Source: a virus
Taxonomy: Duplodnaviria; Caudoviricetes
DNA: 54,827 bases
Reading direction: 5' to 3' (one strand)
Virus record (IMG/VR): IMGVR_UViG_3300032282_002669
Span: 1 to 54,827 of that record
In this document: piece after piece, positions 1-54,827 of the stretch
Position numbering within the stretch: the stretch's first letter is position 1
Layout of the letters: each line of letters begins with the position of its first letter
Position numbers and translations under genes: made by a program
Notes under the pieces: model-generated
Told to the model about the DNA's origin: nothing
What the model saw: the letters and a program-made list of their open reading frames with translations, nothing else
Database searches by the model: none

Positions 1-1083
1 GCTTACGCAAATAATAGTAGCGGCGCAAACAACTTTATTGACATGGGAATTAACGGTCTGTCATTTAATGATCCAACATATACATCAATGAAACCTTATG
101 ATGGTTATCTGTTTACTTATGGTCCATCAGCAAGTGATTATCGTGGTAACTTAGTAATTGGTACTGCATCAGCTAATTCTTATGTTAAGTTTATTGCAGG
201 TGGCACACTAGAAGAAAATATTGTTGGTCGATATAACCGTTCACTTTATGAGTTTTATAAACCAATTACCGTTACTGGTAATATTACTAATACTGGAAAT
301 GTATATACAAACAATGTTCATTTTGGTGACGGTTCTGTACAATCTACATCACTTACTACAAGACTTAATGCAGCTTTCTTGAAGGCTAACAATGCATTAG
401 CAAACACGGGTAATGCAATTTTTGGTTATCACTTAACTGTTCCTGATACATTAACTGCAAATTTAGTTATTGTTACTGGTTTGCAAGAGTTTTCTGGTAA
501 CGCATTAATCAGAACTGCAACCGGCACAGGAAATTTTAAAAATATTACACTATTGACTGGTGATGAAATTAGTACAGGTGATAGTGGTTCAATTAATATT
601 ACTACTGGTTCTGGTGGTTCTGTTAGTGGTTCTAGTGGAAACATCATTTTAGGTATTGGTAAAGGCAACACAGGCAATGGCCTAATATATTTAATTGGAT
701 CTTCACAAATTGGTACTAGTGAGACCACAACTTACCTAAGTGGTAATGTTAGGGTTAACCAAGGATTTATTTACACACCAAGAGTTTTGCCTAGTTCTCA
801 AACAGCTATTACAATTAATTTTGCAAACGATTCTGTTGTTCGTGCTCAAACTTCTACAGGATTAACAGTAACACTATCCAATTTATTGGCAGGTAAAGAA
901 GTTGTTGCATGGATTACCAATACTGCTGGTAGCACACAAACATTTACTCACGGTTGTTCTGCAATAAATTCAACAGTTAATGCAACTACATATGGTATTC
1001 CAGGAACCGCAACCATTTTGGTCAGATATATGAGTATTGATGCCACAGCACAAAATACTTTTGTAGCTATTACACACGCTTAA
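1..1083 (+). CDS. Virion fibre/baseplate-associated protein, 5'-truncated
   Basis: Frame is open from base 1 (AYANNSSGANNFIDMGING...), so the ATG at 43 is probably internal. G/T/N/S-rich fibre-like sequence directly upstream of gp8. Confidence 0.6.
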   Translation, partial: AYANNSSGANNFIDMGINGLSFNDPTYTSMKPYDGYLFTYGPSASDYRGNLVIGTASANSYVKFIAGGTLEENIVGRYNRSLYEFYKPITVTGNITNTGNVYTNNVHFGDGSVQSTSLTTRLNAAFLKANNALANTGNAIFGYHLTVPDTLTANLVIVTGLQEFSGNALIRTATGTGNFKNITLLTGDEISTGDSGSINITTGSGGSVSGSSGNIILGIGKGNTGNGLIYLIGSSQIGTSETTTYLSGNVRVNQGFIYTPRVLPSSQTAITINFANDSVVRAQTSTGLTVTLSNLLAGKEVVAWITNTAGSTQTFTHGCSAINSTVNATTYGIPGTATILVRYMSIDATAQNTFVAITHA

Positions 1084-1089
1084 TAAATA
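1082..1089 (+). promoter_or_regulatory. T4-type late promoter variant (AATAAATA)
   Basis: One mismatch to the T4 late consensus TATAAATA; ends 6 nt before the gp8 ATG. Confidence 0.55.
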
Positions 1090-1095
1090 GATATT

Positions 1096-2463
1096 ATGGC
1101 AAATAAAACACTACTAACAACAAACGCAAAACTGTCCTCGGTTGAACAGCTTTATTATTCACCTGTAACTGTTGTGCCTCCATATTACGATATATCGCTA
1201 TCTTCAATATATTGTTTTCTTTCTAAAGTGGATCCTTGGGCTGATGAAGATAATCCTCCAATGCCACAACAAAATCAACGATATTTAAAACAAATTTTTA
1301 AAAATATGTTTGTTGCCAAAAAAGTAACTTCAAATGATATTTCACCGGTCATACCTAGAATTGATTGGGAAACAAATATAATTTTTGATTTTTTTGATGA
1401 TACTGTTGATATGTCGGAAGTAGATTCTAACGGATTTAATGTCTATAGATTTTATGTAAAAAACAAATACGACCAAATTTTTAAATGTTTATGGAACAAT
1501 AATGGTGGACCTTCAACAGCAGAACCATATTTTGAGCCTGGAACATATGGCACAAATAATATTTTTAGGGGTTCTGATGGTTACAAATGGAAATATATGT
1601 ATACCATTGATGATGGACTTAAAGTTAAATTTTTAGATAGTAACTGGATTCCTGTTCCAGTTGGCCTTAATACACCGAATCCACTTAATAGTACGGCCGG
1701 TACAGGAGATATTTCTGTTATCAATATCTTAACTGTTGGTGGAGGTTATGATCCTTCCAATGCGGCTATTTCTGTTGTTGTAACAGGTGATGGCACAGGT
1801 GCTGTAGGTACTGTTGAAGTTTCTGGCGGAACAATTGTTGATGTAATTGTAACTAATCCAGGTGCCAATTATACCTATGCAAATGTAGAAATTCAGTCTG
1901 CAATTGGTTCGGGTGCTACTGCAATTGCACCTGTATCTCCAATTTCTGGTCATGCATATGATCCTATTTCTGAATTAGGATGTACCAGAGCAATGATTTC
2001 AATTGAATTTAATTCTGATGAAAATGGTATAATTCCCACAGACATTGATTATCATCAGTTGGGTTTAATCATTAATCCAACAACAAAACAATTAACTCCT
2101 AATCCAGCAAACGGTCAAATATATAAAACCACCACAGATTTGGTGGTTGCAGCTGGTGTGGGTGTGTATATAAATGATGAAATTGTTTATCAAGGTGAAA
2201 CTCTCGAAACTGCTTATTTTACTGGACGAGTTCTTAGTTTTGATGCAGGAACCAATACAATTAAGCTGATAAATACAGAAGGAACACTAGCTTACAATGA
2301 TTCAGTTCATGGTTCTCAGTCTGGCGCAGTAAGAACTCTATTAACATATAGCGTACCAAATTTTGTTTTAATGTCTGGTTATATGTCACTTATTGAAAAT
2401 AGAACCGGAGTTACAAGAAGTGTTGATGGTATAGAACAATTTAAGATAGTATTAGGTTACTAA
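1096..2463 (+). CDS. gp8: Baseplate wedge subunit (T4 gp8-like)
   Basis: Motifs typical of T4-like gp8: VIPRIDW, FYVKNKYDQIFKCLWNN, DGYKWKYMYTI, DYHQLGLIINP, C-terminal ENRTGVTRSVDGIEQFKIVL. Confidence 0.88.
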   Translation: MANKTLLTTNAKLSSVEQLYYSPVTVVPPYYDISLSSIYCFLSKVDPWADEDNPPMPQQNQRYLKQIFKNMFVAKKVTSNDISPVIPRIDWETNIIFDFFDDTVDMSEVDSNGFNVYRFYVKNKYDQIFKCLWNNNGGPSTAEPYFEPGTYGTNNIFRGSDGYKWKYMYTIDDGLKVKFLDSNWIPVPVGLNTPNPLNSTAGTGDISVINILTVGGGYDPSNAAISVVVTGDGTGAVGTVEVSGGTIVDVIVTNPGANYTYANVEIQSAIGSGATAIAPVSPISGHAYDPISELGCTRAMISIEFNSDENGIIPTDIDYHQLGLIINPTTKQLTPNPANGQIYKTTTDLVVAAGVGVYINDEIVYQGETLETAYFTGRVLSFDAGTNTIKLINTEGTLAYNDSVHGSQSGAVRTLLTYSVPNFVLMSGYMSLIENRTGVTRSVDGIEQFKIVLGY

Positions 2464-2472
2464 AGGAAAAAA

Positions 2473-5400
2473 ATGGCTTTAAATTTCAACGTTGATCCCT
2501 ACTTTGATGATTTCGATGATACGAAGAATTTCCATCGAATTCTTTTTAAACCTGGATACGCAGTTCAAGCTAGAGAACTGACACAATCTCAAACTATCTT
2601 ACAAGACCAAATTTCTAAATTTGGTGCAGGAGTATATACCGATGGTTCAAAAGTTACTGGTGCCAACATATTTGTTGATACCAATATTATTACTTGCAAA
2701 TTAACAGCGGATACAACACCTGAAGATATTTTAAATTATGTTGGTTATTATGCTGTTGGTTCCAATTCTAAATTTGTTGCCAGAGTTATTGAAGTTGATG
2801 ATGTTAATTTGTATATTAAAACCAAATCAATTAATTCAAAAAATAATAAAGCATTTTCTTCTAATGAAACAATTAAATTCTTTCAATCTAAAAACGATGC
2901 ATTAAATTCTATTATGGGATACGATATCTCATCGACATATACAGCAAAATCTATTACAGAAAATAGTTTTTCTCGTTTTGTTTCTGGTACATTTTTATCA
3001 AAAGAATTAAATGTTTCTTCTGCAAGTATTGAAGTTGGTGATAACATTGTTCTTTCTTCAATTAATCTAAATGCTTATGTTACTGCCATTACCGGTGTTA
3101 ACACAATTACCATTAACGTTCCATTGACTTCAGATTTAACGGATGCAACCGTTACAGTCAATAAAAAAGCTTCCGTAAGAGCTTTAGAAGTTGGTATTGA
3201 TGAAGGTGTTTGGTTTACCAATGGATATTTTGTTCATAATAATGCAGTCAGTATTATTCCTGACGAATTAAACGCATTTCCATCTGTGGTAGTTGGTTTT
3301 GAAGTAGATGAAACAATTGTTGACACATACACAGATGCTTCTTTATTGGATCCTGCAATTGGTGCTTCGAATTATCAAGCGCCTGGTGCCGACAGATATA
3401 AAATTTCTTTAACTTTGGTTTACAAACCATATGTAAGCAATCAAGAAGTTACTAATTTAACAACAAACAAATTTATTGAATTGGTTCGTATCAATTCTGG
3501 TATTGTTGAATCTATTAATGATACACCAATTTTTTCAGAAGTACAAAAATCTATTGCTCGTGGTATCTACGACCAATCTGGTGATTTTTTTGTAACACCA
3601 TTTAACTTATCAATTCAAGACTATTTTGATTCTGCAAATGTATTACCAGCTGCTATTTCAGCAGGTAAAGCATATATTAATGGTTATCGTGTAGAAAAGA
3701 TTGCTCCAACTCAATATGAATTAGAAAAAGCAAGAGATACTGAAGGTTTAACCGACCAAAATATTGCAACATATTATGGAAATTATACAACAATTAAGAA
3801 CATTAAAGGTTCTATTGTTAATTTTCAACAAGGTGCTCAAGTAGAATTGCACAATGTTGCTTTTGGTGCAGCTTCAGCTGCTACAAAAATTGGTACCGCA
3901 AGAATTAGAAATTTTGATTACACAAGTGGTTCTGGTTCAAGTTCACAGTATAAGGCTTTTTTGTTTAGTGTTGGTTTAAAAAACAATCCATTTTTAAATG
4001 TTGCATCAATAATTGTTCCTGCTGGAGGATCAAATTACTCATCACCTTCATTTTCAGCAAATACTGTTGCACCCGTAACTTTAACTGATAGTAATTACAA
4101 TTCATTAATTTTTGCATTACCACAAAATAATATTGCAAATGTTACTAATGTAAACTATGAAACAAGAAGATTTTTTAATGCTCCTACTTTTGTAAATGGT
4201 TCATATACCATTAACACAAACGGCAGCAATGAAGATTTTATTGGTGGATCGGGATCCATTTCAGCAGCTGAAAGACAATTAAACTTTGCGGTAGTTACCA
4301 CTTCCGCAAGTGGTAGTTATGCTTCTGGTACTTTCATACCAATGGATCAGGCGAATGTTAGTATCAGTATTTCTAACCCATCAGGATCAGCAGGACAAGC
4401 AACCATCAACATCGGTGGAGGTTTCAATGGGTCTGCTACAATCTATGCTACCATCAGCGTGGTCAACGATAATATCAAGAATAAGGTTATTCAGTATGAT
4501 ACCGCTGTTTTGGTATCAGCAAATACTATTGGTATTCCAATCAGTCTTGGTGTGGCAGATGTCTATAACCTAAAAGGTATTTACCCATTAGGCAATACTG
4601 CAACATATCTTGGTACTTGGTCACAATATAGCACATATAATACTAATGCGGCTGTGATTTATAATAGTAATGTTTATATTTCTACTGCGGCCTCCAATGT
4701 TAATTTAGTTCCGGAAACTGAAACTGGTTACTGGACACAAGTTACAAACTCTACCGATAATTACTATTTCAATAATGGTCAGAAAGATGCGTTTTATGAC
4801 CATGGCACAATTACAAATCTTACGGGTTCAGCTCAAGGAAATGTTGTAGTTGTATTTGACCACTTCACGCACTCTGGTGGTGTAGGATTTTTTACAGTAG
4901 ATTCTTATCCAATTAACTATTCTAATATTCCTTCGTTTACTTCTCCACAATATGGTACAACATATAGTTTAAGAGATGTGATTGACTTTAGGCCACGCCG
5001 TGATGATGGTATAAGTTCTACAACATTTAGTACTTATCAAATACCAGCACCATATTCAAACATCTATGTTGATTATAATTATTATTTGGGTCGTAAAGAT
5101 AAAATTGTTCTTTATCCAACAGGTGTATTCAAAACGCTTCGTGGTGTAAGTTCATATAACAACCCAATTGCACCATCAGATATTCCTGGCGCATTAACTT
5201 TGTTTACACTAGAATTTCCTCCTTACACATTTAGTAGTAAGAGTGTTATTAATACTCCTTCTACTTTGAGAAGATACACAATGCGTGATATTGGTGTGTT
5301 AGACAAAAGAATTAGTAACTTGGAATACTATACATCATTATCATTACTTGAAAAAGAAGTGACTGGTTCAGACGTTACTGATGCAACCAATGAAGCAATT

Positions 5401-8400
5401 TTGTTTAAAAATGGATTTTTGGTTGATAGTTTTAAAGGTCACAGCGTAGGTGATGTGGCAAATCCTGATTACTCAGTTTCAGTTGATTTTACAAACCAAT
5501 TTGCTAGACCATTGTTTACTTCTAATGTTGCTGATTATTATACTGTACCAACTCAAGGTGCATTTAAATTAACATCAGGCAAACAAAATAATTCATTGTA
5601 TTTAAGAAATAATCTTGTAACTTTCTCTTACAATGAAGTTCCTTTAATTTATCAAAATGTTGCAACAGAAATTATTAATGTAAATCCATTTGAAGTTTCA
5701 AACTTTGTGGGTCATGCAGAAATGATTCCTTCAAGTGATATTTGGTATGATACTAAGTCTGTGCCTATTGTTAATGTAGTAACAGTAGAACAATCTGCTT
5801 GGACAAACTTTGTAAACATTACAGGTCATGGAACACAATGGCAAGATTGGAAAATTAATTGGGCTGGAGAATCTACAACTCTCAATAGAGAAGTAACAAA
5901 TTATCGTACAATCACAACTGCTGGTGATCCAAGATTAGGATCATCTGCTCAAACCCGTGAAGTTCCTACAACCGTTAACCAAACAATGTCTTGGAAACAA
6001 GTTCCGGGTGTTAATACAACAACTACTACAAACAAAGTTGTTTCTAATGCAATTATTCCTTACGCAAGAACCAAGCCTGTAGCGTTTAATGTATATGGTA
6101 TGGCACCTAATACCGTGTTGCACACATTCATTAATGGTATTTGCGTTGACCAATATGTTACACCAGACCGCTCAGGCTCTTCTGGTGTTCCTTTCATCAA
6201 TATTGTAAATGGTGGAACAGGATTAACAAACGGAAATAATCTTTCAATTATTACAATTACTGGGGCAAATACAACACCAGCGATTGCAAGAGCTAATGTT
6301 TCTGGTGGTTCTATTGTTAGTGTTCGTATGTTACAAATTGGTAAAGGTTACGATTTAACTAAAGCTAATGTTTCTATCAATACAACATCTTATTCTACTG
6401 CGCCGACATTGGCAATTGGCCAACGATCATATCAAAGTGCTGAGTTGGTAACGGATGTTCATGGTAAAACTTCTGGTGTATTGCAAATTCCTAATGATGA
6501 GTTGGTTCATTTTCCAACAGGCGTATTGACAGTTGAGTTCTCAGATAACTTCTTGAACCCATCCAAATCACAAACTTATGCCAAGACAACATTTACATCA
6601 AAAGGTGTATTAGACCAATCTGGTGATATTGTAACTACAAGACCCGAAGTTGTTACACCTAAGATTTTACCTCCACCTCCTGCACCGAATAAACCTATTC
6701 CACCTGCAGCTGCAACACCTCCTGATCCGGTAGTTCTTCCGGATCCACCTCCCCGTCCAACTCCTGGACCAGGAACTTATGGAGTTGCTATTAGACCAAA
6801 TGTTCAGTTCTATGGTGGTAGTGCGTCAATTTATGCATACATTAATTCTGCGGTTGGAACAGATAAAACATTTACTGTACCTATCGTTAGTACAATTCCT
6901 GGTGTAAGTGATTTCACTACAACAATTACTATTGCTGCAGGTCAAACAGTTGGTCAAACAACATTAAATTTAACTGGAGCATCTGGTGGTACTGGTGGTA
7001 CATTGTCAGGAACTTCTACTACTCAAAATGGTTACACATATACTGGTAGTCAAGCAGCATTTACAATGTATAATCAATCCACAGTTTCTTCTACTGTTGA
7101 ATCTGCAGCGGCATTTGTTGCTGATGCATACAATAACACATCATTAAGTTTTGCTGATGGTAAAGCTCTCATTACAAGTCAAATTGCAACATTGATGACA
7201 AACAATGGAGTTACTGCTGCGAAAGCTGATTTATTAGTAAATATTACTGATGGATTTGGCACAGGAACTTCTGCACCAAACGATGGTTTGTATGGTGCTC
7301 TTTATGCAGCCACAGGAAATATTCCTACTGGCACTCAAATGGCGGCCGCTTATCGATACGCATATGAATTAGCATTATCTGGTGATGTTGATTGGTTGGG
7401 TAATACTATTGCAAGAATCAATACTATTGTTGCACAATATGGACCAGAACAGTTGGGCACAATCTCTGGTAAATTTGCATCCGATCCAAGTAACTCATCA
7501 CAATACTCAACTGCAGCTGGTGCCGTTGGTAACTGCTCACTTGATGGTATTGATCCTTTATCACAAAACTTCTTTGTGAACCCAATTCAATTTCCAAGAG
7601 GAGTATTTGTTTCTTCCGTAAATTTGCATTTTGCTACTAAAGATGAAGTTGCACCAGTAAGTGTTCGTATTAGACCTACAGTTAATGGATATCCTGATGC
7701 TATTAATGATATTCCAGGTTCTGTTGTCTATTTAAATCCTGATGATGTTGTTGTTCCTGATCCGGCATTAGTAACAGAAAGTCTTGGATTACCAACAACA
7801 TTTACATTTAAGAATCCAATTTATTTGAAACCTGGTCAATATACATTAATGGTTGCAACGGATTGTAATAAGTATAATGTTTATGCTTCTAAAGTGGGTG
7901 ATACACAATATGGTACAACAAATATTGTTACTCAAGTTACCTATAGTGGTTCATTGTTTAAATCACAAAATGCATCTACATGGGTGGCTGCACCAAACGA
8001 ACAACTGGCATTCAAATTAAATATTTGTGATTTTGCTGGTGGCCGTGCAAGTTTTGATATTACATCTTTAGCATCTACTCCTTCTATAGAATATGATTTA
8101 TTAAACTTAATGACACAAGATTTGAGTTTTAGTGATTATGATTCTATTAATTACAAGATGTTAACAGTAGACAAAACTACTTTAGTTCAATCTGGTGAAG
8201 TTAATGTGTTTTCTAATGAAGATAATGCTTTTAATACAAGACAGATTCAAACTGCCAATGGAAATATTATTATTCGTGCAACAATGGAAAACGTAGATAA
8301 TTGGACCTCACCAGTAATTGACTTAGAACGTGTTAATACAATTTTAGTCAAGAATGAAATTACTCCTTATGTTGATTATGCATCAAATACTGCACTTGAA

Positions 8401-8817
8401 GTGTTACCTGGATTTGGTAATACTGGAAGTGTCGCTAAATACATAACAAAGAGAGTAACACTTAATAACAACTTTGATTCTTCTGGTTTAACTGTGTTCA
8501 TGGATGTAAATCGTAGACCAGGAACAAAAATTGAAGTTTATTACAAAGTGTTGAATTCTGCTGACCAAAATGATTTTGATAGTCAACCATATGTGCTGAT
8601 GAATCCTAAGTTTACCATTGGTGGTAATTTGGCAACAACAGGTGTAGAAGATTGGACAACAGATACCTATCAAGCATTGAATATTCAATATAACGATGTT
8701 TCAACAGGTTCTTTATACACAGACTTTAAAGTATTTGCAATTAAAGTTGTAATGTATTCTGAAAATCCTGCAATTGTTCCTAAGATTAGAAGTTTTAGAG
8801 CAGTGGCGACAGCATAA
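2473..8817 (+). CDS. Large virion structural protein, VrlC-like / DUF4815 family
   Basis: N-terminal NFNVDPYFDDFD...RILFKPGYAVQARELTQSQTILQ; APGADRYKI; RRYTMRDIGVLDKRISNLEYYTSLSLLE; FKNGFLVDSF; DPLSQNF; C-terminal PKIRSFRAVA. Usual position after gp8 in large T4-like phages. Confidence 0.85.
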   Translation: MALNFNVDPYFDDFDDTKNFHRILFKPGYAVQARELTQSQTILQDQISKFGAGVYTDGSKVTGANIFVDTNIITCKLTADTTPEDILNYVGYYAVGSNSKFVARVIEVDDVNLYIKTKSINSKNNKAFSSNETIKFFQSKNDALNSIMGYDISSTYTAKSITENSFSRFVSGTFLSKELNVSSASIEVGDNIVLSSINLNAYVTAITGVNTITINVPLTSDLTDATVTVNKKASVRALEVGIDEGVWFTNGYFVHNNAVSIIPDELNAFPSVVVGFEVDETIVDTYTDASLLDPAIGASNYQAPGADRYKISLTLVYKPYVSNQEVTNLTTNKFIELVRINSGIVESINDTPIFSEVQKSIARGIYDQSGDFFVTPFNLSIQDYFDSANVLPAAISAGKAYINGYRVEKIAPTQYELEKARDTEGLTDQNIATYYGNYTTIKNIKGSIVNFQQGAQVELHNVAFGAASAATKIGTARIRNFDYTSGSGSSSQYKAFLFSVGLKNNPFLNVASIIVPAGGSNYSSPSFSANTVAPVTLTDSNYNSLIFALPQNNIANVTNVNYETRRFFNAPTFVNGSYTINTNGSNEDFIGGSGSISAAERQLNFAVVTTSASGSYASGTFIPMDQANVSISISNPSGSAGQATINIGGGFNGSATIYATISVVNDNIKNKVIQYDTAVLVSANTIGIPISLGVADVYNLKGIYPLGNTATYLGTWSQYSTYNTNAAVIYNSNVYISTAASNVNLVPETETGYWTQVTNSTDNYYFNNGQKDAFYDHGTITNLTGSAQGNVVVVFDHFTHSGGVGFFTVDSYPINYSNIPSFTSPQYGTTYSLRDVIDFRPRRDDGISSTTFSTYQIPAPYSNIYVDYNYYLGRKDKIVLYPTGVFKTLRGVSSYNNPIAPSDIPGALTLFTLEFPPYTFSSKSVINTPSTLRRYTMRDIGVLDKRISNLEYYTSLSLLEKEVTGSDVTDATNEAILFKNGFLVDSFKGHSVGDVANPDYSVSVDFTNQFARPLFTSNVADYYTVPTQGAFKLTSGKQNNSLYLRNNLVTFSYNEVPLIYQNVATEIINVNPFEVSNFVGHAEMIPSSDIWYDTKSVPIVNVVTVEQSAWTNFVNITGHGTQWQDWKINWAGESTTLNREVTNYRTITTAGDPRLGSSAQTREVPTTVNQTMSWKQVPGVNTTTTTNKVVSNAIIPYARTKPVAFNVYGMAPNTVLHTFINGICVDQYVTPDRSGSSGVPFINIVNGGTGLTNGNNLSIITITGANTTPAIARANVSGGSIVSVRMLQIGKGYDLTKANVSINTTSYSTAPTLAIGQRSYQSAELVTDVHGKTSGVLQIPNDELVHFPTGVLTVEFSDNFLNPSKSQTYAKTTFTSKGVLDQSGDIVTTRPEVVTPKILPPPPAPNKPIPPAAATPPDPVVLPDPPPRPTPGPGTYGVAIRPNVQFYGGSASIYAYINSAVGTDKTFTVPIVSTIPGVSDFTTTITIAAGQTVGQTTLNLTGASGGTGGTLSGTSTTQNGYTYTGSQAAFTMYNQSTVSSTVESAAAFVADAYNNTSLSFADGKALITSQIATLMTNNGVTAAKADLLVNITDGFGTGTSAPNDGLYGALYAATGNIPTGTQMAAAYRYAYELALSGDVDWLGNTIARINTIVAQYGPEQLGTISGKFASDPSNSSQYSTAAGAVGNCSLDGIDPLSQNFFVNPIQFPRGVFVSSVNLHFATKDEVAPVSVRIRPTVNGYPDAINDIPGSVVYLNPDDVVVPDPALVTESLGLPTTFTFKNPIYLKPGQYTLMVATDCNKYNVYASKVGDTQYGTTNIVTQVTYSGSLFKSQNASTWVAAPNEQLAFKLNICDFAGGRASFDITSLASTPSIEYDLLNLMTQDLSFSDYDSINYKMLTVDKTTLVQSGEVNVFSNEDNAFNTRQIQTANGNIIIRATMENVDNWTSPVIDLERVNTILVKNEITPYVDYASNTALEVLPGFGNTGSVAKYITKRVTLNNNFDSSGLTVFMDVNRRPGTKIEVYYKVLNSADQNDFDSQPYVLMNPKFTIGGNLATTGVEDWTTDTYQALNIQYNDVSTGSLYTDFKVFAIKVVMYSENPAIVPKIRSFRAVATA

Positions 8818-8819
8818 TT

Positions 8820-9026
8820 ATGAAATTATACAAAGTTGAAGAGCATGCCGATTTAGTAAAAGATATGGATACTAATGCCGTATTAAATACCAATATGGCA
8901 GCTCTTTTAGAACACAAGAAAAAACAACAAATGAAGAAAGATATTGACTCATTAAAATCCGATGTGGGTGATATGAGAATAATGTTAAATAAAATCTTTT
9001 CATTGTTAGAAAATAATGTTAGATAA
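8820..9026 (+). CDS. Small hypothetical protein with C-terminal coiled coil
   Basis: 68 aa, LVKDMDTNAVLNT motif, tightly coupled to flanking genes. Confidence 0.7.
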   Translation: MKLYKVEEHADLVKDMDTNAVLNTNMAALLEHKKKQQMKKDIDSLKSDVGDMRIMLNKIFSLLENNVR

Positions 9027-9034
9027 GGGTTCAA

Positions 9035-11029
9035 ATGGCTAATACAGTTTCTTTATTAAATTTAAGTAATACTTTTGAAGATTGGGTTGCTGTAACCAAT
9101 AATCTTTCAAAAGAAAACAATGACCTTGCAGCTAACAATTATGTTAAAACTGCTGGCACATTATACTTAAATGAACCAGGTCTTGGTTTGCAAGTTGCCA
9201 ATGTGGCAGTTATTGCAGGTCAGTTACAAGTTCAAGGTATTGGTTCTTCTGCTTTTATTCAAAACAATCTCCGTGTTGATGGACAAGTATATTTTCAAAA
9301 TACTACATTAGGTTTAACCAACTCTGGTCCTTCAAATTTTAATGGACTAATTTCTGCAACAAGAACAGGCACGGCGTTATACATTGCGAATAATGCACAA
9401 ATTAATGGTTATGCAAATGTAAATAATATTAATGCAAATACCATTACATCATCTGTTATAACAGTAACAACATTAAACAATTCATATGTAAATGCTTCTT
9501 TTTTACATGCAAATGCAGCTTATAGTAAAGCAAACTCCGCTAATGTTTTGGCTCAGGCCGCTTTTGACCATGCTAACGGATCTTATGTTCACGCAAATGC
9601 TGCTTTTGATTTAGCTAATACAAAGTATGCTGCTGGTGGTGGTCAAATTGATGGTACTGTATCAATTACTGGTGGTTTAACTGTTGGTGGTAATTTCACC
9701 ATTAATGGTGTAACAATTACCGATTCAAATACATTTACACTCAGAGCAAACACAGGTACTAATGATGGACAATCATCATTTTTGAGAATCAATAGAGGTT
9801 CTCCTGGTAATCCTGGCGCAAATGCTGAAATTCGTTGGAATGATGCAAATTCTTATTGGGATTTGAGAGATGTTAATAATCCAACAGTATACAACCAGAT
9901 TATTACAACAAAATATGTTTCAAACTCTGTATTGTCAACAAATACATTTAATGTTGCAACATCAGCTTCTGTAAATACAGTTCTTAGATATGCTGAATCA
10001 AACTATAATGCAACCAATGCTGCATTTAGACATGCAAATGCTTCATATGATTATGCAAATACTGTAAATAATTTTTCACACACAACATTTGCATATGCAA
10101 ATACTGTAAACAATGTTACAATGACTTATATTGCATCTGTTGAAAATTATGCAAATACTGGTTATCGTCATGCAAATGCATCATTTAATCACGCAAACGC
10201 AGCTTATGTTACTGCCAATTCAGCACAAGCAAACACTATAATTACACAAGGTGTTGATGCATGGCAGAATACTAGAATTACTGCTGTAGATACCTATGCA
10301 ACATCAGGTTATACACAAGCAAATGCGGCTAATCAATATGCCAATACCGCATATGCTCAAGCAAATGCAACAAATACAATTACATTTTCTGCATATGCTC
10401 ATGCCAATGCAGCCTACACTCATGCTAATGCTTCTTTTGCAGCTGCTAACAATGTATTCCCACAAGTTCAACCTGCTTTTGCACAAGCAAACGCTGGTAC
10501 ATTACTTGCACAAGCAGCCTTTAATAGTGCCAATCTTGCTATTGGTACTAATGCAACACAAAATACAAGACTATCTGCTGTGGAAACATATTCTACCGCT
10601 GGTTATGGTCAAGCAAACGTAGCCACAATTTTAGCACAAGCCGCATTTAATTCTGCAAATAATTCTGCAGCTGCACTTTCCAATGTTCAATTAAGAGCAT
10701 ACAAAGAATATGTAAACACTGCTACCGTTTCAACATCAACATATGCTATTAATTTGGCAGATTCAAACATCTTTAGATTAACTTTAGGTACTTCCACCAC
10801 ATTATCATTTACTGGTGCGCCAGCTTCAGGAAACTTATTTTCAATTACTTTAATATTGACACAAGATGCTACAGGAGGTAGAACTGTAACATTACCAACT
10901 GCTAAATATTCAGATGGTATTGCACCCGCATTATCTGTTGGTGCTAATGCTACCGATATCTTGACGTATTTTACATATGATGGTGGTTCAACATATTTTG
11001 GTGCGTATGCAATGGCTAACGCATTTTAA
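9035..11029 (+). CDS. Fibre protein (fibritin/whisker position) with Ala-Asn coiled-coil shaft
   Basis: N-terminal SNTFEDWVAVTN motif; INRGS...AEIRWND fibre domain; many ANAAF/AQAAF repeats; C-terminal LTQDATGGRTVT...DGGSTYFG domain. Confidence 0.65.
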   Translation: MANTVSLLNLSNTFEDWVAVTNNLSKENNDLAANNYVKTAGTLYLNEPGLGLQVANVAVIAGQLQVQGIGSSAFIQNNLRVDGQVYFQNTTLGLTNSGPSNFNGLISATRTGTALYIANNAQINGYANVNNINANTITSSVITVTTLNNSYVNASFLHANAAYSKANSANVLAQAAFDHANGSYVHANAAFDLANTKYAAGGGQIDGTVSITGGLTVGGNFTINGVTITDSNTFTLRANTGTNDGQSSFLRINRGSPGNPGANAEIRWNDANSYWDLRDVNNPTVYNQIITTKYVSNSVLSTNTFNVATSASVNTVLRYAESNYNATNAAFRHANASYDYANTVNNFSHTTFAYANTVNNVTMTYIASVENYANTGYRHANASFNHANAAYVTANSAQANTIITQGVDAWQNTRITAVDTYATSGYTQANAANQYANTAYAQANATNTITFSAYAHANAAYTHANASFAAANNVFPQVQPAFAQANAGTLLAQAAFNSANLAIGTNATQNTRLSAVETYSTAGYGQANVATILAQAAFNSANNSAAALSNVQLRAYKEYVNTATVSTSTYAINLADSNIFRLTLGTSTTLSFTGAPASGNLFSITLILTQDATGGRTVTLPTAKYSDGIAPALSVGANATDILTYFTYDGGSTYFGAYAMANAF

Positions 11030-11142
11030 TGAAAAAGGTTAAGAGTCTAGGAGCCTACAAATTTAATTTTTCGAGTTCCTGGAGTCCAAAAAGCGAAATT
11101 AGTTTTAAGCTGTTTTTAATTAATTAAAGGAGTAATAAAAAA

Positions 11143-11475
11143 ATGTCTTTTGTCAGAATCGATGATGTCCATTTGTATGGTGGCTTAACAGAAGATGCTG
11201 CTGATTGTTATCGTACTAAAAAATGGTTAAATGACAATAATATTCCATTTGTTCATCTATTTTATCAAGATGATAATCAATGTGCAGAAGTTATTGAAAC
11301 TGTTAATGGTTGGTTTGCTACACCAGAACAATCAACTGTTATTTCAAAAATGCCTTTTGTTGTTTACTGTGAAGTAGATAGTGATTTGCCAATTTCACAA
11401 TATCCAAGAAAAGTATTAGTTGGATACGATGAAATCACTAGCAAATTAAAAGACCTTTACACAGTAGGCAGATAA
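11143..11475 (+). CDS. Glutaredoxin/thioredoxin-fold-like small protein
   Basis: Good SD (AAAGGAG). DCYRTKKWLNDNNIPF and KMPFVV resemble a Grx helix and cis-Pro strand, but there is no CxxC. Confidence 0.45.
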   Translation: MSFVRIDDVHLYGGLTEDAADCYRTKKWLNDNNIPFVHLFYQDDNQCAEVIETVNGWFATPEQSTVISKMPFVVYCEVDSDLPISQYPRKVLVGYDEITSKLKDLYTVGR

Positions 11476-11476
11476 T

Positions 11477-13234
11477 ATGCCTATAGCATTCCGTACACTC
11501 AAACAGGGTGTAGTCAGTTCCGGTTCCAGGACTTTCAATAGTTCTGGAAACTTTCAAATTCCATTAGGTATAACAGAAGTTACAATATCCGGAACTGGTG
11601 CTAAAGGAGCTTCGGGTGCAAGAGGTAACACGGGAAATCCAGGAAATATTGGATCACCTGGAAATGCTGGAAATCCAGGAGTTGCAGGCACTGCTGGGCC
11701 AGCTGGTGCTGCCGGTACTGCGGGAGCTTTAGGTCAATCAGGAACTCCAGGTAATGCCGGGAATGCAGGAACAGCCGGTACCGGTGGTGCTGGTGGAAAT
11801 GGTGGAGCTGGTGGTCCTGGAGGTTCAAGAGGATATACTACACTTACAAATGCATCTTATTCATCTGGAGGCACAGCTGGTCTATATGTTCAACCAAATT
11901 CTGGTCCTGCTGTAGGAGGACCTGCAGCAACGGGTGGTGGTGGATCAGGCGGTGCAGGTGCAATCCACGGCATGATGAATCAAGGTTATGGCGCTACTGC
12001 AATTGGTTCTGTTAGTGGTAATGTTTTATATCCTAAATCTCCTAATATTGCAGCATCAACTTTCTCAGGAAACAATATGAGTGTTCCTGTTATGGGTGGT
12101 TTTGGTGGATCTGGTGGTTCTGCTGGAGGGGCTGGATCTCCTGGAAATGCTGGAACTCCAGGAAACGCAGGAACAGCTGGAACTCCAGGAAGTTATGTTG
12201 TTACTGGCGGTGCTGGCGGTGCAGCACCAACATCATGGTCGGGTCAAAATGCTGTGGCAGGAAATACTGGCACAATAGGCAATTCAGGAACTTCAGGCAA
12301 CTCAGGAAACACAGGTGCAACCGGAACTCCAGGAAACATATCTTATTTTGGTTCAGTTAACACTCAAACATTCAATGGTGGTGCAGGTGGTTTAGGTGGA
12401 GCAGGAAGTCCTGGTGGTGTAGCAGGACCTGGTGGCGCAGCTGGTAATGCTGGTGCCTCAGGAAATCCAGGAAATGTTGGAACTGCTGGTAATCCAGGAA
12501 ATTCTGGAACAAATGGCAACGCAGGAAATGCAGGAGCTGCTGGTGCTGGAAATCCAGGTTCGGCTGGTAATACTGGAGGTGCGGGTGGCGGCGGTGGTGG
12601 CGGTGCTGCAGCTGTATGGTCTGGAACCGATAATTCTACTTTTGTATCTCCTGTAGGAAATAATCCAGGAAACTTTCAAGCAGCTTCAAGTACCATGAGT
12701 GCGGTTACACCTTGGTATAACAATGCTAGATATAATTCTGGTACAGGTAATGCTGGTAATGGCGGATCTGGTTCTGGAAATAATTCAGGTTATGGAACCG
12801 GTGGTTCTTCAGGTACATCAGGCTTTGCGTACTCTCCTTATTTGATTAATGATTATACTGGAATGTCCATAGTGGGTTCAGCCGGAAGTTCTGGAAATCC
12901 AGGCTCAGTAGGCAATACTGGTGCGAATGGAAACTCCTCAGCTGGTGGCGCAGGTAATCCAGGAAATTCAGGCACAACTGGTAATCCAGGAAATGCTGGT
13001 TCTGTTGGCGTTGCTGGTACGGGTGCAACTTCTGGTGGTCCTGGAGGATCTGCACCAGTAACTTGGTCTGGTAAAGATGCAAGTCTTGGAGTTCTTGGGG
13101 CTTCAGGAGATGCTGGAGAAATTAAAACTTATAATGCAGTATCAGTAAATTCTAGAGGAATATATCCTGTTTCTATAGGAACAGGAGCAAATCCAGGATC
13201 AATTACAGTAGCTTGGAATAGAACTATTAAATAA
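11477..13234 (+). CDS. Collagen-like / Gly-X-Y-rich virion protein
   Basis: Long Gly-X-Y tracts (GNTGNPGNIGSPGNAGNPGVAGTAGPAG...) between an N-terminal TFNSSGNFQIPLGITEV segment and a C-terminal GSITVAW segment. Confidence 0.8.
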   Translation: MPIAFRTLKQGVVSSGSRTFNSSGNFQIPLGITEVTISGTGAKGASGARGNTGNPGNIGSPGNAGNPGVAGTAGPAGAAGTAGALGQSGTPGNAGNAGTAGTGGAGGNGGAGGPGGSRGYTTLTNASYSSGGTAGLYVQPNSGPAVGGPAATGGGGSGGAGAIHGMMNQGYGATAIGSVSGNVLYPKSPNIAASTFSGNNMSVPVMGGFGGSGGSAGGAGSPGNAGTPGNAGTAGTPGSYVVTGGAGGAAPTSWSGQNAVAGNTGTIGNSGTSGNSGNTGATGTPGNISYFGSVNTQTFNGGAGGLGGAGSPGGVAGPGGAAGNAGASGNPGNVGTAGNPGNSGTNGNAGNAGAAGAGNPGSAGNTGGAGGGGGGGAAAVWSGTDNSTFVSPVGNNPGNFQAASSTMSAVTPWYNNARYNSGTGNAGNGGSGSGNNSGYGTGGSSGTSGFAYSPYLINDYTGMSIVGSAGSSGNPGSVGNTGANGNSSAGGAGNPGNSGTTGNPGNAGSVGVAGTGATSGGPGGSAPVTWSGKDASLGVLGASGDAGEIKTYNAVSVNSRGIYPVSIGTGANPGSITVAWNRTIK

Positions 13235-13253
13235 TTTTTGAAAGTGAGTTGTT

Positions 13254-13850
13254 ATGTTATATCAAATATCTCCAACACCAACGTTGGGTTTGACTGAACA
13301 TGAATTTGTATCTTGGAATGATGGGTTTACTGAAGAAGAAGTTAATAGAATTATTGATTATGCCGACACTTTAGAAAAACAACACTCTAAAGTAGACAAA
13401 GGAGATTTATCTCCTAAAAAAATTCGAATTAGTGAAATTGCTTGGATGTTTCCAGATAATGATACAAAATGGATATATGATAAGTTATCTTGGATATTGA
13501 GGCAATTAAATGCACAATTCTATAGATTTAATATAACAGGATTTGATGAACCATTACAATACACTATCTATAATGGTAGTGAAGAAGAAGGTGGTCACTA
13601 TACTTGGCATAGAGATACTGGTGGAGATGCGCCAAGAAAGTTATCCATAGTCATGCAGTTGAGTGACCAAAGTGAGTATGAGGGTGGAGATTTAGAAATT
13701 TTGAATGCCAATGGTGGTATATTAAAAGTTGATAAGAAAAAAGGTTTTATTGTAATGTTTCCATCTTATGCAACACATAGAGTTACGCCAGTTACCTCAG
13801 GCATTAGAAGAAGTTTAGTGGTTTGGGCTTCAGGTCCAGCATTTGTATAG
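13254..13850 (+). CDS. 2OG-Fe(II) oxygenase, prolyl 4-hydroxylase/PKHD type
   Basis: HYTWHRD (HxD), RKLS, YEGGDL, FPSYATHRVTPVTSGIRRSLVVW (distal His plus 2OG-binding Arg). Confidence 0.9.
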   Translation: MLYQISPTPTLGLTEHEFVSWNDGFTEEEVNRIIDYADTLEKQHSKVDKGDLSPKKIRISEIAWMFPDNDTKWIYDKLSWILRQLNAQFYRFNITGFDEPLQYTIYNGSEEEGGHYTWHRDTGGDAPRKLSIVMQLSDQSEYEGGDLEILNANGGILKVDKKKGFIVMFPSYATHRVTPVTSGIRRSLVVWASGPAFV

Positions 13851-13851
13851 C

Positions 13852-13858
13852 CTAAATA
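13852..13858 (+). promoter_or_regulatory. Late promoter variant (CTAAATA)
   Basis: Intergenic TAAATA core upstream of 13885. The same variant occurs at 14682-14688 and 44988-44994. Confidence 0.45.
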
Positions 13859-13884
13859 AAATAGATAAAAACAATTAGAATAAT

Positions 13885-14223
13885 ATGCCAGCAGCCTATT
13901 CCAACCTATACATCGAACAAGGAACATCATTTTCTACTACAGTTACAGTAGATGATGTCTATGGAGATGTCTATGATTTGTCTAATTATACTGCTAGAAG
14001 TCAAATTCGTAAGTCTTATTACTCAGCCAATACTACGGCAGTATTTACTACTTCAGTTAATTCTGGTCAAGGATCAATTACTCTAAGTCTATCAGCAGCG
14101 GTGACGGCAAACATTGCCCCAGGTCGTTATGTATACGATACTACAATCACCGGCATATACAATCGTGAAGTTACAAGAATATTAGAAGGTGTTGTGGAAA
14201 TTTCACCATCAGTCACAAGGTAA
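13885..14223 (+). CDS. Conserved T4-like virion protein (fibre-attachment-type beta domain)
   Basis: NLYIEQGTSF...DLSNYTARSQIRKSY...GRYVYD...TRILEGVVEISPSVTR, a motif set common in large T4-like phages. Confidence 0.7.
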   Translation: MPAAYSNLYIEQGTSFSTTVTVDDVYGDVYDLSNYTARSQIRKSYYSANTTAVFTTSVNSGQGSITLSLSAAVTANIAPGRYVYDTTITGIYNREVTRILEGVVEISPSVTR

Positions 14224-14226
14224 AAA

Positions 14227-14448
14227 ATGACAACTCAGACCATAGGTACAGTAAGAGTTCAAGTAGGTACAACAGGTAATCCAAAAGTTAGATCAATTAA
14301 CTATGGAACAACTTCATTAAAAGGCGCTTCTGATGTAGACATTAGAGGCGCAGAGGACGGAGAAGTATTGGTTTACAGAGCTGCAACAGATTCATTTGTA
14401 GTTGCGCCAGTCACAGCTGTTGCTGGTCTAGATGCGGGAACATTTTAA
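14227..14448 (+). CDS. Small virion protein ending in DAGTF
   Basis: 73 aa; SLKGASDVD...DGEVLVY fibre-like motif; coupled to neighbours. Confidence 0.65.
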   Translation: MTTQTIGTVRVQVGTTGNPKVRSINYGTTSLKGASDVDIRGAEDGEVLVYRAATDSFVVAPVTAVAGLDAGTF

Positions 14449-14685
14449 GTGGCAAATACTTCAATACAAATACTAAGGTCGTATGCAAATACGAAACCAA
14501 CAACACTAAATGATGGTGAAATGGCCTATTCTTTTTTGGCCAACACACTTTATATTGGTGACCAAACTGGTCAAGTTATTCGTATTGGTGCATTAACCAC
14601 AACAGAAAATGCAGCAAACACAGTAGTTTTAAGAGATTCAAGTGGTAATATAAATGTTGCCACCGTAGACGGTGGAAATTTCTAA
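14449..14685 (+). CDS. Small fibre-connector protein (GELA-type N-terminal domain)
   Basis: GTG start directly after the TAA. IQILRS...PTTLNDGEMAYS is paralogous to the 14733 and 17064 N-termini; ends in DGGNF. Confidence 0.65.
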   Translation: MANTSIQILRSYANTKPTTLNDGEMAYSFLANTLYIGDQTGQVIRIGALTTTENAANTVVLRDSSGNINVATVDGGNF

Positions 14686-14732
14686 ATAGTAGTAGTAAGT
14701 AATTATTAGCAGCCTCATAATAAGGATAACAA

Positions 14733-16415
14733 ATGGCAAATACAAATATTTTAATTAAGCGCTCGTCAAGCACACGCCAGCCTAGTTCGCTAGCTGCCGG
14801 TGAATTAGCGTATTCATACCAATCAAATACATTATTCTTAGGTAATGCGGCTGGTAATGGTGTCATCAACGTTGGTGGTGTATATTATACTCAATCAATT
14901 GACAATGCAACTTCTGCTGCTACTCCAGGCACAATCGTTAGACGAGATGCTTCGGGTAACGCAACTTTCCAAAACATTACTGTTAATGGATTCATTTCTG
15001 GTACAATTGACGGTGTTGCAAACGCTGCCGTCTATCTAAGAGATTCACAAAACTTTAGTGTTTCTGGTGGTGACATCTCTGCTACGGCCGTATCATTTAA
15101 CGGTACAGGTCCTGTTACTTTAAATGCATCACTTAACAGTATTGCTGGTTTAAGTGCTGGTACATACGGATCTTCTACTGCAATTCCAGTTTTAAATATT
15201 GCTGCAAATGGTCGTATCACTGGTGTTTCAACTCAATCTATCTCTACTCAATTTACTTTAACCGGCGACACCGGCAATACAACCATTTCTGGTGGTGATA
15301 CACTCGCTGTTGTTGGTGGTGCTGGTATAACAAGTGTTGTTTCTGGTGACCAAGTAACTCTTGATGTAGACAATACTGTTGTTCGTTCTAATACAGCAAT
15401 TACAAGTCAAACTATTGATGGTTCTTTAACTATTGCTGGTAACTTAACAGTCCAAGGCACACAAACAACAGTTAACACATATACATTAAACGTTGCCGAT
15501 CCATTAATTATTTTAGCGGCAAATAATGCTAGTGATGCTATTGATATTGGTTTTGCTGGTCACTATAATGATGGTGCTACCGATAGACATACTGGTTTCT
15601 TCCGTGACGCTGGTACAAAAGAATACTATGTATTTGATGGATATACTCCTGAGTTATATTCTAATAATAGTATTGATGTTGCAGCTGCAAGTTTCCACAA
15701 AGCAAACTTGAATGCTGGATATGCTAAAGTAGATGGTATTTTCTCAAATGGTATCAATTTAGATACTCGTATTCAAAACATCTATAATTCTGCCAATACA
15801 AATGCTTCTGATATTACAATCATTCAAGGTGTTAATACAACACAGAATACTCGTATTACTGCTGTAGATAGTTTTGCTCAAGGCGCTTACAACAAGGCAA
15901 ACAATTCAGTACAAGCTTCAAGCAATCTTACTTTTGGCCAATTGGTTGTTGCTGATGGTAATACATCATTAAAGAGCCTTGCTAATAGTTCTTATACATT
16001 AACAGGTACACTTGGTGCTAGCAAAACAATTACATCATTTACTGTTGATGCATATGGTCGTGTAACTGCTGCAACTGCTGGTAACATTGCAATTAGTTCT
16101 TCTGCTGTTTCTGGTTTGGCTGCTGTTGCTACCTCCGGCAACTATAGTGATTTAAGTGGTGCACCAAGTTTAGCATCGATAGCTACTTCAGGTTCCGGTT
16201 CAGATATTACCACAGGTACTGTTGCAGTATCTTACGGTGGTACTGGTCGAAATACATTTACCACTAATGGTTTGGTATTTGGTAATTCTACTGATGGTTT
16301 ATTGGTTACTGCTTCTGCAGGTACTTCAGACCAGACATTCAGTAATCAAATTCTTACTGTTACCAACGCTGGTGTGCCAGTATGGTCAAGTGCTCTTGAC
16401 GGAGGCACATTCTAA
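14733..16415 (+). CDS. Tail fibre protein
   Basis: N-terminal ILIKRSS...PSSLAAGELAYS resembles T4 long-tail-fibre subunit N-termini. Contains the DIGFAGHYNDG...KEYYVFDGYTPE domain and TVDAYGRVTAA; ends in DGGTF. SD TAAGGA. Confidence 0.75.
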   Translation: MANTNILIKRSSSTRQPSSLAAGELAYSYQSNTLFLGNAAGNGVINVGGVYYTQSIDNATSAATPGTIVRRDASGNATFQNITVNGFISGTIDGVANAAVYLRDSQNFSVSGGDISATAVSFNGTGPVTLNASLNSIAGLSAGTYGSSTAIPVLNIAANGRITGVSTQSISTQFTLTGDTGNTTISGGDTLAVVGGAGITSVVSGDQVTLDVDNTVVRSNTAITSQTIDGSLTIAGNLTVQGTQTTVNTYTLNVADPLIILAANNASDAIDIGFAGHYNDGATDRHTGFFRDAGTKEYYVFDGYTPELYSNNSIDVAAASFHKANLNAGYAKVDGIFSNGINLDTRIQNIYNSANTNASDITIIQGVNTTQNTRITAVDSFAQGAYNKANNSVQASSNLTFGQLVVADGNTSLKSLANSSYTLTGTLGASKTITSFTVDAYGRVTAATAGNIAISSSAVSGLAAVATSGNYSDLSGAPSLASIATSGSGSDITTGTVAVSYGGTGRNTFTTNGLVFGNSTDGLLVTASAGTSDQTFSNQILTVTNAGVPVWSSALDGGTF

Positions 16416-16452
16416 GTAATACTATATAATTTTTTATAATAGGGAGTTTGAA

Positions 16453-17058
16453 ATGGGTAATGAAAAGTTTGTTAATTATTATATTGAGGGGTTGATTTCT
16501 ACACTAAATGATTGTTTGATAAGAAACATTTCATTACAAGCGACTGATAGAATTAGTAAAGAAATAATTGAGAGTCATTCTAAAAAGATTGAAAGTTTAA
16601 ATGGTTCTATTGATGCTCTACAAGTTGACTTAGAAAATTCTAAGAAACAACAATCTGATTCTGATAATCAACGTTATCAGAATTTAGAGAACAGCATCAA
16701 AGACCATTTAAACACAATCGCTAAATTGAATGGTGAAGTTTCTCAATTAAATACAATGAAAAATGAATATGAAAATGTTAAACATCAGGTACAACATGTA
16801 GACACTTTCAGAACCGAGTTAAACAAAACTCGGGAAGAATTAAACAATGTTCGTAACGAATATGAAAAAAAGATTATTGACTTAAACAGTTCATATGAGT
16901 TGCAGATTAAAGAACTAAATGAAAAAATTGACTATTTACAATTAACTCCTGCCAGAAGAAAAAAAATTGAGGAAGTGAAAAAGGAAACTACCGACACACC
17001 AACTATTGATGTGTTTAGTAGTTCAGAAGAAATTCTCAAAGACGGCGGAAGTTTCTAA
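16453..17058 (+). CDS. Coiled-coil hypothetical protein ending in DGGSF
   Basis: 201 aa, E/K/N/L-rich heptads; SD AGGGAG. Confidence 0.7.
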   Translation: MGNEKFVNYYIEGLISTLNDCLIRNISLQATDRISKEIIESHSKKIESLNGSIDALQVDLENSKKQQSDSDNQRYQNLENSIKDHLNTIAKLNGEVSQLNTMKNEYENVKHQVQHVDTFRTELNKTREELNNVRNEYEKKIIDLNSSYELQIKELNEKIDYLQLTPARRKKIEEVKKETTDTPTIDVFSSSEEILKDGGSF

Positions 17059-17063
17059 GGTAA

Positions 17064-17555
17064 ATGGCAAATACAACAGTACGGTTAAAAAAATCAGGTG
17101 TAACAGGTAATGTACCAGACTCACTAGTTTATGGTGAGCTGGCGATTAACTACGCTGATGGTAAACTGTTTTATCGTCATGCAAACAATACTGTTGCTAG
17201 TATTTCTACTGGCTCAACAACAGATTCGTTTGCAACCATCAATGCTAATTCTTCTTTAATATTAGCATCTTCTCCACAAGATACTCTGTCTATTATTCCT
17301 GGTAATAATATTACCATATCGACAGATACATTCAATAAAACAATCACAATTAATTCTACTGCCTCAGGTGGTGGAAATTCTGTTGATGATTATGCTAGAG
17401 ATAAAGCAAACTCGGCTAATGTTCTTGCACAAGCCGCATTTGATAAAGCAAATACTGGAGTAGGCACTTATACAATTACTGGCGCTCAATATGTTGATTA
17501 TGGTTGGGTACCTCAAACACCAGGTCCAATATTATTCGATTATGGAACGCTATAA
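17064..17555 (+). CDS. Short fibre/connector protein
   Basis: VRLKKSG...PDSLVYGELAINYADGKLFY N-terminus; AQAAFDKAN module; ends in DYGTL. Confidence 0.7.
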   Translation: MANTTVRLKKSGVTGNVPDSLVYGELAINYADGKLFYRHANNTVASISTGSTTDSFATINANSSLILASSPQDTLSIIPGNNITISTDTFNKTITINSTASGGGNSVDDYARDKANSANVLAQAAFDKANTGVGTYTITGAQYVDYGWVPQTPGPILFDYGTL

Positions 17556-17558
17556 ATA
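17551..17558 (+). promoter_or_regulatory. T4 late promoter TATAAATA
   Basis: Exact consensus upstream of 17582. Confidence 0.7.
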
Positions 17559-17581
17559 ACACTATATAATTTGGAAAAAAT

Positions 17582-19645
17582 ATGGCAGCTAATAATTCTA
17601 CTATAGTTCAAATCCGTAGAGGTACTACGGCACAAACAGCATCATTTACTGGTGCTTTAGCCGAACTCACGGTAGATACCGACCAAAAGACTATTGTAGT
17701 CCATGATGGTGTAACTCCAGGCGGTTCTACTTTAGCAACCAAAGCATTTGCTCAAGCGGCTTTCAATGCTGCTAATACTGCAACAGGCACCGTTGGTCAA
17801 TTAGCGTTTGATAAGGCAAACTCTGCCAATGTTTTAGCACAAGCAGCCTTCAATGCAGCCAATACAGCTGCAGGTTCAGTTGGATATTTGGCATTTGCCA
17901 AAGCAAACGGTGCATATGACCAAGCCAATACGGCAACAACACTTGCTCAAGCAGCCTTCAATGCAGCCAATACAGCTGCAGGTTCAGTTGGTTATCTTGC
18001 GTTTGATAAAGCCAATGCAGCCTATGACTTTGCAAATACGATTGCACTTGGTGCCATTGCTAATGTTGCATTAACACATTCCAATACTGCTTCTGGTGCT
18101 ATACCAGCAGTTAATACTTTAAAAGCTGGTGAACCATCTATCAATCTTAATGATGGTAGAATGTTTATTCAGTTAAACAATGGACAAGTAATTGATATTT
18201 CTTCTACTGCTGTTGGTAATACATGGCATGTGGCAACAAATGGTAATGATAACTTTAAAGGTGATACACCTAGTTCTGCTAAAGCATCTATTCGTGCCGC
18301 TGTTGCAGCTGCACAACCAGGTGATTCAGTTATTGTACACTCAGGAACATATAATGAAATTACTCCAATTATTATTCCACAGAATGTTCAAGTACAAGGT
18401 TCTGGTGAAAGAACTTGTTTAGTCAGACCCACTACATCATCAAACAATATTTTCTATGTAAACAATAATAGTTATGTAACTGGATTTAAATTTGTAGATT
18501 ATACTGGTGTTGCTATTTCTTTCCCAACTAGAGTGTTGGAAACTGGTACTGCACAAGCTGGCGGTACAAATACAATCACATTAAATTCTGGTGCCTCAAC
18601 ATACACAGACTACTATAAGAGTATGACTGTTAGTATTACAAGTGGTACCGGTTCAGGTCAATCAGCCAATGTAATCTCATACAATGGTACAACTAAAGTT
18701 GCCACAGTTGATGCAAATTGGGGAACACAACCAACCAGTTCTTCTGTTTACTCTTTAGGTATTCCACTCAGAACAGTACCTGCATCTTCCTCTTCTAGAT
18801 ATACCACATACATTACCGGTAGTCCATACATCTATAACAGTTCTTCAGTAACAACTACAGGAACAGGCATCAGGATTGACGGAGATTTGGCGACAGGCAA
18901 CAAGAGTATTATCTCTGCACAATTCACTCAGGTTAATTCTGGTGGTACTGGTGTGCATGTATTAAACGATGGTTACTCTCAGTTAGTTTCCATATATGGT
19001 ATTTTCTGTGATACGGCATTCTTAGCCGAATCTGGTGGTACCGCTTCAATGGGTAACTGTAACGTAAACTTTGGTAACCGTGGATTGGTTGCCAATGGTA
19101 AAGGTAAACTTGCCATGACTGCTACTGTGGCAAATACAAGTCCACAAGCTTCTTTAACAATGGACCTAAATACAGTAGTAGCAAATAGTTCTTTGGGTAT
19201 AACTGCAACAATACCATATGTTGGTATGATTATGATAATTGATACAGAACCACAAAACTATTATACGGTTACTGAAGCAACTACATTGGCTGGAGGTTCT
19301 ACAACAGTAACTTTCCAATCATCAATTGCAAATACAATTACTAGTGGTACAAATGTTAAATTCTACCAACAAAGTCAGTTGAGAGCTTCAGGTCAAACTT
19401 TTGAATATGTTGGTGCAGGTACATCTGTTGCGGCTATTCCAAAATTTGGTGGTATTGCAAACTCTGCTGCTCAAATTGTTACAATTGGGGAAGGTGCGGT
19501 GTTTGCAACTGCAACTGACCAAAGTGGTAACTTTAGTGTTTCTGATTTGACTATTAATCAGTCAACATCAACAATTACAGGAAGAACTTTTTCTAAGAGT
19601 CTTTTTGCTGAAATGACTCCTTACATACTTGCTCTAGAAAGTTAA
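17582..19645 (+). CDS. Tail fibre/spike with Mtd_N-like N-terminus and beta-helix-type domain
   Basis: VQIRRGTTAQ...ELTVDTD...VVHDGVTPGG (major tropism determinant N-terminal type); WHVATNGND...SIRAAVAAAQPGDSVIVHSGTYNE (pectin-lyase-like entry motif). Confidence 0.7.
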   Translation: MAANNSTIVQIRRGTTAQTASFTGALAELTVDTDQKTIVVHDGVTPGGSTLATKAFAQAAFNAANTATGTVGQLAFDKANSANVLAQAAFNAANTAAGSVGYLAFAKANGAYDQANTATTLAQAAFNAANTAAGSVGYLAFDKANAAYDFANTIALGAIANVALTHSNTASGAIPAVNTLKAGEPSINLNDGRMFIQLNNGQVIDISSTAVGNTWHVATNGNDNFKGDTPSSAKASIRAAVAAAQPGDSVIVHSGTYNEITPIIIPQNVQVQGSGERTCLVRPTTSSNNIFYVNNNSYVTGFKFVDYTGVAISFPTRVLETGTAQAGGTNTITLNSGASTYTDYYKSMTVSITSGTGSGQSANVISYNGTTKVATVDANWGTQPTSSSVYSLGIPLRTVPASSSSRYTTYITGSPYIYNSSSVTTTGTGIRIDGDLATGNKSIISAQFTQVNSGGTGVHVLNDGYSQLVSIYGIFCDTAFLAESGGTASMGNCNVNFGNRGLVANGKGKLAMTATVANTSPQASLTMDLNTVVANSSLGITATIPYVGMIMIIDTEPQNYYTVTEATTLAGGSTTVTFQSSIANTITSGTNVKFYQQSQLRASGQTFEYVGAGTSVAAIPKFGGIANSAAQIVTIGEGAVFATATDQSGNFSVSDLTINQSTSTITGRTFSKSLFAEMTPYILALES
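17840..17991 (+). repeat. 44-bp exact direct repeat (17840-17883 and 17948-17991) in fibre shaft
   Basis: CAAGCAGCCTTCAATGCAGCCAATACAGCTGCAGGTTCAGTTGG read twice. Confidence 0.85.
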
Positions 19646-19649
19646 TAAA

Positions 19650-19988
19650 ATGGCACAAATTCCATTAAATACATTTAAAACAACAACATTCAATGTTACA
19701 ACATCAGACTCTACTGTGTATACTACTCCTGCTGGAGTAACAACAGTAGTTTTGTTGGCACAAGTTTCTAACATTCACGCAACTGATTCTGTAACCATTT
19801 CTGCAAATCATGTGAGAGGTAGCAATACAACTTCTATTATTAAGAACACAACAATACCAGTTAATGATGCTGCAACACTTTTAACTGGTAAATTAATTCT
19901 TCAAGCAGGTGATTCATTTACTGTTAGTGGTAGTGCAAATAGTAAGGGTCAAATGTTATTGTCTTACCTCGAAACCGCTAACGCTTAA
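19650..19988 (+). CDS. Small beta-rich virion adaptor protein
   Basis: LNTFKT...VYTTPAG.TTVVL...GKLILQAGD; resembles 45654-46028. Confidence 0.65.
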   Translation: MAQIPLNTFKTTTFNVTTSDSTVYTTPAGVTTVVLLAQVSNIHATDSVTISANHVRGSNTTSIIKNTTIPVNDAATLLTGKLILQAGDSFTVSGSANSKGQMLLSYLETANA

Positions 19989-19996
19989 TATAAAAT

Positions 19997-21982
19997 ATGT
20001 CTACTAAATCCAGATTAATCAGCGGCAGAGTACCGGTAAGTAACTCAGCCAATGTTACATCAGAACGCTATCAATACCTAGATTTAAGTTCAGCTGAACC
20101 AAATTTAGGCACAAGTAGTGTTGGTGATGTATTAACTTACGACAGTTCATATCCTGGTGGTAGAAGATGGATTCCGCAAAGCGATATTCGTGGATCAATT
20201 GGCCAAGCGGCTTATATTCAGGCTAATACGGCTTCAGCAAATACATTGTATATTTCTGGTGTAGATATTACTCAAAACAACAGAATTTCTACACTAGAAA
20301 CTGTTAACGGAGAACAAAATACTAGCATTAGTATTATTCAAGGTGTTAATGTTACTCAAAATACCAACATCACAAATGTTGATACTAAAGCACAAGCTGC
20401 ATTTGATAAAGCAAATACAGGATTAGCTTCTTCTGGTGGTTCAATCACAGGTTCATTATCTGTTTCACAAAACTTAACTGTTACTGGTAACTTAACTGTT
20501 CTTGGTAATTCAACCACATTAACAACCAATACATTAGATATTGGTGATTCATTAATCTATCTTGCTAATAATAATTTAACTTCTGATGCAGTAGATATTG
20601 GTATTATTGGTCATTACAATGATGGCGCAAATGCTCATGCTGGTATTATCAGAGATCCAAATGCCAAAGAATGGATTTTCTTCAAAGGTTATACACCAGA
20701 AGTTCAATCAAACAATCTTATAGATATTAATCATGCATCTTTTGCTAAAGCAAATGTACAAGCCAGTTACTTCAAAGGTAATGTAGTATTCTCTGATGGT
20801 ACCACTCAAACAAGTGCGGCTACCAATATTGATTCTTATGCTCGTGCAGTAAATGATTTACAAAATACTAACGTTACGGCAGTAAATACTTATGCTGCTG
20901 GTGCTTATGGTGCAGCTAACACCAATGCAACAAATATTACCATTATTCAAGGTGTTGATGTAGGCCAAAACACTAGAATGTCTATTATTGAGGGTGTTGA
21001 TGTAACACAGAATACCAACATTACCGCAGCATTTAATCAAGCAAATTCCGCAAATGTTTTAGCTCAATCTGCATTTGATAAAGCAAATACTGCATTATCA
21101 AATACCAATTTAAATGTTTCTGGAACGCTCAGAATGTTAAATCAGGGTGGTGATGAAGGTGGTGAATTATTTTTAGATAAACCAGCTACAAGCACATCTT
21201 TAGCAGCTGGTATAACAATTGACATTTTTCAAAACAAGTTAAGATTTTTTGAAACTGGTGGTAGTGTTCGTGGCGTCTTTATTGACATGGCAAATGGTGC
21301 CTCAGCAGGAGTTGGTACAGACTTATTAAATCCCGCTTCAGCACCAGATGCGGTAGCAAGAGCTACAGCCAGTGCGGCTTTTGATAAAGCCAATTCTGCT
21401 AATGTTTTAGCACAAGCTGCATTTGATAAAGCAAATACTGCTTCATCCAATACCATTATTATTCAAGGTGTAGACACTACACAGAATACTCGTATGACCG
21501 TGATTGAAGGTGTTGACCTTACTCAAAATACTAATATTACCAATGTTGATACTAAATCACAATCAGCATTTAACAAAGCAAATTCTGCAAATGTATTAGC
21601 TCAAGCCGCATTTGATTATGCAAATACAATTCTTTCTTTAGATAATAATATTGATTCTGTTGCAAGAACAACTGCAAACAACGCCTCATCAAATACTATT
21701 GTAATTCAAGGTGTAGATACTTGGCAGAATACACAGATTACTGCCGCAAGTTCTTTAGCACAAGGTGCCTTTGCAAGAGCAAACTCTGGTGCCAGAGCAA
21801 CAACAAGTAACACAGCACCTACAGGAAATACTGTTGGTGATTTATGGTTAAGTTTAACAGATGAAACATTATACATGTATTCATATGATGGTACAAGTAA
21901 CAATTGGGTAGATATTTCAGGACCTATATTGAGGTCATCTAATATTGTTGTTCAATACACCATCACAGCTAACGTAAGTTAA
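19997..21982 (+). CDS. Mosaic tail fibre protein
   Basis: IIQGVD/QNT and AQAAFDKAN modules; GHYNDG domain; GGDEGGEL motif; C-terminal SNTAPT...GDLW...NNWVDI domain. Confidence 0.75.
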   Translation: MSTKSRLISGRVPVSNSANVTSERYQYLDLSSAEPNLGTSSVGDVLTYDSSYPGGRRWIPQSDIRGSIGQAAYIQANTASANTLYISGVDITQNNRISTLETVNGEQNTSISIIQGVNVTQNTNITNVDTKAQAAFDKANTGLASSGGSITGSLSVSQNLTVTGNLTVLGNSTTLTTNTLDIGDSLIYLANNNLTSDAVDIGIIGHYNDGANAHAGIIRDPNAKEWIFFKGYTPEVQSNNLIDINHASFAKANVQASYFKGNVVFSDGTTQTSAATNIDSYARAVNDLQNTNVTAVNTYAAGAYGAANTNATNITIIQGVDVGQNTRMSIIEGVDVTQNTNITAAFNQANSANVLAQSAFDKANTALSNTNLNVSGTLRMLNQGGDEGGELFLDKPATSTSLAAGITIDIFQNKLRFFETGGSVRGVFIDMANGASAGVGTDLLNPASAPDAVARATASAAFDKANSANVLAQAAFDKANTASSNTIIIQGVDTTQNTRMTVIEGVDLTQNTNITNVDTKSQSAFNKANSANVLAQAAFDYANTILSLDNNIDSVARTTANNASSNTIVIQGVDTWQNTQITAASSLAQGAFARANSGARATTSNTAPTGNTVGDLWLSLTDETLYMYSYDGTSNNWVDISGPILRSSNIVVQYTITANVS

Positions 21983-21991
21983 GGATTAGAA

Positions 21992-23386
21992 ATGGCAATT
22001 AACGAAGGTCAAACAATACAATACACAGTAACCACGACCAATACGGCCGATGGTACAGTATTGTATTGGAAAACTACAGGCAACACCACAAACTCCGACA
22101 TACAAGGTGGTAACACAGGTTCAGTAACGATTACAAACAATCAAGCCGTGTTTAATGTGGAGGTAATTGCTGATACCACTACAGACGGAGTTAAAACTTT
22201 AGGTCTTAGTCTTTCTACAGGATCATTAAATGGTCCTACAGTAGTATCAACATCAAGTCCAATTACAGTTACAGATACTTCACGTTCACCACAATATTCT
22301 CTGTATTTTTGGGGTAGAAATTCTCCAGTAGGCATATCAGGAACAAATGATTCTGTGGATTTACCAAGATCCAGTCCAGTACAAATTGGAACTTCATCGT
22401 GGAATTTAATTTCAGTTGGTGATTATGTTGTTGCCGGCATTCAAACCAATGGAACTTTATGGACTTGGGGAGACGATCAAACAGGATCATTAGGACGACC
22501 AGATAAAATTAATAGATCCAGTCCAACACAAGTTGGTGCCTTGAGTAATTGGTCAAGTGTAGCTTCAGCTAGATACCATTGTGTGGCCGTTAAAACTGAT
22601 GGCACTTTATGGTCATGGGGATTGAGTGGAGGCGGAAGATTAGGAAATAATAGTGGCAATTATTCAAGTAGGTCTAGTCCCACACAAGTTGGATCAGGAA
22701 CAACATGGTCAAGCGTAAAAACAACAGTCTCAGCTTCTTTTGCGTTAAAGACTGATGGTACACTATGGACTTGGGGACCAAATTCTCTAGGTCAATTAGG
22801 TTTAAATTTAGGAAACATTTATAGGTCCAGTCCAGTTCAAATAGGATCACCTAGTGGATATTCTTGGACCACCATTGGAACAGGAGCATATTCCGTTGGT
22901 GGAATAACAAGTGATGGTTCATTATTTACTTGGGGTGGCGACCTTTCAAACTATGGGGTTTTGGGAGTAAATTCATCAGTCAGTAAGTCTGCACCAACAC
23001 AAGTAAATGGTTCTTGGTCAAAAATTGATTTTTGTACTAACGATACTGGTTTTGTCGGAATTAAATCTAATGGAACTTTATGGCAAACCGGATATGGGTT
23101 TTTTATTGGTAACGGAGGCATTAATGTTTCTAGTCCTGTTCAGCTTGGATCCAATTCAGATTGGGTAAATGTTTATGCAAATAAAGGTGGAGCTTTTATT
23201 ACAAAAGCCAATAACGCAGCTTATGTTTTTGGCCAAAATAATTGGGGTGGATTAGGACAAAATAATGCCATTTATCAGTTGGCTACAAACATGGTTCAAT
23301 TGGGTACAACAACTCAATGGAGAAATTTTGCCAGCACAAAAACATCCACAAACGACCAAATCGTGTTTGGTACCACACTGGACTAA
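21992..23386 (+). CDS. RCC1/BLIP-II-like beta-propeller protein with N-terminal Calx-beta/Ig-like domain
   Basis: Repeats of KTDGTLWxWG...LG...SSPxQxG (about 7 blades) after INEGQTIQYTVTTTN...VLYW. Confidence 0.85.
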   Translation: MAINEGQTIQYTVTTTNTADGTVLYWKTTGNTTNSDIQGGNTGSVTITNNQAVFNVEVIADTTTDGVKTLGLSLSTGSLNGPTVVSTSSPITVTDTSRSPQYSLYFWGRNSPVGISGTNDSVDLPRSSPVQIGTSSWNLISVGDYVVAGIQTNGTLWTWGDDQTGSLGRPDKINRSSPTQVGALSNWSSVASARYHCVAVKTDGTLWSWGLSGGGRLGNNSGNYSSRSSPTQVGSGTTWSSVKTTVSASFALKTDGTLWTWGPNSLGQLGLNLGNIYRSSPVQIGSPSGYSWTTIGTGAYSVGGITSDGSLFTWGGDLSNYGVLGVNSSVSKSAPTQVNGSWSKIDFCTNDTGFVGIKSNGTLWQTGYGFFIGNGGINVSSPVQLGSNSDWVNVYANKGGAFITKANNAAYVFGQNNWGGLGQNNAIYQLATNMVQLGTTTQWRNFASTKTSTNDQIVFGTTLD

Positions 23387-23428
23387 CAGAATAAAACCGA
23401 TACGAATTGGTCTAAAAGGAAATAAAAA

Positions 23429-23791
23429 ATGAGTCATTTTGCAAAAGTAGAAGATGGAACAGTAACACAAGTTATTGTTATTGAGCAAGATGTTTTAAAC
23501 ACAGGACATTGGGGTGATCCATCATCTTGGGTACAAACTTCATATAATACTAGAGGTGGTGTTCACACATTAGGTGGAACTCCATTGCGTAAAAACTTTG
23601 CTGGTATTGGGTACACATACGACAGAGTTCGTGATGCATTTATTCCACCAAAACCTTTTGCTTCTTGGAATTTAAATGAAGATACTTGTTTGTGGGATGC
23701 ACCAACTGAAATGCCAGTTGAAGAAGGTAAAATGTTTTATTGGGATGAACCAACAGTATCTTGGTTGGAATTTGTTCCACCGACAGAATAA
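23429..23791 (+). CDS. Conserved phage protein (MSHFAK family), possible fibre chaperone
   Basis: MSHFAKV...WVQTSYN...RKNFAGIGYTYD..RDAFIPPKPFASW.L.E.TC.W.AP; SD AAGGA. Confidence 0.7.
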   Translation: MSHFAKVEDGTVTQVIVIEQDVLNTGHWGDPSSWVQTSYNTRGGVHTLGGTPLRKNFAGIGYTYDRVRDAFIPPKPFASWNLNEDTCLWDAPTEMPVEEGKMFYWDEPTVSWLEFVPPTE

Positions 23792-23794
23792 ATA
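23787..23794 (+). promoter_or_regulatory. Late promoter variant AATAAATA
   Basis: Overlaps the stop of 23429, upstream of 23818. The same variant occurs at 29782-29789. Confidence 0.5.
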
Positions 23795-23817
23795 TAGAAT
23801 AATCTAGGACTAATTAC

Positions 23818-25347
23818 ATGGCTTTTCCACTATCACCAGCAAATAATCAAACTGCTCTAGTTAATGGCATTGTTTATCAATGGAATGCCGGACTTGGTGT
23901 TTGGAAAAGAAACGGTTCAGTTAACTCAATTGAAGTAGGACAGTTATTACTTAACTCTGCACAACAAACAACATCAAACGGATCAGGAACTTTAATTGTT
24001 TCTGGTGGTGCAGGCATAACAGGTAATGTTTATACTGGTGGAATCTTTATTACTGGTGCTGCAAACGGTATTACCTTTGCGGATGGTTCAGTACAAACTA
24101 CTGGTGCTACAGGTATAGATTCTTATGCTAGAACTACGGCTAATACAGCTTCATCTAATACTGTAGTGATTCAAGGTATAGATACAGCACAGAATACCCG
24201 TATGACTATTATTGAGGGCGTAGACACTACTCAAAATACTAATATTACCATTATTCAAGGTGTGGATGTTGGTCAAAATACTCGTATGGGTATTATTGAG
24301 GGCGTAGACACTACTCAAAATACTAATATTACCATTATTCAAGGTGTGGATGTTGGTCAAAATACTCGTATGGGTATTATTGAAGGTGTTAATACAACTC
24401 AAAACACTAATATTACAGCCGCTGATACTAAAGCACAAGCTGCTTTTAATGCCGCTAATACCAAGTTCTCATCTTCTGGTGGTACAATTACAGGTGATAC
24501 AGTAGTAACAGGAAACTTAACTGTAACTGGTACACAGTTCTATGCCAATACAGTAAACTTAACTGTTGTTGATAACATTATTACTCTAAACTCCAATGTA
24601 ACCGGCGCACCCACATTAAGTGCTGGTCTTGAAGTTAACAGAGGTTCATCTTCCAATACTAAGTTACTTTGGTCTGAAGCAAATACATCATGGGAATTTA
24701 CCAATAACGGATCATTCTATGATAAGATTGCTGGTTTAACATATGCTAATGCAGCATTTGCAGCTGCTAATACTAATGCAACCAACATTACTATACTTCA
24801 AGGTGTAGATGCAACACAGAATACCAACATTACTAATGTTGACACTAAAGCACAAGCCGCTTTCGATAAAGCAAACTCAGCCAATGTACTGGCACAGGCT
24901 GCATTTAATACTGCCAACTCTGCTGGTGCGGTAAGTATCACCGATGATACAACAAATAGTGGAACATATTATCCATTGTTATCGGTATCCGCCACAGGCA
25001 CACTCTCTACTTCAAATACATCCAGTTCTAAATTATCTTATGTACCATCAACTGGTACACTAACAACTGTAGACTTGAATACAACATCTGATATCAAGTT
25101 TAAAGAGAACATCCAAACGATTGATTCGGCATTGGAAATGATAAATAGAATAGACGGAGTTTCGTTTAACTGGAAAGAAACTGGTAAGAAATCTTATGGT
25201 GTGGTTGCTCAGCAGTTACAAGAAGTTTTACCAGAATTAGTTTCAGAAGAAGAACGTGGTTTATCTGTTTCGTACCTACCAATTATTGCAATTCTTATTG
25301 AGGCAATTAAAGAACAACAAAAACAAATAAACGATTTAAAAAAATAA
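23818..25347 (+). CDS. Tail fibre with C-terminal intramolecular chaperone (peptidase S74)
   Basis: TSDIKFKENI...GVSFNWK...GVVAQ...LPELV...SVSY...LIEAIKEQ is the S74 autocleavage domain. MAFPLSP N-terminus; QNT heptad repeats. Confidence 0.88.
   Translation: MAFPLSPANNQTALVNGIVYQWNAGLGVWKRNGSVNSIEVGQLLLNSAQQTTSNGSGTLIVSGGAGITGNVYTGGIFITGAANGITFADGSVQTTGATGIDSYARTTANTASSNTVVIQGIDTAQNTRMTIIEGVDTTQNTNITIIQGVDVGQNTRMGIIEGVDTTQNTNITIIQGVDVGQNTRMGIIEGVNTTQNTNITAADTKAQAAFNAANTKFSSSGGTITGDTVVTGNLTVTGTQFYANTVNLTVVDNIITLNSNVTGAPTLSAGLEVNRGSSSNTKLLWSEANTSWEFTNNGSFYDKIAGLTYANAAFAAANTNATNITILQGVDATQNTNITNVDTKAQAAFDKANSANVLAQAAFNTANSAGAVSITDDTTNSGTYYPLLSVSATGTLSTSNTSSSKLSYVPSTGTLTTVDLNTTSDIKFKENIQTIDSALEMINRIDGVSFNWKETGKKSYGVVAQQLQEVLPELVSEEERGLSVSYLPIIAILIEAIKEQQKQINDLKK
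24208..24375 (+). repeat. Perfect 84-bp tandem duplication (28 aa)
   Basis: 24208-24291 equals 24292-24375 (IIEGVDTTQNTNITIIQGVDVGQNTRMG). Confidence 0.9.
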
Positions 25348-25380
25348 TAATAATAAGCCGAGTACCTAAGAGGAACGAAG

Positions 25381-27123
25381 ATGGCAATCAAAATTAATAA
25401 TACTGTTGTTATAGACAACAGTAGAAATGCGACAATTAATGCAATCACAGCAAACACTATAACTGCCAACGGCACAGACCTTGGTACTGCTGTTGCTCAA
25501 GCCTACTTACTGGCCAATAATGCAAACCAAACAACTACATCTAATACTGCACCAACCAGTCCTAAAGTTGGTGATGCATGGTATGATACAATAACCGGTA
25601 TTACTTTTAGATACACCAACGATGGCACAAGTAATAACTGGGTAGATATTACAGGTCCACAGAATTCTGGTTACATTTATCAGTCATATGCAATTACTCC
25701 AAATACATCAACTGTTAGTGAAACTACTGGTAACACAGTAAGTTATACAGTCACAACCACCAATACTGCCGATAACACCGTATTATATTGGACCAATTCT
25801 GGTACAACTGTTGCATCAGACTTTAAAGATTCTGTAAGTAATGGTACGGTTACAATTGTAAACAATTCTGGAACATTTACAAGGTCAGTAATTGCGGATT
25901 TGGTGACAGAAGGTTCCGAAACGATTGTAATGAATCTTAGAACCGGTTCAAATACCGGTACAATCGTAGCCGTTGCAAGTTCTGTGTCCGTAGGTGATAC
26001 TTCACAGGATCCATATTACGCTATGTACTCTACAGGATATAATCAGACTGGTGAATTAGGCCTCAATGATAGAGGTGTTTATAGATCCAGTCCAACACAA
26101 ATAGGATCACAAAGCAATTGGAGAGTAATTGCATCAGGTGGAGCTAGTAGCTCAGGATTTAGTGCTGCAATTAAAACCAATGGAACTTTGTGGTTGTGGG
26201 GTCAAGGCAGTTATGGAAAATTGGGACAAGGTGATAACATTTCACGATCTTCACCCACACAAGTGGGAGCTTTAACATCTTGGTCGGATGTTGTTATTGA
26301 GCGAAATGCTCAAGCTTGCATGGCTATTAGAACTGATGGTACAATATGGACATGGGGAAATAATGCTTACACCGGAATACTTGGTCAGAATCAAGGTTCG
26401 CCGTTTTCTTTTTATGATAAAAACAGTCCAACACAAGTAGGAACAGACACAAGTTGGAGTAAAATTGGTGCAACAGCTGGCGTCTTTGCATCCATCAAAA
26501 CCAATGGCACTCTGTGGTTGTGGGGAAGTAATAGTTATGGAAAATTAGGCCTTGGTGATACAGATAATAGATCCAGTCCAACACAATTAGGATCAGGAAC
26601 AGATTGGGCCATCTTGCCAAAATCAGGTGGCGGGTCTTGGATGGGTGCTATTAAAACCAATGGTACTTTGTGGACATGGGGAGGAAATTGGCAGACTCAA
26701 ACAGGATCAAATAGATCCGGCAATTTTAATCCTGTTTTACCAACACAACAAACAGGATCAAATTGGTCTAAACTTGCAATTGGATCGGACCACGGACTTG
26801 CTATCAAAACTGACGGCACCTTATGGGGTTGGGGAAATAATTCAAGAAATCAATTAACAAATAGCGTAGCTGGCTATGGAAATATAACTCAGATAGGTAC
26901 TTCAACAACATGGGCAGAGGTTTCTACAAGCCAATATACAACTGTTGCATTAAAAACTGATGGCACGATATGGGGATGGGGAAGAAACGACTTTGGCCAA
27001 TTAGGGTTAAATGGTACTGTCGGTGGTTACTCAATAAGTTCTCCAAGACAAATTGGAAGTGCAACAAATTGGGGTGGAGTATCTGTTGGATCAATGACGT
27101 TACTAACAACAAATTCACAATAA
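25381..27123 (+). CDS. RCC1-like propeller protein with MAIKIN anchor, GDxW domain and intact Calx-beta/Ig-like domain
   Basis: MAIKINNTVVIDNSRN; SNTAPTSPKVGDAWYD...NNWVDI; YAITPNTSTVSE...ADLVTEGSET; about 7 RCC1 blades. Confidence 0.85.
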   Translation: MAIKINNTVVIDNSRNATINAITANTITANGTDLGTAVAQAYLLANNANQTTTSNTAPTSPKVGDAWYDTITGITFRYTNDGTSNNWVDITGPQNSGYIYQSYAITPNTSTVSETTGNTVSYTVTTTNTADNTVLYWTNSGTTVASDFKDSVSNGTVTIVNNSGTFTRSVIADLVTEGSETIVMNLRTGSNTGTIVAVASSVSVGDTSQDPYYAMYSTGYNQTGELGLNDRGVYRSSPTQIGSQSNWRVIASGGASSSGFSAAIKTNGTLWLWGQGSYGKLGQGDNISRSSPTQVGALTSWSDVVIERNAQACMAIRTDGTIWTWGNNAYTGILGQNQGSPFSFYDKNSPTQVGTDTSWSKIGATAGVFASIKTNGTLWLWGSNSYGKLGLGDTDNRSSPTQLGSGTDWAILPKSGGGSWMGAIKTNGTLWTWGGNWQTQTGSNRSGNFNPVLPTQQTGSNWSKLAIGSDHGLAIKTDGTLWGWGNNSRNQLTNSVAGYGNITQIGTSTTWAEVSTSQYTTVALKTDGTIWGWGRNDFGQLGLNGTVGGYSISSPRQIGSATNWGGVSVGSMTLLTTNSQ

Positions 27124-27137
27124 TAGGTAAAATATAA

Positions 27138-28364
27138 ATGTCTTTTCCATTATCACCAGCCAATAATCAAGTTACGCTTGAAAATGGTATATCGTATACC
27201 TATAATGCTTCAAGGAATTTTTGGTATAGAACACCCGCAACTGCGTTAGCTTCAATTACATCTAATACATTTACTGTTCTAAATTCAATCATATTTTCAG
27301 ATGGTACTACACAAACATCTGCTGCTAGTCCAAATGATTCATATGCTAGAACTACTGCTAATACTGCAACCAATAATATTACTGTTATTCAAGGTGTAGA
27401 TGTAGGTCAAAACACTAGAATGACTGTAATAGAAGGTGTAGATGTAACACAGAACACCAACATTACTATAGCAAATAATGCAGCTCAAGCTGCGTTTGCA
27501 CAAGCCAATGCAACTGCTGGTGGATTAACTACCGCCAATAGTAGAATCACGGTTGCTGAAGGTGTCGATACTACCCAGAACACTAATATTACCATAGCAA
27601 CCAATGCTGCAACAGCCGCATTTGCTCAAGCTAATGCAACTGCTGGCGGATTAACTACCGCTAATAGTAGAATCACGGTTGCTGAAGGTGTAGACACTAC
27701 TCAAAATACTAATATTACCAATGCGACTAATGCTGCAACGGCAGCTTTCACTAAAGCAAATACTGCAATCACCACATCAGGTGGTTCAATCACCGGTTCA
27801 TTAAATGTATCACAAGATTTGGCCGTTACAGGAAACTTAACTGTATTAGGAGCCACCACTTCCATTAACACAACTTCTTTTGTTGTTAGTGATTCTTTAA
27901 TCGTGATGGGTACAGGAAATTACACCTCAGATTTATTGGATATTGGATTAACGGCTCACTACAACGATGGCACTAACGCACATGCCGGTATTGTTCGTGA
28001 CGCTACAACCAAAGAATGGTATGTGTTCAAAGGTTACACACCAGAACATTCTGCAAATAACAACATTGATATTAATCATGCATCATTTGCTAAAGCAAAC
28101 GTTAACGCAAATTATTTTAAAGGTAACGTAATATTTCCAGACGGCACAGTTCAAGCTACAGCCGTAAATTTAAGAATGACTGGAAGTAGTACTCCACCAT
28201 CCACTCCAACAGTCGGTGATTTGTGGTATGATACAGATATCGATGTGTTGCTTCGTTACACATATGACGGATCATCAAACAATTGGGTCGATATTACTGG
28301 ACCAACAATTGGTAGGTCGTCATATATTCGACCAACATACTTAATATCTGCTAACGTAGCATAA
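27138..28364 (+). CDS. Mosaic tail fibre protein
   Basis: MSFPLSPANNQ N-terminus; 42-aa heptad-multiple repeats; HYNDG domain; C-terminal PTVGDLWYD...NNWVDI. Confidence 0.75.
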   Translation: MSFPLSPANNQVTLENGISYTYNASRNFWYRTPATALASITSNTFTVLNSIIFSDGTTQTSAASPNDSYARTTANTATNNITVIQGVDVGQNTRMTVIEGVDVTQNTNITIANNAAQAAFAQANATAGGLTTANSRITVAEGVDTTQNTNITIATNAATAAFAQANATAGGLTTANSRITVAEGVDTTQNTNITNATNAATAAFTKANTAITTSGGSITGSLNVSQDLAVTGNLTVLGATTSINTTSFVVSDSLIVMGTGNYTSDLLDIGLTAHYNDGTNAHAGIVRDATTKEWYVFKGYTPEHSANNNIDINHASFAKANVNANYFKGNVIFPDGTVQATAVNLRMTGSSTPPSTPTVGDLWYDTDIDVLLRYTYDGSSNNWVDITGPTIGRSSYIRPTYLISANVA

Positions 28365-28373
28365 GGACTAAAA

Positions 28374-29786
28374 ATGCCATTAAATGAATCTAGTTCAAAC
28401 ACTTCGATACAATATACAGTAACAACGACCAGAGTAACTGATGGTACAGTATTATATTGGAAAACTACAGGTAGTATTGCTAACTCTGATATTGTAGGAG
28501 GTAATACTGGTACAATTACAATTAATAATAATCGTGCAGTATTCAATGTTACTATTATTGCAGACAACGTGACTGAAGGTAATGAAACATTAGGTATTGC
28601 AATTTCTACTGGTTCACAGAGTGGACCAACAGTAGTATCAACGGCCAATCCAATTACAGTTAATGACACATCATTAGATCCATATTACGCTATGTACGCT
28701 ACAGGATATAATGTGAATGGAGAATTAGGTCTCAATGATAGAACCAATAGGTCCAGTCCAACACAAATAGGATCAGCAACAAATTGGAGATTAATTGCAA
28801 CTGGTGGATATGGCAATAGTGGTGGTTCAGGAGTTAGTGCTGGAATTAAAACCGATGGTACTTTATGGTTATGGGGATTTGGTCAATATGGCCGATTAGG
28901 CCAAAACGATACAATTTCACGTTCTTCACCTACACAAGTAGGAGCTCTAACATCTTGGTCTGATGTTGCCATTAGTGGTAATGCAAGCCATACAATTGCT
29001 CTCAGAACCGATGGTACATTATGGTTATGGGGAAAAGGTAATTATGGACAATTAGGTCAAGGTAATACAAGTCATCAATCCAGTCCAGTAGCAGTAGCAG
29101 GAACAAATTGGAGTAAAATTGGTGTAAGTGCGGGCCTGTCTGCAGCAATTAAAACGGACGGAACATTGTGGACCTGGGGAAATAATAGTTATGGAAAATT
29201 AGGACTTGGAGATAATACTAACAGAAATAGCCCGGTACAAGTAGGAACAGGAACAGATTGGTCTTATTTGAATAAATCAGGTGGTGGTGTTGCTATGGGT
29301 GCTATCAAAACCAATGGTACTTTATGGACGTGGGGAGGAAATTGGGAAACTCAAACAGGATCAAATAGAGATACTAGCGGAAATCCTTTCTATGGAGTAA
29401 GAAGTCCTGTACAACAAACAGGATCAAATTGGCTTAATCTTTATATGGGGTATGGTCACGGACTTGCAATCAAAACTGATGGTACGTTGTGGGGTTGGGG
29501 AAATAATTCAAGAAACCAATTAACAAATAGCGTAGCTGGTTATGGAAATATAACTCAAATAGGCAATGAAACAACGTGGGCTGCTATAGGAACTAATAGA
29601 TATGAAACTATTGGATTAAAAACTAATGGCACCATATGGGGTTGGGGTAAAAATTCTAGTGGACAATTAGGACTAAGTGAAGGTGATTATCCTTACATAA
29701 GTTCTCCAAGACAAATTGGAAGTGCAACAAATTGGGGTGCAGTAGCCACTGGATCAATGACTTTACTAACCACAAATTCACAATAA
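28374..29786 (+). CDS. RCC1-like propeller protein with N-terminal Calx-beta/Ig-like domain
   Basis: N-domain closely resembles that of 21992; propeller closely resembles that of 25381. Confidence 0.85.
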   Translation: MPLNESSSNTSIQYTVTTTRVTDGTVLYWKTTGSIANSDIVGGNTGTITINNNRAVFNVTIIADNVTEGNETLGIAISTGSQSGPTVVSTANPITVNDTSLDPYYAMYATGYNVNGELGLNDRTNRSSPTQIGSATNWRLIATGGYGNSGGSGVSAGIKTDGTLWLWGFGQYGRLGQNDTISRSSPTQVGALTSWSDVAISGNASHTIALRTDGTLWLWGKGNYGQLGQGNTSHQSSPVAVAGTNWSKIGVSAGLSAAIKTDGTLWTWGNNSYGKLGLGDNTNRNSPVQVGTGTDWSYLNKSGGGVAMGAIKTNGTLWTWGGNWETQTGSNRDTSGNPFYGVRSPVQQTGSNWLNLYMGYGHGLAIKTDGTLWGWGNNSRNQLTNSVAGYGNITQIGNETTWAAIGTNRYETIGLKTNGTIWGWGKNSSGQLGLSEGDYPYISSPRQIGSATNWGAVATGSMTLLTTNSQ

Positions 29787-29812
29787 ATAAAGAATAAATT
29801 TAGGAATATTAA

Positions 29813-31282
29813 ATGTCATTTCCGATATCACCATCAAATAACCAAATAGCATTAGTAAATGGTATTGAGTATTACTACCTTACCACTAAAGGTGCATGGT
29901 ATCGCTATGGCGATGGAAGTGCCAATGTAATTACATCTAATACATTTCAAGTATTAAGTTCAATCATATTTTCTGATGGTACTTCACAAACAACTGCAGC
30001 AAATCCTACCGATGCATATGCTAGAACTACAGCCAATACTGCAACAAGTAATATTGTAATTCTACAAGGTGTCGATACTACTCAGAACACCAACATTACA
30101 ATTGCTAATAATGCGGCTCAGGCTGCGTTTGCACAAGCTAATGCAACTGCCGGTGGTTTGACCACAGCTAACACTAACATAACAGTAATACAAGGTGTGG
30201 ATGTAGGTCAAAATACTCGTATGACAATCATTGAGGGTGTTGATACAACTCAAAACACCAATATTACTATAGCAACTAATGCTGCAACGGCAGCTTTTGC
30301 TCAAGCCAATGCTACTGCCGGTGGATTAACTACGGCAAACACCAGATTAACTGTTGTTGAAGGTGTTGATACTACTCAGAACACCAACATTACAATTGCC
30401 AACAATGCAGCTCAAGCTGCGTTTGCACAAGCCAATGCAACTGCTGGTGGATTAATAACTGCTAACGCCAGAATTACCATATCTGAAGGTGTAGATGTAA
30501 CACAGAACACCAATATTACAAACACAACTACTTTAGCACAAGCTGCTTTTGATAAAGCCAATTCTTCTTATACATTGGCCAATACTGCAAATAGTAAATC
30601 AACTACTAGTTCTACTTCATTTACATCTGTTGTAGATACATTTACAGGTAATGGAAGTCAAACACAGTTTACTCTGTCTGTTGTACCTGATACAGAGAAC
30701 AGTACATTTGTTTATTTAAATGGTGTGTATCAAAACAAATCCACATACTCGGTAGTTGGTGCCAATGTTGTATTCACCGATACAGCAACTGCAAATGATA
30801 CTATTGAAGTAACTACTGTTGCTGGTAGTGTTATGAATGTAAGTCCTGCTGGTTACTCAACAAGAATCTATCAAGGTAATGGATCAACCACAGCATTTAC
30901 AATTAGTGCAGGTCAAACTGCCAACACCGTTATGGTGTTCAACAACGGTATCTGCCAATTCCCCGTTACGGACTATACAGTAAGCGGAACTACACTAACA
31001 TATATTGTAGCACCACAGTCCGATGAAACGGTACAGATTCGGGAACTACCAATAAATACATTAGTTGCAATCACACAACCATATTTAAGAAGATATACTG
31101 CCAATGGAGTTCAAACAACATTTACAGTAACATCAGGTCAATCAGCCAACTCAATGTTTGTATATGAGAATGGTGTATGTCAAATGCCTATTAATGATTA
31201 CACAGTAAGTGGAACAACATTGACCTTTACTACAGCACCTAGTTCAGATAAAGTAATTCAAATTAGAGAAATGCCAGTTTAA
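29813..31282 (+). CDS. Fibre/hub protein with three C-terminal FTGNG-type repeats
   Basis: MSFPISP N-terminus; QNT/AQAAF shaft; three domains of pattern xNGxxTxFT...V..NG..Q...Y.V.G. Confidence 0.7.
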   Translation: MSFPISPSNNQIALVNGIEYYYLTTKGAWYRYGDGSANVITSNTFQVLSSIIFSDGTSQTTAANPTDAYARTTANTATSNIVILQGVDTTQNTNITIANNAAQAAFAQANATAGGLTTANTNITVIQGVDVGQNTRMTIIEGVDTTQNTNITIATNAATAAFAQANATAGGLTTANTRLTVVEGVDTTQNTNITIANNAAQAAFAQANATAGGLITANARITISEGVDVTQNTNITNTTTLAQAAFDKANSSYTLANTANSKSTTSSTSFTSVVDTFTGNGSQTQFTLSVVPDTENSTFVYLNGVYQNKSTYSVVGANVVFTDTATANDTIEVTTVAGSVMNVSPAGYSTRIYQGNGSTTAFTISAGQTANTVMVFNNGICQFPVTDYTVSGTTLTYIVAPQSDETVQIRELPINTLVAITQPYLRRYTANGVQTTFTVTSGQSANSMFVYENGVCQMPINDYTVSGTTLTFTTAPSSDKVIQIREMPV

Positions 31283-31291
31283 GGATAAAGA

Positions 31292-33001
31292 ATGTCATTT
31301 ACAAAAATATCAAGTACAAATATTGCCAATGGTGCCATTACTTTTGCACAAACAGCTGCTGGTGCTTTTACATTAATACCTACAATTACTAATGTTCAGA
31401 TTGCTGATGCATCATATAATGTTCTAGATGATACGGCAGCAAATACTGGTGGTGGTTATGTTGTTATTACTGGATCAAATTTTGGATCTAATTCACAAGT
31501 AATTATTGGTACAACTAATGCTACCAGTACAACATATGTAAATTCAACCACTATTCGTGCTCAAGTACCTGCTTTATCCGCTGCAACATATTCTCTTTAT
31601 GTTGTAGATAATACTACTGGCGCTACTGCAATTAAAGTAAATGGTTTAACATACAGTTCATTTCCAGCATGGTCAACAGGATCAACATTAACCAATCAAC
31701 AATCAGGTACTTCTTTTGGAATTAATGTAAGTGCATCATCAGATTCTAATATTACATATGCAAATACAACAGCATTACCTACTGGCACTACATTAGCTGC
31801 TAATGGATATTTTTCAGGTACAGTTACGGTGGGTTCACCAACAACATACTCATTTGATGTTAAAGCCACAGACGTTGAAAATCAAGATGCAACAAGAACA
31901 TTTAGTTTAACAGTAATATTGCAAGAAATAAAATTATGGTCTTGGGGTTTAGGTAACGTTGGTCAATTAGGAATTAATACATCACCATCTTATAGATCTA
32001 GTCCGGTGCAAATAGGTGCGGGCACAAATTGGTATGGTTTAGGTTCTTCGAGCCTGAATCACTTTGCTATAAAAGATAATGGTACGTTATGGAGTTGGGG
32101 TGGCAACCAAAATGGAGCAAATGGCCTAAATGATATAGTTTATAGATCCAGTCCAACACAGGTTGGTTCATTAACAAATTGGTCAAAAATTAGTGCAGGT
32201 GATGGTGCTGTTGTAGCTATTAAAACTGACGGTACTATGTGGTCATGGGGATGGAATGCATTTGGCCAGTTAGGATTAAATAATGGTTCAGTAAATAAAT
32301 CCAGTCCAACACAAATAGGATCAGGAACAAATTGGTCTTTTGCTGAAATTTCTGGCCAAAGTGGACTGTATGGAGTTGCAATCAAAACTGACGGCACACT
32401 ATGGAGTTGGGGATTAAATAACAACGGACAATTGGGTGTAAACAATCGTACCAGCAACGAGTCCCCGGTACAAGTAGGTGCAGGCACAAATTGGAGTAAA
32501 GTTACTATAGCTATGAAAGCTACATTAGCAATTAAAACTGATGGTACATTATGGTCTTGGGGTGATGGTAGTAATGGATGTTTAGCTGATAATAATTTCA
32601 ATGCCTATAGGTCTAGTCCGGTTCAAGTTGGTGCAGGTACAACTTGGTCATTAATTTCTGCTGGAGCTCATGTATTGGCTATCAAAACTGATGGCACACT
32701 GTGGTCTTGGGGACAAAATGCTAGCGGACAGTTAGGACAAAACGATGTTAATTCTTTAGCATCACCCAGACAAATAGGTACAGATACCAGTTGGAGTAAA
32801 ATTTCTGCAGGTAGTTCAGTTTCGGGTGTAATTAAAACTAATGGTACTTTATGGATTTGGGGAGGTGGTACCAACGGACAATTAGGACTAAATGACTCTG
32901 TGGGTCGTTCAAGTCCAGTACAAGTTGGTACAGGAACAAATTGGTCACAAATAATGTCAACAAAAGGTTCTACTTCTATGTTAGCATTAACTTTAAATTA
33001 A
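31292..33001 (+). CDS. IPT/TIG + Ig-like + RCC1 propeller protein
   Basis: PTITNV...GGYVVITGSNF (IPT/TIG-like); LPTGTTLAANG..SGT...F.V.ATD (He_PIG/cadherin-like); about 7 RCC1 blades. Confidence 0.85.
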   Translation: MSFTKISSTNIANGAITFAQTAAGAFTLIPTITNVQIADASYNVLDDTAANTGGGYVVITGSNFGSNSQVIIGTTNATSTTYVNSTTIRAQVPALSAATYSLYVVDNTTGATAIKVNGLTYSSFPAWSTGSTLTNQQSGTSFGINVSASSDSNITYANTTALPTGTTLAANGYFSGTVTVGSPTTYSFDVKATDVENQDATRTFSLTVILQEIKLWSWGLGNVGQLGINTSPSYRSSPVQIGAGTNWYGLGSSSLNHFAIKDNGTLWSWGGNQNGANGLNDIVYRSSPTQVGSLTNWSKISAGDGAVVAIKTDGTMWSWGWNAFGQLGLNNGSVNKSSPTQIGSGTNWSFAEISGQSGLYGVAIKTDGTLWSWGLNNNGQLGVNNRTSNESPVQVGAGTNWSKVTIAMKATLAIKTDGTLWSWGDGSNGCLADNNFNAYRSSPVQVGAGTTWSLISAGAHVLAIKTDGTLWSWGQNASGQLGQNDVNSLASPRQIGTDTSWSKISAGSSVSGVIKTNGTLWIWGGGTNGQLGLNDSVGRSSPVQVGTGTNWSQIMSTKGSTSMLALTLN

Positions 33002-33004
33002 TCC

Positions 33005-33142
33005 ATGCCAACTAAATTAATTGGAGATAGCTTTGCTCCAGGATCCATTACAGTTAACCAAATTACCGTTGGTGCTTTAAATTCCAAAATATTTTCTGTA
33101 CAAGTAACAAATTCATCTTACCTAATAAATAAAACAATATGA
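33005..33142 (+). pseudogene. 5' relic (45 codons) of an additional IPT-RCC1 paralog
   Basis: Translates as MPTKLIGDSFAPGSITVNQITVGALNSKIFSVQVTNSSYLINKTI*. It aligns with the 33139 N-terminus (MTTQITANNITAGTITSTQLLPGSLAPRISSISICDASY) up to SSY. Not in the supplied ORF track. Confidence 0.7.
33124..33131 (+). promoter_or_regulatory. Late promoter variant AATAAATA, 7 nt before ATG
   Basis: Directly upstream of 33139; no SD. Confidence 0.55.
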
Positions 33143-34836
33143 CAACACAAATTACCGCAAATAATATTACAGCAGGAACAATTACATCAACACAATTGCT
33201 TCCTGGTTCTTTAGCACCAAGAATATCTTCTATTTCTATTTGTGATGCATCTTATAATATTCTGGATGACACCGCAGCCAATACTACCGGCGGTTACATT
33301 CAAATTTCTGGAGCCAATTTTGGATCCAATTCACAAATTGTTATTGGAACAAACAATGCAACTTCCGTAACATTTGTAAACACTTCAACAATTAGGGCTC
33401 AGGTAGGTGTTGCAGCAGCCGCAACTTATCCTGTGTATGTTATTGATACTGATACTGGTGCTACCGCAATTAAAGTAAATGGATTATCCACTAGTTCATT
33501 CCCAGCATGGAGTACCGGTGCAACATTAACTGGCCAAAACTCTGGCAATTTTTTTGGCATCAATCTTAGTGTTTCATCTGATTCTAATATTACATATGCA
33601 AATACAACTGCATTACCAGCCGGTACCACATTAGCAGCCAATGGATATTTTTCAGGTACAGTTTCTATTGGTTCTACAACAACATACAATTTTACTGTTG
33701 ATGCTAAAGATGCTGAAAATCAAAATGCAGTTAGGTCATTTAGTATGACAGTAACAGTAATACCAGCAACAAAATTGTGGTCTTGGGGAAATAACAATCA
33801 AGGTCAATTAGGACTTAATAATTATACCTATAAATCTAGTCCAACACAAATAGGAACAGGTGTTGCTTGGGCAAATACATCTATTGGTCAACAACATAGT
33901 GCCGCTACCAAAACCGATGGAACTTTATGGACGTGGGGAAGAGGCGCTGAAGGCCAATTAGGTCTTGGTACCACAATAGAATATTCCTCGCCTAAACAGG
34001 TTGGCACAGGAACAACATGGAGTAGTGTAGTCGTTAACAATACTGGCACCGGATTTACAGCGGCAATCAAAACTGATGGCACTTTATGGTTGTGGGGAAG
34101 AAATAATTATGGAAGATTGGGCACAACTTATGGACACAAATCCAGTCCAGCACAAGTTGGAGCATTAACAACATGGAGCCAAGTTTCTCTTGGCCATACT
34201 CATACTGCTGCTGTTAAAACTGATGGTACTTTGTGGACATGGGGCCTTGACAGTTATGGAGCATTAGGTCTTAGTGTTTTATCACCTTACATAAACAGTC
34301 CTACACAAGTTGGCACAGGAACAAATTGGAAAAGTGTTTCACTTGGTCCAAGTTTTATGGGAGCCATAAAAACTGATGGTACTTTATGGTTATGTGGATA
34401 CGGTGTATATGGCAGATTAGGTTTAGGTGACAGTACTAATAAGTCTAGTCCAGTACAATTAGGTACTGACACGAATTGGAGTATGATTAGTTGTAGATAT
34501 TATGCTACACTTGCAACTAAAACCGATGGTACATTGTGGGCGTGGGGTAATGGTTCTCGAGGACAATTAGGACTCAATGATGGTGCAAACAGAAATAGCC
34601 CGGTACAAGTTGGCACAGGAACAACATGGAATAAAGTAAGTTCTGGCGGTCATAGTCTGGCAATTAAAACCGATGGAACTTTATGGGCGTGGGGTCGCCA
34701 AAGACTCGGAGCATTAGGATTAAACAATTCAGGAAATTATGTTTATGTATCAAGTCCTATACAAGTCGGTACAGAAACAAATTGGAGTACTATTTCTGCT
34801 GCTCTATATACTTCTATTGCCATCACTACAAACTAA
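33139..34836 (+). CDS. IPT/TIG + Ig-like + RCC1 propeller protein
   Basis: Same architecture as 31292; shared SYNxLDDTAANT and SSFPAWSTG motifs. Confidence 0.85.
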   Translation: MTTQITANNITAGTITSTQLLPGSLAPRISSISICDASYNILDDTAANTTGGYIQISGANFGSNSQIVIGTNNATSVTFVNTSTIRAQVGVAAAATYPVYVIDTDTGATAIKVNGLSTSSFPAWSTGATLTGQNSGNFFGINLSVSSDSNITYANTTALPAGTTLAANGYFSGTVSIGSTTTYNFTVDAKDAENQNAVRSFSMTVTVIPATKLWSWGNNNQGQLGLNNYTYKSSPTQIGTGVAWANTSIGQQHSAATKTDGTLWTWGRGAEGQLGLGTTIEYSSPKQVGTGTTWSSVVVNNTGTGFTAAIKTDGTLWLWGRNNYGRLGTTYGHKSSPAQVGALTTWSQVSLGHTHTAAVKTDGTLWTWGLDSYGALGLSVLSPYINSPTQVGTGTNWKSVSLGPSFMGAIKTDGTLWLCGYGVYGRLGLGDSTNKSSPVQLGTDTNWSMISCRYYATLATKTDGTLWAWGNGSRGQLGLNDGANRNSPVQVGTGTTWNKVSSGGHSLAIKTDGTLWAWGRQRLGALGLNNSGNYVYVSSPIQVGTETNWSTISAALYTSIAITTN

Positions 34837-36627
34837 ATGACTCAATACATTAAGTCTTATAATATTGCAAACAACTCACTCAGCTCAGTTGTTTTTGGTT
34901 CTGATGTTGCAAATACAATTAATACAGCTGCTATAGCATCTGCTGTGGCTATTTCTGCCAACGTGGCTGCACAAGCAGTTAATACATTTGTTACATTACA
35001 AACTCAATCAATTGCTAATACACCACCAACAATTAATGTAATATCAATTACAGATTCATCTTATAATGTTCTAGATGACACAGCAGCCAATACTGGTGGT
35101 GCATACTTACAAATTACAGGATCTAATTTTCAATCTGGTGCTATTGTTATGGTAGGTTCTAGTAACACCGCATTGACCACCACATTAGTAAACTCAAGTA
35201 CATTGAGAGCAGAGATTCCAGCCATTGCATCAGGAACTTATCCTGTATATGTGGTGAACACTAATGGTGGCACAGGTATTCGAGTTAATGGATTAACAAC
35301 AAGTTCATTTCCAGCATGGAGTACCGGTACTACATTGACAGGACAAATAAGTGGCACCGCATTTGGAATTAATATTGCAGCATCATCAGACTCTAATATT
35401 ACATATTCTAATACCACAGCATTACCAGCAGGTACAACATTATTAGCTAATGGATATTTTTACGGAACATCTAGTCCGGCTTCTACAACAACTTATACAT
35501 TCACCGCCAAAGCAACTGACGTAGAAAATCAAGATGCATCGAGAACATTTAGTGTAACCGTAACAGTACTACCCATAGGATATTTGTATAGGTGGGGAAA
35601 TAATACTGGCGTTACGCCAATATCTTCTTCGCCAGTACAAGTTGGCAGTGATAATACATGGTTAACACTAGCAACGAATAACTATCATGGTTTAGGTATT
35701 AAACAAAATGGAACTTTATGGGCTTGGGGGGATAATTCACGAGCACAGTTTGGAGTAAATAATAAAGTTAGTTCAAGTTCACCAGTGCAAGTTGGTGCAT
35801 TAACAAATTGGTTAACCATCGCTTCAGGATATTTTAGTTCTTTTGCAACAAAAACCGATGGTACATTATGGTCCTGGGGGAATGCAACTTATGGAGAATT
35901 AGGTATTGGTGTTAATGGAGCAAATAGGTCTAGTCCAGTACAAATTGGTGCATTGACTAGTTGGAGTAATGTAGTAGCTGGACAATATTATTTTGCAGCA
36001 TTAAAAACTGATGGAACAATATGGGGTTGTGGATATATTAGTTATCCAAATGGATTTGGTGGTAGCGTTCCTTCACAATTAGGATCAGATACCAATTGGA
36101 GTAAAATTTATGCAGGAAGAAGAAGTTTTTCTGCAATTAAAACAACAGGAATATTATTAACTCAAGGTTATAATTATCATGGAGAATTAGGCCAAAATAC
36201 GACCGTTGACAATTATACTATGACAGCTGTTGGTTCAACAAGTTGGGATTCAGTTTCTATGGGCTCAAACCATGCTTTAGGTATTAAAACTGATGGCACA
36301 TTATGGAGTTGGGGTTACAATCGCAACGGACAATTAGGATTAAATAGTGCTGCTGGTTCCGATAGATCCAGTCCAGTGCAAATTGGTACAAATAACAATT
36401 GGCAATTAGTAAATGTTAATGGTTATAATAGTATATTTTCGTCAGATGGCATTGGTCATGCAATTAAAACTGATGGCACGTTATGGGGATGGGGACAAAA
36501 TAATCAAGGACAATTGGGATTACCGGATTTAATTTCTAGGTCCAGTCCGACTCAAGTTGGTACAGGAACATCTTGGAAAAATATAAAATCAGGTAGAACT
36601 GGCGTTATTGCTATTTCATCATCTTAA
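34837..36627 (+). CDS. IPT/TIG + Ig-like + RCC1 propeller protein
   Basis: Same architecture; TAAATG coupling to the upstream gene. Confidence 0.85.
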   Translation: MTQYIKSYNIANNSLSSVVFGSDVANTINTAAIASAVAISANVAAQAVNTFVTLQTQSIANTPPTINVISITDSSYNVLDDTAANTGGAYLQITGSNFQSGAIVMVGSSNTALTTTLVNSSTLRAEIPAIASGTYPVYVVNTNGGTGIRVNGLTTSSFPAWSTGTTLTGQISGTAFGINIAASSDSNITYSNTTALPAGTTLLANGYFYGTSSPASTTTYTFTAKATDVENQDASRTFSVTVTVLPIGYLYRWGNNTGVTPISSSPVQVGSDNTWLTLATNNYHGLGIKQNGTLWAWGDNSRAQFGVNNKVSSSSPVQVGALTNWLTIASGYFSSFATKTDGTLWSWGNATYGELGIGVNGANRSSPVQIGALTSWSNVVAGQYYFAALKTDGTIWGCGYISYPNGFGGSVPSQLGSDTNWSKIYAGRRSFSAIKTTGILLTQGYNYHGELGQNTTVDNYTMTAVGSTSWDSVSMGSNHALGIKTDGTLWSWGYNRNGQLGLNSAAGSDRSSPVQIGTNNNWQLVNVNGYNSIFSSDGIGHAIKTDGTLWGWGQNNQGQLGLPDLISRSSPTQVGTGTSWKNIKSGRTGVIAISSS

Positions 36628-36632
36628 TCAAT

Positions 36633-36640
36633 AATAAATA
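36633..36640 (+). promoter_or_regulatory. Late promoter variant AATAAATA, 7 nt before ATG
   Basis: Directly upstream of 36648; no SD. Confidence 0.55.
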
Positions 36641-36647
36641 AACCACT

Positions 36648-38450
36648 ATGGCAAAAATATCATCAAATAATATTCTAACTGGCACAATCACTTCAGATAA
36701 ACTAGATGCATCTGTTGCCAGTAATTTAGCTTCTGCAAATAACGCTAATGTGGTTGCAACAATCGCTTCTACTGTGGCAGCTGCAGCATTTGCTTCTGCA
36801 AATACCAATGCGGCTATATTAGCAAACTCTGCGGTACCATTAATTACTACTATACAAATTGCTGATTCATCTTATAATATTCTAGATGACACCGCAGCCA
36901 ATACTACTGGTGGTTATGTTGTTATTACTGGAACAGGATTTACCAGTAATTCAACTGTCGTGTTTGGATCAACTTCTGCACCAGCAGTATCTTATGTAAG
37001 TTCAACTGTTCTTAGAGCACAAACTCCAGCACTAACTGCGGCTTCATATCCAGTTTATGTTGTTAACAGTAATGGCGGTACTGCAATTAAAATTAATGGA
37101 CTTACAACAAGTTCATTTCCAGCATGGAGTACCGGCACAACATTGACAGGACAAAATAGTGCAGTTTCTTTTGCAATTAGTTTAAGTGCTCCTTCAGATT
37201 CCAATGTAACTTATTCAAACACTACCGTATTACCAACGGGTACCACATTGTTAGCCAATGGATATTTTTATGGTGCTGTTACTGTGGCCACAACTACAAC
37301 ATATTCATTTACCGTTAAAACAACTGACGTAGAAAATCAAGATGCATCGAGAACATTTGATATAACTGTAAATGGACTACCATCTTTGTATGTTATAGGA
37401 TACAACCTTAATGGACAATTAGGATTAAACGATAGAACTTATAGATCCAGTCCTGTACAATTAGGTACGAATGTTTGGAGTTCAATAGCGCCAGGTTATG
37501 GAACAACAGCATTAATCAAATCTGATGGTACTTTATGGACATGGGGCAAAAATTCAGAAGGTCAATTAGGACAAAACGACTTAATTGAAAGATCCAGTCC
37601 TGTACAATTAGGTACAAATACAAATTGGAGTCAAGTTGCTTGCTCAACCTTTCTTGCTGCTACCTTTGCAGCAATTAAAACCGATGGCACTTTATGGACA
37701 TGGGGCCATGGTGGATTTGGAAGAACAGCACAAAATTTGGCATTAAGTCATAGGTCTAGTCCAATACAAGTTGGTGCTTTAACAAATTGGAGTAAAGTAA
37801 CTGGTTCAGCGCAAGCTTTATTTGCTATTAAAACTGATGGTACGCTGTGGGCATGGGGATCAAATTCATATGATATTCAAACATTTCCAAATCCAAGCAT
37901 TCATAGATCCAGTCCAACACAAATTGGAGCAGGAACAACATGGTTAAATGTATCGTGTGGTTATTATCATATGATGGCAACTAAAACGGATGGTACATTA
38001 TGGGGTGCAGGAGGAGATATTTTTGGCCAACTAGGACTTAATAGTACACACAATGCATATACAGCAACTTTGGCACAAGTTGGAGCTGACACTACATGGA
38101 ATTTAATTAGTTGTTCTGGTTATTCTTCTTTTGCAAAAAGATCAAACGGAACAATATGGAGTTGGGGTAGAAATGCTGTGGGTGAATTAGGACAAAATAA
38201 TTTAATTTATAGATCCAGTCCAACACAAATTGGTTCAGGAACAAATTGGAGTAAATTATTTTCAAGTGGACAATCCAACACATTTGGAATAAAATCCGAT
38301 GGAACATTGTGGTCTTGGGGTTTTGGTTCTAGTGGTGAATTAGGATTAAATTCTACAAATAGAAGATCCAGTCCAACACAAATTGGTTCAGGAACAAATT
38401 GGGCCGATGTTGCTGCAAGTGGCGGCACTACATTCATTAAAACAATTTAA
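36648..38450 (+). CDS. IPT/TIG + Ig-like + RCC1 propeller protein
   Basis: Same architecture; contains a 39-bp exact repeat (38211-38249 and 38364-38402). Confidence 0.85.
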   Translation: MAKISSNNILTGTITSDKLDASVASNLASANNANVVATIASTVAAAAFASANTNAAILANSAVPLITTIQIADSSYNILDDTAANTTGGYVVITGTGFTSNSTVVFGSTSAPAVSYVSSTVLRAQTPALTAASYPVYVVNSNGGTAIKINGLTTSSFPAWSTGTTLTGQNSAVSFAISLSAPSDSNVTYSNTTVLPTGTTLLANGYFYGAVTVATTTTYSFTVKTTDVENQDASRTFDITVNGLPSLYVIGYNLNGQLGLNDRTYRSSPVQLGTNVWSSIAPGYGTTALIKSDGTLWTWGKNSEGQLGQNDLIERSSPVQLGTNTNWSQVACSTFLAATFAAIKTDGTLWTWGHGGFGRTAQNLALSHRSSPIQVGALTNWSKVTGSAQALFAIKTDGTLWAWGSNSYDIQTFPNPSIHRSSPTQIGAGTTWLNVSCGYYHMMATKTDGTLWGAGGDIFGQLGLNSTHNAYTATLAQVGADTTWNLISCSGYSSFAKRSNGTIWSWGRNAVGELGQNNLIYRSSPTQIGSGTNWSKLFSSGQSNTFGIKSDGTLWSWGFGSSGELGLNSTNRRSSPTQIGSGTNWADVAASGGTTFIKTI

Positions 38451-38745
38451 TATATCAGGAGATTTGGGAATCAATACTGGCACACAAACTTCGAGCCCGA
38501 CCCAAGTTGGTGGTGCAGTATGGAGTAAAGTTGCGTCAACTGGACAAATGGCGTCAACCGGACATGCAGTAATGGGAATAAGAACAGATGGCACACTATG
38601 GTCCTGGGGTTACAACGACAATGGAGAGTTGGGATTGAACGACAAAGTTCGCAGATCTAGTCCTGTGCAAGTTGGCGCAGCAACAAATTGGTATAATGTT
38701 TTTGCTGCTGGTGCTGCTCAACGACATGTTATACTTTCTAATTAA
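38451..38745 (+). pseudogene. Orphan 3' fragment of an RCC1 propeller gene (last ~2 blades)
   Basis: GDLGINTGTQTSSPTQVG...IRTDGTLWSWG...RSSPVQVG...VILSN* lies in the +1 frame relative to 36648, with no credible start or SD. Confidence 0.7.
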
Positions 38746-38804
38746 CAAGTTAGTTATACAACACCTATATAATATTGTGAATTAATTATTTGAAAGGTTT
38801 TACC

Positions 38805-40565
38805 GTGAAGAAAGTATATTTTTTATCAGGACTTCCTAGGTCCGGTTCAACAGTCTTGGCTGCTATTCTCAGCCAACATCCAGATTTACACGCATCGTCC
38901 ACCTCAGGTCTTTTAGACATGTTGGTTGGTACACTTCGTGCTTGGGCAGATTCTATGAATACCAAAGCACAGAAAGACCAACAGGCTGCTGAAGAAGAAA
39001 TTCAACGAGTTCTTAAAAATATTTGTAATACCAAATATGCTGAGATTGATAAACCAGTTATTCTTGATAAGGCTAGAGGTTGGTCTGATGATACCAATAT
39101 GCGTACCATGGCCAAAGTTCTTGGACACAAACCAAAAATTATTGCCACAGTTCGTAAGGTAGAAGATTGTGCGGCTTCATTTGTTCGTATTGCTAAACCA
39201 AAAGATTTAGATAAGTTTTTGGTAGAAGATGAACTCATTACTCACCTCAAAGAATCATATCAAACACTAGAAAAAGGATATGCATTTGCACCAGAATGTT
39301 TCCTGATTGTTGACTATGATGACTTGATGAATGATCCACAAAAAGAATTGAATCGTGTACATGAGTTTCTAGAATTGCCTGCATTTGATTATAATTTAGA
39401 TGCCATCGATGGTACTAATTTACAAGAACGAGATGAAGAAGTTTGGTTAGTTCCTGGTCTACATGACGTCCAACCAAAATTAGGTTATCAACACAAACAA
39501 GATTCTAAAGATGTTCTCAAACACCGTTATTGGGAGTTTGTACAACCAAGATTTTGGTTAGGAGAAAAAGCAGCCAACAAACCCATTCATGACCTTGATA
39601 TGCAGTTAGCTGCTGGTCTAATGGGTGACTTCAAAGAAGGTTTACGATTGGCTAATAAGATTGAACAAGAAGAACCTTGGAACAATCGTGCGGCCTTCAA
39701 TCGTGGTTGGTATAAAATGTATGAAGGTAAACTTTTAGAAGGTGAACAACTATTATACCGTGGTAGACTTGAAAAGGTATTTGGTAATGAACCGCCTAGG
39801 TCACCAATGCCAATGTGGGATGGTAAATCTAAAGGTACCGTATTACTAAATTTAGAAGGCGGATTAGGCGACCAGATACACGGAGTTCGTTACGCAAGAG
39901 ATATTGCAAAGATTGCTGGTGAAGTGATTGTGGCGTGTTCTGGTTCGTTGGCGACCTTGTTCCGTGATATGAAAGGTGTCGTTGCTGTATGTCAAACCGA
40001 TGCCACATATGGTATTGTTCATGACTATTGGGCACCATCCATGTCTACCATTCAGATTCTTGGATACGAGTATAAGGATATCTCAGGTAAACCTTATATA
40101 AATAAACCACTAGTAGAACCACACAAAGGTCTGAGAATTGGTTTAAGGTGGCAAGGCAATCCACAGTTTGAACATGAACAACACAGATTGTTTCCAGCCG
40201 CCAACTTATTTGATGCCTTGGATGGTGTAGATGCAGAATTCATTTCTCTACAAAGAGATGAAGGTTCTCAATACAAACCTTATTGGGTAAAAGATGTACC
40301 ATTAGGTCATTGGGAAGAAACAAGAATGGCTTTGGCCAGTTGTGATTTAGTTATCACATCTTGTACCTCTGTGGCACACCTTTCAGGATCTTTAGGAATT
40401 CCTACTTGGATTGTGGTACCAGTTTTACCTTATTATCTGTGGGCTCCTCCAGGAAACACCACAGTTTGGTATGATTCTGTGAAGTTGTATAGACAAGAAG
40501 TATTTGGGGATTGGTCTGCTCCATTTAATCAGATTAAAAACGATTTACAAAATTTTAAAAAGTAA
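38805..40565 (+). CDS. Sulfotransferase fused to TPR-like and GT-B (GT9-like) glycosyltransferase domains
   Basis: FLSGLPRSGSTVL (PAPS-binding loop); EGGLGDQI, IGLRWQGNP, FISLQ, DLVITSCTSVAHLSGSLGIPTW (GT9/TPR-GT type). GTG at 38805 after GAAAGG is preferred to TTG at 38790. Confidence 0.8.
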   Translation: MKKVYFLSGLPRSGSTVLAAILSQHPDLHASSTSGLLDMLVGTLRAWADSMNTKAQKDQQAAEEEIQRVLKNICNTKYAEIDKPVILDKARGWSDDTNMRTMAKVLGHKPKIIATVRKVEDCAASFVRIAKPKDLDKFLVEDELITHLKESYQTLEKGYAFAPECFLIVDYDDLMNDPQKELNRVHEFLELPAFDYNLDAIDGTNLQERDEEVWLVPGLHDVQPKLGYQHKQDSKDVLKHRYWEFVQPRFWLGEKAANKPIHDLDMQLAAGLMGDFKEGLRLANKIEQEEPWNNRAAFNRGWYKMYEGKLLEGEQLLYRGRLEKVFGNEPPRSPMPMWDGKSKGTVLLNLEGGLGDQIHGVRYARDIAKIAGEVIVACSGSLATLFRDMKGVVAVCQTDATYGIVHDYWAPSMSTIQILGYEYKDISGKPYINKPLVEPHKGLRIGLRWQGNPQFEHEQHRLFPAANLFDALDGVDAEFISLQRDEGSQYKPYWVKDVPLGHWEETRMALASCDLVITSCTSVAHLSGSLGIPTWIVVPVLPYYLWAPPGNTTVWYDSVKLYRQEVFGDWSAPFNQIKNDLQNFKK

Positions 40566-40577
40566 TAGGAGATAGTA

Positions 40578-40997
40578 ATGCCGACAAAAACAGGATACAA
40601 TGTTCGAGTTCAAGATGGTAAAGTAACTGATGTTTGGGACACCCCAGCACCAGAAGGTCAAAGTGGTTGGACAGCAGCAGTTGAAGTTACACCAGACCTT
40701 ACACCTAACCGTGAAATTCTAACAACACATTCAATCGATATCACCAAGAATCCAATTGAGATTGTTTGGGAAAAGAGAAGTTTGTCTGTTGACGAGCGTA
40801 AAGATTCATTGATTGGTCAAGCTAACTTTGCCGTAACAATGTTAGAAAACCAATTAGAAATGGCAACTCAAATGAATAACACAGATAGAATTGCCGAATT
40901 GACAGCACAAATTGCTGAAGCAACTCCAGTCCGTGATGCTAAAGTTACAGCCGTTACTGCTGCTACTACACATGAAGAAGTTGACGCTTTGATGTAA
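40578..40997 (+). CDS. Hypothetical protein, possible tail-fibre assembly chaperone
   Basis: Strong SD (AGGAG); beta-rich N-half and helical C-half ending AATTHEEVDAL, reminiscent of Tfa-type proteins. Confidence 0.5.
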   Translation: MPTKTGYNVRVQDGKVTDVWDTPAPEGQSGWTAAVEVTPDLTPNREILTTHSIDITKNPIEIVWEKRSLSVDERKDSLIGQANFAVTMLENQLEMATQMNNTDRIAELTAQIAEATPVRDAKVTAVTAATTHEEVDALM

Positions 40998-41024
40998 TTT
41001 TGTTTTTCATTATGAAAGTTTGAT

Positions 41025-41744
41025 ATGAATTCTTTGTTTTGTTCTTATAATATGGATGTAGATAAGGCCTACATCATTCGGGTTAAAGATAATAAAAAAT
41101 CTGAAGATGTAGCCTTACGATGTGCTGACTCATGTAAAGAAGTAGGAATGCCTTTTGAGTATTGGGATGCTTACGATGGTTACTCACATCGTATCAAAGA
41201 GCCTGAACATTCCAAAAATAGTTCTGTAATGAAAATGATTAAAGTTACAGACCATTATATGACCAGAGGTGAGGTTGCTTGTGCATTATCTCACGTTTCA
41301 TTGTGGGCCAAATGTGTTGAACAAGATCAACCATTGGTAATCTTAGAGCATGATGCAGTAATGGTACAACCATATCTTAAACACGCAGTATTCAATTCAA
41401 TCGCATATCTAGGTAATAACGAACAGGTCAACATGGGTTGGCCAGTTCTACCAACACCTACACATGCTTCAGAAGGTCCAAACTATCATTTTATTTGTAG
41501 AGCTCATGCGTATGCAATTGATCCTGCCGTGGCAAAAAATATGATTGCTCATGTGATTAAGTTTGGTCTTACCGCACCATTAGATATTATTGTTCGTGCT
41601 GACATATTTCCAATTCATCAGATAGGTGTTTATGCATATGATGTTAAAGAAACTGATGAAGATACTGGTGAGTTAAGAACCACCATACTTGGTCGACCTT
41701 TGAGTGGCAGAACAACTGAACGTAATGATAGGTTAGAGAAATGA
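41025..41744 (+). CDS. Glycosyltransferase family 25
   Basis: KAYII; WDAYDG; GEVACALSHVSLW; LVILEHDA; AHAYAI; PLD. Confidence 0.82.
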   Translation: MNSLFCSYNMDVDKAYIIRVKDNKKSEDVALRCADSCKEVGMPFEYWDAYDGYSHRIKEPEHSKNSSVMKMIKVTDHYMTRGEVACALSHVSLWAKCVEQDQPLVILEHDAVMVQPYLKHAVFNSIAYLGNNEQVNMGWPVLPTPTHASEGPNYHFICRAHAYAIDPAVAKNMIAHVIKFGLTAPLDIIVRADIFPIHQIGVYAYDVKETDEDTGELRTTILGRPLSGRTTERNDRLEK

Positions 41745-42340
41745 AATATACTGTAATGTTTCATGAGTTTACTCAAAGAAGTATACAACAATTAATTGGC
41801 ATGTATGGTCCACCAAAAACAGTAATTGAGATTGGTTGTTTTGAAGGACACACCACATTTGGTTTAACTGAAATGATGGTACAATCTAATCCTAAGTACA
41901 AACATTACGCAATTGATCCGTATGATATGTCGAATGATTTACCATTAGATGTATTAAATGAAGCAGGTCAATTGTTCATGTCCAACTTGGAAGAATTTAA
42001 ATACAAAGATAATGTGGAGTTTATTCACGACACATCTTGGAATGGATTATTAAAACTTTTACATCGTGGTGTCAAAGCTGACCTTATCTATATTGATGGT
42101 GACCATAGAGCAGAAACAGTACTAGAAGATTTGGTTCTGAGTTTTAATTTGATTGATGTTGGTGGTGTTATTCTCTGTGATGATAGTGTATCATGGAAAC
42201 ACCAAGATTCTGAAAAACGATACAACCTACAATCTTCACCAAAATTAGCCGTTGATAATTTTATCCAATGTAATTGGGATAAAGTGGAAGTATTGACACT
42301 CAACAACGGTTATCAAACCGCATTTAGAAAAATCAAATGA
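41741..42340 (+). CDS. Class I SAM-dependent methyltransferase (Methyltransf_24 type)
   Basis: IEIGCFEG; AIDP; DLIYIDGDH; GGVILCDD. Confidence 0.85.
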   Translation: MKYTVMFHEFTQRSIQQLIGMYGPPKTVIEIGCFEGHTTFGLTEMMVQSNPKYKHYAIDPYDMSNDLPLDVLNEAGQLFMSNLEEFKYKDNVEFIHDTSWNGLLKLLHRGVKADLIYIDGDHRAETVLEDLVLSFNLIDVGGVILCDDSVSWKHQDSEKRYNLQSSPKLAVDNFIQCNWDKVEVLTLNNGYQTAFRKIK

Positions 42341-43170
42341 TTCATGTTGTATTGAGGACCTGTAATAGAACATCATTACAGTCGGATAGGATTGTCAATA
42401 AATCGGAATGTATTCTGAGGTGTTTAAATTCCATTATCAATAATCTTAAAAATATACCAGAAAAAACATTACATATTGTTGATGATAATTCTTCTATTGA
42501 TTTTCAAGATATATTAAAAGAACTTATTCGTCCACATGAATTTGTAACTATTGATTTTTTACCACATAGAAACCAAGAAGGCTTAACTGCCAAGAAAAAA
42601 TCTCGTTACTCGGTTGAAGTGGCATATAATTACATCTACAAATTACCAGATGATGATTTGGTGTATGTTGTAGAAGATGATTACTTACATTTCCCCGGTG
42701 CCATTGGAGAAATGATTGATTCTTGGACTTATCTTTCTAAGATTACTGGTTTAGAAATAGGTATTTTTCCACAAGACTTCAATCAGTTATATTATCATCC
42801 AAAAAATCCACACAATGATACTTATTTTAGGCCTTGTCTTGTTGTTCCTACAACACATAGATACTATAGAAGTACTTGGTTTACACAAGAATCCTTTATG
42901 GTTCAATCAAAGATATTTAAGAAGTATAAAGAACAGTTTGATTCTTTATTAACTATTGGAGATGAAGAACATAATTGGGAAGGCAACACCATCTCAAATG
43001 TTTGGAATAAACCACAATTTAAAATGTTTATGCCAATAGGTTCTTTAGTGGTACATATGTCAAACAAAATGGACATTCCATTCTTTGTAACAAAGGAAGA
43101 TGTAATCAATTTATGGAAACAAAACGAAACATACTGGTCGTTGGAACGGGATTCTCAGGTTCAGTTATAG
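42337..43170 (+). CDS. GT-A fold (family 2-like) glycosyltransferase
   Basis: RCLNSI; HIVDDNSS; VYVVEDDYLH. Confidence 0.7.
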   Translation: MIHVVLRTCNRTSLQSDRIVNKSECILRCLNSIINNLKNIPEKTLHIVDDNSSIDFQDILKELIRPHEFVTIDFLPHRNQEGLTAKKKSRYSVEVAYNYIYKLPDDDLVYVVEDDYLHFPGAIGEMIDSWTYLSKITGLEIGIFPQDFNQLYYHPKNPHNDTYFRPCLVVPTTHRYYRSTWFTQESFMVQSKIFKKYKEQFDSLLTIGDEEHNWEGNTISNVWNKPQFKMFMPIGSLVVHMSNKMDIPFFVTKEDVINLWKQNETYWSLERDSQVQL

Positions 43171-44114
43171 CCAGAGAACTGGCAAATAAAGGTTACAATA
43201 TTACCATAATTGACCAGAGGCGCCATATTGGCGGCAACTGTTATGATGAGATGGTTGATGGTGTTCTAGTTCATCGCTACGGTCCGCACATCCTACACAC
43301 AAACAACAGTAAAGTATTTGAATGGCTGTCCCAATACACCGAATGGATTCCATACCAACACAAAGTCAAAGCATACCATCAAGGACAATTTTTAACTTTA
43401 CCACCCAACCTAGAAACACAAAAAATTCTTGGTGATAAATTATTTGAAACTGTCTATGCACCTTATACTAAAAAGATGTGGGGCTTGCCATCCGAAAAAA
43501 TAGATGATACCATATTGAATCGTGTTAAAGTAAGAAATGACTTAAACGAACTATATTTTCCAAATGACAAGTATCAATATTTACCTAAAGGTGGATACAA
43601 AAAACTCTTTGATAACATATTGAATCATGAGAATATTAAAGTGTTATTAAATACCAAGTTTAAAAAAAAGATAGAAAAAGATTATGATTTTGTTTTTAAC
43701 TCTATGGCTATTGATGAGTATTATGATTATTGTTATGGAGAACTACCTTACAGGTCTATTAAGTTTCACTCTACCAAGATATCATATTTTAATATGCCAA
43801 CACCAGTAGTTAATTTTACTGACGATGGACCATATACTCGCATTACAAAATGGTCTTTATTTCCTGAACATGGTGCAGGTGAAAGATATACATTAGAAGA
43901 GCCTTGTGACTATAAAAACAATAATATGGAACGGTATTATCCAGTTAAAGATTCTGATGGTTTTAACAGAGAGATATATAATAAGTATAAGGACATAAAA
44001 AACGATAAGGTCCAGTTTATTGGTAGGTGTGGTCTATATGTCTATATTGATATGGATATGGCAATTAGTTCATCATTAGCAACAGTTGATAATTTTATTA
44101 AGGAACAAATATGA
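43113..44114 (+). CDS. glf: UDP-galactopyranose mutase
   Basis: VVGTGFSGSVIA; HIGGNCYD; VHRYGPHILHT; YTKKMWG; GELPYRS; YTRI; YYPV; FIGRCGLYVYIDMD. Confidence 0.93.
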   Translation: METKRNILVVGTGFSGSVIARELANKGYNITIIDQRRHIGGNCYDEMVDGVLVHRYGPHILHTNNSKVFEWLSQYTEWIPYQHKVKAYHQGQFLTLPPNLETQKILGDKLFETVYAPYTKKMWGLPSEKIDDTILNRVKVRNDLNELYFPNDKYQYLPKGGYKKLFDNILNHENIKVLLNTKFKKKIEKDYDFVFNSMAIDEYYDYCYGELPYRSIKFHSTKISYFNMPTPVVNFTDDGPYTRITKWSLFPEHGAGERYTLEEPCDYKNNNMERYYPVKDSDGFNREIYNKYKDIKNDKVQFIGRCGLYVYIDMDMAISSSLATVDNFIKEQI

Positions 44115-44971
44115 AAAAGATTTTAATCATGGGTTTACCTGGTGCCGGAAAAACATTCTTGGCCGAAGCTCTCAAAAAATATTTAGAAGATAATGGTGAT
44201 ATTGAAAAGGTTAATCCATCCAGAATCTTAATGAAAGAAGCCCTCTATATTGACGAGGACGAATTTAAAATTAAAGTGAATTGGTTTAATGCCGATGAAG
44301 TTCGTAAAAAATATAATGATTGGGACTTTAGTGATACTGGTCGTATTCGTCAATCATTAAGAATGGCACAATTTGCTTTAGAATCTAATGGTGATTTTGT
44401 TATCTGTGATTTTGTGGCACCATTGGTAGAAATGCGTAACAACTTTAAAGCTGACTGGACTATTTGGGTTGACACAATTAAAGAAGGTCGTTATTCAGAT
44501 ACTAACAAAGCTTTCATTGAACCTGAAGTATATGATTTCCGTGTTACAGAACAAAATGCGGTCAAATGGGCTAAGTTTATTGGCGACCACATTTTAGAAA
44601 ATCGTAGACGTCCTAGATTCGATTGGCAAAAAGAAACCACTCAAATGTTGGGTAGATGGCAGCCATGGCATGATGGCCATCGTGCATTGTTTGAAAGAGC
44701 TTTGGCAAAAACAGGTCAAGTAATTATTCAAATTCGTGATTGCCAAGGATGGCAAGGTTCTAATCCTTTTGCCATCGAACAAGTCAAAAAATATATTCGT
44801 AGAGATTTAGATCCTTTGTTTCAAGGCCAATATGAGATCCAAGTGGTACCAAACATTGTAAACATTACTTATGGTCGTGATGTGGGTTATAAAATTGAAC
44901 AAGAAACCTTTGATGATAAAACTCATGCAATCTCCGCTACAAAGATTCGTAAAGAATTAGGCATTAAATAA
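44111..44971 (+). CDS. Adenylylsulfate (APS) kinase-like P-loop domain fused to HxGH nucleotidyltransferase
   Basis: GLPGAGKT; NADEVR...DFS..GR; CDFVAP; then MLGRWQPWHDGH and ISATKIR. Confidence 0.75.
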   Translation: MKKILIMGLPGAGKTFLAEALKKYLEDNGDIEKVNPSRILMKEALYIDEDEFKIKVNWFNADEVRKKYNDWDFSDTGRIRQSLRMAQFALESNGDFVICDFVAPLVEMRNNFKADWTIWVDTIKEGRYSDTNKAFIEPEVYDFRVTEQNAVKWAKFIGDHILENRRRPRFDWQKETTQMLGRWQPWHDGHRALFERALAKTGQVIIQIRDCQGWQGSNPFAIEQVKKYIRRDLDPLFQGQYEIQVVPNIVNITYGRDVGYKIEQETFDDKTHAISATKIRKELGIK

Positions 44972-45017
44972 TATTGTTGGATAGCAACTAAATACCAGTT
45001 TAAACTGAACTAGAATT

Positions 45018-45650
45018 ATGGCTATCCAACAACTTCCATTAAATGGTCAAACAAAAATAATTAACGGCGTTAGTTATGTGTATACTGCCGCCAATAATAG
45101 TTGGACAGTAGGAACCACCGTTCCACCATCCACAGATATTGTTTATTCTGATAGTCTTTATATTAGTAGTAACAATGGTATTACCTTTTCAGATGGCACC
45201 AAACAAACCACGGCTACAGCTTTGGATGTTTGGCTTAGAGGTTATGCAAATGCATCTTTTAGTAAAGCCAATTCCGCAAACATATTGGCTCAAGCGGCAT
45301 ATACGCAAGCTAACACAGGAACTACATTAGCACAAGCAGCATTTAATGTGGCCAACAATGTTAGTGGTGGTACTGCACAAGATGGATTTGCCAGAATTGT
45401 GGCCAATACGGCTTCGGCCAATACCATTTATACACAAGGTGTTGATACTACACAAAACACTAGAATAACTATTATTGAAGGTATTAACACCACACAGAAT
45501 ACCAATATAACAATTATTCAAGGTGTAGATAATACACAAAATACAAATATCACTATTGCCAATAATGCAGCTCAAGCTGCTTTTGCACAAGCCAACAATA
45601 GTGCGACAACAGGAAAAGCTATTGCTATGGCAATGGTATTTGGAGGATAA
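45018..45650 (+). CDS. Short fibre protein ending in TTGKAIAMAMVFGG
   Basis: NGVSYVY...W N-terminus; ITFSDGTKQTTA; QNT heptad repeats. Confidence 0.7.
   Translation: MAIQQLPLNGQTKIINGVSYVYTAANNSWTVGTTVPPSTDIVYSDSLYISSNNGITFSDGTKQTTATALDVWLRGYANASFSKANSANILAQAAYTQANTGTTLAQAAFNVANNVSGGTAQDGFARIVANTASANTIYTQGVDTTQNTRITIIEGINTTQNTNITIIQGVDNTQNTNITIANNAAQAAFAQANNSATTGKAIAMAMVFGG
45351..45446 (+). repeat. 96-bp dispersed repeat shared with 50671-50766
   Basis: 93 of 96 positions identical by manual alignment (ANNVSGGTAQDGFARIVANTAxANTIYTQGVD). Confidence 0.85.
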
Positions 45651-45653
45651 AAA

Positions 45654-46028
45654 ATGGCAGCACCAAACATTGTAGCCGTAACATCAATTAATGGAAAATC
45701 GGCACTTTCTAGGCCAGCAAATACAAACACTTTTAGCATATTAACCAATACTGCAAGTTCTGGTCGTGTATACAAAATTAATACTATTGTATGTTCAAAC
45801 CATAACGGCACATTAACTACAGCTGCCAATGTTTATATAAATGATTCTGCAAACGGAGCAGGTAATAATATTGCATTAATTTATAATGTTTCAATACCTG
45901 CAACAGTTTCATTAATTGTTGTTGATAAATCCACATCATTTTATTTGGAAGAAAATAAATCTATAACAGTTTCTTCCGCAACCTCCAATGCAATATCTTT
46001 TACCGTAAGTTATGAAGATATTAGTTAA
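45654..46028 (+). CDS. Small beta-rich virion adaptor (MAAPNIV family)
   Basis: MAAPNIVAVTSINGK...VYKINTI...VDKSTSFYLEE...SYEDIS; SD GGAGG. Confidence 0.7.
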   Translation: MAAPNIVAVTSINGKSALSRPANTNTFSILTNTASSGRVYKINTIVCSNHNGTLTTAANVYINDSANGAGNNIALIYNVSIPATVSLIVVDKSTSFYLEENKSITVSSATSNAISFTVSYEDIS

Positions 46029-46030
46029 CC

Positions 46031-47410
46031 ATGAGTAATAGAAATTTTGGTGGTTTTATTACCACCGGTACCGTTTCAGCCAATTCTACATACGCTTCTG
46101 GTGTTTGGTCACTTTCTCAATATCTATATCAAAAATCCAATGGTTCGTGGCCAGGATCTCAATATTATTCTTTGTTTTCTGGTAATGCAACTTCTGTTAA
46201 TGAAAGTTCAAACACCACCTTTTATGCAAACACCATTAATATACCCAATAATACAACTGCATATTGGACAATAGAACACATTACAACCAGTGCAAATGAT
46301 TTTGTTGAAACTTCCAATTCTTTTGTAATTAGTAATAATACAGGTTCATTTATTGTTCGTACTGTTGGTGATTTAACAACCGAAGGATCTGAAAGCTTTC
46401 AGATAGCCATTAGGCAAGACAGTAATGTTGGCCAAATTTTAGCAACCAGTTCAATAATTACTTTAAATGATACTTCATTATCTCCATTACCAAGTATTAG
46501 TTTCTTACTTGTTGGTGCTGGCGGAAATTCATTTGGAAATTCTAATGGTAATTATTCTGGAGGCGCAGGTGGTGCAGGAGCATTTGAGGCCACAGGATTT
46601 ACAGGTTATGTTACAAGTAATACCTACACCGTTCAGATAGCTGCAGCTGGTGGCAGTTCTACTGTACTTTCTGGTACCTTTGATATATTAGGTAATACTG
46701 ACATGTATGGTACTGGTGGTGGTTATGGTGCATACAAGACTAATGCCGGAACAACTTTTGCCGGTTATAATGGTGGAGGAGGTGCAGTTTGGCCTACTTA
46801 CAACGGCAGTCGTTGGAACATGGATAGTAGTAGACAAGCTGGCGGATCAAGTGGCCAAAGTAGTGTTCAAAGTACATATAGTAGTCAATATCCTGGTGTA
46901 TTTAAAAATTATGGTGGTAATGGAGTAAATGGCCAATATTATAGTATTGAAGGATCATCAAATCTTGGTTCTTGGGCATGGGCTCATGGTGGAGGAGGAG
47001 GAGCTAGTGGCGTTGCTGCCAATACAACAGTAAATCTTGGCACAATCATTGCATATGTTGATGGTGGACCCGGCATGTCCAGCAATATTTCAGGAACACT
47101 ATCTTATTATGGTGGTGGCGGCGGTGGATATGGATATGGAGCCACCGGTGGTATTGAAAAATTTGGTGTTGGTGGATTAGGTGGAGGTGCCAATACGGCT
47201 GTTTATAATAGCACCCAAAACAATGGAGCTCCCAATACTGGAGGAGGATCAGCCGGCAGCGGACTTGGCGGAAGTGGAGTTGCTTATTTTAGATTTCCAG
47301 ATTCTCAGATATCTGCAAATACAACGGGTGGAGCAACTTCATATCTTTCTGGCACAGATTGTGTCGTTTATTTTTATTCATCCGGAACCATAAGGTTTTC
47401 TAGAAAATAA
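46031..47410 (+). CDS. Glycine-rich tail adhesin-like protein with Calx-beta/Ig-like domain
   Basis: GGFI...ASGVWSL N-terminus; SVNE...GDLTTEGSESF domain; FLLVGAGG...YYGGGGGG...NTGGG...GGSGVAYFR glycine-rich domain. Confidence 0.7.
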   Translation: MSNRNFGGFITTGTVSANSTYASGVWSLSQYLYQKSNGSWPGSQYYSLFSGNATSVNESSNTTFYANTINIPNNTTAYWTIEHITTSANDFVETSNSFVISNNTGSFIVRTVGDLTTEGSESFQIAIRQDSNVGQILATSSIITLNDTSLSPLPSISFLLVGAGGNSFGNSNGNYSGGAGGAGAFEATGFTGYVTSNTYTVQIAAAGGSSTVLSGTFDILGNTDMYGTGGGYGAYKTNAGTTFAGYNGGGGAVWPTYNGSRWNMDSSRQAGGSSGQSSVQSTYSSQYPGVFKNYGGNGVNGQYYSIEGSSNLGSWAWAHGGGGGASGVAANTTVNLGTIIAYVDGGPGMSSNISGTLSYYGGGGGGYGYGATGGIEKFGVGGLGGGANTAVYNSTQNNGAPNTGGGSAGSGLGGSGVAYFRFPDSQISANTTGGATSYLSGTDCVVYFYSSGTIRFSRK

Positions 47411-47424
47411 CAAATGGAACAAGG

Positions 47425-47432
47425 TATAAATA
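47425..47432 (+). promoter_or_regulatory. T4 late promoter TATAAATA
   Basis: Exact consensus, followed by SD AGGAG and the gp13 ATG. Confidence 0.78.
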
Positions 47433-47452
47433 CCTCAATATAGGAGATTACT

Positions 47453-48226
47453 ATGCCGGCCGTAACTAATAGAAGAACATTCAGAGATTATTGTTTAAGA
47501 AGATTGGGTTTCCCAGTCATCGAAATCAATATCGATGAGGACCAAATTGAGGACCGTATTGATGATGCGCTTCAATATTGGCAAGATTATCATTTTGATG
47601 GTCTACAAAAAGTTTATTACATTAAACAAATTGATGCAACAGATGTTACTAACAAATACTTAAATTTTGCAGAAGCCAAAGATTCAGGTAATAATGCATT
47701 AGAAATTGTTGGTGTAACCCGTGTATTTCCAATTCAAGACTCTCAGTCATCTGTTAATATGTTTGATTTGAGATATCAACTTCGTTTGAATGAATTGTAT
47801 GACTTTACTTCTGCATCATATATCAATTATACTCTGACACATCAACACTTACGTTCACTAGAACTATTATTTACTGGTGAAGTTCCTATTCGATTTCAAA
47901 GACATATGCAAAAACTGTTTATTGATTGGGGTTGGGGACATTCAGAAGCACCAGTTGGTAGTATTGTGGTTGCAGAATGTTGGGCAAATATTAATCCTAA
48001 TGTTTACAGCAAAGTATGGAATGACCGTTGGGTTAAAGAATATGCCACAGCATTAATCAAAAGAACTTGGGGAAACAATCTTAAAAAGTTTTCTGGTGTT
48101 CAATTACCTGGTGGTGTTACACTCAATGGTAAAGAAATTTTTGATGAAGCTACTATTGAAATTAAAGACCTAGAATCAGAAATGCAAGACAAGTATTCAT
48201 TACCTGTAGATTGGTACATGAACTAA
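47453..48226 (+). CDS. gp13: Neck protein (T4 gp13-like)
   Basis: YCLRRLGFPVIEINIDEDQIEDRIDDALQ...HFDG; WVKEYATALIKRTWGNNLKKFSGVQLPGGVTLNG. Confidence 0.93.
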   Translation: MPAVTNRRTFRDYCLRRLGFPVIEINIDEDQIEDRIDDALQYWQDYHFDGLQKVYYIKQIDATDVTNKYLNFAEAKDSGNNALEIVGVTRVFPIQDSQSSVNMFDLRYQLRLNELYDFTSASYINYTLTHQHLRSLELLFTGEVPIRFQRHMQKLFIDWGWGHSEAPVGSIVVAECWANINPNVYSKVWNDRWVKEYATALIKRTWGNNLKKFSGVQLPGGVTLNGKEIFDEATIEIKDLESEMQDKYSLPVDWYMN

Positions 48227-48227
48227 C

Positions 48228-49112
48228 ATGGCAACATCACCATATTTTAATAATTATAAATCTCACGGCGAACAGAATTTAGTAGAAGATTTAATTGTTG
48301 AGTCCATTAAAATTATGGGCTTTGATGCATATTATCTTCCAAATGATAATGATGCTGCTCGTGATTTATTATATGGTGAAGATCCAGTTAAAAAATTTCA
48401 ATCGGCATTTCCTTTGGAAATGTATCTTTCTTCTGATCCAACCGATTATATTGGCCAAAAAGATATATTTACCAAATTTGGTTTAGAAATTAAAGACGAT
48501 GTGAATGTTTTGGTATCACGCAGAAGCTTTCAACAAAGGGTTCCACAAAACACGTTTACACGACCAAGAGAAGGCGATTTAATTTATGTGCCTTTCTTAA
48601 ATGGTACTGGTGAATTGTTTGAAATTAAATTTGCAGAACAATCAAAAGACTTCCATACACTAGGAAGAGTAGACCCATATTTTTACGAACTTAATTTGGA
48701 GAAATTTAAATACTCTCAAGAAATTATTGATACTGGTGTGGCGGAGATTGATTTGGTTGTTACTAATAATGCCTATACTCAAGCACTTCATATTGGTGCT
48801 GGCACAGGTAAATATCAAATTAAAGAAACCGTTTATCAAGTTGCTAGTTTAGTAAGTAATACATCTACTGCGGTTGCAATTGTTCAAAGTTGGATTCCAT
48901 CTTCAAACACATTGACAGTAACCAATATTGCTGGAGAATTTATTGTTGGCAAAGTTATTATTGGTAGTTCAAGTAACGCAAGATATGTTTTAACAACATT
49001 TAATCCTTTAGAAGATAATAGTTATAGTGAAACATATGACAACAATCATATTTCTGCCAGTGCAAATTCGATTGTTAATTTTTCTGAAATTAATCCATTT
49101 GGTAGTATATAA
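48228..49112 (+). CDS. gp14: Neck/head-closure protein (T4 gp14-like)
   Basis: EQNLVEDLIVESIKIMG; KFGLEIKD; RPREGDLIY; FEIKF; C-terminal FSEINPFG. Confidence 0.92.
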   Translation: MATSPYFNNYKSHGEQNLVEDLIVESIKIMGFDAYYLPNDNDAARDLLYGEDPVKKFQSAFPLEMYLSSDPTDYIGQKDIFTKFGLEIKDDVNVLVSRRSFQQRVPQNTFTRPREGDLIYVPFLNGTGELFEIKFAEQSKDFHTLGRVDPYFYELNLEKFKYSQEIIDTGVAEIDLVVTNNAYTQALHIGAGTGKYQIKETVYQVASLVSNTSTAVAIVQSWIPSSNTLTVTNIAGEFIVGKVIIGSSSNARYVLTTFNPLEDNSYSETYDNNHISASANSIVNFSEINPFGSI

Positions 49113-50098
49113 TGTCCAATATAGCATACAATAGAGTTATTAGAAAATTAGTTATTGGTTTTGGTAACTTATTTAAAAATATAACTCTTGTTCGTTACAA
49201 TCCAGATTTATCGGAAGCACAAAGATTTCTTGTGCCTTTGGTCTATGCCACAAAAGAATACTATGTTCGTAGATTGGAAGACGATCCAAATTTGGATAAA
49301 AAAGTTCAAACAACTTTACCAAGAATGTCTTTTGAAATGTCTGGTTTAAATTACGACACAACTCGCAAACAAAACACCAATGTAAAATCTTTTGCAAAAA
49401 CAAGTACAGGAACAATTGCACAATACAATCCAGTTCCTTATAACTTTGATTTTAATCTTTACATCTATGTAAGAAATATTGAAGATGGCACACAAATTAT
49501 TGAACATATTCTTCCATTTTTTACACCAGATTATACAGTTAAATTAAATTTAATTCCTGAAATGGGTATAGTAAAAGAAGTGCCTGTTATTTTAAATTCT
49601 AGTTCACATGAAATTGAATATGAAGGCAATAAAGAAACCGAAACTAGAATGGTTATTTGGACACTAAACTTTACGGTTAAAGGTTTTATTTTTGGAAAAA
49701 CATCTGCAACCAGTTTAATTAAAAACTCAATTACAAACATTCTTGGTAATATTACAACAAATGATTTGGTTCAATTTGAAATGTCTAATAGTGGTATTGG
49801 AACATATCAAGAAGGTGAAATTGTCTATCAAGGATATTCAGCCAGCAATTCTCAAGCAACAGGCAAAGTGGTTTATTGGAATAACAATACATTACACCTT
49901 ACAAACATTAATGGTAATTTTGTATCTGATGTTCCTATTATTGGTGTTGTTTCAAATTCAAATTATACTTTTGTAAATTATCAAGTGTTACCACAAGCTT
50001 TAGCTAGTATTGATATTAAACCAAATCCACTTTCAGCTAATGCGACAAATAATTATACATATACTACCACAATAACAGAATTTCCGGATACACTATAA
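49112..50098 (+). CDS. gp15: Tail terminator / sheath stabiliser (T4 gp15-like) with C-terminal extension
   Basis: IRKLVIGFGNLF; VPLVY; LPRMSFEM; PVPYNFDF; QIIEHILPFFTP; IWTLNFTVKG. Confidence 0.92.
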   Translation: MSNIAYNRVIRKLVIGFGNLFKNITLVRYNPDLSEAQRFLVPLVYATKEYYVRRLEDDPNLDKKVQTTLPRMSFEMSGLNYDTTRKQNTNVKSFAKTSTGTIAQYNPVPYNFDFNLYIYVRNIEDGTQIIEHILPFFTPDYTVKLNLIPEMGIVKEVPVILNSSSHEIEYEGNKETETRMVIWTLNFTVKGFIFGKTSATSLIKNSITNILGNITTNDLVQFEMSNSGIGTYQEGEIVYQGYSASNSQATGKVVYWNNNTLHLTNINGNFVSDVPIIGVVSNSNYTFVNYQVLPQALASIDIKPNPLSANATNNYTYTTTITEFPDTL

Positions 50099-51399
50099 TG
50101 TCTAAAATAACTATTAATATTGGTGCAACACCTAATGACGGAACAGGTGATCCATTAAGAACCGCATTTAATTCCGTTAATCAAAATTTTACAGAGTTGT
50201 ATAATTCTGTTGCAACACTTCAACCCATTGATGCAGACTTAACAGCTATTGGTGCATTGTCCGGTACTAGTGGTTTCTTAAAGAAAGTTGGAACAAACAC
50301 ATGGTCACTTGATACCAATACATATACTGATAATACAGGTACAGTTACAAGTGTTTCAGGAACAGGTACAGTTAGTGGTTTAACATTAACAGGATCAGTT
50401 ACAGGATCAGGCAGTTTAACATTGGGTGGAACACTAACATTAACAGATACGAGTATCACATCTGCTCTTGGATATACACCTTACAATTCTTCCAATCCAA
50501 ACGGATATATTACTAGTGCAAATTTAACTAGCGTGTCTGGTATAGATTCTTATGCTAGAACAACGGCTAATACCGCAACAAACAATGTTACCATTATTCA
50601 AGGTGTGGATGTTTGGCAAAATACTCAAATTACTTCCGCAAGAACTTTGGCTCAAGCTGCGTTTGATACTGCCAACAATGTTAGTGGTGGTACTGCACAA
50701 GATGGCTTTGCTAGAATTGTGGCCAATACGGCTGCGGCCAATACCATTTATACACAAGGTGTTGATGTAGGACAAAATACTCGCATGAGTATTATTGAAG
50801 GTGTTGATTCTGGCCAGAACACTAGAATGTCTATTATTGAAGGTGTAGATGTTACACAAAATAATAGAATATCTACATTAGAAACTGTTAATGGTGAACA
50901 AAACACAGCAATTAATATTATTCAAAATGTAAACACTACTCAAAATACCCGCATGAGTATTGTTGAAGGTGTTGATTTAACTCAGAACACCAACATTACC
51001 AGTGCATTGTCCAATATAACATATTTGCAAGGTGCATTAAATACAGCAAATACAAATATTGTGGCAGCAGCACAAACTATTCCACAAAATGCACAAACAT
51101 CAAACTATACATTACAGTTAACAGATGCAGGTAAACATATTTACTATACACAAGCATCCAATACAACATTGTATATTCCTAATGCTGGTCAAGTGTCTTT
51201 TAGTAATGGTACAACCATTATGATTGTTTCAAAAACAACATCAAGTGCAAACGTAACCGTATCACCAAGTACGGGCGTAACAATGTATCTTGCTGGTAAT
51301 ACAACAAGCGCTTCACGAAATGTTACAACATATGGTATGGCAACATTAATTCAAGTTGCGGCAAACACTTGGTTTATTAATGGTACAGGAGTAATATAA
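50098..51399 (+). CDS. Fibre protein with T4 gp9/gp10-type N-terminal anchor
   Basis: INIGATPNDGTGDPLRTAFNSVNQNFTELY; GTVTSVSG; ALGYTPY; QNT repeats; C-terminal YTLQLTDAGKHI...ANTWFING domain. Confidence 0.72.
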   Translation: MSKITINIGATPNDGTGDPLRTAFNSVNQNFTELYNSVATLQPIDADLTAIGALSGTSGFLKKVGTNTWSLDTNTYTDNTGTVTSVSGTGTVSGLTLTGSVTGSGSLTLGGTLTLTDTSITSALGYTPYNSSNPNGYITSANLTSVSGIDSYARTTANTATNNVTIIQGVDVWQNTQITSARTLAQAAFDTANNVSGGTAQDGFARIVANTAAANTIYTQGVDVGQNTRMSIIEGVDSGQNTRMSIIEGVDVTQNNRISTLETVNGEQNTAINIIQNVNTTQNTRMSIVEGVDLTQNTNITSALSNITYLQGALNTANTNIVAAAQTIPQNAQTSNYTLQLTDAGKHIYYTQASNTTLYIPNAGQVSFSNGTTIMIVSKTTSSANVTVSPSTGVTMYLAGNTTSASRNVTTYGMATLIQVAANTWFINGTGVI

Positions 51400-53666
51400 T
51401 GAGTGCCATTATGGCCATGGTGGCTAATGTTGTTAAAAAAGCCACACAATCAACTTCATCTCTTAATTATTTTTCTTTATGGACATGGGGAGGAAATTAT
51501 CACGGACAATTAGGATTAAATGATACCGATTATAGGTCCAGTCCAACACAAGTGGGTGCTGGCACTATCTGGTTAACTATGGCTAGTGGATATTATCATA
51601 CTATTGCAGCTAAATCTGATGGAACATTGTGGGCTTGGGGCAACAGTAACTGTGGCCAATTAGGATTAAATGATTCAATTAATAGATCCAGTCCAGCACA
51701 AATTGGTACTGAATTATGGAACATTAAAAGTGTTGATGTTGGGTTAAGACACACAGCTATTGTTAAAGGTGATGGTACACTATGGACTTGGGGCCTTGAC
51801 AGTATAGGCCAATTAGGATTAAATGATTCAATTAATAGATCCAGTCCAGTTCAAGTTGGTTCGTTAACTAATTGGAAATATTGTGCAGCAATGTCATTTA
51901 GTACTGTAGCAACAAAAACAGACGGCACTTTGTGGGGATGGGGATTTAATAATGCTGGTCAATTAGGAACAAACGACATAGTTTATCAATCTAGTCCGGT
52001 TCAAATAGGCACAGATACAAATTGGGATGTTCCAAAATGTTCTGTATATGGAGGTCTCACAGCTGTTAACAAAACTGATGGAACATTATGGGCTTTTGGC
52101 CAAGATAATTATGGAATATTAATTAATGCTTATTCAACCAATACTTCCAGTCCAATACAAATTGCTTCAGCCAATATTTGGTCTTCGGTTTCAATTGGAG
52201 CTCAATCGGCATTTTTTATTAAACCTAACAATACTTTATGGGCATCCGGTTTAAATGGTCAAGGTCAATTAGGACAAAATAATAGAGTGGGTGTTAATAG
52301 TCCAGTACAAATAGGTGCAGATACAAATTGGTCTACAAATATTACATCATCATCAACCATTCCAGTTGCAATCAAAACCGATGGCACTATATGGACTTGG
52401 GCAGGTGGTTTTATGGGAACAGGTTTAAATGATACCAGTTATAGATCCAGTCCAGTTCAAATTGGTACTGATACAACTTGGTCTAAAGTTTATGGAAAAG
52501 CTGCATCAGTTTTTGCACTTCAATCGAGTACAAACAATCCTACACTTCCTGAAGTAACACCTAGCGCAAGTTTTGATTTGTATACTTGGGGTTATAATTC
52601 TAACGGAGAATTAGCATTAAATGATACAATAGATAGATCAAGTCCAACTCAGGTTGGTGCAGGTAGATGGAGTCAAGTATCTGAAAAAACCGGCGTTAAA
52701 ACAGATGGCACTTTATGGGTGTGGGGAATTAATAATGATGGTCAATTAGGCCAAAATAATACTATTTCTAAATCTAGTCCTACACAAGTTGGTGCATTAA
52801 CCAATTGGTTAAAATCTCAAACAGGATATAATAGCATTTTTGCACTTAAAACAGATGGCACATTATGGGCTTGGGGTAGAAACAATTATCAAAATTTTAC
52901 AGGTTTTGCTCAAGGACATTTAGGATTAAATGATGCGGTCAGTAGATCCAGTCCAGTTCAAATTGGTACAGACAACTATTGGAGCAATTTTTCAACTCGA
53001 AGATCGGTTGCAGGTGTGTTAGCAACCAAAACCGATGGCACACTATGGGCTTGGGGAGATAATGGTCAAGGGCAATTAGGATTAAATATTTCAGGATTCA
53101 TTGCTGGTCAAGGTAATATATATAGATCTAGCCCAGTTCAAGTTGGTACGGATACAAATTGGTCAAAAATTGAAAAAGCAGTAAACAATTCATTTGCAAT
53201 CAGAACCGATGGCACATTATGGACATGGGGTCTTGCAGGCCCACAATCAGGATTAAACAGTCCGGCAATAGGAAATAAATCAAGTCCTGTACAAATTGGC
53301 ACAGACAACAATTGGAGTAGTTTGGCTTCACAAAATTATTCAGTTGCAGCCATTAAAACCGATGGTACCTTATGGACATGGGGTGAAAATCGATATGGCC
53401 AACTTGCTCATCCATCTCCCGTTGGAGAAATAAGTGCAAATATATCCAGTCCTACACAAGTTGGTGCCGGAACAAATTGGTTGAGGGTGGCATTTGGATA
53501 TACTTGTTTACTAGCCACTAAAAGAGATGGAACCTTGTGGAGTTGCGGTCGAAATCAGAACGGCCAATTAGGAACAAACGACACAGTTGATCGATCTAGT
53601 CCGGTTCAAATAGGCACAGCAAGTACTTGGAATACAACTTTTGGAACAGCAAAATTTAATAATTAA
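51399..53666 (+). CDS. Tandem double RCC1/BLIP-II-like beta-propeller protein
   Basis: Two sets of about 7 KTDGTLWxWG blades joined by NNPTLPEVTPS; 43-bp exact repeat (51654-51696 and 51807-51849). Confidence 0.85.
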   Translation: MSAIMAMVANVVKKATQSTSSLNYFSLWTWGGNYHGQLGLNDTDYRSSPTQVGAGTIWLTMASGYYHTIAAKSDGTLWAWGNSNCGQLGLNDSINRSSPAQIGTELWNIKSVDVGLRHTAIVKGDGTLWTWGLDSIGQLGLNDSINRSSPVQVGSLTNWKYCAAMSFSTVATKTDGTLWGWGFNNAGQLGTNDIVYQSSPVQIGTDTNWDVPKCSVYGGLTAVNKTDGTLWAFGQDNYGILINAYSTNTSSPIQIASANIWSSVSIGAQSAFFIKPNNTLWASGLNGQGQLGQNNRVGVNSPVQIGADTNWSTNITSSSTIPVAIKTDGTIWTWAGGFMGTGLNDTSYRSSPVQIGTDTTWSKVYGKAASVFALQSSTNNPTLPEVTPSASFDLYTWGYNSNGELALNDTIDRSSPTQVGAGRWSQVSEKTGVKTDGTLWVWGINNDGQLGQNNTISKSSPTQVGALTNWLKSQTGYNSIFALKTDGTLWAWGRNNYQNFTGFAQGHLGLNDAVSRSSPVQIGTDNYWSNFSTRRSVAGVLATKTDGTLWAWGDNGQGQLGLNISGFIAGQGNIYRSSPVQVGTDTNWSKIEKAVNNSFAIRTDGTLWTWGLAGPQSGLNSPAIGNKSSPVQIGTDNNWSSLASQNYSVAAIKTDGTLWTWGENRYGQLAHPSPVGEISANISSPTQVGAGTNWLRVAFGYTCLLATKRDGTLWSCGRNQNGQLGTNDTVDRSSPVQIGTASTWNTTFGTAKFNN

Positions 53667-53682
53667 ATGTGTATAAAAAAAT

Positions 53683-54102
53683 ATGAATGATTTGAATAAA
53701 AATTTGGCAGATGTTTTTGATGTTACCCCAATTGAAAAAGTGGAAGCTTTGCCTGTAGTAAAAAAAGAATTGTTACCCGCAAATACGGAAGTTCTTGACC
53801 AAGATTTAGATGATGCATACCAACAATCAAAAGAAAATTTACAAGGTTTAATTGACCAAGGTACCGAAGCTATGCAAGAAATTTTAGAAATTGCAAAAGC
53901 AGGACAACACCCACGAGCATTTGAAGTTTATGGTGGACTACTAAAAAATATGGTAGATGCCAATAAAGAACTTTTATCTATTCAAAAACAAATGCGTGAA
54001 ATGTCAGGCGTCAAAAAAGAAACATCTTCTACTAATATTGATAAAGCTATTTTTGTTGGCTCTACTTCTGAATTAAGTAAGTTGTTAAAGAGTAAAGATT
54101 GA
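53683..54102 (+). CDS. gp16: Terminase small subunit (T4 gp16-like)
   Basis: DDAYQQSKENL; HPRAFEV; FVGSTSELSKLL; position before terL. Confidence 0.9.
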   Translation: MNDLNKNLADVFDVTPIEKVEALPVVKKELLPANTEVLDQDLDDAYQQSKENLQGLIDQGTEAMQEILEIAKAGQHPRAFEVYGGLLKNMVDANKELLSIQKQMREMSGVKKETSSTNIDKAIFVGSTSELSKLLKSKD

Positions 54103-54827
54103 TGCCAATAAAAAACAAAGAATCATATCGTGATAACCCTCTACTAAAACGGGTAGGAGTTAAGGTTAACTTTACAGAAGAACAAGTAGAAGAATATATT
54201 AAGTGCCGAAAAGATCCTATCTATTTTGCCAAATATATTAAAATTATTACCCTTGATGAAGGTGTAACACCTTTTAAGATGTATGATTTTCAAGAGGACA
54301 TGATTAATACGTTTCACAAGAATCGTTTTACTATCATGAAATGTCCTCGTCAGGTTGGTAAAACTACCACTACTGTTGCCTATCTTCTTTGGACAATTCT
54401 GTTCCAAGATTCACAAACAATTGCCGTTCTTGCCAACCGTGGTGAAACTGCTCGTGGAATTCTAGGCAAGTTACAGTTGGCGTATGAGAATCTACCTATG
54501 TGGTTACAACAAGGTGTGGTCGAGTGGAACAAAGGTCGAGTAGAACTAGAGAACGGCTCAGTAATCATCGCCTCCTCCACGTCATCCTCAGCTGCTCGTT
54601 CTGGTTCGTTTAACATTGTATTCTTAGACGAATTTGCTTTCGTACCATCCAATATTGCCACAGATTTCTTTACTTCTGTGTATCCAGTTATTACTGCTGG
54701 TACTAAAACAAAGATTATTATTGTTTCTACTCCTAATGGTATGAATCTGTTTTACAAAATTTGGACAGATGCCATCAATAAGAAGAATAACTACACACCA
54801 TTTGAAGTTCATTGGTCTATGGTACCA
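54102..54827 (+). CDS. gp17: Terminase large subunit (T4 gp17-like), 3'-truncated
   Basis: Not in the ORF track. Starts at the TGATG overlap: MPIKNKESYRDNPLLKR...KDPIYF...PRQVGKTT (Walker A)...FLDEFAF (Walker B)...VSTPNG. Confidence 0.95.
   Translation, partial: MPIKNKESYRDNPLLKRVGVKVNFTEEQVEEYIKCRKDPIYFAKYIKIITLDEGVTPFKMYDFQEDMINTFHKNRFTIMKCPRQVGKTTTTVAYLLWTILFQDSQTIAVLANRGETARGILGKLQLAYENLPMWLQQGVVEWNKGRVELENGSVIIASSTSSSAARSGSFNIVFLDEFAFVPSNIATDFFTSVYPVITAGTKTKIIIVSTPNGMNLFYKIWTDAINKKNNYTPFEVHWSMVP

Follow-up and report, generated by a model that had tools for sequence, protein, structure and literature searches.

How a virus would build its adsorption apparatus from ten tail-fibre genes and eight genes for RCC1 beta-propellers, and whether the order of these genes tells which product joins which, is the question raised by this stretch of 54,827 nucleotides (the window). 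Genes for T4-type gp8, gp13, gp14, gp15, gp16 and gp17 frame the fibre region and identify the window as a piece of a marine T4-like myovirus genome with a greatly expanded adsorption, or tail-fibre, module. Ten paralogous fibre genes lie between gp8 and gp16, together with eight genes for RCC1 propellers and several small ones (Table 1). All ten fibre-like genes (g04, g09, g11, g12, g14, g17, g19, g21, g33 and g39) share shaft similarity, and RCC1 repeats were found in 8 of the 41 proteins scanned against Pfam (g15, g18, g20, g22-g25 and g40), with 51 blade matches in the window; the counts of a preliminary description of this locus are thereby confirmed. The fibre region also encodes a sulfotransferase, glycosyltransferases, a methyltransferase and 2OG-Fe(II) oxygenases.

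Table 1. Fibre, head and small genes of the window.
Feature	Position	Strand	Basis
g04 fibre protein, 664 aa, tail-fibre C-terminal domain	9035..11029	+	phrog_9017/7760 tail fibre families E 7e-15; shaft similar to g14, g17, g19, g21
g08 small protein, 112 aa	13885..14223	+	phrog_1084, phrog_3304 'L-shaped tail fiber protein assembly'
Small ORF, 73 aa, end ..LDAGTF, overlooked in the preliminary description	14227..14448	+	
Small ORF, 78 aa, GTG start; MANT..GEMA N-terminal module and ..VDGGNF end, nothing else	14449..14685	+	
g09 fibre, 560 aa, MANT..GELA N-terminus, DGGTF C-terminus	14733..16415	+	
g10 coiled-coil-like protein, 201 aa, end DGGSF	16453..17058	+	
g11 short fibre, 163 aa, MANT..GELA N-terminus	17064..17555	+	
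g12 fibre, 687 aa, Mtd_N N-terminus, hydrophobic tail ..PYILALES	17582..19645	+	Pfam Mtd_N E 8e-15; phrog_17885 tail fibre E 5e-65
g13, 112 aa, eight-strand jelly-roll, proposed connector (or chaperone) at hydrophobic fibre tail	19650..19988	+	phrog_1276; AF2 model
g14 fibre, 661 aa, ends in NNWVDI module and last beta-strand	19997..21982	+	
g15 head: N-terminal Calx-beta-like sandwich ('YWK' domain) and RCC1 propeller, 9 nt past g14	21992..23386	+	
g16 small protein, 120 aa, often upstream of MxFPxSP fibres	23429..23791	+	phrog_7759
g17 fibre, 509 aa, MxFPxSP N-terminus, C-terminal S74 intramolecular chaperone	23818..25347	+	Pfam Peptidase_S74 E 3e-16
g18 fused form, one chain: NNWVDI module, YWK sandwich, RCC1 seven-bladed propeller	25381..27123	+	BLAST, alignments, AF2 model, Foldseek
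g19 fibre, 408 aa, MxFPxSP N-terminus, NNWVDI C-terminal module	27138..28364	+	
g20 head: YWK sandwich and RCC1 propeller, 9 nt past g19	28374..29786	+	
g21 fibre, 489 aa, MxFPxSP N-terminus, three DUF4183-like C-terminal repeats	29813..31282	+	
g22-g25 four tandem heads, 565-600 aa: N-terminal segment, TIG and He_PIG Ig domains, RCC1 propeller	31292..38450	+	
Out-of-frame ORF with extra RCC1 blade (match 38587-38730)	38383..38745	+	
g33 short fibre, 210 aa, MxFPxSP-like N-terminus, hydrophobic tail ..AMAMVFGG	45018..45650	+	
g34, second g13-family member, 3 nt past g33	45654..46028	+	phrog_1276 E 2e-5
g35, 459 aa, after g34, related to g06	46031..47410	+	
g39 fibre, 433 aa, between gp15 and gp16, end ..NTWFINGTGVI	50098..51399	+	
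g40 RCC1 protein, 755 aa, short leader MSAIMAM, start overlaps g39 stop by 1 nt	51399..53666	+	Pfam RCC1-like domain E 9e-110, 9 RCC1 stretches

These genes had been described as reusing a small set of terminal motifs, each C-terminal type being followed by one N-terminal type. The motifs do exist among the 42 window proteins examined, but each occurs only one to three times and one of the stated pairs is wrong. DGGxF has two copies, plus two on small ORFs overlooked before, NNWVDI/GDxW three (that of g18 being N-terminal), MxFPxSP three and the remaining motifs one each, the 'FTGNG repeats' being three loose repeats of g21. Motifs are reused far more often than expected by chance owing to the paralogy of the genes, and the repeating pattern is attributable to duplication of a fibre-plus-head cassette: by BLAST, g15 and g20 are 45% identical, g18 and g20 64%, and g19 and g21 47%, while the C-terminus of g14 matches the N-terminus of g18 (E 2e-17).

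The wrong pair was NNWVDI followed by MxFPxSP. Behind both fibres with a C-terminal NNWVDI module (g14 and g19) an RCC1 gene starts 9 nt on (g15 and g20), and g18 corresponds, colinearly and residue by residue, to the g19 C-terminus plus g20: BLAST and alignments match its residues 6-110 to the former (E 2e-17) and its residues 112-580 to the latter (64%). What separates the split from the fused form is a 12-nt insert with a stop codon and a Shine-Dalgarno sequence. In the AF2 model of g18 the NNWVDI module is poorly modelled (pLDDT <50, residues 1-100), while a confidently folded block (pLDDT 87) opens near residue 101 and has a strand at 103-107; both positions precede the site that corresponds to the split, near residue 110. 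As modelled, the split cuts through a domain that is folded with confidence in the fused paralog and not through a linker, and confidence values and DSSP suggest that the strand is part of the sandwich.

The same boundary recurs in relatives. At loci found with g19, a C-terminal NNWVDI module is followed at 9 nt by a YWK-starting gene in 9 of 9 close-relative instances (6 distinct), the exception being one further distinct protein of 101 aa (L068-072). In a second sample, gathered by a YWK-domain search and limited to loci where this domain starts a protein, the upstream gene ends 9 nt off in an NNWVDI module at all 10 loci (7 distinct). In all 8 cases the NNWVDI and YWK subtypes co-occur, L003 with its exchanged N-terminal fibre part included, and the junction unit is intact where the stalk before it and the head behind it have both been exchanged. 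We propose that such a fibre ends in its NNWVDI module plus one last beta-strand, and that the head gene, beginning 9 nt on (stop, Shine-Dalgarno, ATG), opens with the remainder of a Calx-beta-like sandwich, so that the strand of the fibre would complete the first domain of the head. Docking of this kind would place three heads on a trimeric fibre.

A multimer comparison of cognate and control pairs, made for the one cognate pair g19/g20 (three C-termini with three N-termini), gave 0.38 (runs 0.38, 0.42 and 0.38, with contact agreement of at least 49% and partner pLDDT of at least 65) against 0.00 for the best of three controls, although a pass as weak as this is, by calibration of the tool, oftener wrong than right unless the guess is already likely. 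Of 80 solved complexes 58 reach the mark, as do 2 of 110 mismatched pairs; passes at 0.60 or less come from only 7 of the 80 and from both passing mismatches.

This weak score is among the points that would fit another explanation, namely that motif reuse reflects paralogy and fibre folding, the motifs being trimerisation or registration elements passed on by tandem duplication, gene order uninformative on contacts, and the RCC1 proteins either independent, fixed to another part of the virion or non-structural. All fibres and all RCC1 genes are indeed paralogous. The identical 9-nt junction DNA of all split pairs suggests a single old split and not many independent events, and neighbouring modules that are genetically linked and share descent would also be expected to stay adjacent and to co-vary. 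Moreover, g09 and the 73-aa ORF have C-terminal regions that presumably resemble small hairpin-type trimerisation motifs. A split within a folded domain and a junction unit that outlasts exchange on both of its sides nevertheless speak against paralogy as the whole explanation, as do two observations on the other junctions given below, and we regard it as unlikely.

As for the NNWVDI/MxFPxSP pair, it had supported a single tree, branched and multi-armed, whose fibres would be joined by C-terminal sockets (NNWVDI) holding N-terminal plugs (MxFPxSP), as in the tailspike complexes of CBA120 and G7C, and whose tips would be propellers. Some features would suit such a tree: g17, g19, g21 and g33 share one N-terminal module and would need four equivalent sites or compete for one, very short proteins of distant relatives consist of MxFPxSP, an NNWVDI-like module and a hydrophobic tail only (L067, 110 aa) and look adaptor-like, and BLAST labels place a fibre with an NNWVDI-like module beside an MxFPxSP fibre in L025 and L030. 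By motif regex, however, none of 15 distinct MxFPxSP fibres has an NNWVDI-ending protein directly upstream; the gene there encodes a head protein in 6 cases, a g16-like protein in 6 and another protein in 3, and the looser BLAST label puts an NNWVDI-like module on the upstream gene of one fibre (L025). Neither Pfam nor PHROGs gave a gp10-like domain, or any other domain known for branching or docking, on the window proteins, and the NNWVDI end has a better-supported partner in the YWK head. A branched tree is consequently quite improbable.

The second junction had been described as a fibre ending in KAIAMAMVFGG or YILALES followed by a small adaptor, and it proved to be general. The protein upstream of g13-like proteins ends in a hydrophobic tail in 13 of 14 distinct cases of a first sample and in 54 of 57 distinct cases of a larger one, against 11 of 1605 background ORFs. 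This rise from 0.7% to 95%, over at least 57 distinct contexts, is the first of the observations that paralogy leaves unexplained. Both g13 and g34 belong to one family (phrog_1276), and the pair also occurs in the cultured cyanophage S-SRM01. The AF2 model of g13 (pLDDT 85) matches a generic jelly-roll only (Z ~10) and resembles capsid cement, turret and TNF/C1q-type head domains. The hydrophobic-tailed fibre would thus lead to a 110-aa jelly-roll protein and then to the next protein, the jelly-roll resembling a hinge or connector (cf. gp35 of T4); g35 is a candidate distal protein of the g33-g34 fibre.

Many phages encode a fibre chaperone directly behind a fibre gene, and g13-like proteins could likewise be assembly chaperones that are missing from virions. 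More broadly, g13, g34, g16 and g08, and perhaps some RCC1 proteins, might act outside the mature fibre as chaperones or as factors modifying the fibre or the host surface, in keeping with the match of g08 to an 'L-shaped tail fiber protein assembly' family and with the transferase and oxygenase genes of the region. The jelly-roll fold of g13, with no chaperone among the structure matches listed for its model, the covalent union of fibre sequence and propeller in g18, and the RCC1 proteins of other phages' virions (see below) make this very improbable.

The third junction to hold in relatives would join DGGxF ends to MANT..GELA (Mtd_N-like) N-termini. As a rule of adjacency this pair applies to g10 and g11 and to three of the four window cases once the extra ORFs are included, but fails from g09 to g10. 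For g09, a g10-like gene comes next after the DGGxF end in 12 of the 12 distinct relatives that have a next gene, and for g10 the next gene, 3-5 nt on, starts with MA..NT..GELA in 11 of 11 distinct relatives. The 73-aa ORF is kept in 8 distinct relatives, ending in LDAG[TE]F or IDNGYF, and the 78-aa ORF has seven full-length relatives (74-87% identity), all ending in [VI]DGGNF. That terminal motifs make up almost the whole of the 78-aa protein is the second observation at odds with paralogy alone.

The other pairs fared less evenly. A fourth junction type may consist of a ..W[FY]INGxGV. end and, in the next gene, an MS.IMAM-type leader: TWFING then MSAIMAM occurs once in the window and recurs in one of two informative relatives (L060, with a glycine-rich head) but not in the other, L101 and L128 have junctions of this look, and the g39-g40 pair is absent from AG-345-P14 and L044. 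FTGNG repeats then MxxxIxxxNI-IPT has one window case (g21 to g22), kept in 2 close relatives, though the repeats are loose. An S74 chaperone then MAIKIN also has one window case, but no S74 fibre lies upstream in 2 of 2 fused-type relatives; an S74 fibre precedes a g08-like gene at 12 loci of relatives. The adjacency proposed for relatives is thus conserved for the split-domain, hydrophobic-tail and DGGxF junctions, two of which are kept far beyond close relatives, and not for NNWVDI/MxFPxSP or S74/MAIKIN. Judged from sequence comparisons, terminal modules flanking gene boundaries behave as matched pairs.

The claim that RCC1 propellers are exchangeable heads was supported, since relatives carry other heads on the same adaptor. 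Heads are exchanged directly after ..DTSxxP, and of 120 listed proteins with the g18 adaptor 22 carry RCC1 and 29 Gly_rich_2, the remaining head types being Ig_3, AGS_C, Calx-beta, He_PIG, BNR or DUF285. RCC1 propellers are one of several head types on conserved adaptors. The g18 model matches UVR8, HERC2 and RCC1 (Foldseek, TM by target 0.8-0.87), and the 49 rows listed are cellular RCC1-type domains with no phage chain among them. The tandem heads g22-g25 are 46-54% identical to one another, the ORF that follows them is probably a remnant of another RCC1 paralog, and g40 is long enough for two propellers. No attachment partner was identified for g18 or for g22-g25, four heads after one fibre. 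Passages of PMC11370258 and PMC5259590 place RCC1 proteins of phrog_4219 in W70 virions, by mass spectrometry, and an RCC1-like protein in GAP32 virions. Both g20 and g22 match phrog_4219 as well. We infer that the propellers may be present in the virion of this uncultured phage and may bind receptors.

Taken together, the data are probably best explained by several separate fibres, each serial (a stalk, in some cases a small connector, and finally a distal stalk or a head with its own gene), with gene order following the physical order of the pieces and noncovalent joins at a few conserved junction types encoded across gene boundaries. The heads would be interchangeable binding modules, here eight RCC1 seven-bladed propellers and in relatives glycine-rich, Ig-type or other domains on the same adaptor, and the motif 'grammar' would have arisen by duplication and recombination of fibre-plus-head cassettes. 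What stands of gene order as an assembly grammar is thus the matching of boundary modules, without the branching, and with duplication accounting for the repeats.

Serial fibres have a clear precedent in T4, where gp34, gp35, gp36 and gp37 are assembled in series and gene order follows assembly order. Here too a T4-like phage encodes fibre pieces in their would-be joining order, with a small non-fibrous protein between two stalks (g12-g13-g14), but the genes lie between gp8 and gp13 and the connector would be a 110-aa jelly-roll; homology to gp34-37 is not established, the 'long tail fiber distal subunit' PHROG matches of g17 lying mostly in its S74 chaperone part. Phages of the T2/T6/S16 type combine a gp37 stalk with a separately encoded adhesin, gp38. 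As in that system, the stalk gene is immediately followed by the head gene, a conserved N-terminal attachment part precedes a variable distal part, and a head swap would change host range. The two differ in that sequence relation is absent (no scanned window protein matched Pfam GP38), the joint would be made by a beta-sandwich divided behind its first strand, RCC1 propellers or glycine-rich domains form the heads, and several cassettes share one genome, with a fused paralog beside split ones. CBA120 and G7C, whose tailspikes form branched complexes, likewise have many receptor-binding proteins per phage and paralogs sharing N-terminal modules, whereas gp10-like docking domains, depolymerase domains or evidence of a branch point were not detected in the window.

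Multi-copy RCC1-like virion proteins are known from large coliphages (W70_237-239, GAP_001 of GAP32, and arrays in 121Q and PBECO4; PMC11370258, PMC5259590, in passages). They share with the window phrog_4219 and the presence of several paralogs per genome, virion detection being confined to the coliphages. These passages assign them no role or attachment, while the window propellers have defined adaptors and lie directly behind fibre genes, one being fused to a fibre end. Among beta-propeller receptor-binding proteins, a passage of PMC4901313 lists phi11 Gp45 (five blades), PRD1 P2 and phiKZ gp131C (seven blades). As in these phages, the propellers would sit at the periphery of the adsorption apparatus, and phi11 has three per trimer; those of the window belong to a different propeller family, and in phi11 the propeller lies within the chain of the receptor-binding protein, where the heads described here are mostly encoded as separate proteins.

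The window, a whole IMG/VR virus record of 54,827 bases, is a fragment estimated at about one third of its genome, with all long ORFs on the + strand, and its DNA similarity (65-69%) is to T4-like cyanophages and pelagiphages. Given the T4-type genes identified by profile search (table below), positions 9035-53666 correspond to a variable block between the baseplate wedge and neck genes, together with two genes inserted between those for gp15 and gp16. The preliminary description had counted about ten fibre genes and eight RCC1 genes, and both sets were borne out: the fibre-like genes (g04, g09, g11, g12, g14, g17, g19, g21, g33 and g39, in the numbering g01-g42 of successive ORFs) have a common shaft sequence that includes a 42-nt (14-residue) repeat, and a Pfam scan of 41 proteins recovered RCC1 domains in g15, g18, g20, g22-g25 and g40. 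RCC1 blade matches number 51 in the window, 47 of them above the cut-off, with g40 reaching E 9e-110 (RCC1 PF00415 and RCC1-like domain PF25390). From sequence and gene order, the region reads as a modular, serially joined fibre system with exchangeable heads, i.e., separately encoded proteins behind the fibre stalks.

Coordinates and identities of features in the window
Feature	Position	Strand	Description
g02	1096-2463	+	T4-type gp8 (profile search)
g03	2473-8817		2114-aa DUF4815 protein, phrog_358 (unknown function), between gp8 and the first fibre gene
g05-g07	11143-13850		g06: 585 aa, long collagen-like Gly-X-Y runs (Pfam Collagen; 9-nt repeats); g07, adjoining g06: 2OG-Fe(II) oxygenase, prolyl-hydroxylase type
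73-aa ORF between g08 and g09	within 14227-14685	+	ends ..LDAGTF; conserved in relatives; missed in the preliminary description
78-aa ORF between g08 and g09	within 14227-14685	+	little beyond a MANT..GEMA start and a ..VDGGNF end; conserved in relatives
g16	23429-23791		small protein, phrog_7759
ORF overlapping the end of g25	38383-38745		ORF of an out-of-frame RCC1 blade at 38587-38730, just past g25
g26-g32	38790-44971		inside the fibre region: sulfotransferase, glycosyltransferase families 25 and 2, methyltransferase, UDP-galactopyranose mutase, kinase-like protein
g27	40578-40997		start looks similar to that of g16
g36, g37		+	neck proteins gp13, gp14 (profile search)
g38		+	tail sheath stabiliser gp15 (profile search)
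g40	51399-53666		755 aa, 9 RCC1 stretches, length enough for two propellers; inserted with a fibre gene between gp15 and gp16
g41, g42		+	terminase subunits gp16, gp17 (profile search)

Repeats in the window belong to two families, the RCC1 blades and the 42-nt shaft repeats, whose copies are 60-80% identical. With no long near-identical DNA repeats found, recent conversion between paralogous genes was rejected. The ORF that runs across the end of g25 is probably what is left of a fifth tandem RCC1 paralog, or else a frameshift product. Beside the fibre genes, g03 is a candidate platform for fibre attachment, and the collagen-like protein of the phage itself may be a hydroxylation substrate of the g07 oxygenase; the g05-g06-g07 trio is kept in three relatives' loci (L005-L007). 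RCC1 genes adjoin a sulfotransferase and glycosyltransferases in the relatives S-SRM01 and AG-345-E08 as well.

Each type of C-terminal motif had been proposed to tend to precede, in gene order, one type of N-terminal motif, as if an assembly grammar were spelled out. The motifs are present but rare (DGGxF twice, NNWVDI with GDxW three times, MxFPxSP three times and each other motif once), and one of the three NNWVDI copies with GDxW sits near the N-terminus of g18. With so few copies in the window, such a grammar was assessed in relatives. The succession of an NNWVDI end and an MxFPxSP start proved wrong: g14 and g19 both end in the NNWVDI module, and in each case an RCC1 gene (g15 and g20, respectively) begins after a spacer of exactly 9 nt. 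Across the window and its relatives, a motif regex placed an NNWVDI-ending protein directly upstream of 0 of 15 distinct MxFPxSP fibres; the upstream gene was a head in 6, a small protein like g16 in 6 and something else in 3, and in L025 one such fibre does have an upstream gene to which a looser BLAST label assigns an NNWVDI-like module. The repeating unit is a two-gene cassette, fibre then head. Treating MxFPxSP and NNWVDI as a single domain family found no adequate support (profile-profile probability 4.7%, E 0.008 over 15 columns).

The same junction exists in fused form in g18. Residues 6-110 of this protein match the C-termini of g19 (E 2e-17) and g14, residues 112-580 match the entire g20 with 64% identity, and the end of g19 plus the start of g20 is colinear with g18 to the residue. 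Compared with the fused gene, the split pairs bear 12 additional nt, comprising the stop TAA and a Shine-Dalgarno-like AAGGA, ahead of an ATG. Stop-codon read-through was rejected at these junctions, where all stops are TAA followed by the conserved AAGGA site and ATG, and the g21|g22 spacer contains a second in-frame stop. Based on these signals, we read the genes on either side as separate and translationally coupled.

The AF2 model of g18 (mean pLDDT 79) falls below 50 over residues 1-100, as expected if the NNWVDI module folds only as an oligomer, and turns into a confident beta domain at around residue 101, where a strand spans 103-107. Since the split lies at about residue 110, the first strand of this domain would belong to the fibre gene of each split pair. 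Model confidence and secondary structure thus lead us to propose that the first beta-sandwich of the head is completed by the last strand of the preceding fibre. This sandwich, termed YWK, with which g15 and g20 begin, looks like a Calx-beta-type domain, and PF03160 is found on some of its database relatives. Searches by sequence against solved structures returned no relative for the NNWVDI module and chance-level rows only (E 0.2-0.65) for YWK.

This joint recurs in relatives. Among 76 loci sampled with g19 as query, the close relatives L002-L007 and L021 keep the g08-g14 order, and 9/9 instances of the C-terminal NNWVDI module in close relatives (6 distinct) are followed after 9 nt by a YWK-starting gene; one more distinct protein with an NNWVDI-like end, 101 aa long (L068-L072), is the exception. 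When 70 loci were sampled with YWK as query, the domain started a protein in 10 (7 distinct), each time with an NNWVDI-ending gene 9 nt upstream (10/10, 7/7 distinct), and was internal to larger proteins in the other 60, twice preceded by an NNWVDI motif. Two NNWVDI subtypes pair with two YWK-start subtypes in 8/8 cases. Within L003 the junction subtypes are found on opposite stalks relative to the window, which argues that the junction unit moved whole between stalks; the pattern is suggestive and could also come from linkage alone.

Complex prediction was run on one pair as a 3 + 3 assembly: the C-terminal 130 residues of g19 and the N-terminal 115 of g20, each in three copies and supplied with a 10-row alignment. 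The pair scored 0.38 (runs 0.38, 0.42 and 0.38) against 0.00 for the best of three controls, in a range (0.60 or under) where the tool's mark was reached by 7 of 80 solved complexes and by both of the mismatches that reached it at any score (2/110, against 58/80 solved complexes overall). The runs share at least 49% of contacts, with partner pLDDT of at least 65. Cognate partners had been expected to outscore others, and for g19/g20 the comparison goes weakly in that direction; as the fused paralog had already made this pairing probable, we count the score as mild support for the proposed docking of g20 on the g19 tip.

Another type of junction involves g13 and g34, two members of one family (phrog_1276; E 3e-13 and 2e-5, respectively), each encoded just after a fibre gene. 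The proposal that a hydrophobic fibre tail precedes such a small protein held for 13 of the 14 distinct family members in the first sample. At least 365 relatives of this family exist in IMG/VR, and among the best 80 loci, kept as a third sample, an upstream ORF was present in 74, amounting to 57 distinct C-termini; 54 of the 57 display the hydrophobic-tail pattern, against 11 of the 1605 first-sample ORFs. The gene after the g13/g34-family gene usually starts within 1-2 bases of its stop. S-SRM01, a cultured cyanophage, carries the pair of hydrophobic-tail fibre and g13-like gene twice, and it also has fibre genes followed by RCC1 genes.

The predicted g13 structure is an eight-strand jelly-roll (pLDDT 85) with generic matches only, namely nucleoplasmin-like cores, Ena pilus subunits, virus turret and cement proteins and TNF/C1q heads (best Foldseek E 1.9e-3; VIA Z up to 10.1), such that function is not readable from the fold. 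Sequence searches against solved structures gave chance-level rows only for g13 and no relative for g35. The long fibre of T4 contains a small hinge protein, gp35. By analogy, we read the g13-like protein as a putative connector between two fibre pieces, the main alternative being a chaperone.

Proteins with DGGxF-type ends form a further series. Two small genes between g08 and g09 fell under the 80-aa ORF cut-off, and their addition brings to four the consecutive proteins with such an end. Mtd_N-like starts likewise occur four times, on the 78-aa ORF, g09 and g11 and, as a variant, on g12; residues 9-45 of g12 match Mtd_N in Pfam (E 8e-15), and the first three share a related MANT..GE[LM]A start with no Pfam match. 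The predicted order of a DGGxF end and a GELA start was upheld for g10: among relatives, 11/11 DGGxF-ending g10-like genes are followed by a MA..NT..GELA fibre 3-5 nt on. The DGGxF-ending g09-like fibres, in 12/12 cases, are followed by a g10-like gene. Such ends may take part in docking or may just help the trimer to fold.

The remaining pairs fared less evenly. FTGNG repeats and the N-terminal motif after them (g21 then g22) are kept together in two close relatives, while the succession of the S74 chaperone domain (g17 residues 424-475, Peptidase_S74, E 3e-16) and the MAIKIN start of g18 is not kept in relatives. The TWFING/MSAIMAM pair, in which the start of g40 (MSAIMAM..) shares one base with the end of g39 (..NTWFINGTGVI), recurs in L060 with a like end, an identical overlap and a similar leader, but on a glycine-rich protein, and L101 and L128 show comparable ends and leaders. 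In L044, however, the g39-like fibre stands alone before gp16 (the L061 sequence stops at the fibre), and AG-345-P14 carries neither gene, with nothing inserted between gp15 and gp16. Overall, what the preliminary description observed is partly confirmed and its interpretation partly supported. Separately, a relative's locus (L067, 10001-10333) encodes a 110-aa protein in which the MxFPxSP start leads into an NNWVDI-like module and on to a hydrophobic tail, with nothing else; it looks like a pure adaptor stub and is followed by a g34-like gene, then by a 1537-aa protein.

Alignments of the heads break just past ..DTSxxP, and what follows is either a run of RCC1 blades or a glycine-rich domain; the head found in place of g15 is of the RCC1 type in L005 and glycine-rich in L003 and L004. 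Searched against a database, residues 1-215 of g18 matched 202 proteins at E <= 1e-5. Among the matches listed (120 of the 202), RCC1 domains occur on 22, the query g18 included, and Gly_rich_2 on 29, and others bear Ig_3, AGS_C, Calx-beta, He_PIG, BNR or DUF285. RCC1 is thus one of several head types carried by a single adaptor. A glycine-rich head, P0014, gave no solved relative by sequence search. The RCC1 part of the g18 model is a seven-bladed propeller (residues 213-580, pLDDT mostly 84-94) matching UVR8, the HERC1/2 RLDs and RCC1 in Foldseek (E 1e-26 to 1e-22, TM by target 0.75-0.87).

RCC1 proteins of the PHROG family matched by g20 and g22 are reported in W70 virions by mass spectrometry (PMC11370258), and an RCC1-like protein in GAP32 virions, with 121Q and PBECO4 carrying multi-copy arrays (PMC5259590). 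Other propeller families are represented in the phi11 receptor-binding protein, PRD1 P2 and phiKZ gp131C (PMC4901313). Our search of the phage literature, in which most "RCC1" matches were culture-collection numbers, found no description of RCC1 proteins as fibre tips, and they have 0 occurrences in the main text of the S-SRM01 genome paper.

The branched plug-and-socket fibre tree that had been put forward for the region found no evidence: Pfam and PHROGs matches of all fibres include no known docking or branching domain (T4 gp10-like), of which a diverged form could escape profiles, and g11 has a weak match (E 3e-5) to phrog_677, annotated "baseplate wedge tail fiber protein connector". The MxFPxSP start on four fibres and the four tandem heads g22-g25 behind g21 raise the question of where these proteins attach and keep a branched or mosaic assembly alive, at low probability. 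We also regard as unlikely a far-reaching combinatorial construction kit, in which at least four types of non-covalent junction (a beta-sandwich divided behind strand one, a jelly-roll connector gripping a hydrophobic tail, a short leader that meets a W[FY]ING end, and Mtd_N-like starts paired with DGGxF ends) would let one phage mount up to eight different propeller heads. In such a kit g22-g25 would compete for one stalk, short MxFPxSP adaptor fibres would dock onto other fibres, virions would be branched or mosaic, and junction rules would hold widely enough for gene order to predict how fibres are built across thousands of uncultured T4-like phages.

The most interesting parts of the serial system are the split-domain joint and the widely conserved triad of tail, jelly-roll protein and next protein. 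How marine T4-like phages recognise their hosts is poorly understood, and most of their fibre genes are labelled "hypothetical". Should the junction rules hold, fibre architecture would become readable from gene order in uncultured phage genomes: a fibre end is followed by a head that begins with the remainder of the split domain, or a hydrophobic tail by a jelly-roll connector, in the triad with at least 365 IMG/VR relatives. The host-specificity module would then become identifiable. The rules mark natural break points for the exchange of RCC1, glycine-rich and other heads, useful for the study of host-range evolution in ocean phage populations, and suggest a role for the RCC1 proteins so far unexplained in the virion proteomics of other large phages.

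Unlike the T-even gp37/gp38 pair, the system has no match to the GP38 or gp37 families (Pfam, 41 proteins, E <= 0.01). As in that pair, the head gene lies directly downstream of the stalk gene, here with 9-nt junctions, and a conserved attachment part precedes a variable distal part, the heads being swapped here after ..DTSxxP. The region is a fresh variant of the stalk-plus-adhesin principle.

Follow-up and report, generated by a model that had tools for sequence, protein, structure and literature searches.

In chaperone-usher pili, the Ig-like pilins lack their C-terminal G strand, which is supplied by the N-terminal extension of a partner through donor-strand complementation and exchange. 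SpyTag/SpyCatcher is an engineered split of the Ig-like domain CnaB2, and in T4 gp36/gp37 and in branched tailspikes separately encoded receptor-binding parts are docked via whole domains or interdigitated trimeric segments. The locus described here lies in a Caudoviricetes record of IMG/VR (IMGVR_UViG_3300032282_002669), and the whole stretch of 54,827 nucleotides that was analysed is referred to as the window.

As in the pili, an Ig-like sandwich is encoded at this locus without one edge strand, and the terminal extension of a partner would supply it, joining the two proteins non-covalently. Unlike in the pili, it is strand A at the N-terminus that is absent and that would come from the C-terminus of the partner, there is no chaperone or usher, and a phage fibre would be joined to a head rather than like subunits into a polymer. 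The arrangement resembles SpyTag/SpyCatcher in that one fold would be restored from a short peptide, a terminal beta-strand, and the remainder of an Ig-like domain, and two natural pairs that are orthogonal would be the counterpart of orthogonal tags and catchers. However, the present split is natural, affects the first strand and not the last, and shows no sign of an isopeptide triad. An isopeptide lock in the style of pilins or SpyCatcher was rejected, the sole near-invariant Lys of the head (K27) being Arg in several homologs. Shaft and distal receptor-binding part come from neighbouring genes and heads are swapped between phages, as for T4 gp36/gp37 and branched tailspikes, but here one monomeric domain is shared out between two genes. 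No published description of a monomeric domain divided between two phage-fibre genes was found in a literature search at the level of search results.

The divided domain and its junction

The original prediction placed 15 in-frame nucleotides, TAA GGA TTA GAA ATG, within an Ig-like domain split between the genes starting at 19997 and 21992, and this was confirmed at the coordinates given in Table 1. The product of gene 19997..21982 ends in ...QYTITANVS (...NNWVDISGPILRSSNIVVQYTITANVS), with its TAA at 21980-21982; nucleotides 21983-21991 read GGA TTA GAA, and the ATG at 21992 follows in the frame of the upstream gene, opening the head gene 21992..23386, whose product starts with MAINEGQTIQYTV... 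(MAINEGQTIQYTVTTTNTADGTVLYW). The domain is cut by a stop-and-restart signal, and the fibre gene therefore ends with the first strand while the next gene opens with the remainder. Gene 25381, reported to run uninterrupted through the domain, does so and reads NNWVDITGPQNSGYIYQSYAITPNTSTVSETTGNTVSYTVTTTNTADNTVLYW, and gene 46031 carries the intact version expected of it (YYSLFSGNATSVNESS). After removal of the stop and GLEM, the two split pieces run colinear with their fused counterpart over 12 residues each (YTITANVS plus AINE versus YAITPNTS plus TVSE), and in a MAFFT alignment the split rows are longer than the unsplit ones by five residues.

Within the cassette, a Shine-Dalgarno-like AAGGA lies 6 nt upstream of the ATG, and the spacer after the stop is 9 nt long. 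The pattern TAAGGA[TCA]TA[AG][AG]AATG was found in all 21 distinct junctions collected from this and related loci, each having the TAAGGA, 6 nt and ATG expected of a translationally coupled pair, with the Shine-Dalgarno-like element overlapping the end of the upstream gene. Judged from this arrangement, head and fibre are probably translated in a coupled manner by means of the cassette.

Table 1. Coordinates of the features of the split and unsplit loci in the window
Feature	Position	Strand	Basis
Type-1 tail-fibre gene, 661 aa, with repeated QGVD..QNT and alanine-rich segments	19997..21982	+	ORF, translation; neighbours match tail-fibre PHROGs
Conserved fibre C-terminal knob (..TAPTGNTVGDLW..YDG.SNNWVDISGP)	21785..21925	+	Alignment of 9 fibre C-termini
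Ten-residue linker ILRSSNIVVQ	21926..21955	+	Final VVQ type-specific
Proposed donated strand A, YTITANVS, final 8 fibre codons	21956..21979	+	Homologous to SYAITP of gene 25381
Cassette stop / Shine-Dalgarno-like / start, TAA GGA TTA GAA ATG, 15 nt	21980..21994	+	Pattern common to 21/21 distinct junctions
Head N-domain, Calx-beta-like sandwich without strand A, opening at strand A' (AINE)	21992..22300	+	AlphaFold2, Foldseek; 104/113 homologs start here
N17-T18, proposed to set socket specificity; NT accompanies type-1 fibres	22040..22045	+	Covariation with fibre type
RCC1-like beta-propeller, presumed receptor-binding head	22301..23386	+	PF00415, 1.6e-29; PF25390, 2.3e-39, under curated cut-off
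Unsplit paralog, 580 aa; a single chain comprises short anchor, knob, whole domain (25654-26025) and propeller	25381..27123	+	Translation, Pfam, AlphaFold2
Type-2 fibre gene, 408 aa, C-terminus ..IRPTYLISANVA; strand A at 28338-28361	27138..28364	+	Translation, homologs
Cassette copy 2, TAA GGA CTA AAA ATG	28362..28376	+	Read from sequence
Second head gene, 470 aa: RCC1-like propeller preceded by a split N-domain carrying R20-V21 (28431-28436)	28374..29786	+	Translation, homology
Whole domain copy in gene 46031..47410 (C-terminal part glycine-rich)	46193..46489	+	E 7.3e-9

The product of gene 19997 belongs to no family in Pfam or PHROG, and comparison with PDB sequences gave nothing meaningful (one T-cell receptor chain, E 0.014). 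Its knob recurs as the N-terminal part of the fused gene 25381. Both propellers are RCC1-like by PF00415 (102.6 bits in gene 21992 and 120.2 bits in gene 25381, cut-off 21.7), and gene 25381 also scores 260.7 bits with PF25390 (cut-off 150); the propeller is presumably the receptor-binding part. No further N-terminal anchor is present in the head proteins, whose start falls inside the domain, and in relatives a glycine-rich domain can replace the propeller.

Fold of the domain

The fused domain was modelled using AlphaFold2 with a 49-row alignment, yielding a mean pLDDT of 90.7. Strands were assigned to SYAITP (E11-16, block pLDDT 98), TVS (E20-22) and TVSYTVTTT (E28-36), which places the cut between strands A (SYAITP) and A' (TVS). 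The head accordingly opens at A' and lacks the N-terminal strand A. At the strand A positions of unsplit homologs, the Tyr site is Y or F in 45 of 49 and the Ile site I, V or L in 46 of 49, and the inward-facing Tyr and Ile/Val are kept in the fibre tails.

Foldseek searches with the unsplit domain returned the Calx-beta domains (NCX/CALX CBD1) 2dpk, 3e9t and 3ead as best matches (E 2e-4 to 4e-4, TM 0.49-0.54, identity 15-19%; 2dpk with E 2e-4 and 3ead with TM 0.54), a likeness at the level of the fold only; antibody-type domains were also among the top matches. The Calx-beta sequence pattern, ..V.EG..V.F.V.. D...EG.E.F, is similar to that of the phage domain. However, neither the fused nor the split domain has a Pfam match to Calx-beta (PF03160) at E up to 1. 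The domain recurs, with the same fold (TM 0.76-0.83, 22-33% identity), in BFVD models of virion proteins from T4-like cyanophages, namely Q58ME0 and Q58MM8 of Prochlorococcus phage P-SSM2 and A0A1D8KIR0 of Synechococcus phage S-CAM3; it occurs there in structural proteins and in glycine-rich head proteins. The family comprises 2065 representatives at E up to 0.001, frequently arranged in tandem, with as many as 32 matched stretches to an array. A sixth match to the domain in the window, at 14569-14709 (E 0.004), contains two internal stops and looks like chance.

The suggestion that a strand is donated as in pili was upheld insofar as the fibre end is homologous to strand A, a confident strand in the AlphaFold2 model of the unsplit paralog. 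The likeness to pili extends to the mechanism only, since strand A and not strand G is concerned and the fold is Calx-beta-like; no pilin family was matched in Pfam, and no pilin stood among the top Foldseek matches. By analogy, the phage pair may be classed as working like the pilus system without being a member of it.

Conservation of the junction in related loci

Related loci were collected from IMG/VR (74 loci) and from metagenomes (79 loci). A query with the whole head protein was swamped by the propeller, reaching the N-domain in 5 of 79 loci, and the scan was therefore redone with the N-domain alone. The identical cut was found in 10/74 IMG/VR and 17/79 metagenome loci (27 in all), each with TAA, 9 nt and ATG, and gene order and cassette are constant across the split loci of both collections. 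Junction instances numbered 33, of which 21 were distinct over 180 nt. The remaining 64/74 and 62/79 loci, respectively, are unsplit, reading (P)TY.[IV].P..S[VI]NEG in a single frame with no stop there. The start Met of the head is shared by 104 of 113 database homologs, and the end residue of the fibre is identical in 53/53 type-2 fibre homologs from the database and at 21/21 distinct junctions. In the 8 terminal codons of the fibre gene, pS is 0.56 and pN 0.20 (dN/dS about 0.22); the tail is under purifying selection.

Support for the TAA was assessed using contigs of two other studies that span the junction, in which no difference was listed at the TAA and no indels were present. Of the sequencing runs compared, two bridged the junction; the run from which the record may derive gave short pieces outside it, several stretches had no coverage, and none of the runs listed was of RNA. 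An origin of the stop in a sequencing or assembly error, or in a recent pseudogene, is refuted by these bridging contigs, the 27 further loci, the database proteins sharing the head start and the fibre end, and the purifying selection on both halves, and has practically no probability left. In cultured phages, the N-domain had no tblastn match at E up to 1e-3, and blastn of 19500-24000 returned short matches only (2-5% of the query), all within gene 23429..23791.

Two fibre types and head residues 17-18

The fibre tails fall into two types, ..VVQYTIT.. found with head NT and ..RPTYLIS.. found with head [RK][VI]. Among 120 columns of the head N-domain, residues 17 and 18 are the only two that separate the 12 type-1 from the 8 type-2 rows, with a normalised mutual information with fibre type of 1.00 at both compared with at most 0.15 at residues 2-11, and any such separating column arose in 19 of 5000 random labellings. 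The two types may stem from a single divergence, in which case the perfect association in 20 rows would not represent 20 independent events. On a tree built from the other 80 residues, fibre type required 7 changes, compared with a mean of 6.4 after shuffling; by this measure, the N-domain outside residues 17-18 is shuffled between fibre types. Of 107 split heads, 54 have NT and 53 have [RK][VI], with no mixed cases, and both classes include RCC1-like and other heads.

Within the linker, type-1 and type-2 fibres are fully told apart by the columns N/Y, V/R, V/P and Q/T. Differences between the types are present in the knob as well, and residues 17-18 could read the knob or linker instead of the strand. 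The type-specific sites of tail and head lie only about 60-120 nt apart.

Direct coupling analysis (mean-field DCA) was carried out on 951 unsplit copies of the domain (Meff 900, 5886 pairs), in a numbering in which positions 31-32 correspond to head residues 17-18 and positions 5-7 to the type-specific VVQ/RPT of the tail. Pairs 10-23 and 10-27 ranked 34 and 45, pair 8-32 ranked 52 (8 being the best partner of 32), pair 7-30 ranked 75 (mutual best partners), and pairs 6-30 and 6-31 ranked 157 and 251. Together these pairs, of modest rank, predict an antiparallel ladder between strands A and B that places the type-specific residues of the tail opposite head residues 16-18. The pairing of A with B is proposed on the basis of the secondary-structure string, the DCA ranks (34 to 251 of 5886) and the topology of Calx-beta domains.

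Proposed assembly and alternative explanations

It appears fairly probable, on the indirect evidence of the fixed fibre end, the purifying selection on the tail, the covariation of fibre type with head residues 17-18 alone and the DCA pairs in unsplit copies, that the fibre donates strand A to the head in trans, that the two tail and head versions constitute two orthogonal plug-socket pairs and that the cassette couples translation of the two genes. We infer strand insertion, head sorting and translational coupling from the following putative course of events. An ancestral Calx-beta-like Ig sandwich linking the fibre shaft to a distal head would have been cut once, in one phage lineage, by insertion of five codons (stop, GGA, YTA, RRA and ATG) in the turn between A and A'. 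In the present fibre, a small knob would be followed by a 10-residue linker and, at the very end, strand A, and the head would open with the remaining sandwich, to which an RCC1-like propeller is attached (in relatives, a glycine-rich domain). Once translated, strand A of the fibre would re-enter its old slot beside strand B of the head sandwich and thereby fasten the head to the fibre. As two tail and head versions lie side by side, the two fibres of a virion would each pick their own head. Complex prediction with head residues 1-105 (104 rows) and the last 65 fibre residues (9 rows), run without controls, yielded 0.21 and 0.05, the mark being 0.32, and speaks neither for nor against binding. 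Fused forms occur in the same genomes (gene 25381, and locus L126 on the contig of L087), so function does not depend on splitting.

The tail could instead be a scar of gene fission, the head docking mainly elsewhere, for example through the knob on the N-domain or propeller, with the C-terminal strand playing a minor role or serving the fibre's own fold. The knob is conserved and type-specific as well, and a head domain retaining 9 of 10 predicted strands might fold alone. However, a useless tail should drift or become truncated, yet its end residue is invariant across the homologs and junctions listed above and its dN/dS is about 0.2, and the covariation in unsplit copies sets the type-specific tail residues opposite head residues 16-18; a fission scar is on balance unlikely. 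Less probable again is that fibre and head do not interact at all and are assembled at different places, their adjacency and shared ancestry being historical only. Many other propeller genes in the window have their own N-terminal anchors, as such a history would allow, but the split heads are without one and begin inside the domain, gene order is constant, and a type-specific island is present at head residues 17-18.

Programmed readthrough of the UAA was offered in the original prediction as an alternative source of a minor fused form; extended to a fibre-head protein that would be the form built into the virion, it found no support and is considered very unlikely. The frame is kept in all 21 distinct junctions, with no further stop in the 9-nt spacer, and in the model of a chain with TAA read as Q the tail forms a strand and the additional residues sit in a turn (pLDDT of the block 86); the alignment behind this model includes unsplit homologs, and its placement of the tail therefore indicates compatibility only. 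Against readthrough, the 9-nt TAA(A)GGA...ATG junction is a general one in the window, where it also joins unrelated genes at 2473 and 31292, the latter (TAA GGA TAA AGA ATG) with a second in-frame stop, and the conserved AAGGA and ATG are explained by a start site. TAA is the stop of 35 of the 41 ORFs in the window, and TAA followed by G, an efficient terminator in E. coli, is likewise counted against readthrough. RNA structure was not found behind the stop (z -0.11), and no tRNA gene is present in the window, an estimated 32% of the genome.

Implications

Beyond this locus, strand donation may tentatively be extended to a widespread lineage of uncultured large phages, with an 8-residue C-terminal plug on the fibre and an incomplete Calx-beta-like socket on the head. 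The combinations VVQ-Y../NT and RPT-Y../[RK][VI] would be orthogonal and sort two heads onto two fibres per virion, and propeller or glycine-rich heads would be exchanged freely behind a constant socket. As a rule for the reading of fibre clusters in metagenomes, one may look for a tail ..Y.I.ANVS and, after it, M..NE.. carrying NT or RV as residues 17-18. Two short, orthogonal and natural peptide-domain pairs would be candidates for protein joining or for head swaps on laboratory phages. If the strand is donated in trans, the locus would represent a natural assembly outside pili, in a virus, that proceeds by completion of a partner's fold, and this would explain both the attachment of interchangeable receptor-binding heads and the separation of two fibre-head pairs within one cell.

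Gene layout around the junction

The window of 54,827 bases, estimated to represent 32% of the virus genome, carries all of its large ORFs on a single strand, with a long run of fibre-like genes among them. The original prediction placed a domain cut between a fibre gene and the gene that follows it (the head), with gene 25381 as the unsplit counterpart, and checking of translations and coordinates proved it right in every detail: removal of five codons (*GLEM) renders the split pair colinear with gene 25381. After its first ~103 residues the head is an RCC1-like propeller (Pfam PF00415, 1.6e-29). The features are collected in the table below.

Features at the split and unsplit copies of the domain
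Feature	Coordinates	Length	Sequence	Remarks
Fibre gene, type 1	19997..21982	661 aa	C-terminus ...NNWVDISGPILRSSNIVVQYTITANVS	TAA at 21980-21982
Spacer		nine bases	GGA TTA GAA	between the fibre TAA and the ATG of 21992..23386; in frame with the fibre gene
Head gene	21992..23386	464 aa	N-terminus MAINEGQTIQYTVTTTNTADGTVLYW	
Unsplit paralog	25381..27123		...NNWVDITGPQNSGYIYQSYAITPNTSTVSETTGNTVSYTVTTT...	knob (conserved C-terminal fibre part), domain and propeller in one chain
Second cut	between 27138..28364 (type 2) and 28374..29786		...IRPTYLISANVA / TAA GGA CTA AAA ATG / MPLNESSSNTSIQYTV...	

RCC1-like repeat text (SSP.Q.G..T.W) stands at the end of eight genes (21992-23386, 25381-27123, 28374-29786, 31292-33001, 33139-34836, 34837-36627, 36648-38450 and 51399-53666), assigned by Pfam for 21992 and 25381 and by eye for the other six; eight propeller heads are an unusually large set for one phage. 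Fibre-like gene 23818-25347 ends in a Peptidase_S74 intramolecular chaperone domain (Pfam 3.1e-16), and its N-terminus (MAFPLSPANNQ..) is similar to those of genes 27138 and 29813. Upstream of gene 14733, a weak domain match at 14569-14709 (E 0.004, two internal stops) was rejected as a further copy, being probably a chance match. Overlapping small genes at 41025-44971 use TGA and TAG stops, in contrast to the TAA-ending structural genes.

Recurrence of the cut

A search with head residues 1-103 against a collection of 5.8 billion proteins yielded 113 homologs, 104 of which begin at the identical methionine (M[PAS][LVI]NE..); three have the variant start MPLGE, one is an N-terminal fragment, and five extend further upstream, with an unsplit (T)Y.[IV].P strand in the added part. 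Scanning IMG/VR with the domain alone identified 74 loci, 10 of them split (7 distinct) and 64 without a stop from the position of the first strand (strand A) to the domain, while in metagenomes 79 loci were found (17 split, 62 unsplit), some contigs being present in both collections. Including those of the window, 33 split junctions were obtained, reducing to 21 distinct sequences when compared over 180 nt, and each consists of TAA, nine nucleotides and ATG (TAAGGA[TCA]TA[AG][AG]AATG). The fibre end is neither shorter nor longer in any fibre, whether among these 21 junctions or among 53 type-2 fibre homologs, all of which stop at the same residue with the ending TY[LS]I[ST]AN[VA][SAV]. Contigs from two other studies (X6 and X11) span the junction; mismatches to the window are listed at 21977-21979 and 21989, none at the TAA, and there are no indels. 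The chance that the cut is an artefact is negligible.

When 1.84 billion representatives were searched exhaustively (E up to 0.001), the domain family came to 2065 members, which often contain it in tandem, with up to 32 matched stretches. The match lies at the first residues of the protein in 15 of the best 150 members, all 15 belonging to the close clade (47-80% identity), which makes the split look like a single event in a single lineage; the unsplit domain is the ancestral state. The same domain is found in giant proteins (P0170-P0187; up to 4312 residues), with as many as 32 tandem matched stretches, and one split-type head (P0005, 812 aa) has the incomplete domain first, then four more matched stretches and a C-terminal glycine-rich PF21722.

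Structure of the fibre-borne piece

The unsplit domain of gene 25381 was modelled with AlphaFold2 from a 49-row alignment (mean pLDDT 90.7, pTM 0.82) as a beta-sandwich in which SYAITP forms strand E11-16 (block pLDDT 98), followed by TVS (E20-22) and TVSYTVTTT (E28-36), so that the cut lies within the turn that links SYAITP to TVS. The strand-A Tyr position is Y/F in 45 and the Ile/Val position I/V/L in 46 of the 49 unsplit homologs, and both residues are retained in every split fibre tail. Foldseek against the PDB ranked the calcium-binding Calx-beta domains of NCX1 and CALX highest (2dpk, 3e9t, 3ead; E 2e-4 to 4e-4, TM about 0.5); a Pfam search of the domain gave no Calx-beta match. The best BFVD matches were phage proteins (TM 0.75-0.83), including two from Prochlorococcus phage P-SSM2, one a virion structural protein and the other a glycine-rich domain protein. 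A model of the readthrough chain (TAA read as Q) also forms a strand at QYTITANV (block pLDDT 92), but because its alignment includes unsplit homologs it shows only that the fold can accommodate five extra residues.

Constraint and matching of tail and head

The last eight fibre codons gave pS 0.56, pN 0.20 and dN/dS of about 0.22, pooled over all, non-independent pairs of the 21 junctions; such constraint would not be expected of a useless remnant. Fibre endings are of type 1 (..N-I-V-V-Q-Y-T-I-T..) in 13 of the distinct junctions and of type 2 (..Y/F-I-R-P-T-Y-L/Q-I/V-S/T..) in 8. Across 20 heads of alignable length (12 type 1, 8 type 2), only 2 of 120 columns separate the types completely, namely residues 17-18: type-1 fibres go with N-T and type-2 fibres with R/K-V. 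At both residues the normalised mutual information with fibre type reaches 1.00, against 0.57 (residue 14), 0.23 (residue 16) and 0.44 (residue 19), and it does not exceed 0.15 at residues 2-11, which are nearer the fibre gene; any perfectly separating column arose in 19 of 5000 random labellings, a control that ignores relatedness. Each of the start variants PLNEGQTVQ, AVNESNTIQ and PVNESNTIQ is found behind both fibre types, a tree of the remaining 80 head residues requires 7 fibre-type changes (shuffled mean 6.4), and two heads from one contig with different fibre types (L161 and L166) pair on that tree (support 88/82), which suggests paralogs homogenised within a genome except at residues 17-18. 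Thus, to either side of a small island that remains linked to the fibre, shuffling or homogenisation has mixed the domain between the two types. Among 107 database split heads, residues 17-18 are NT in 54, [RK][VI] in 53 and mixed in none, and both classes include propeller-like and other heads.

Covariation was analysed by mean-field DCA (112 profile positions, 5886 pairs, Meff 900) on 951 distinct copies with strand A, taken from 1238 domain hits in head homologs, type-2 fibre homologs and members found by the domain-family search. An antiparallel ladder was recovered that pairs strand A with the end of strand B, with pairs 10-23, 10-27, 8-32, 7-30, 6-30 and 6-31 at ranks 34, 45, 52, 75, 157 and 251 of 5886; position 8 is the best partner of 32, and 7 and 30 are mutual best partners. 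In the colinear mapping, positions 31-32 correspond to head residues 17-18, 5-7 to V-V-Q or R-P-T of the tail and 8 to its Tyr. If the tail occupies the place of strand A, the type-specific residues of fibre and head are therefore predicted to lie opposite one another; as the ranks are modest, this is support and not proof.

Junction sequence and interpretation

Only 3 of the 15 junction positions vary among the 21 distinct sequences, far greater conservation than at adjoining synonymous sites. The nine-nucleotide gap with TAA(A)GGA before ATG recurs at gene junctions 2473 and 31292, the latter containing a further in-frame stop (TAA GGA TAA AGA ATG), and the common frame of fibre and head is therefore a result of the preferred stop-to-start distance. 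At 31280-31294 the same kind of cassette joins a third fibre-like/propeller-like pair (29813..31282, 31292..33001), whose downstream member begins with an N-terminal segment of its own and shows, by eye, no split domain. Readthrough of the TAA to a fused fibre-head protein, the other option of the original prediction, is very improbable given this generic junction, the use of TAA by 35 of the 41 ORFs in the window, RNA folding around the stop no better than in shuffles (z -0.11) and a tRNA gene search negative for the window, outside which two thirds of the genome lie. That fibre and head do not interact is only slightly less remote, and docking of the head mainly through other surfaces is unlikely.

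We consider it probable that the C-terminal strand of the fibre completes the incomplete Calx-beta-like sandwich of the head in trans. The split domain would then work like donor-strand complementation in pili, a strand completing the fold of a partner, but it would do so at the other end of the fold, in a different fold family and with no chaperone; it is not a member of the pilus family. Full-text literature searches, judged from listings, turned up no account of a phage fibre gene and its head gene sharing one split domain. We infer that the cassette is a coupling signal that ties production of the head to that of the fibre in both location and rate. The fibre strand would then enter the head sandwich in trans, the two matched versions of tail and socket would hold two fibre-head pairs separate, and the heads, either RCC1-like or glycine-rich (Pfam PF21722), would be exchangeable behind a socket that stays constant.

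Follow-up and report, generated by a model that had tools for sequence, protein, structure and literature searches.

In modular receptor-binding proteins of phages, the N-terminal anchor is conserved and the C-terminal head can be exchanged, and phages equipped with multiple receptor-binding proteins include CBA120, phi92 and K64-1. In T2-type phages, the long tail fibre carries at its tip the adhesin gp38, a glycine-rich sandwich whose gene directly follows that of the distal fibre. Among the major killers of ocean bacteria are the marine T4-like phages, and we know of few receptor-binding proteins that have been identified in them.

The RCC1 propeller is a seven-bladed fold found in the RCC1-like domains (RLDs) of UVR8, HERC1/2, RPGR and RCC1, which are intracellular signalling proteins of eukaryotes. 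In phages, mass spectrometry has placed RCC1-like proteins in the virions of coliphages W70, GAP32 and phAPEC6. The W70 proteome contains three proteins of family phrog_4219, and phAPEC6, with RCC1-like proteins in its virion proteome, bears unexplained hairy fibres on both tail and capsid. The W70 proteins, GAP32 gp1 and the arrays of phAPEC6 and 121Q are ~40-kDa propellers annotated as "DNA condensation protein", and the accessible text makes no mention of an anchor or of fusion to a fibre. DNA condensation is one paper's guess for the family. PHROGs lists phrog_4219 as "regulator of chromosome condensation" under "DNA, RNA and nucleotide metabolism", a label that traces back to eukaryotic RCC1, and our literature search on whether RCC1 proteins bind receptors in phages turned up no paper that assigns them this role, several of its RCC1 hits being names of strains or loci. 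A beta-propeller does act as a receptor-binding platform in the baseplate of Staphylococcus phage phi11, although Gp45 (PMC4901313) is five-bladed, is not of RCC1 type and belongs to a siphovirus.

The window described here, by which we mean the whole 54.8-kb stretch of DNA analysed, derives from an uncultured marine T4-like myovirus. It encodes nine seven-bladed RCC1 propellers spread over eight genes, together with two gene relics, and the propellers sit in the tail-fibre block. They are probably the distal receptor-binding heads of the tail-fibre system, and as such would be carried on the virion, bind the host and influence host range. The locus resembles the multi-receptor-binding-protein phages in its tandem tail-fibre-module genes, conserved anchors, divergent distal domains and shuffling of anchors and tips. 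It differs in that the putative heads are non-enzymatic RCC1 propellers and not beta-helix tailspikes, with up to nine of them in a single fragment. It shares a PHROG family and multi-copy tandem arrays with the coliphages, and to these it adds anchors, fusions and a setting among fibre genes.

Gene Inventory and Context

The features of the locus are collected in Table 1. All RCC1 genes of the fibre block lie on the same strand within the interval from VrlC (2473-8817) to gp13/gp14, which they share with fibre genes bearing Mtd_N, Peptidase_S74 and collagen domains. A block of this VrlC-to-gp13 type is called a host recognition cluster in PMC7029224.

Table 1. RCC1 genes, gene relics and neighbouring fibre genes of the window
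Feature	Coordinates	Strand	Description
Fibre shaft gene, 661 aa	19997..21982	+	QGVD..QNT repeats; C-terminal GDLW..NWVDISGP domain
RCC1 gene, 464 aa, split form	21992..23386	+	Calx-like beta-sandwich (~residues 1-100), then 7-blade propeller
Fibre gene, 509 aa	23818..25347	+	C-terminal Peptidase_S74 intramolecular chaperone; directly 5' of 25381
RCC1 gene, 580 aa, fused form	25381..27123	+	Short fibre N-terminus, GDAWYDT..NWVDITGP domain, Calx-like domain, 7-blade propeller
Fibre shaft gene, 408 aa	27138..28364	+	Upstream partner of split pair 27138/28374
RCC1 gene, 470 aa, modelled protein	28374..29786	+	Calx-like domain, then 7-blade propeller
Fibre gene, 489 aa	29813..31282	+	Repeated DUF4183-like C-terminal domains; directly 5' of IPT-type genes
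RCC1 gene, 569 aa	31292..33001	+	N-peptide, IPT/TIG, He_PIG Ig domain, 7-blade propeller
N-terminal relic, 45 codons	33005..33142	+	Remnant of lost IPT-type RCC1 gene
RCC1 gene, 565 aa	33139..34836	+	N-peptide, IPT, He_PIG, 7-blade propeller
RCC1 gene, 596 aa	34837..36627	+	Extended Ala-rich N-terminus, IPT/TIG, He_PIG, 7-blade propeller
RCC1 gene, 600 aa	36648..38450	+	Extended N-terminus, IPT/TIG, He_PIG, 7-blade propeller
C-terminal relic, out of frame	38350..38745	+	Last ~2 blades and C-terminus of a further propeller gene
Fibre gene, 433 aa	50098..51399	+	QGVD..QNT repeats; stop overlaps 51399 start codon
Double RCC1 gene, 755 aa	51399..53666	+	14 blades, i.e. two propellers; N-peptide ~25 residues

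The first-pass annotation had recorded seven full RCC1 genes and the double propeller at 51399, a count that Pfam and a blade HMM bear out. The two relics and the Calx-like module of 25381, which is placed behind the fibre C-terminal domain, were absent from it. The first relic has its best match in the N-terminus of the gene at the equivalent position in the related phage L003. The double propeller is encoded outside the fibre block, between a gp15-like gene and the small terminase gene. A protein combining a Calx-like and a Gly-rich part is also encoded in the window (46031-47410).

Fold and Repeat Framework

The models RCC1 (PF00415), RCC1_2 (PF13540) and PF25390 were found in all nine RCC1 ORFs searched, namely 21992, 25381, 28374, 31292, 33139, 34837, 36648, the fragment 38383-38745 and 51399. 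PF00415 scored 43-282 bits in these nine (cutoff 21.7), and PF25390 exceeded its 150-bit cutoff in seven of the eight full-length genes, with 136 in 21992. The blade HMM built here counts 7 blades in each of the seven single-propeller genes, 14 in 51399 and ~2 in the fragment, and all eight window RCC1 proteins submitted matched phrog_4219, a family with at least 7,999 relatives at E<=1e-10. The constant framework reported earlier (KTDGTLWxWG, GxLG and SSPxQxG) is reproduced by residue frequencies over 63 blades. These are K.87, T.69, D.65, G.85, T.81, L.84, W.86, x, W.81, G.98 for the first motif; G.87, x, x, L.85, G.88 for the second; and S.78, S.87, P.92, x, Q.97, x, G.92 for the third.

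An AF2 model of 28374 (pLDDT 87) has a propeller part of 28 strands, with four-strand blades of ~50 residues and RCC1 type. Foldseek aligns this model with the RLDs of UVR8, HERC and RPGR at target-normalised TM values of 0.8-0.88, and the 31 PDB sequence matches reach E 4e-51 for eukaryotic RCC1-like domains. No GEF or photoreceptor feature is implied by this shared fold; a UVR8-like photoreceptor was set aside on inspection by eye, the tryptophans of GWRHT type, which we take to be the UVR8 photoreceptor motif, not being conserved in the RCC1 sequences.

The annotation had also offered BLIP-II as a precedent, with the propellers as virion-borne inhibitors of host envelope enzymes, and this proposal is not upheld. 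BLIP-II belongs to the same broad repeat superfamily, and the PF13540 model matches the window proteins, but no BLIP-II chain occurs among the 31 PDB matches or in the Foldseek rows shown for the 28374 model (ranks 1-49, with gaps). The window blades differ from BLIP-II in their four strands and ~50 residues, and no hydrophobic, secretion-signal-like stretch was seen by eye at the N-termini of the RCC1 proteins.

Location of the Variability

Two stretches vary in each blade, in sequence and in length as reported earlier: loop L23, the 9-23 residues after WG, and loop L41, before AIKT. Among the nine window propellers, entropy is 1.83 bits in L41, 1.54 in L23 and 0.52 in the TDGT turn; across 14 orthologues it is 1.43 bits in L41, 0.94 in L23, 0.17 in L12 and 0.52 in L34. 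In these orthologues 30 of the 40 most variable sites fall in L23 or L41 (Mann-Whitney p = 6e-8). The even spread that the annotation had named as counting against its proposal is thus not seen. The loops were further described as rich in aromatic residues, which holds in a relative sense: W, Y, F and H make up 10.6% of the variable loops and 1.8% of the rest of the propeller, with the three framework-W columns excluded, and reach 7.1% in the N-terminal modules. Loop variability by itself is expected in any repeat propeller.

Strand topology, as distinct from coordinates, places the two variable loops of each blade on one face. The propeller would be a monomer with one nearly invariant face, made of the TDGT and GxGTNW turns, and an opposite face built by the loops after WG and before AIKT.

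Anchor Modules

The propellers had been assigned three kinds of anchor. Two of these stand, the IPT-plus-Ig module (He_PIG in 4/4 and TIG in 3/4 IPT-type genes at E<=0.01 in Pfam) and the ~25-residue N-peptide of 51399. The Calx-beta-like label is weakly supported: Pfam scores PF03160 in one of three modules, at E 0.0097 with 16.4 bits where the cutoff is 27, and Foldseek, given the isolated domain model, returns CALX CBD1 and CBD12 as top matches at TM 0.5-0.54, the best being CALX-CBD1 (E 1.1e-3, TM 0.54). Each N-module of the four IPT-type genes has a counterpart in L003, and pelagiphage HTVC105P has a tail fibre whose C-terminal end is matched by the IPT-plus-Ig module.

Split and Fused Fibre-Propeller Genes

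The stop codons of both split fibre genes, 19997 and 27138, are TAA, each lying 9 nt upstream of and in frame with the following RCC1 gene (21992 and 28374, respectively). These stops map to the linker of fused forms. The metagenomic homologue P0023 (696 aa) unites in one chain a 27138-like N-terminus with repeats, a GDxWYDT..NWIDISGP domain, a Calx-like domain and a propeller, and shorter fusions include P0004, P0008, P0009 and others. The RCC1 genes are encoded in a tail-fibre module and are linked to shafts in their fused homologues. A viral contig of 136 kb also contains a junction like that of the window. When viral contigs were scanned a second time, starting from 28374, no close orthologue emerged (best segment 46% identical), so that the junction can be examined only in L017 and the metagenomic proteins. 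Read-through of the in-frame TAA was rejected, since TAA is the usual stop (36 of 42 ORFs), it is followed by a Shine-Dalgarno sequence and ATG, and its in-frame position, being inherited, is not independent; the arrangement is accordingly treated as gene fission or fusion.

A small beta-sandwich anchor, either Calx-like or IPT plus Ig, would join propeller and fibre shaft, covalently in 25381 and presumably non-covalently in 19997/21992 and 27138/28374. For these split pairs the closest functional analogue, with attachment presumed, is T2-type gp38, which likewise is the product of a separate gene directly after a fibre gene and has a constant scaffold with variable loops, although its fold is a glycine-rich sandwich and not an RCC1 propeller. 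A complex prediction for the C-terminal 81 residues of 27138 and the N-terminal 107 of 28374 scored 0.22 (mark 0.32), which speaks neither for nor against binding.

Propellers are associated with fibre genes in other phages as well. The tail-fibre position of Pseudomonas phage PollyC, which is T7-like, is occupied by a gene whose product has a match to the T7-tail-fibre N-terminus (E 6.7e-5, below the Pfam cutoff) followed by an RCC1 propeller, and cyanophage S-SRM01 has the gene order baseplate wedge, S74 fibre, RCC1 genes. RCC1 propellers are a recurring kind of putative phage receptor binder.

Divergence and Exchange

Between the close relative L003 and the window, seven flanking genes are 83-95% identical (dN 0.02-0.12, dS 0.28-1.02), anchor modules 75-80% (dN 0.13-0.18) and propellers 49-57% (dN 0.40-0.51, dS 1.1-1.5); the C-terminal part of the 29813 fibre gene is 91% identical to its L003 counterpart. 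The attachment part is consequently conserved, and the distal part divergent, between related phages. Within the window, 21992 and 28374 have a common anchor (66%) and not a common tip (40%), whereas 25381 and 28374 have a common tip (72%) and not a common anchor (48%). Judged by these identities, anchors and tips are shuffled among the window paralogues. The propellers are old paralogues, 38-50% identical, and a quick propeller tree is star-like, with 6 of 43 inner branches supported; it was used only for the pairing of 25381 with 28374.

With dS also higher in the propellers, their divergence looks more like replacement from a diverged pool than like rapid adaptation. In the one close pair, dN/dS is 0.27-0.48 and thus below 1 in every structural class, so positive selection is not demonstrated. 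A DGR was considered and rejected: direct-repeat copies in 9000-54827 are 60-87% identical to the reference, with no near-identical template/variable pair, and no reverse transcriptase occurs among the Pfam and PHROG matches obtained, Pfam having covered part of the ORFs. Blade homogenisation was looked for and not found. The antibody-like character suggested earlier holds for the architecture, in which a constant scaffold bears variable loops; a diversity generator, blade homogenisation and dN/dS above 1 were not found. The repertoire would change by tip swaps on conserved anchors and by gene gain and loss, with no dedicated hypermutation device.

Function of the Propellers

Genomic context, the fused homologues, the anchor-tip contrast and loop variability on one face favour the panel of receptor binders that the first-pass annotation had proposed, and this is the best-supported reading, with binding itself presumed. 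The propellers are most likely swappable host-binding tips, whose variable face would bind host surface structures. Besides the dN/dS and dS values given above, three observations point away from fibre tips: the double propeller is encoded outside the fibre block, the solved RCC1-like domains nearest to the 28374 model bind proteins inside cells, and PHROGs places the family in DNA metabolism.

Some of these observations would suit other roles. The propellers might be decoration adhesins that sit on the particle and bind particles, exopolymers or non-host surfaces in place of an infection receptor, raising encounter rates as proposed for Ig-like capsid decorations. He_PIG Ig-like, IPT and Calx-like domains are of a kind commonly seen in adhesive decorations, the double propeller adjoins neck genes, and the hairy fibres of phAPEC6 would fit; yet fusion to fibre shafts and the contrast between tips and flanks in the L003 comparison better fit host-specific recognition than generic stickiness, and the PollyC propeller occupies a tail-fibre position, so we consider decoration unlikely. 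Alternatively, they could be non-virion proteins of the infection stage that bind or inhibit host proteins in the cell or envelope, with BLIP-II-like and GEF-like roles among the options. The intracellular protein-binding platforms among solved RCC1-like domains and the PHROGs label would agree with this, but the lack of a BLIP-II chain among the 31 PDB matches and, by eye, of a signal-like N-terminus, the embedding of RCC1 genes among fibre genes and their fusion with them, and the homologues in coliphage virions (W70, GAP32 and phAPEC6) make it decidedly improbable. Least probable of all are fibre assembly factors or chaperones that act on adjacent fibre proteins and are absent from the particle or transient on it. 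Each split RCC1 gene does lie directly 3' of a fibre gene, as many tail-fibre chaperone genes do, and the PollyC gene bears the RefSeq label "tail fiber assembly"; covalent fusions, however, make a purely catalytic role unlikely, one would not expect chaperone genes to diverge more than the rest of the block, and 23818 already has its own S74 chaperone.

Within the preferred reading of the propellers as fibre tips, it is conceivable, if doubtful, that a single virion displays all nine on a branched fibre system, each anchor subtype at its own docking site. The subtypes would be the four IPT-type N-modules, two Calx-like arrangements and the neck-side double propeller. If so, the phage would possess a combinatorial, non-enzymatic recognition set exceeding that of any characterised T4-like phage, and phages would exchange tips at the stop/Shine-Dalgarno/start cassette of the fibre-propeller linker. 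More generally, if RCC1 propellers are fibre tips, a very large family would move to host recognition, and host range could then be predicted from metagenomes with its variable loops as markers. The split or fused junction offers a concrete joint for engineering tips or tracing their exchange.

Sequence Signals and Relatives of the Array

A megablast of the RCC1 array against 50,697 phage records gave zero matches. Between 17000 and 36900, a sigma-70 promoter scan found fewer promoter-like sites than in shuffled sequence, and the terminator-like sites listed fall inside ORFs. The motif TATAAATA, which we take to be the T4 late-promoter motif, was counted 3 times against 8 expected. Two of its copies lie ~21-24 nt 5' of the start codons of 17582 and gp13, a suggestive placement.

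Genomic setting

All of the large open reading frames of this single contig of 54,827 bases lie on the plus strand, and GC content varies across the window between 31 and 41%. For the 2,114-aa protein, the best matches, at around 31% identity, are the VrlC proteins of Pelagibacter phage HTVC008M, the Methylophilales Melnitz phages, and Mosig; the wedge and neck proteins have their nearest relatives in cyanophages, at 29-40% identity. These matches identify the window as a fragment of the genome of an uncultured marine T4-like myovirus. The collagen-repeat gene of the fibre block sits where the GC skew of the window is strongest. The T4-type late-promoter motif TATAAATA is found at 17551-17558 and 47425-47432, some 21-24 nt upstream of the start codons of the 17582 fibre and gp13 genes (genes are named here by their start positions); with three copies in the window against eight expected from shuffles, it is rarer than chance. 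In pelagimyophages and cyanomyophages, the stretch from VrlC to gp13/gp14 is called the host recognition cluster in PMC7029224, and on that description the same stretch of the window corresponds to it.

Genes other than those for the propellers identified in the window
Feature	Position	Strand	Basis
Baseplate wedge subunit	1096-2463	+	PHROG/Pfam matches
2,114-aa VrlC-like protein	2473-8817	+	closest matches VrlC, ~31% identity
Collagen-repeat protein, 585 aa, in fibre block	11477-13234	+	PHROG/Pfam
Mtd_N fibre protein, one of many fibre proteins	17582	+	PHROG/Pfam
Peptidase_S74 fibre protein	23818 (23818-25347)	+	PHROG/Pfam
2OG-Fe(II) oxygenases		+	PHROG/Pfam
Sulfotransferase	38790	+	PHROG/Pfam
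gp13-, gp14-, and gp15-like neck and sheath-stabiliser proteins	47453-50098	+	PHROG/Pfam
Small and large terminase subunits	53683 to window end	+	PHROG/Pfam

Propellers and their anchors

The first-pass annotation had described seven complete RCC1 propeller genes and a double propeller at 51399, and had proposed an RCC1 HMM search. Run with Pfam, this search finds RCC1 repeats in all nine of the RCC1 ORFs submitted, and a blade HMM trained on the window's own blades confirms the count, with exactly 7 blades in each of 21992, 25381, 28374, 31292, 33139, 34837, and 36648, and 14 in 51399; it also detects about 2 blades in an out-of-frame fragment at 38383-38745. The framework motifs quoted in that annotation are real, as seen from residue frequencies in the blade alignment, and the DNA copies of the blades are only 60-87% identical. 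An AF2 model of 28374 (pLDDT 87, pTM 0.77) contains an N-terminal beta-sandwich and a 28-strand propeller, and its Foldseek neighbours are UVR8, the HERC1/2 RLDs, RPGR, and RCC1, with target-normalised TM scores of 0.8-0.88.

Of the anchors, as the N-terminal modules are called here, the IPT+Ig type holds up well, with He_PIG found by Pfam in four of four IPT-type genes and TIG in three of the four. For the beta-sandwich, the label Calx-like is fair but weak, because the domain of 28374 modelled separately (pLDDT 80) has as its top Foldseek match CALX CBD1 at just E 1.1e-3 and TM 0.54, and the Calx-beta match to the N-terminal modules falls under the Pfam cutoff. An IPT-type relative on a 136-kb viral contig (L017:9453-11003) lacks the He_PIG Ig domain, such that IPT adjoins the propeller directly; the linker domains, too, are thus modules that can be dispensed with.

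The fibre-propeller junction

The fibre genes 19997 and 27138 end in a GDLW..NWVDI(S/T)GP domain, and each stops at a TAA that is 9 nt upstream of the next RCC1 gene (21992 and 28374, respectively) and in the same frame, with the junction TAAGGAnTAnAAATG. In 25381, the same fibre domain is found uninterrupted ahead of the Calx-like domain. Metagenomic homologues of 28374 occur in both split (P0011, P0012; 466-471 aa) and fused forms; the fused protein P0023 (696 aa) has a 27138-like N-terminus and repeat shaft that continue to the propeller, and the stops of the split fibres align within the linker of the fused proteins. An identical fibre/propeller junction is present in L017.

Repeats of 42-nt period, encoding NTxITIIQGVDxxQNT, are common to six fibre genes (19997-21982, 23818-25347, 27138-28364, 29813-31282, 45018-45650, and 50098-51399). 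Several of these have an N-terminal MSFPLSPxNNQ..NG..Y.Y motif that resembles a C-terminal GDxWYDT..Y..DG..NW motif, a likeness that may represent an end-to-end joining code. The 459-aa product of 46031-47410 combines a Calx-like module, with motifs that by eye are those of 21992 and 28374, and a C-terminal domain that is long and rich in glycine. The short fibre gene 45018 and 45654 (124 aa) come before it, in an order that mirrors 17582, 19650, 19997, and 21992, and the protein may represent another kind of tip carried by this type of anchor.

Distribution of variation

Each sequence repeat has four strands: s1 (AIKT), s2 (LWxWG), s3 (SSPxQ), and s4 (NWxxV). Across the nine propellers of the window, the lowest entropies are those of the TDGT s1-s2 turn (0.52 bits), s3 (0.86), and s2 (0.88), and the highest those of the s4-s1 loop L41 (1.83 bits, 20% gaps), s4, s1, and parts of L23, the long s2-s3 loop. 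Among 14 orthologues with at least 60% identity to 28374, the entropies of L41 and L23 (1.43 and 0.94) exceed those of L12 and L34 (0.17 and 0.52), and L23 and L41 together hold 30 of the 40 sites that vary most (Mann-Whitney p = 6e-8), in keeping with the uneven variability on which the idea of a constant framework with variable loops had depended. Alternate loops of an up-down propeller share one face; by this strand topology, L23 and L41 would lie together on one side and the conserved turns on the opposite one. Aromatics make up 10.6% of residues in the L23/L41 loops versus 1.8% elsewhere (three framework-tryptophan columns excluded), so that the loops are relatively enriched but not, as had been stated, rich in aromatic residues in absolute terms.

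Divergence, shuffling and turnover

Between the window and the closely related viral contig L003, seven shared downstream genes retain 83-95% protein identity (dN 0.02-0.12, dS 0.28-1.02), and fibre 29813 is 91% identical in its C-terminal part. In the four IPT-type RCC1 genes that lie between this fibre and the downstream genes, the N-terminal modules are 75-80% identical (dN 0.13-0.18), whereas the propellers of the same genes are only 49-57% identical (dN 0.40-0.51, dS 1.1-1.5). Non-synonymous divergence in the tips is thus around ten times that of most neighbours, and the higher propeller dS indicates that tips were exchanged for copies from a diverged pool. Anchors and propellers have also been shuffled among the window paralogues: 21992 and 28374 are 66% identical in the anchor but just 40% in the propeller, and 25381 and 28374 are 72% identical in the propeller but just 48% in the anchor.

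L003 contains five IPT-type genes. At 33005-33142, the window holds a 45-codon relic whose closest counterpart is the N-terminus of the gene that L003 has in this place (alignment score 96 versus at most 67 for others), and a C-terminal relic of two blades is found at 38350-38745; the relics and the fifth gene point to gene turnover. The block just after the RCC1 array (38790-44971) encodes a 591-aa sulfotransferase-domain protein, 2OG-Fe(II) oxygenase-like and methyltransferase-like proteins, and further enzymes; in L003 it is conserved at 83-95% identity, and L017 and a further related locus, L004, have it as well.

Proposed receptor binding and its alternatives

The best-supported reading, which we regard as probable, is that the propellers are fibre-tip receptor binders, because of the fibre fusion, the contrast between tips and flanks relative to L003, the shuffling, the turnover, the occurrence in other phages, and virion proteomes elsewhere. 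The first-pass annotation had proposed an antibody-like panel of receptor binders, and fusion, tip divergence, and shuffling favour the binder part of this proposal. On these data the repertoire is not a hypermutating antibody-like system, as no DGR repeat turned up, the blades are unhomogenised, and dN/dS in the one close pair is 0.27-0.48. The DNA repeat search that found no DGR-type repeats covered 9000-54827. Blade identity is the same within and between propellers (0.41), the nearest-neighbour blade lies in the same gene for only 4 of 63 blades, and no homogenisation was seen among these 63. For 25381 and 28374, the only close pair, dN/dS is 0.27 in the core and 0.42-0.48 in the variable elements (0.42 overall), and the window's propeller paralogues are 38-50% identical. 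The lack of DGR repeats and of homogenisation, with dN/dS below 1, argues for a repertoire of old, diverged paralogues, maintained and exchanged as modules. The other earlier suggestion, of a BLIP-II-like inhibitor role, finds no support, in that the 31 matches of a PDB sequence search include the same families as the Foldseek neighbours and none of them is BLIP-II.

Occurrence in other phages

Tandem arrays of seven-blade RCC1 genes recur among the 25 related viral loci analysed, and so do giant ORFs in which several propellers, with as many as 51 blades, are joined. Matches to 33139 occur in only 29 of 50,697 cultured-phage records, and 28374 has at least 7,999 metagenomic relatives (E<=1e-10). 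In the T7-like phage PollyC, the tail-fibre position is taken by a gene whose product pairs an N-terminal match to the T7 tail fibre (E 6.7e-5, slightly under the cutoff) with a propeller of the RCC1 type. In cyanophage S-SRM01, a baseplate wedge gene is followed, in this order, by genes for an S74 fibre, three RCC1 proteins, a 2OG oxygenase, a sulfotransferase, and a glycosyltransferase, and at its C-terminal end the tail fibre of HTVC105P is similar to the IPT+Ig module. In published virion proteomics, three proteins named "Regulator of chromosome condensation 1", of phrog_4219, are reported for W70 virions (PMC11370258), GAP32 gp1 is reported to be structural and to have homologues in several copies in 121Q and PBEC04 (PMC5259590), and six "DNA condensation proteins" are listed for the phAPEC6 virion (PMC7247149). 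From that text and sequence matches, the phAPEC6 six are probably the RCC1-like proteins of the same paper. All eight window RCC1 proteins submitted match phrog_4219. For RCC1-like phage proteins, DNA condensation has been guessed in one paper, and the literature searches found no paper that assigns a receptor-binding role to phage RCC1 propellers. The window is a further, well-documented instance of a recurring kind of probable phage fibre tip, with a neat junction, both fused and split, between fibre and propeller.

In S-SRM01, a sulfotransferase gene comes immediately after an RCC1 gene, as does 38790 in the window. In three freshwater-type loci (L005, L022, L009), the blades are by eye near-identical within a propeller, unlike those of the window (41%). 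Giant single ORFs of 21-51 blades are found in four loci (L013:4154-12766, L011, L021, and L015), one of 2,870 aa having 51 blades, and propellers can therefore be strung many times in one chain.

Follow-up and report, generated by a model that had tools for sequence, protein, structure and literature searches.

Tail-fibre stalk and head genes of an uncultured T4-like phage appear to share one adaptor domain cut at a conserved turn

Twice within a 54,827-nt stretch of DNA from an uncultured T4-like phage (IMG/VR record IMGVR_UViG_3300032282_002669; hereafter the window), the gene for a tail-fibre stalk ends at an in-frame stop codon immediately ahead of a gene for a propeller-type head, which raises the question of why two fibre genes should be interrupted at the same residue and how their products might be joined again. 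At the second of these sites, junction 2, positions 28330-28388 read CCAACATACTTAATATCTGCTAACGTAGCA TAA GGA CTA AAA ATG CCATTAAATGAA; the stop codon of the stalk gene at 28362-28364 is followed by a 9-nt spacer and then by the 470-aa ORF of the head. In the 15-nt cassette at the cut, a TAA stop codon shares bases with an AAGGA Shine-Dalgarno sequence, which is followed by 6 nt of spacer and the ATG, and junctions 1 and 2 are both in frame (Table 1). The stalk ends with strand A of an adaptor domain, and the head consists of the rest of that adaptor followed by either an RCC1 propeller or a glycine-rich head. We consider it fairly probable that a tail-fibre gene was cut long ago, that the end of the stalk (the plug) docks as the missing edge strand of the head adaptor (the socket) and thereby mounts the head, and that two plug and socket classes probably prevent cross-assembly.

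Table 1. Coordinates within the window of the two split fibre pairs, their junctions and the uncut paralogue
Feature	Position	Strand	Details
Pair-1 fibre stalk gene, T-class	19997..21982	+	661-aa ORF; plug YTITANVS at 21956-21979
Junction-1 stop, Shine-Dalgarno and spacer (TAAGGATTAGAA)	21980..21991	+	
Pair-1 head gene	21992..23386	+	464 aa; adaptor, socket N17-T18 (22040-22045), then RCC1 propeller
Uncut paralogue	25381..27123	+	580 aa; short stalk, knob, intact adaptor, RCC1 propeller
Pair-2 fibre stalk gene, L-class	27138..28364	+	408-aa ORF; C-terminal end PTYLISANVA
Plug, last 8 stalk codons (YLISANVA), putative adaptor strand A	28338..28361	+	matches first-strand consensus TYSITPS of the uncut family
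Junction-2 TAA stop overlapping Shine-Dalgarno, and spacer (TAAGGACTAAAA)	28362..28373	+	12 nt
Pair-2 head gene	28374-29786	+	470-aa ORF; N-terminus MPLNESSSNTSIQYTVTTT
Head adaptor (socket) domain, predicted Calx-beta/Ig-like sandwich without strand A	28374..28685	+	start common to 83/87 homologues
L-class socket residues R20-V21	28431..28436	+	domain columns 34-35, end of strand B
RCC1-type beta-propeller head, pair 2	28686..29786	+	Pfam RCC1 E 4.6e-42, WD40_RLD E 2.9e-84

A preliminary description of this DNA had presented junction 2 as a second copy of the same split at the identical residue, and this was borne out, the pattern GCTAACGTANNNTAAGGAYTARAAATG (GCTAACGTAnnnTAAGGAyTArAAATG) having exactly two matches in the window, at 21968-21994 and 28350-28376, and zero in each of 100 shuffles. 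The insert of 15 nt that it reported at both sites corresponds to five extra columns (stop-G-L-K/E-M) relative to the uncut paralogue, and the stop/Shine-Dalgarno/ATG cassette is exactly what that paralogue is without; alignments place its break-equivalent point between positions 25710 and 25711. The two propellers differ, as had also been stated, with 151 of 355 aligned residues identical between pairs 1 and 2 (43%); the propeller of the uncut paralogue is identical to the pair-2 head at 265 of 369 aligned residues (72%). The head at 28374-29786 lies above the Pfam cut-offs for both RCC1 (PF00415; 142.8 vs 21.7 bits) and WD40_RLD (PF25390; 283.9 vs 150 bits). The N-terminus and repeats of the 408-aa pair-2 stalk are approximately 40% identical over 328 aa to a 509-aa fibre paralogue (23818-25347) that matches tail-fibre PHROGs and Peptidase_S74, while the 408-aa stalk itself gave no Pfam or PHROG match; in searches of PHROGs, the heads matched RCC1 families alone and neither split-pair stalk had a match.

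According to the preliminary description, variable break positions among homologues or a lack of conservation of the terminal Y-x-I-x-x-N motif would have refuted its reading, and neither was seen. The cut is identical in all 36 junctions examined (24 of them distinct), with a stop-plus-spacer of 12 nt in every case. Head homologues start at M[PA][LIV][NG]E in 83 of 87 cases, the remaining four being distant proteins with an uncut domain, and Y-x-I-x-A-N-x-x forms the end of 49 of 50 stalk homologues; Y401, I403, A405 and N406 of the pair-2 stalk are invariant across 50 stalk sequences. Errors of sequencing or assembly, or decay of the genes into pseudogenes, would explain the mere presence of an in-frame stop and nothing beyond it, and this notion can be given practically no credence: the 24 distinct junction sequences come from many assemblies, a contig from an independent sequencing run spans the junction, and the same ends recur in 83 head and 49 stalk homologues. 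Moreover, the pattern of substitution indicates purifying selection on both the spacer and its flanking coding sequence, the spacer varying at 2 of 12 sites compared with 9 of 10 third-codon positions just upstream (nine distinct junctions).

Recurrence of the split had been taken to argue against a nonsense mutation or a sequencing error. Neither applies, but the two splits are not independent events, because all 85 split adaptors fall on one side of one branch (SH-aLRT 99) and one change of state is needed; as judged from this tree, junctions 1 and 2 represent one old gene fission inherited by paralogues and not a repeated accident. The propellers of the two pairs differ because recombination has swapped heads behind the conserved adaptor.

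Programmed readthrough of the in-frame TAA, which would yield a fused stalk-head protein with a five-residue insert beside the two separate products, would be consistent with a stop-plus-spacer that is in frame and fixed at 12 nt in 36/36 junctions, and with a model of the read-through chain at junction 2 (TAA entered as X) in which TYLISA lies in a strand (residues 53-58) and the insert, A-X-G-L-K, is looped out at a pLDDT below 50. It is nevertheless very improbable. The window has five instances of the motif TAAGGA-N6-ATG (14721, 21980, 28362, 31280, 44099), including some at the starts of unrelated genes, and hence this spacing is the usual ribosome-binding layout of the phage, which by itself fixes both the frame and the length of the junction; the preliminary description had rightly cautioned that in-frame spacing by itself does not point to readthrough. 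In addition, RNA structure was not predicted at either junction (RNA folds; z 0.28 and 1.31), Rfam gave no match within 19000-32000, and no tRNA gene was found in the window, which spans about a third of the genome. The downstream head gene retains its own Shine-Dalgarno sequence and ATG, together with P, A or S at position 2 of the protein, residues compatible with removal of the initiator Met, and TAA followed by G terminates efficiently in bacteria. Scans for sigma-70-like promoters and terminators found none at the junctions, promoter-like sites being fewer than in shuffles, and the three occurrences of CTATATAAT are not significant.

The domain divided by the cut is an adaptor of approximately 100 residues to which an RCC1 propeller or, in other cases, a glycine-rich head (Gly_rich_2) is attached, and its uncut form is present in 2322 representative proteins. 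The T-Y with which the plug opens marks the start, to within one residue, of 545 of the 869 domain matches, and its Y is 88% conserved. With the uncut paralogue, AlphaFold2 predicted strand A at SYAITP (pLDDT about 90) and strand A' at TVS, with the break point in the turn between them; this A-A' turn of the adaptor is where the split pairs are cut (AlphaFold2 pLDDT 84.5). The head gene thus encodes an incomplete Ig-like fold that starts after strand A, the strand at which uncut relatives begin.

The identity of this fold was addressed by both profile and structure comparisons. The window adaptor falls below the gathering cut-off of the Pfam Calx-beta family (PF03160; 16.3 vs 27 bits, E 0.01), and a relative (P0042) passes it with 28.4 bits. 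Residues 50-160 of the uncut model align to CBD1 of CALX (3ead_B; Z 9.2, rmsd 3.3, 101 of 114 residues) and the model also aligns to 3gin_B (Z 9.2), a Z of 8-10 being only moderately above background for this comparison; the read-through model, a single chain that serves as a proxy for the complex, aligns to the same CBD1 residues (441-554), and Foldseek returned a match to 2dpk (E 1.5e-4). Since intimin D00-D0 scores as well as CBD1 (Z 10.0), the general fold alone is established for the adaptor, which by model is superposable on the seven-strand beta-sandwich of CBD1. A sequence-profile search of the PDB gave nothing significant, and for one individual domain (P0160) the match was to an Ig domain of CD22 at no better than E 0.003.

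The plugs fall into two classes, a T-class reading QYTITxNV (V-Q-Y-T-I-T) and an L-class reading TYLISANV (P-T-Y-L-I-S), with socket residues N-T in the T-class and [RK][VI] in the L-class. This pairing holds without exception in 24 of 24 junctions (14 T-class with N-T and 10 L-class with [RK][VI]). The socket residue pair provides the only adaptor columns that separate the plug classes, and the 83 heads divide into 42 with N[TA] and 41 with [RK][VI], with zero intermediates. The two matched classes are a new finding of this analysis. The cross-specificity of YTITANVS and YLISANVA on the two acceptor domains, which had been put forward for a check, thereby receives an answer at the level of sequence, each of the two classes having its own socket residues. 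On all four contigs that contain two split pairs, the two differ in class; the four contigs are related and therefore not independent.

Within uncut domains, mutual information traces an antiparallel A-B ladder, the column pair (8,33) ranking 15 of 4095, (8,35) ranking 36 and (7,34) lying at or above the 99th percentile, from which plug columns 7-8 would adjoin socket columns 34-35. The proposed pairing of strands A and B rests on this signal and on analogy with Calx-beta and Ig folds.

Alternatively, the split may be real and the heads attached in some other manner, or the truncated adaptor may be stable alone, with the tail of the stalk serving another role and the co-variation reflecting linkage or contact with the knob. 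Plug and socket are separated by just ~75 nt, and the entire C-terminal knob of the stalk (~60 residues) is in complete linkage with plug class as well, so that the socket residues might touch the knob instead of strand A. An independent-pairs test on the adaptor tree, which is underpowered, found 1 pair where branches are well supported and 7 where they are not. Modeled alone (Atlas), the head adaptor still resembles viral beta-sandwich domains (TM 0.78-0.86), and the known adhesin gp38 joins gp37 electrostatically via an N-terminal attachment domain, with no strand sharing (PMC12032242). We nonetheless judge attachment by another route to be unlikely. Three head N-terminal haplotypes between plug and socket occur in both classes, indicating that linkage between the two has been broken, and yet the flanking sites remain matched in 24/24 cases. 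When plug class is mapped on a tree built from the remainder of the adaptor, 7 changes are required, about as many as the shuffled mean of 7.7. Conservation within the stalk tail is highest over its last eight residues, which match the canonical first strand, and the co-variation falls on the very sites for which contact is predicted from uncut domains.

The docked state was also modeled as a complex. The prediction scored 0.35 (runs 0.41, 0.32 and 0.35; best of three controls 0.01), a value in a range where predictions are wrong in the majority of cases unless the pairing was probable to begin with. Of 80 solved complexes, 58 attained the mark applied, as did 2 of 110 mismatched pairs; at 0.60 or under, it was attained by only 7 of the 80 solved complexes plus both passing mismatches. 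The runs had at least 72% of contacts in common, with a partner pLDDT of at least 65 (own alignments as input). The complex prediction supports docking of the plug weakly and is in this respect a point for attachment by other means, and the donor-strand proposal is supported indirectly, by the position of the cut, the co-variation, the mutual information and the model comparisons.

According to the donor-strand proposal, the stalk and head genes would be translated as a coupled pair, and the initiator Met of the head would, on general grounds, be removed. The plug would then take the place of the absent edge strand, binding non-covalently alongside strand B of the socket, with one head mounted on each chain of the stalk, which we take to be trimeric; a single head per chain is probable because the uncut paralogue carries one head per chain. 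The T- and L-classes probably prevent cross-assembly between the two fibre types within a virion, and the conserved adaptor also serves as a recombination point for the exchange of heads.

Relatives of the locus were sought at several levels. Megablast of 19997-29786 against cultured phages gave no match, and tblastn of the junction region gave only a weak match, to Synechococcus phage S-B68. A locus search with the whole head returned 18 loci with the propeller alone in common and the junction region in none. Twenty longer proteins of 824-2350 aa were matched, all at 50% identity or less and all tandem-domain giants; a long fused form of the split-type adaptor was not found among them, which is weak evidence because the search was word-based. 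At the level of listings and the opening lines of abstracts, the literature yielded nothing about this split, about tail fibres in which strands are shared, or about myovirus fibres with RCC1 heads.

How a phage joins heads to fibres decides its host range and the rate at which that range evolves. Here the joint seems to be one small domain split between two proteins at an invariant turn and kept across many uncultured freshwater-type phages, and the prediction follows that two head residues and the last ten stalk residues should set the choice of partner. If so, the presence of several fibre types on one virion without mis-assembly would be explained, and a compact, orthogonal, non-covalent docking pair would be at hand for the engineering of phage host range and for protein assembly generally. 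That such pairs constitute orthogonal split-domain connectors, in which a C-terminal plug of 8-10 residues completes the socket of a separately made head, a two-residue code at the end of strand B (NT or RV) determines the fibre on which a head is mounted, and any head, propeller or glycine-rich, may be swapped in by recombination, is a more tentative idea to which we give somewhat less than even chances.

The arrangement may be compared first with the gp37/gp38 fibres of the T2/T6/S16 type, also from T4-like phages, in which a separate head gene directly follows the distal stalk gene and the gp38 adhesin attaches to gp37 via an N-terminal attachment domain and electrostatic interactions (PMC12032242). 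The window has this type of layout, with an adhesin gene directly 3' of the stalk and a conserved head N-terminus, and the likeness extends to a conserved N-terminal attachment module, a variable distal domain (glycine-rich in some relatives of the present heads) and modular exchange of heads. However, PHROGs gave no sequence match to gp38 or gp37 here; attachment appears to involve one beta-sandwich domain common to two chains instead of an electrostatic attachment domain; the heads are RCC1 propellers or Gly_rich_2 domains, with two matched plug and socket classes; and there is probably one head per stalk chain.

Calx-beta domains (CBD1 of NCX1/CALX; PF03160) have the same fold by model comparison, with the window domain below the Pfam cut-off. 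Chaperone-usher pili (Fim, Pap) are assembled by donor-strand complementation and exchange, and type V pili by strand exchange; in pili, the missing C-terminal G strand of an Ig-like fold is supplied by the N-terminal extension of another polypeptide. The predicted joint resembles those of pili in having an Ig-like fold without one edge strand, a strand provided by a partner and a specific non-covalent connection. It differs in that the missing strand is the N-terminal strand A, carried by the C-terminal tail of the partner, and in that a virion fibre involves neither a periplasmic chaperone and usher nor polymerisation; no chaperone or usher family was found among the window ORFs scanned. Orthogonal connectors of the kind tentatively suggested above would be the equivalent, in a virion, of donor-strand complementation in pili, with the strand topology reversed, and would offer a ready-made part for the re-targeting of phages.

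At the boundary of the second stalk/head gene pair (junction 2, 28330-28390), the stalk ends in PTYLISANVA, followed by TAA GGA CTA AAA and then the ATG of a head beginning PLNESSS.... The preliminary description had claimed that this split recurs at the same residue as that of the first pair (junction 1), and its 27-base junction pattern matched exactly two places, 21968-21994 and 28350-28376, with no match in 100 shuffles. Both heads carry an RCC1 beta-propeller behind an N-terminal domain of approximately 100 residues (the adaptor), for which no Pfam match was found at default thresholds in either head. In alignment with a paralogue that is continuous through the break (the uncut paralogue), each split pair was longer at this point by exactly five columns (stop, G, L, K/E, M), these being the 15-nt cassette TAAGGAyTArAAATG. 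The accompanying warning about spacing was well founded; the window has five occurrences of TAAGGA-N6-ATG, which is therefore the phage's ordinary ribosome-binding layout. Readthrough of the in-frame TAA, by which stalk and head would emerge as one chain, is unlikely given this generic layout, the absence of any predicted stimulatory RNA structure, and the lack of a tRNA gene within the window. A second type of stalk/head junction has TAAGGA-N6-ATG at 31280-31294 (...VIQIREMPV then MSFTKISSTNI...) and is kept in a relative (L023:6916; ...VVVQIRELSI then MPFTQITTSNL...).

The first nine further junctions, from IMG/VR relatives, had the identical cut and cassette, and with more loci the total rose to 36 junctions (24 distinct). 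In all 36, the stop plus spacer before the ATG is 12 nt long, TAAGGA[T/C/A]TA[A/G][A/G]A; among nine distinct junctions, this spacer varied at 2 of 12 sites, compared with 9 of 10 third-codon positions just upstream. Of 87 protein-database matches to the N-terminal domain of the head, 83 have M[PA][LIV][NG]E as their exact start, the other four (P0042, P0088-P0090) being distant proteins with the adaptor domain internal and uncut. Matches to the last 74 stalk residues end Y-[LS]-I-[ST]-A-N-x-x in 49 of 50, the exception (P0139) ending earlier, at ITGPI. A search for longer proteins recovered no fused version of the split-type adaptor, only tandem-domain giants of at most 50% identity, and a contig of an independent run (X2, record 14) spans the junction with the cassette intact. 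Given this constancy of cut, cassette, head start and stalk end, neither a variable break position nor loss of the terminal Y-x-I-x-x-N motif, the two findings named beforehand as speaking against a split at one conserved residue, was therefore encountered. The cut is fixed and selected. Sequencing error or a pseudogene is excluded by the spacer constraint, the 36 same-cut junctions, and the shared ends of the 83/87 heads and 49/50 stalks.

The segment that begins with Q-S-Y-A-I-T-P-N is a widely distributed repeat, detected in 2322 representative proteins (E <=0.001), many with 5-36 copies. Among matches in the best 150 proteins, the domain starts no more than one residue from T-Y in 545 of 869; the Y of this opening T-Y is 88% conserved, the consensus is (P)TYSITPSTTSVNEGSSVTFTVTTTNV.NGTTLYWT, and the break lies between consensus columns 16 and 17. 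A second, uncut copy occurs in some heads (...SISANVASLSESNTVLFTV... in P0016), with a plug-like strand directly joined to the NE core. An AlphaFold2 model of the uncut paralogue (residues 51-220, 21-row alignment; mean pLDDT 84.5, pTM 0.63) has a four-strand knob, then a low-confidence linker (44-49), and strands SYAITP (52-57, block pLDDT 90), TVS (61-63), and TVSYTVTTT (69-77); the break thus lies between the first two of these strands, in the A/A' turn of the adaptor. The best solved Foldseek matches of this model were Calx-beta domains (2dpk, E 1.5e-4; 3ead_A, TM 0.57 by target), and VIA-align returned intimin D00-D0 (Z 10.0) and CALX CBD1 (3ead_B; Z 9.2, rmsd 3.3, 101 aligned, model 50-160 on chain 441-554). 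By sequence, the window's adaptor scored 16.3 bits against Pfam Calx-beta, under the cut-off of 27, and the relative P0042 exceeded it at 28.4 bits. Atlas structure look-ups, taken as leads only, agree with a Calx-beta/beta-sandwich fold.

Stalk tails, of which the last eight codons form the plug, fall into two classes, T-class ..[VI]QYTI[TA][AS]N.. and L-class ..PTY[LQ][IV][ST]AN... Across the 24 distinct junctions, every T-class tail (14/14) precedes a head whose adaptor residues 17-18 (pair-1 numbering) are N-T, every L-class tail (10/10) one with [RK]-[VI] at the same columns of this socket, and no other adaptor column separates the classes. The head N-terminal haplotypes MPLNEGQT, MPVNESNT, and MAVNESNT, located between plug and socket in the DNA, are present in both. 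On a tree of the rest of the adaptor (23 rows, the two socket columns dropped and L092, cut after 46 residues, left out), tail class changed 7 times (bootstrap 6-7) versus a shuffled mean of 7.7, so it is unlinked to the remainder of the domain; an independent-pairs test, with one pair on well-supported branches, was underpowered. The 83 database heads comprised 42 N[TA], 41 [RK][VI] and no intermediates, RCC1 and Gly_rich_2 heads both occurring in each socket class. The contigs with two split pairs, which are from related genomes, have one pair of each class in 4/4 (the window, L033, L034, and L024+L056). In other phage contigs (L025-L032, e.g. L028:4001-4126), the knob motif of the stalk, TAP..P.VGD.WY...Y.Y.NDGTSNNWVDI, is likewise present near the C-terminus of fibre proteins, where another short tail (...VVGYSLVFGG or ...ISPFLLMGA) comes after it in place of the plug; such tails may also be for docking.

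Plug class shows linkage to the entire C-terminal stalk knob as well, and a serious alternative is that the co-variation reflects linkage or contact with the knob, the head being attached without strand A. Bearing on a contact between plug and socket, APC-corrected mutual information over 558 non-identical uncut domain copies (effective number 534) recovered an antiparallel ladder between strands A and B, with pairs (14,26), (8,33), (14,29), and (8,35) at ranks 8, 15, 25, and 36 of 4095, and also (12,31). When the set was restricted more strictly, to 188 copies, (8,33) and (7,34) reached 0.185 and 0.107, the 99th percentile being 0.102. The socket occupies columns 34-35, and columns 7-8 read V-Q in T-class plugs and P-T in L-class plugs; thus, as judged from the alignments, co-variation between stalk and head genes involves the same residues that co-evolve in the single chain of uncut domains, with plug class tracking the knob as well. 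A read-through model of junction 2, a single-chain proxy with the TAA as X (11-row alignment; pLDDT 80.6), has a TYLISA strand (53-58), a low-confidence A-X-G-L-K loop, and then the same sandwich, superposing on CBD1 over the residues already matched by the uncut model (3ead_B, Z 8.4, model 51-167 on chain 441-554; 3gin_B, Z 8.5). Two-chain prediction, pairing stalk 340-408 and head 1-108, supported the complex weakly at 0.35 (runs 0.41, 0.32, 0.35; best of three controls 0.01), the score mark being reached by 58/80 solved complexes and 2/110 mismatched pairs; with scores <=0.60 it was reached by only 7 of the 80 complexes and by both passing mismatches. These runs, made with custom alignments, had at least 72% of contacts in common and partner pLDDT of at least 65.

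In a tree built from 96 columns downstream of the break in 121 adaptor domains (a short tree, with many forks unresolved), all 85 split adaptors were on one side of one branch (SH-aLRT 99) and the six uncut stalk-linked adaptors on another (support 94), which amounts to one change of state. Fission is the derived event, because thousands of relatives as a rule have the domain uncut. The pair-2 head is a mosaic: its adaptor shares 62/91 residues with pair 1 versus 41/92 with the uncut paralogue, and its propeller 265/369 with the uncut paralogue versus 151/355 with pair 1. Behind the split adaptor, relatives carry RCC1 propellers (59/83) or Gly_rich_2 (PF21722) heads (24/83), and at a related locus, L068, an uncut-type adaptor is joined to a propeller with 70% identity to the pair-2 head. 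Because of these three observations, the adaptor is a conserved handle behind which heads have been exchanged. DNA identity between the two modules of one genome peaks at 70-93% over spacer and adaptor and is lower on both sides, with a dip at the socket codons in L033.

The coupling-type cassette is conserved, plug and socket classes are matched, and heads are modular. Stalk and head genes would be translated as a coupled pair, since no RNA structure was predicted and no promoter- or terminator-like site was found at the junctions. The head initiator Met would then be removed, restoring canonical strand spacing; the second head residue is P, A or S in 24/24 distinct junctions, and as a general rule methionine aminopeptidase removes Met before such residues. 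The plug is proposed to dock against strand B of the socket, and each stalk chain would carry a single head, the arrangement of the uncut paralogue. A trimeric fibre is the probable state of the stalks because their paralogue at 23818-25347 matches tail-fibre PHROGs and has a Peptidase_S74 intramolecular chaperone domain.

The 54,827-base IMG/VR record has an estimated completeness of 32%, and its + strand carries all large ORFs. Given the PHROG baseplate and sheath genes and a wedge protein no more than ~30% identical to counterparts in T4-like cyanophages and other distant T4-like phages, the window covers the baseplate and fibre region in the genome of a distant, uncultured T4-like myovirus; related sequence is present in contigs of freshwater metagenome runs. 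Eight separate ORFs in this one 55-kb region (starting at 21992, 25381, 28374, 31292, 33139, 34837, 36648, and 51399) encode RCC1-type propellers, an unusually large head set. In each of the four at 31292-38450, a He_PIG Ig domain precedes the propeller, accompanied by IPT/TIG in three (31292, 34837, 36648). One stalk family ends distally in any of three ways, with a chaperone, a plug, or DUF4183-like repeats, as judged from the Mtd_N ORF and the Peptidase_S74 end of the fibre. The 459-aa ORF with an adaptor-type domain had no Pfam match. The motif CTATATAAT, at 16422, 17562, and 38765, lies ~20-30 nt upstream of three gene starts, and no copy falls between 17582 and 38765. As a late-promoter-like element it could mark the two ends of one long fibre operon, its count of 3 versus 1.3 expected in the window being not significant.

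Features of the baseplate and fibre region
Feature	Coordinates	Strand	Remarks
Baseplate wedge subunit	1096-2463	+	PHROGs
DUF4815 ORF, 2114 aa	2473-8817	+	E 1.5e-65; directly 3' of baseplate wedge gene
Mtd_N (major tropism determinant N-terminal) ORF, 687 aa	17582-19645	+	domain at start
Pair-1 stalk, 661 aa	19997-21982	+	C-terminus QYTITANVS
Pair-1 head, 464 aa	21992-23386	+	N-terminus MAINEGQTIQYTVTTT; RCC1 beta-propeller
Fibre, 509 aa	23818-25347	+	Peptidase_S74 chaperone domain at end (domain match)
Uncut paralogue, 580 aa	25381-27123	+	continuous through break point: ...NNWVDITGPQNSGYIYQSYAITPNTSTVSETTGNTVSYTVTTT...
Pair-2 stalk, 408 aa	27138-28364	+	head ORF begins 9 nt further on
Pair-2 head, 470 aa	28374-29786	+	RCC1 beta-propeller behind N-terminal domain
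ORF upstream of 31280-31294 junction, 489 aa	29813-31282	+	stalk side
TIG/He_PIG/RCC1 ORF, 569 aa	31292-33001	+	head side of 31280-31294 junction
Sulfotransferase-domain ORF, 591 aa	38790-40565	+	PF13469, E 2e-19; TTG start listed; among fibre genes
ORF with one adaptor-type beta-sandwich domain, 459 aa	46031-47410	+	E 6e-9 to uncut paralogue's region; outside fibre cluster
Tail sheath stabiliser	49112-50098	+	PHROGs

The two matched plug/socket classes are new in this analysis, and a literature search at index level found no description of a split stalk/head adaptor. By analogy, the closest mechanism would be donor-strand complementation in pili, where a chaperone and an usher are present; the joint proposed here would differ in sharing the opposite terminal strand and in having neither chaperone nor usher. 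The closest system is the gp37 stalk with the gp38 adhesin of T2/T6-type phages, to which the stalks and heads of the two split pairs showed no homology in PHROGs. Its joint would differ from the one proposed here: in the outline given for that system, the N-terminal attachment domain of gp38 binds the gp37 stalk electrostatically (PMC12032242).
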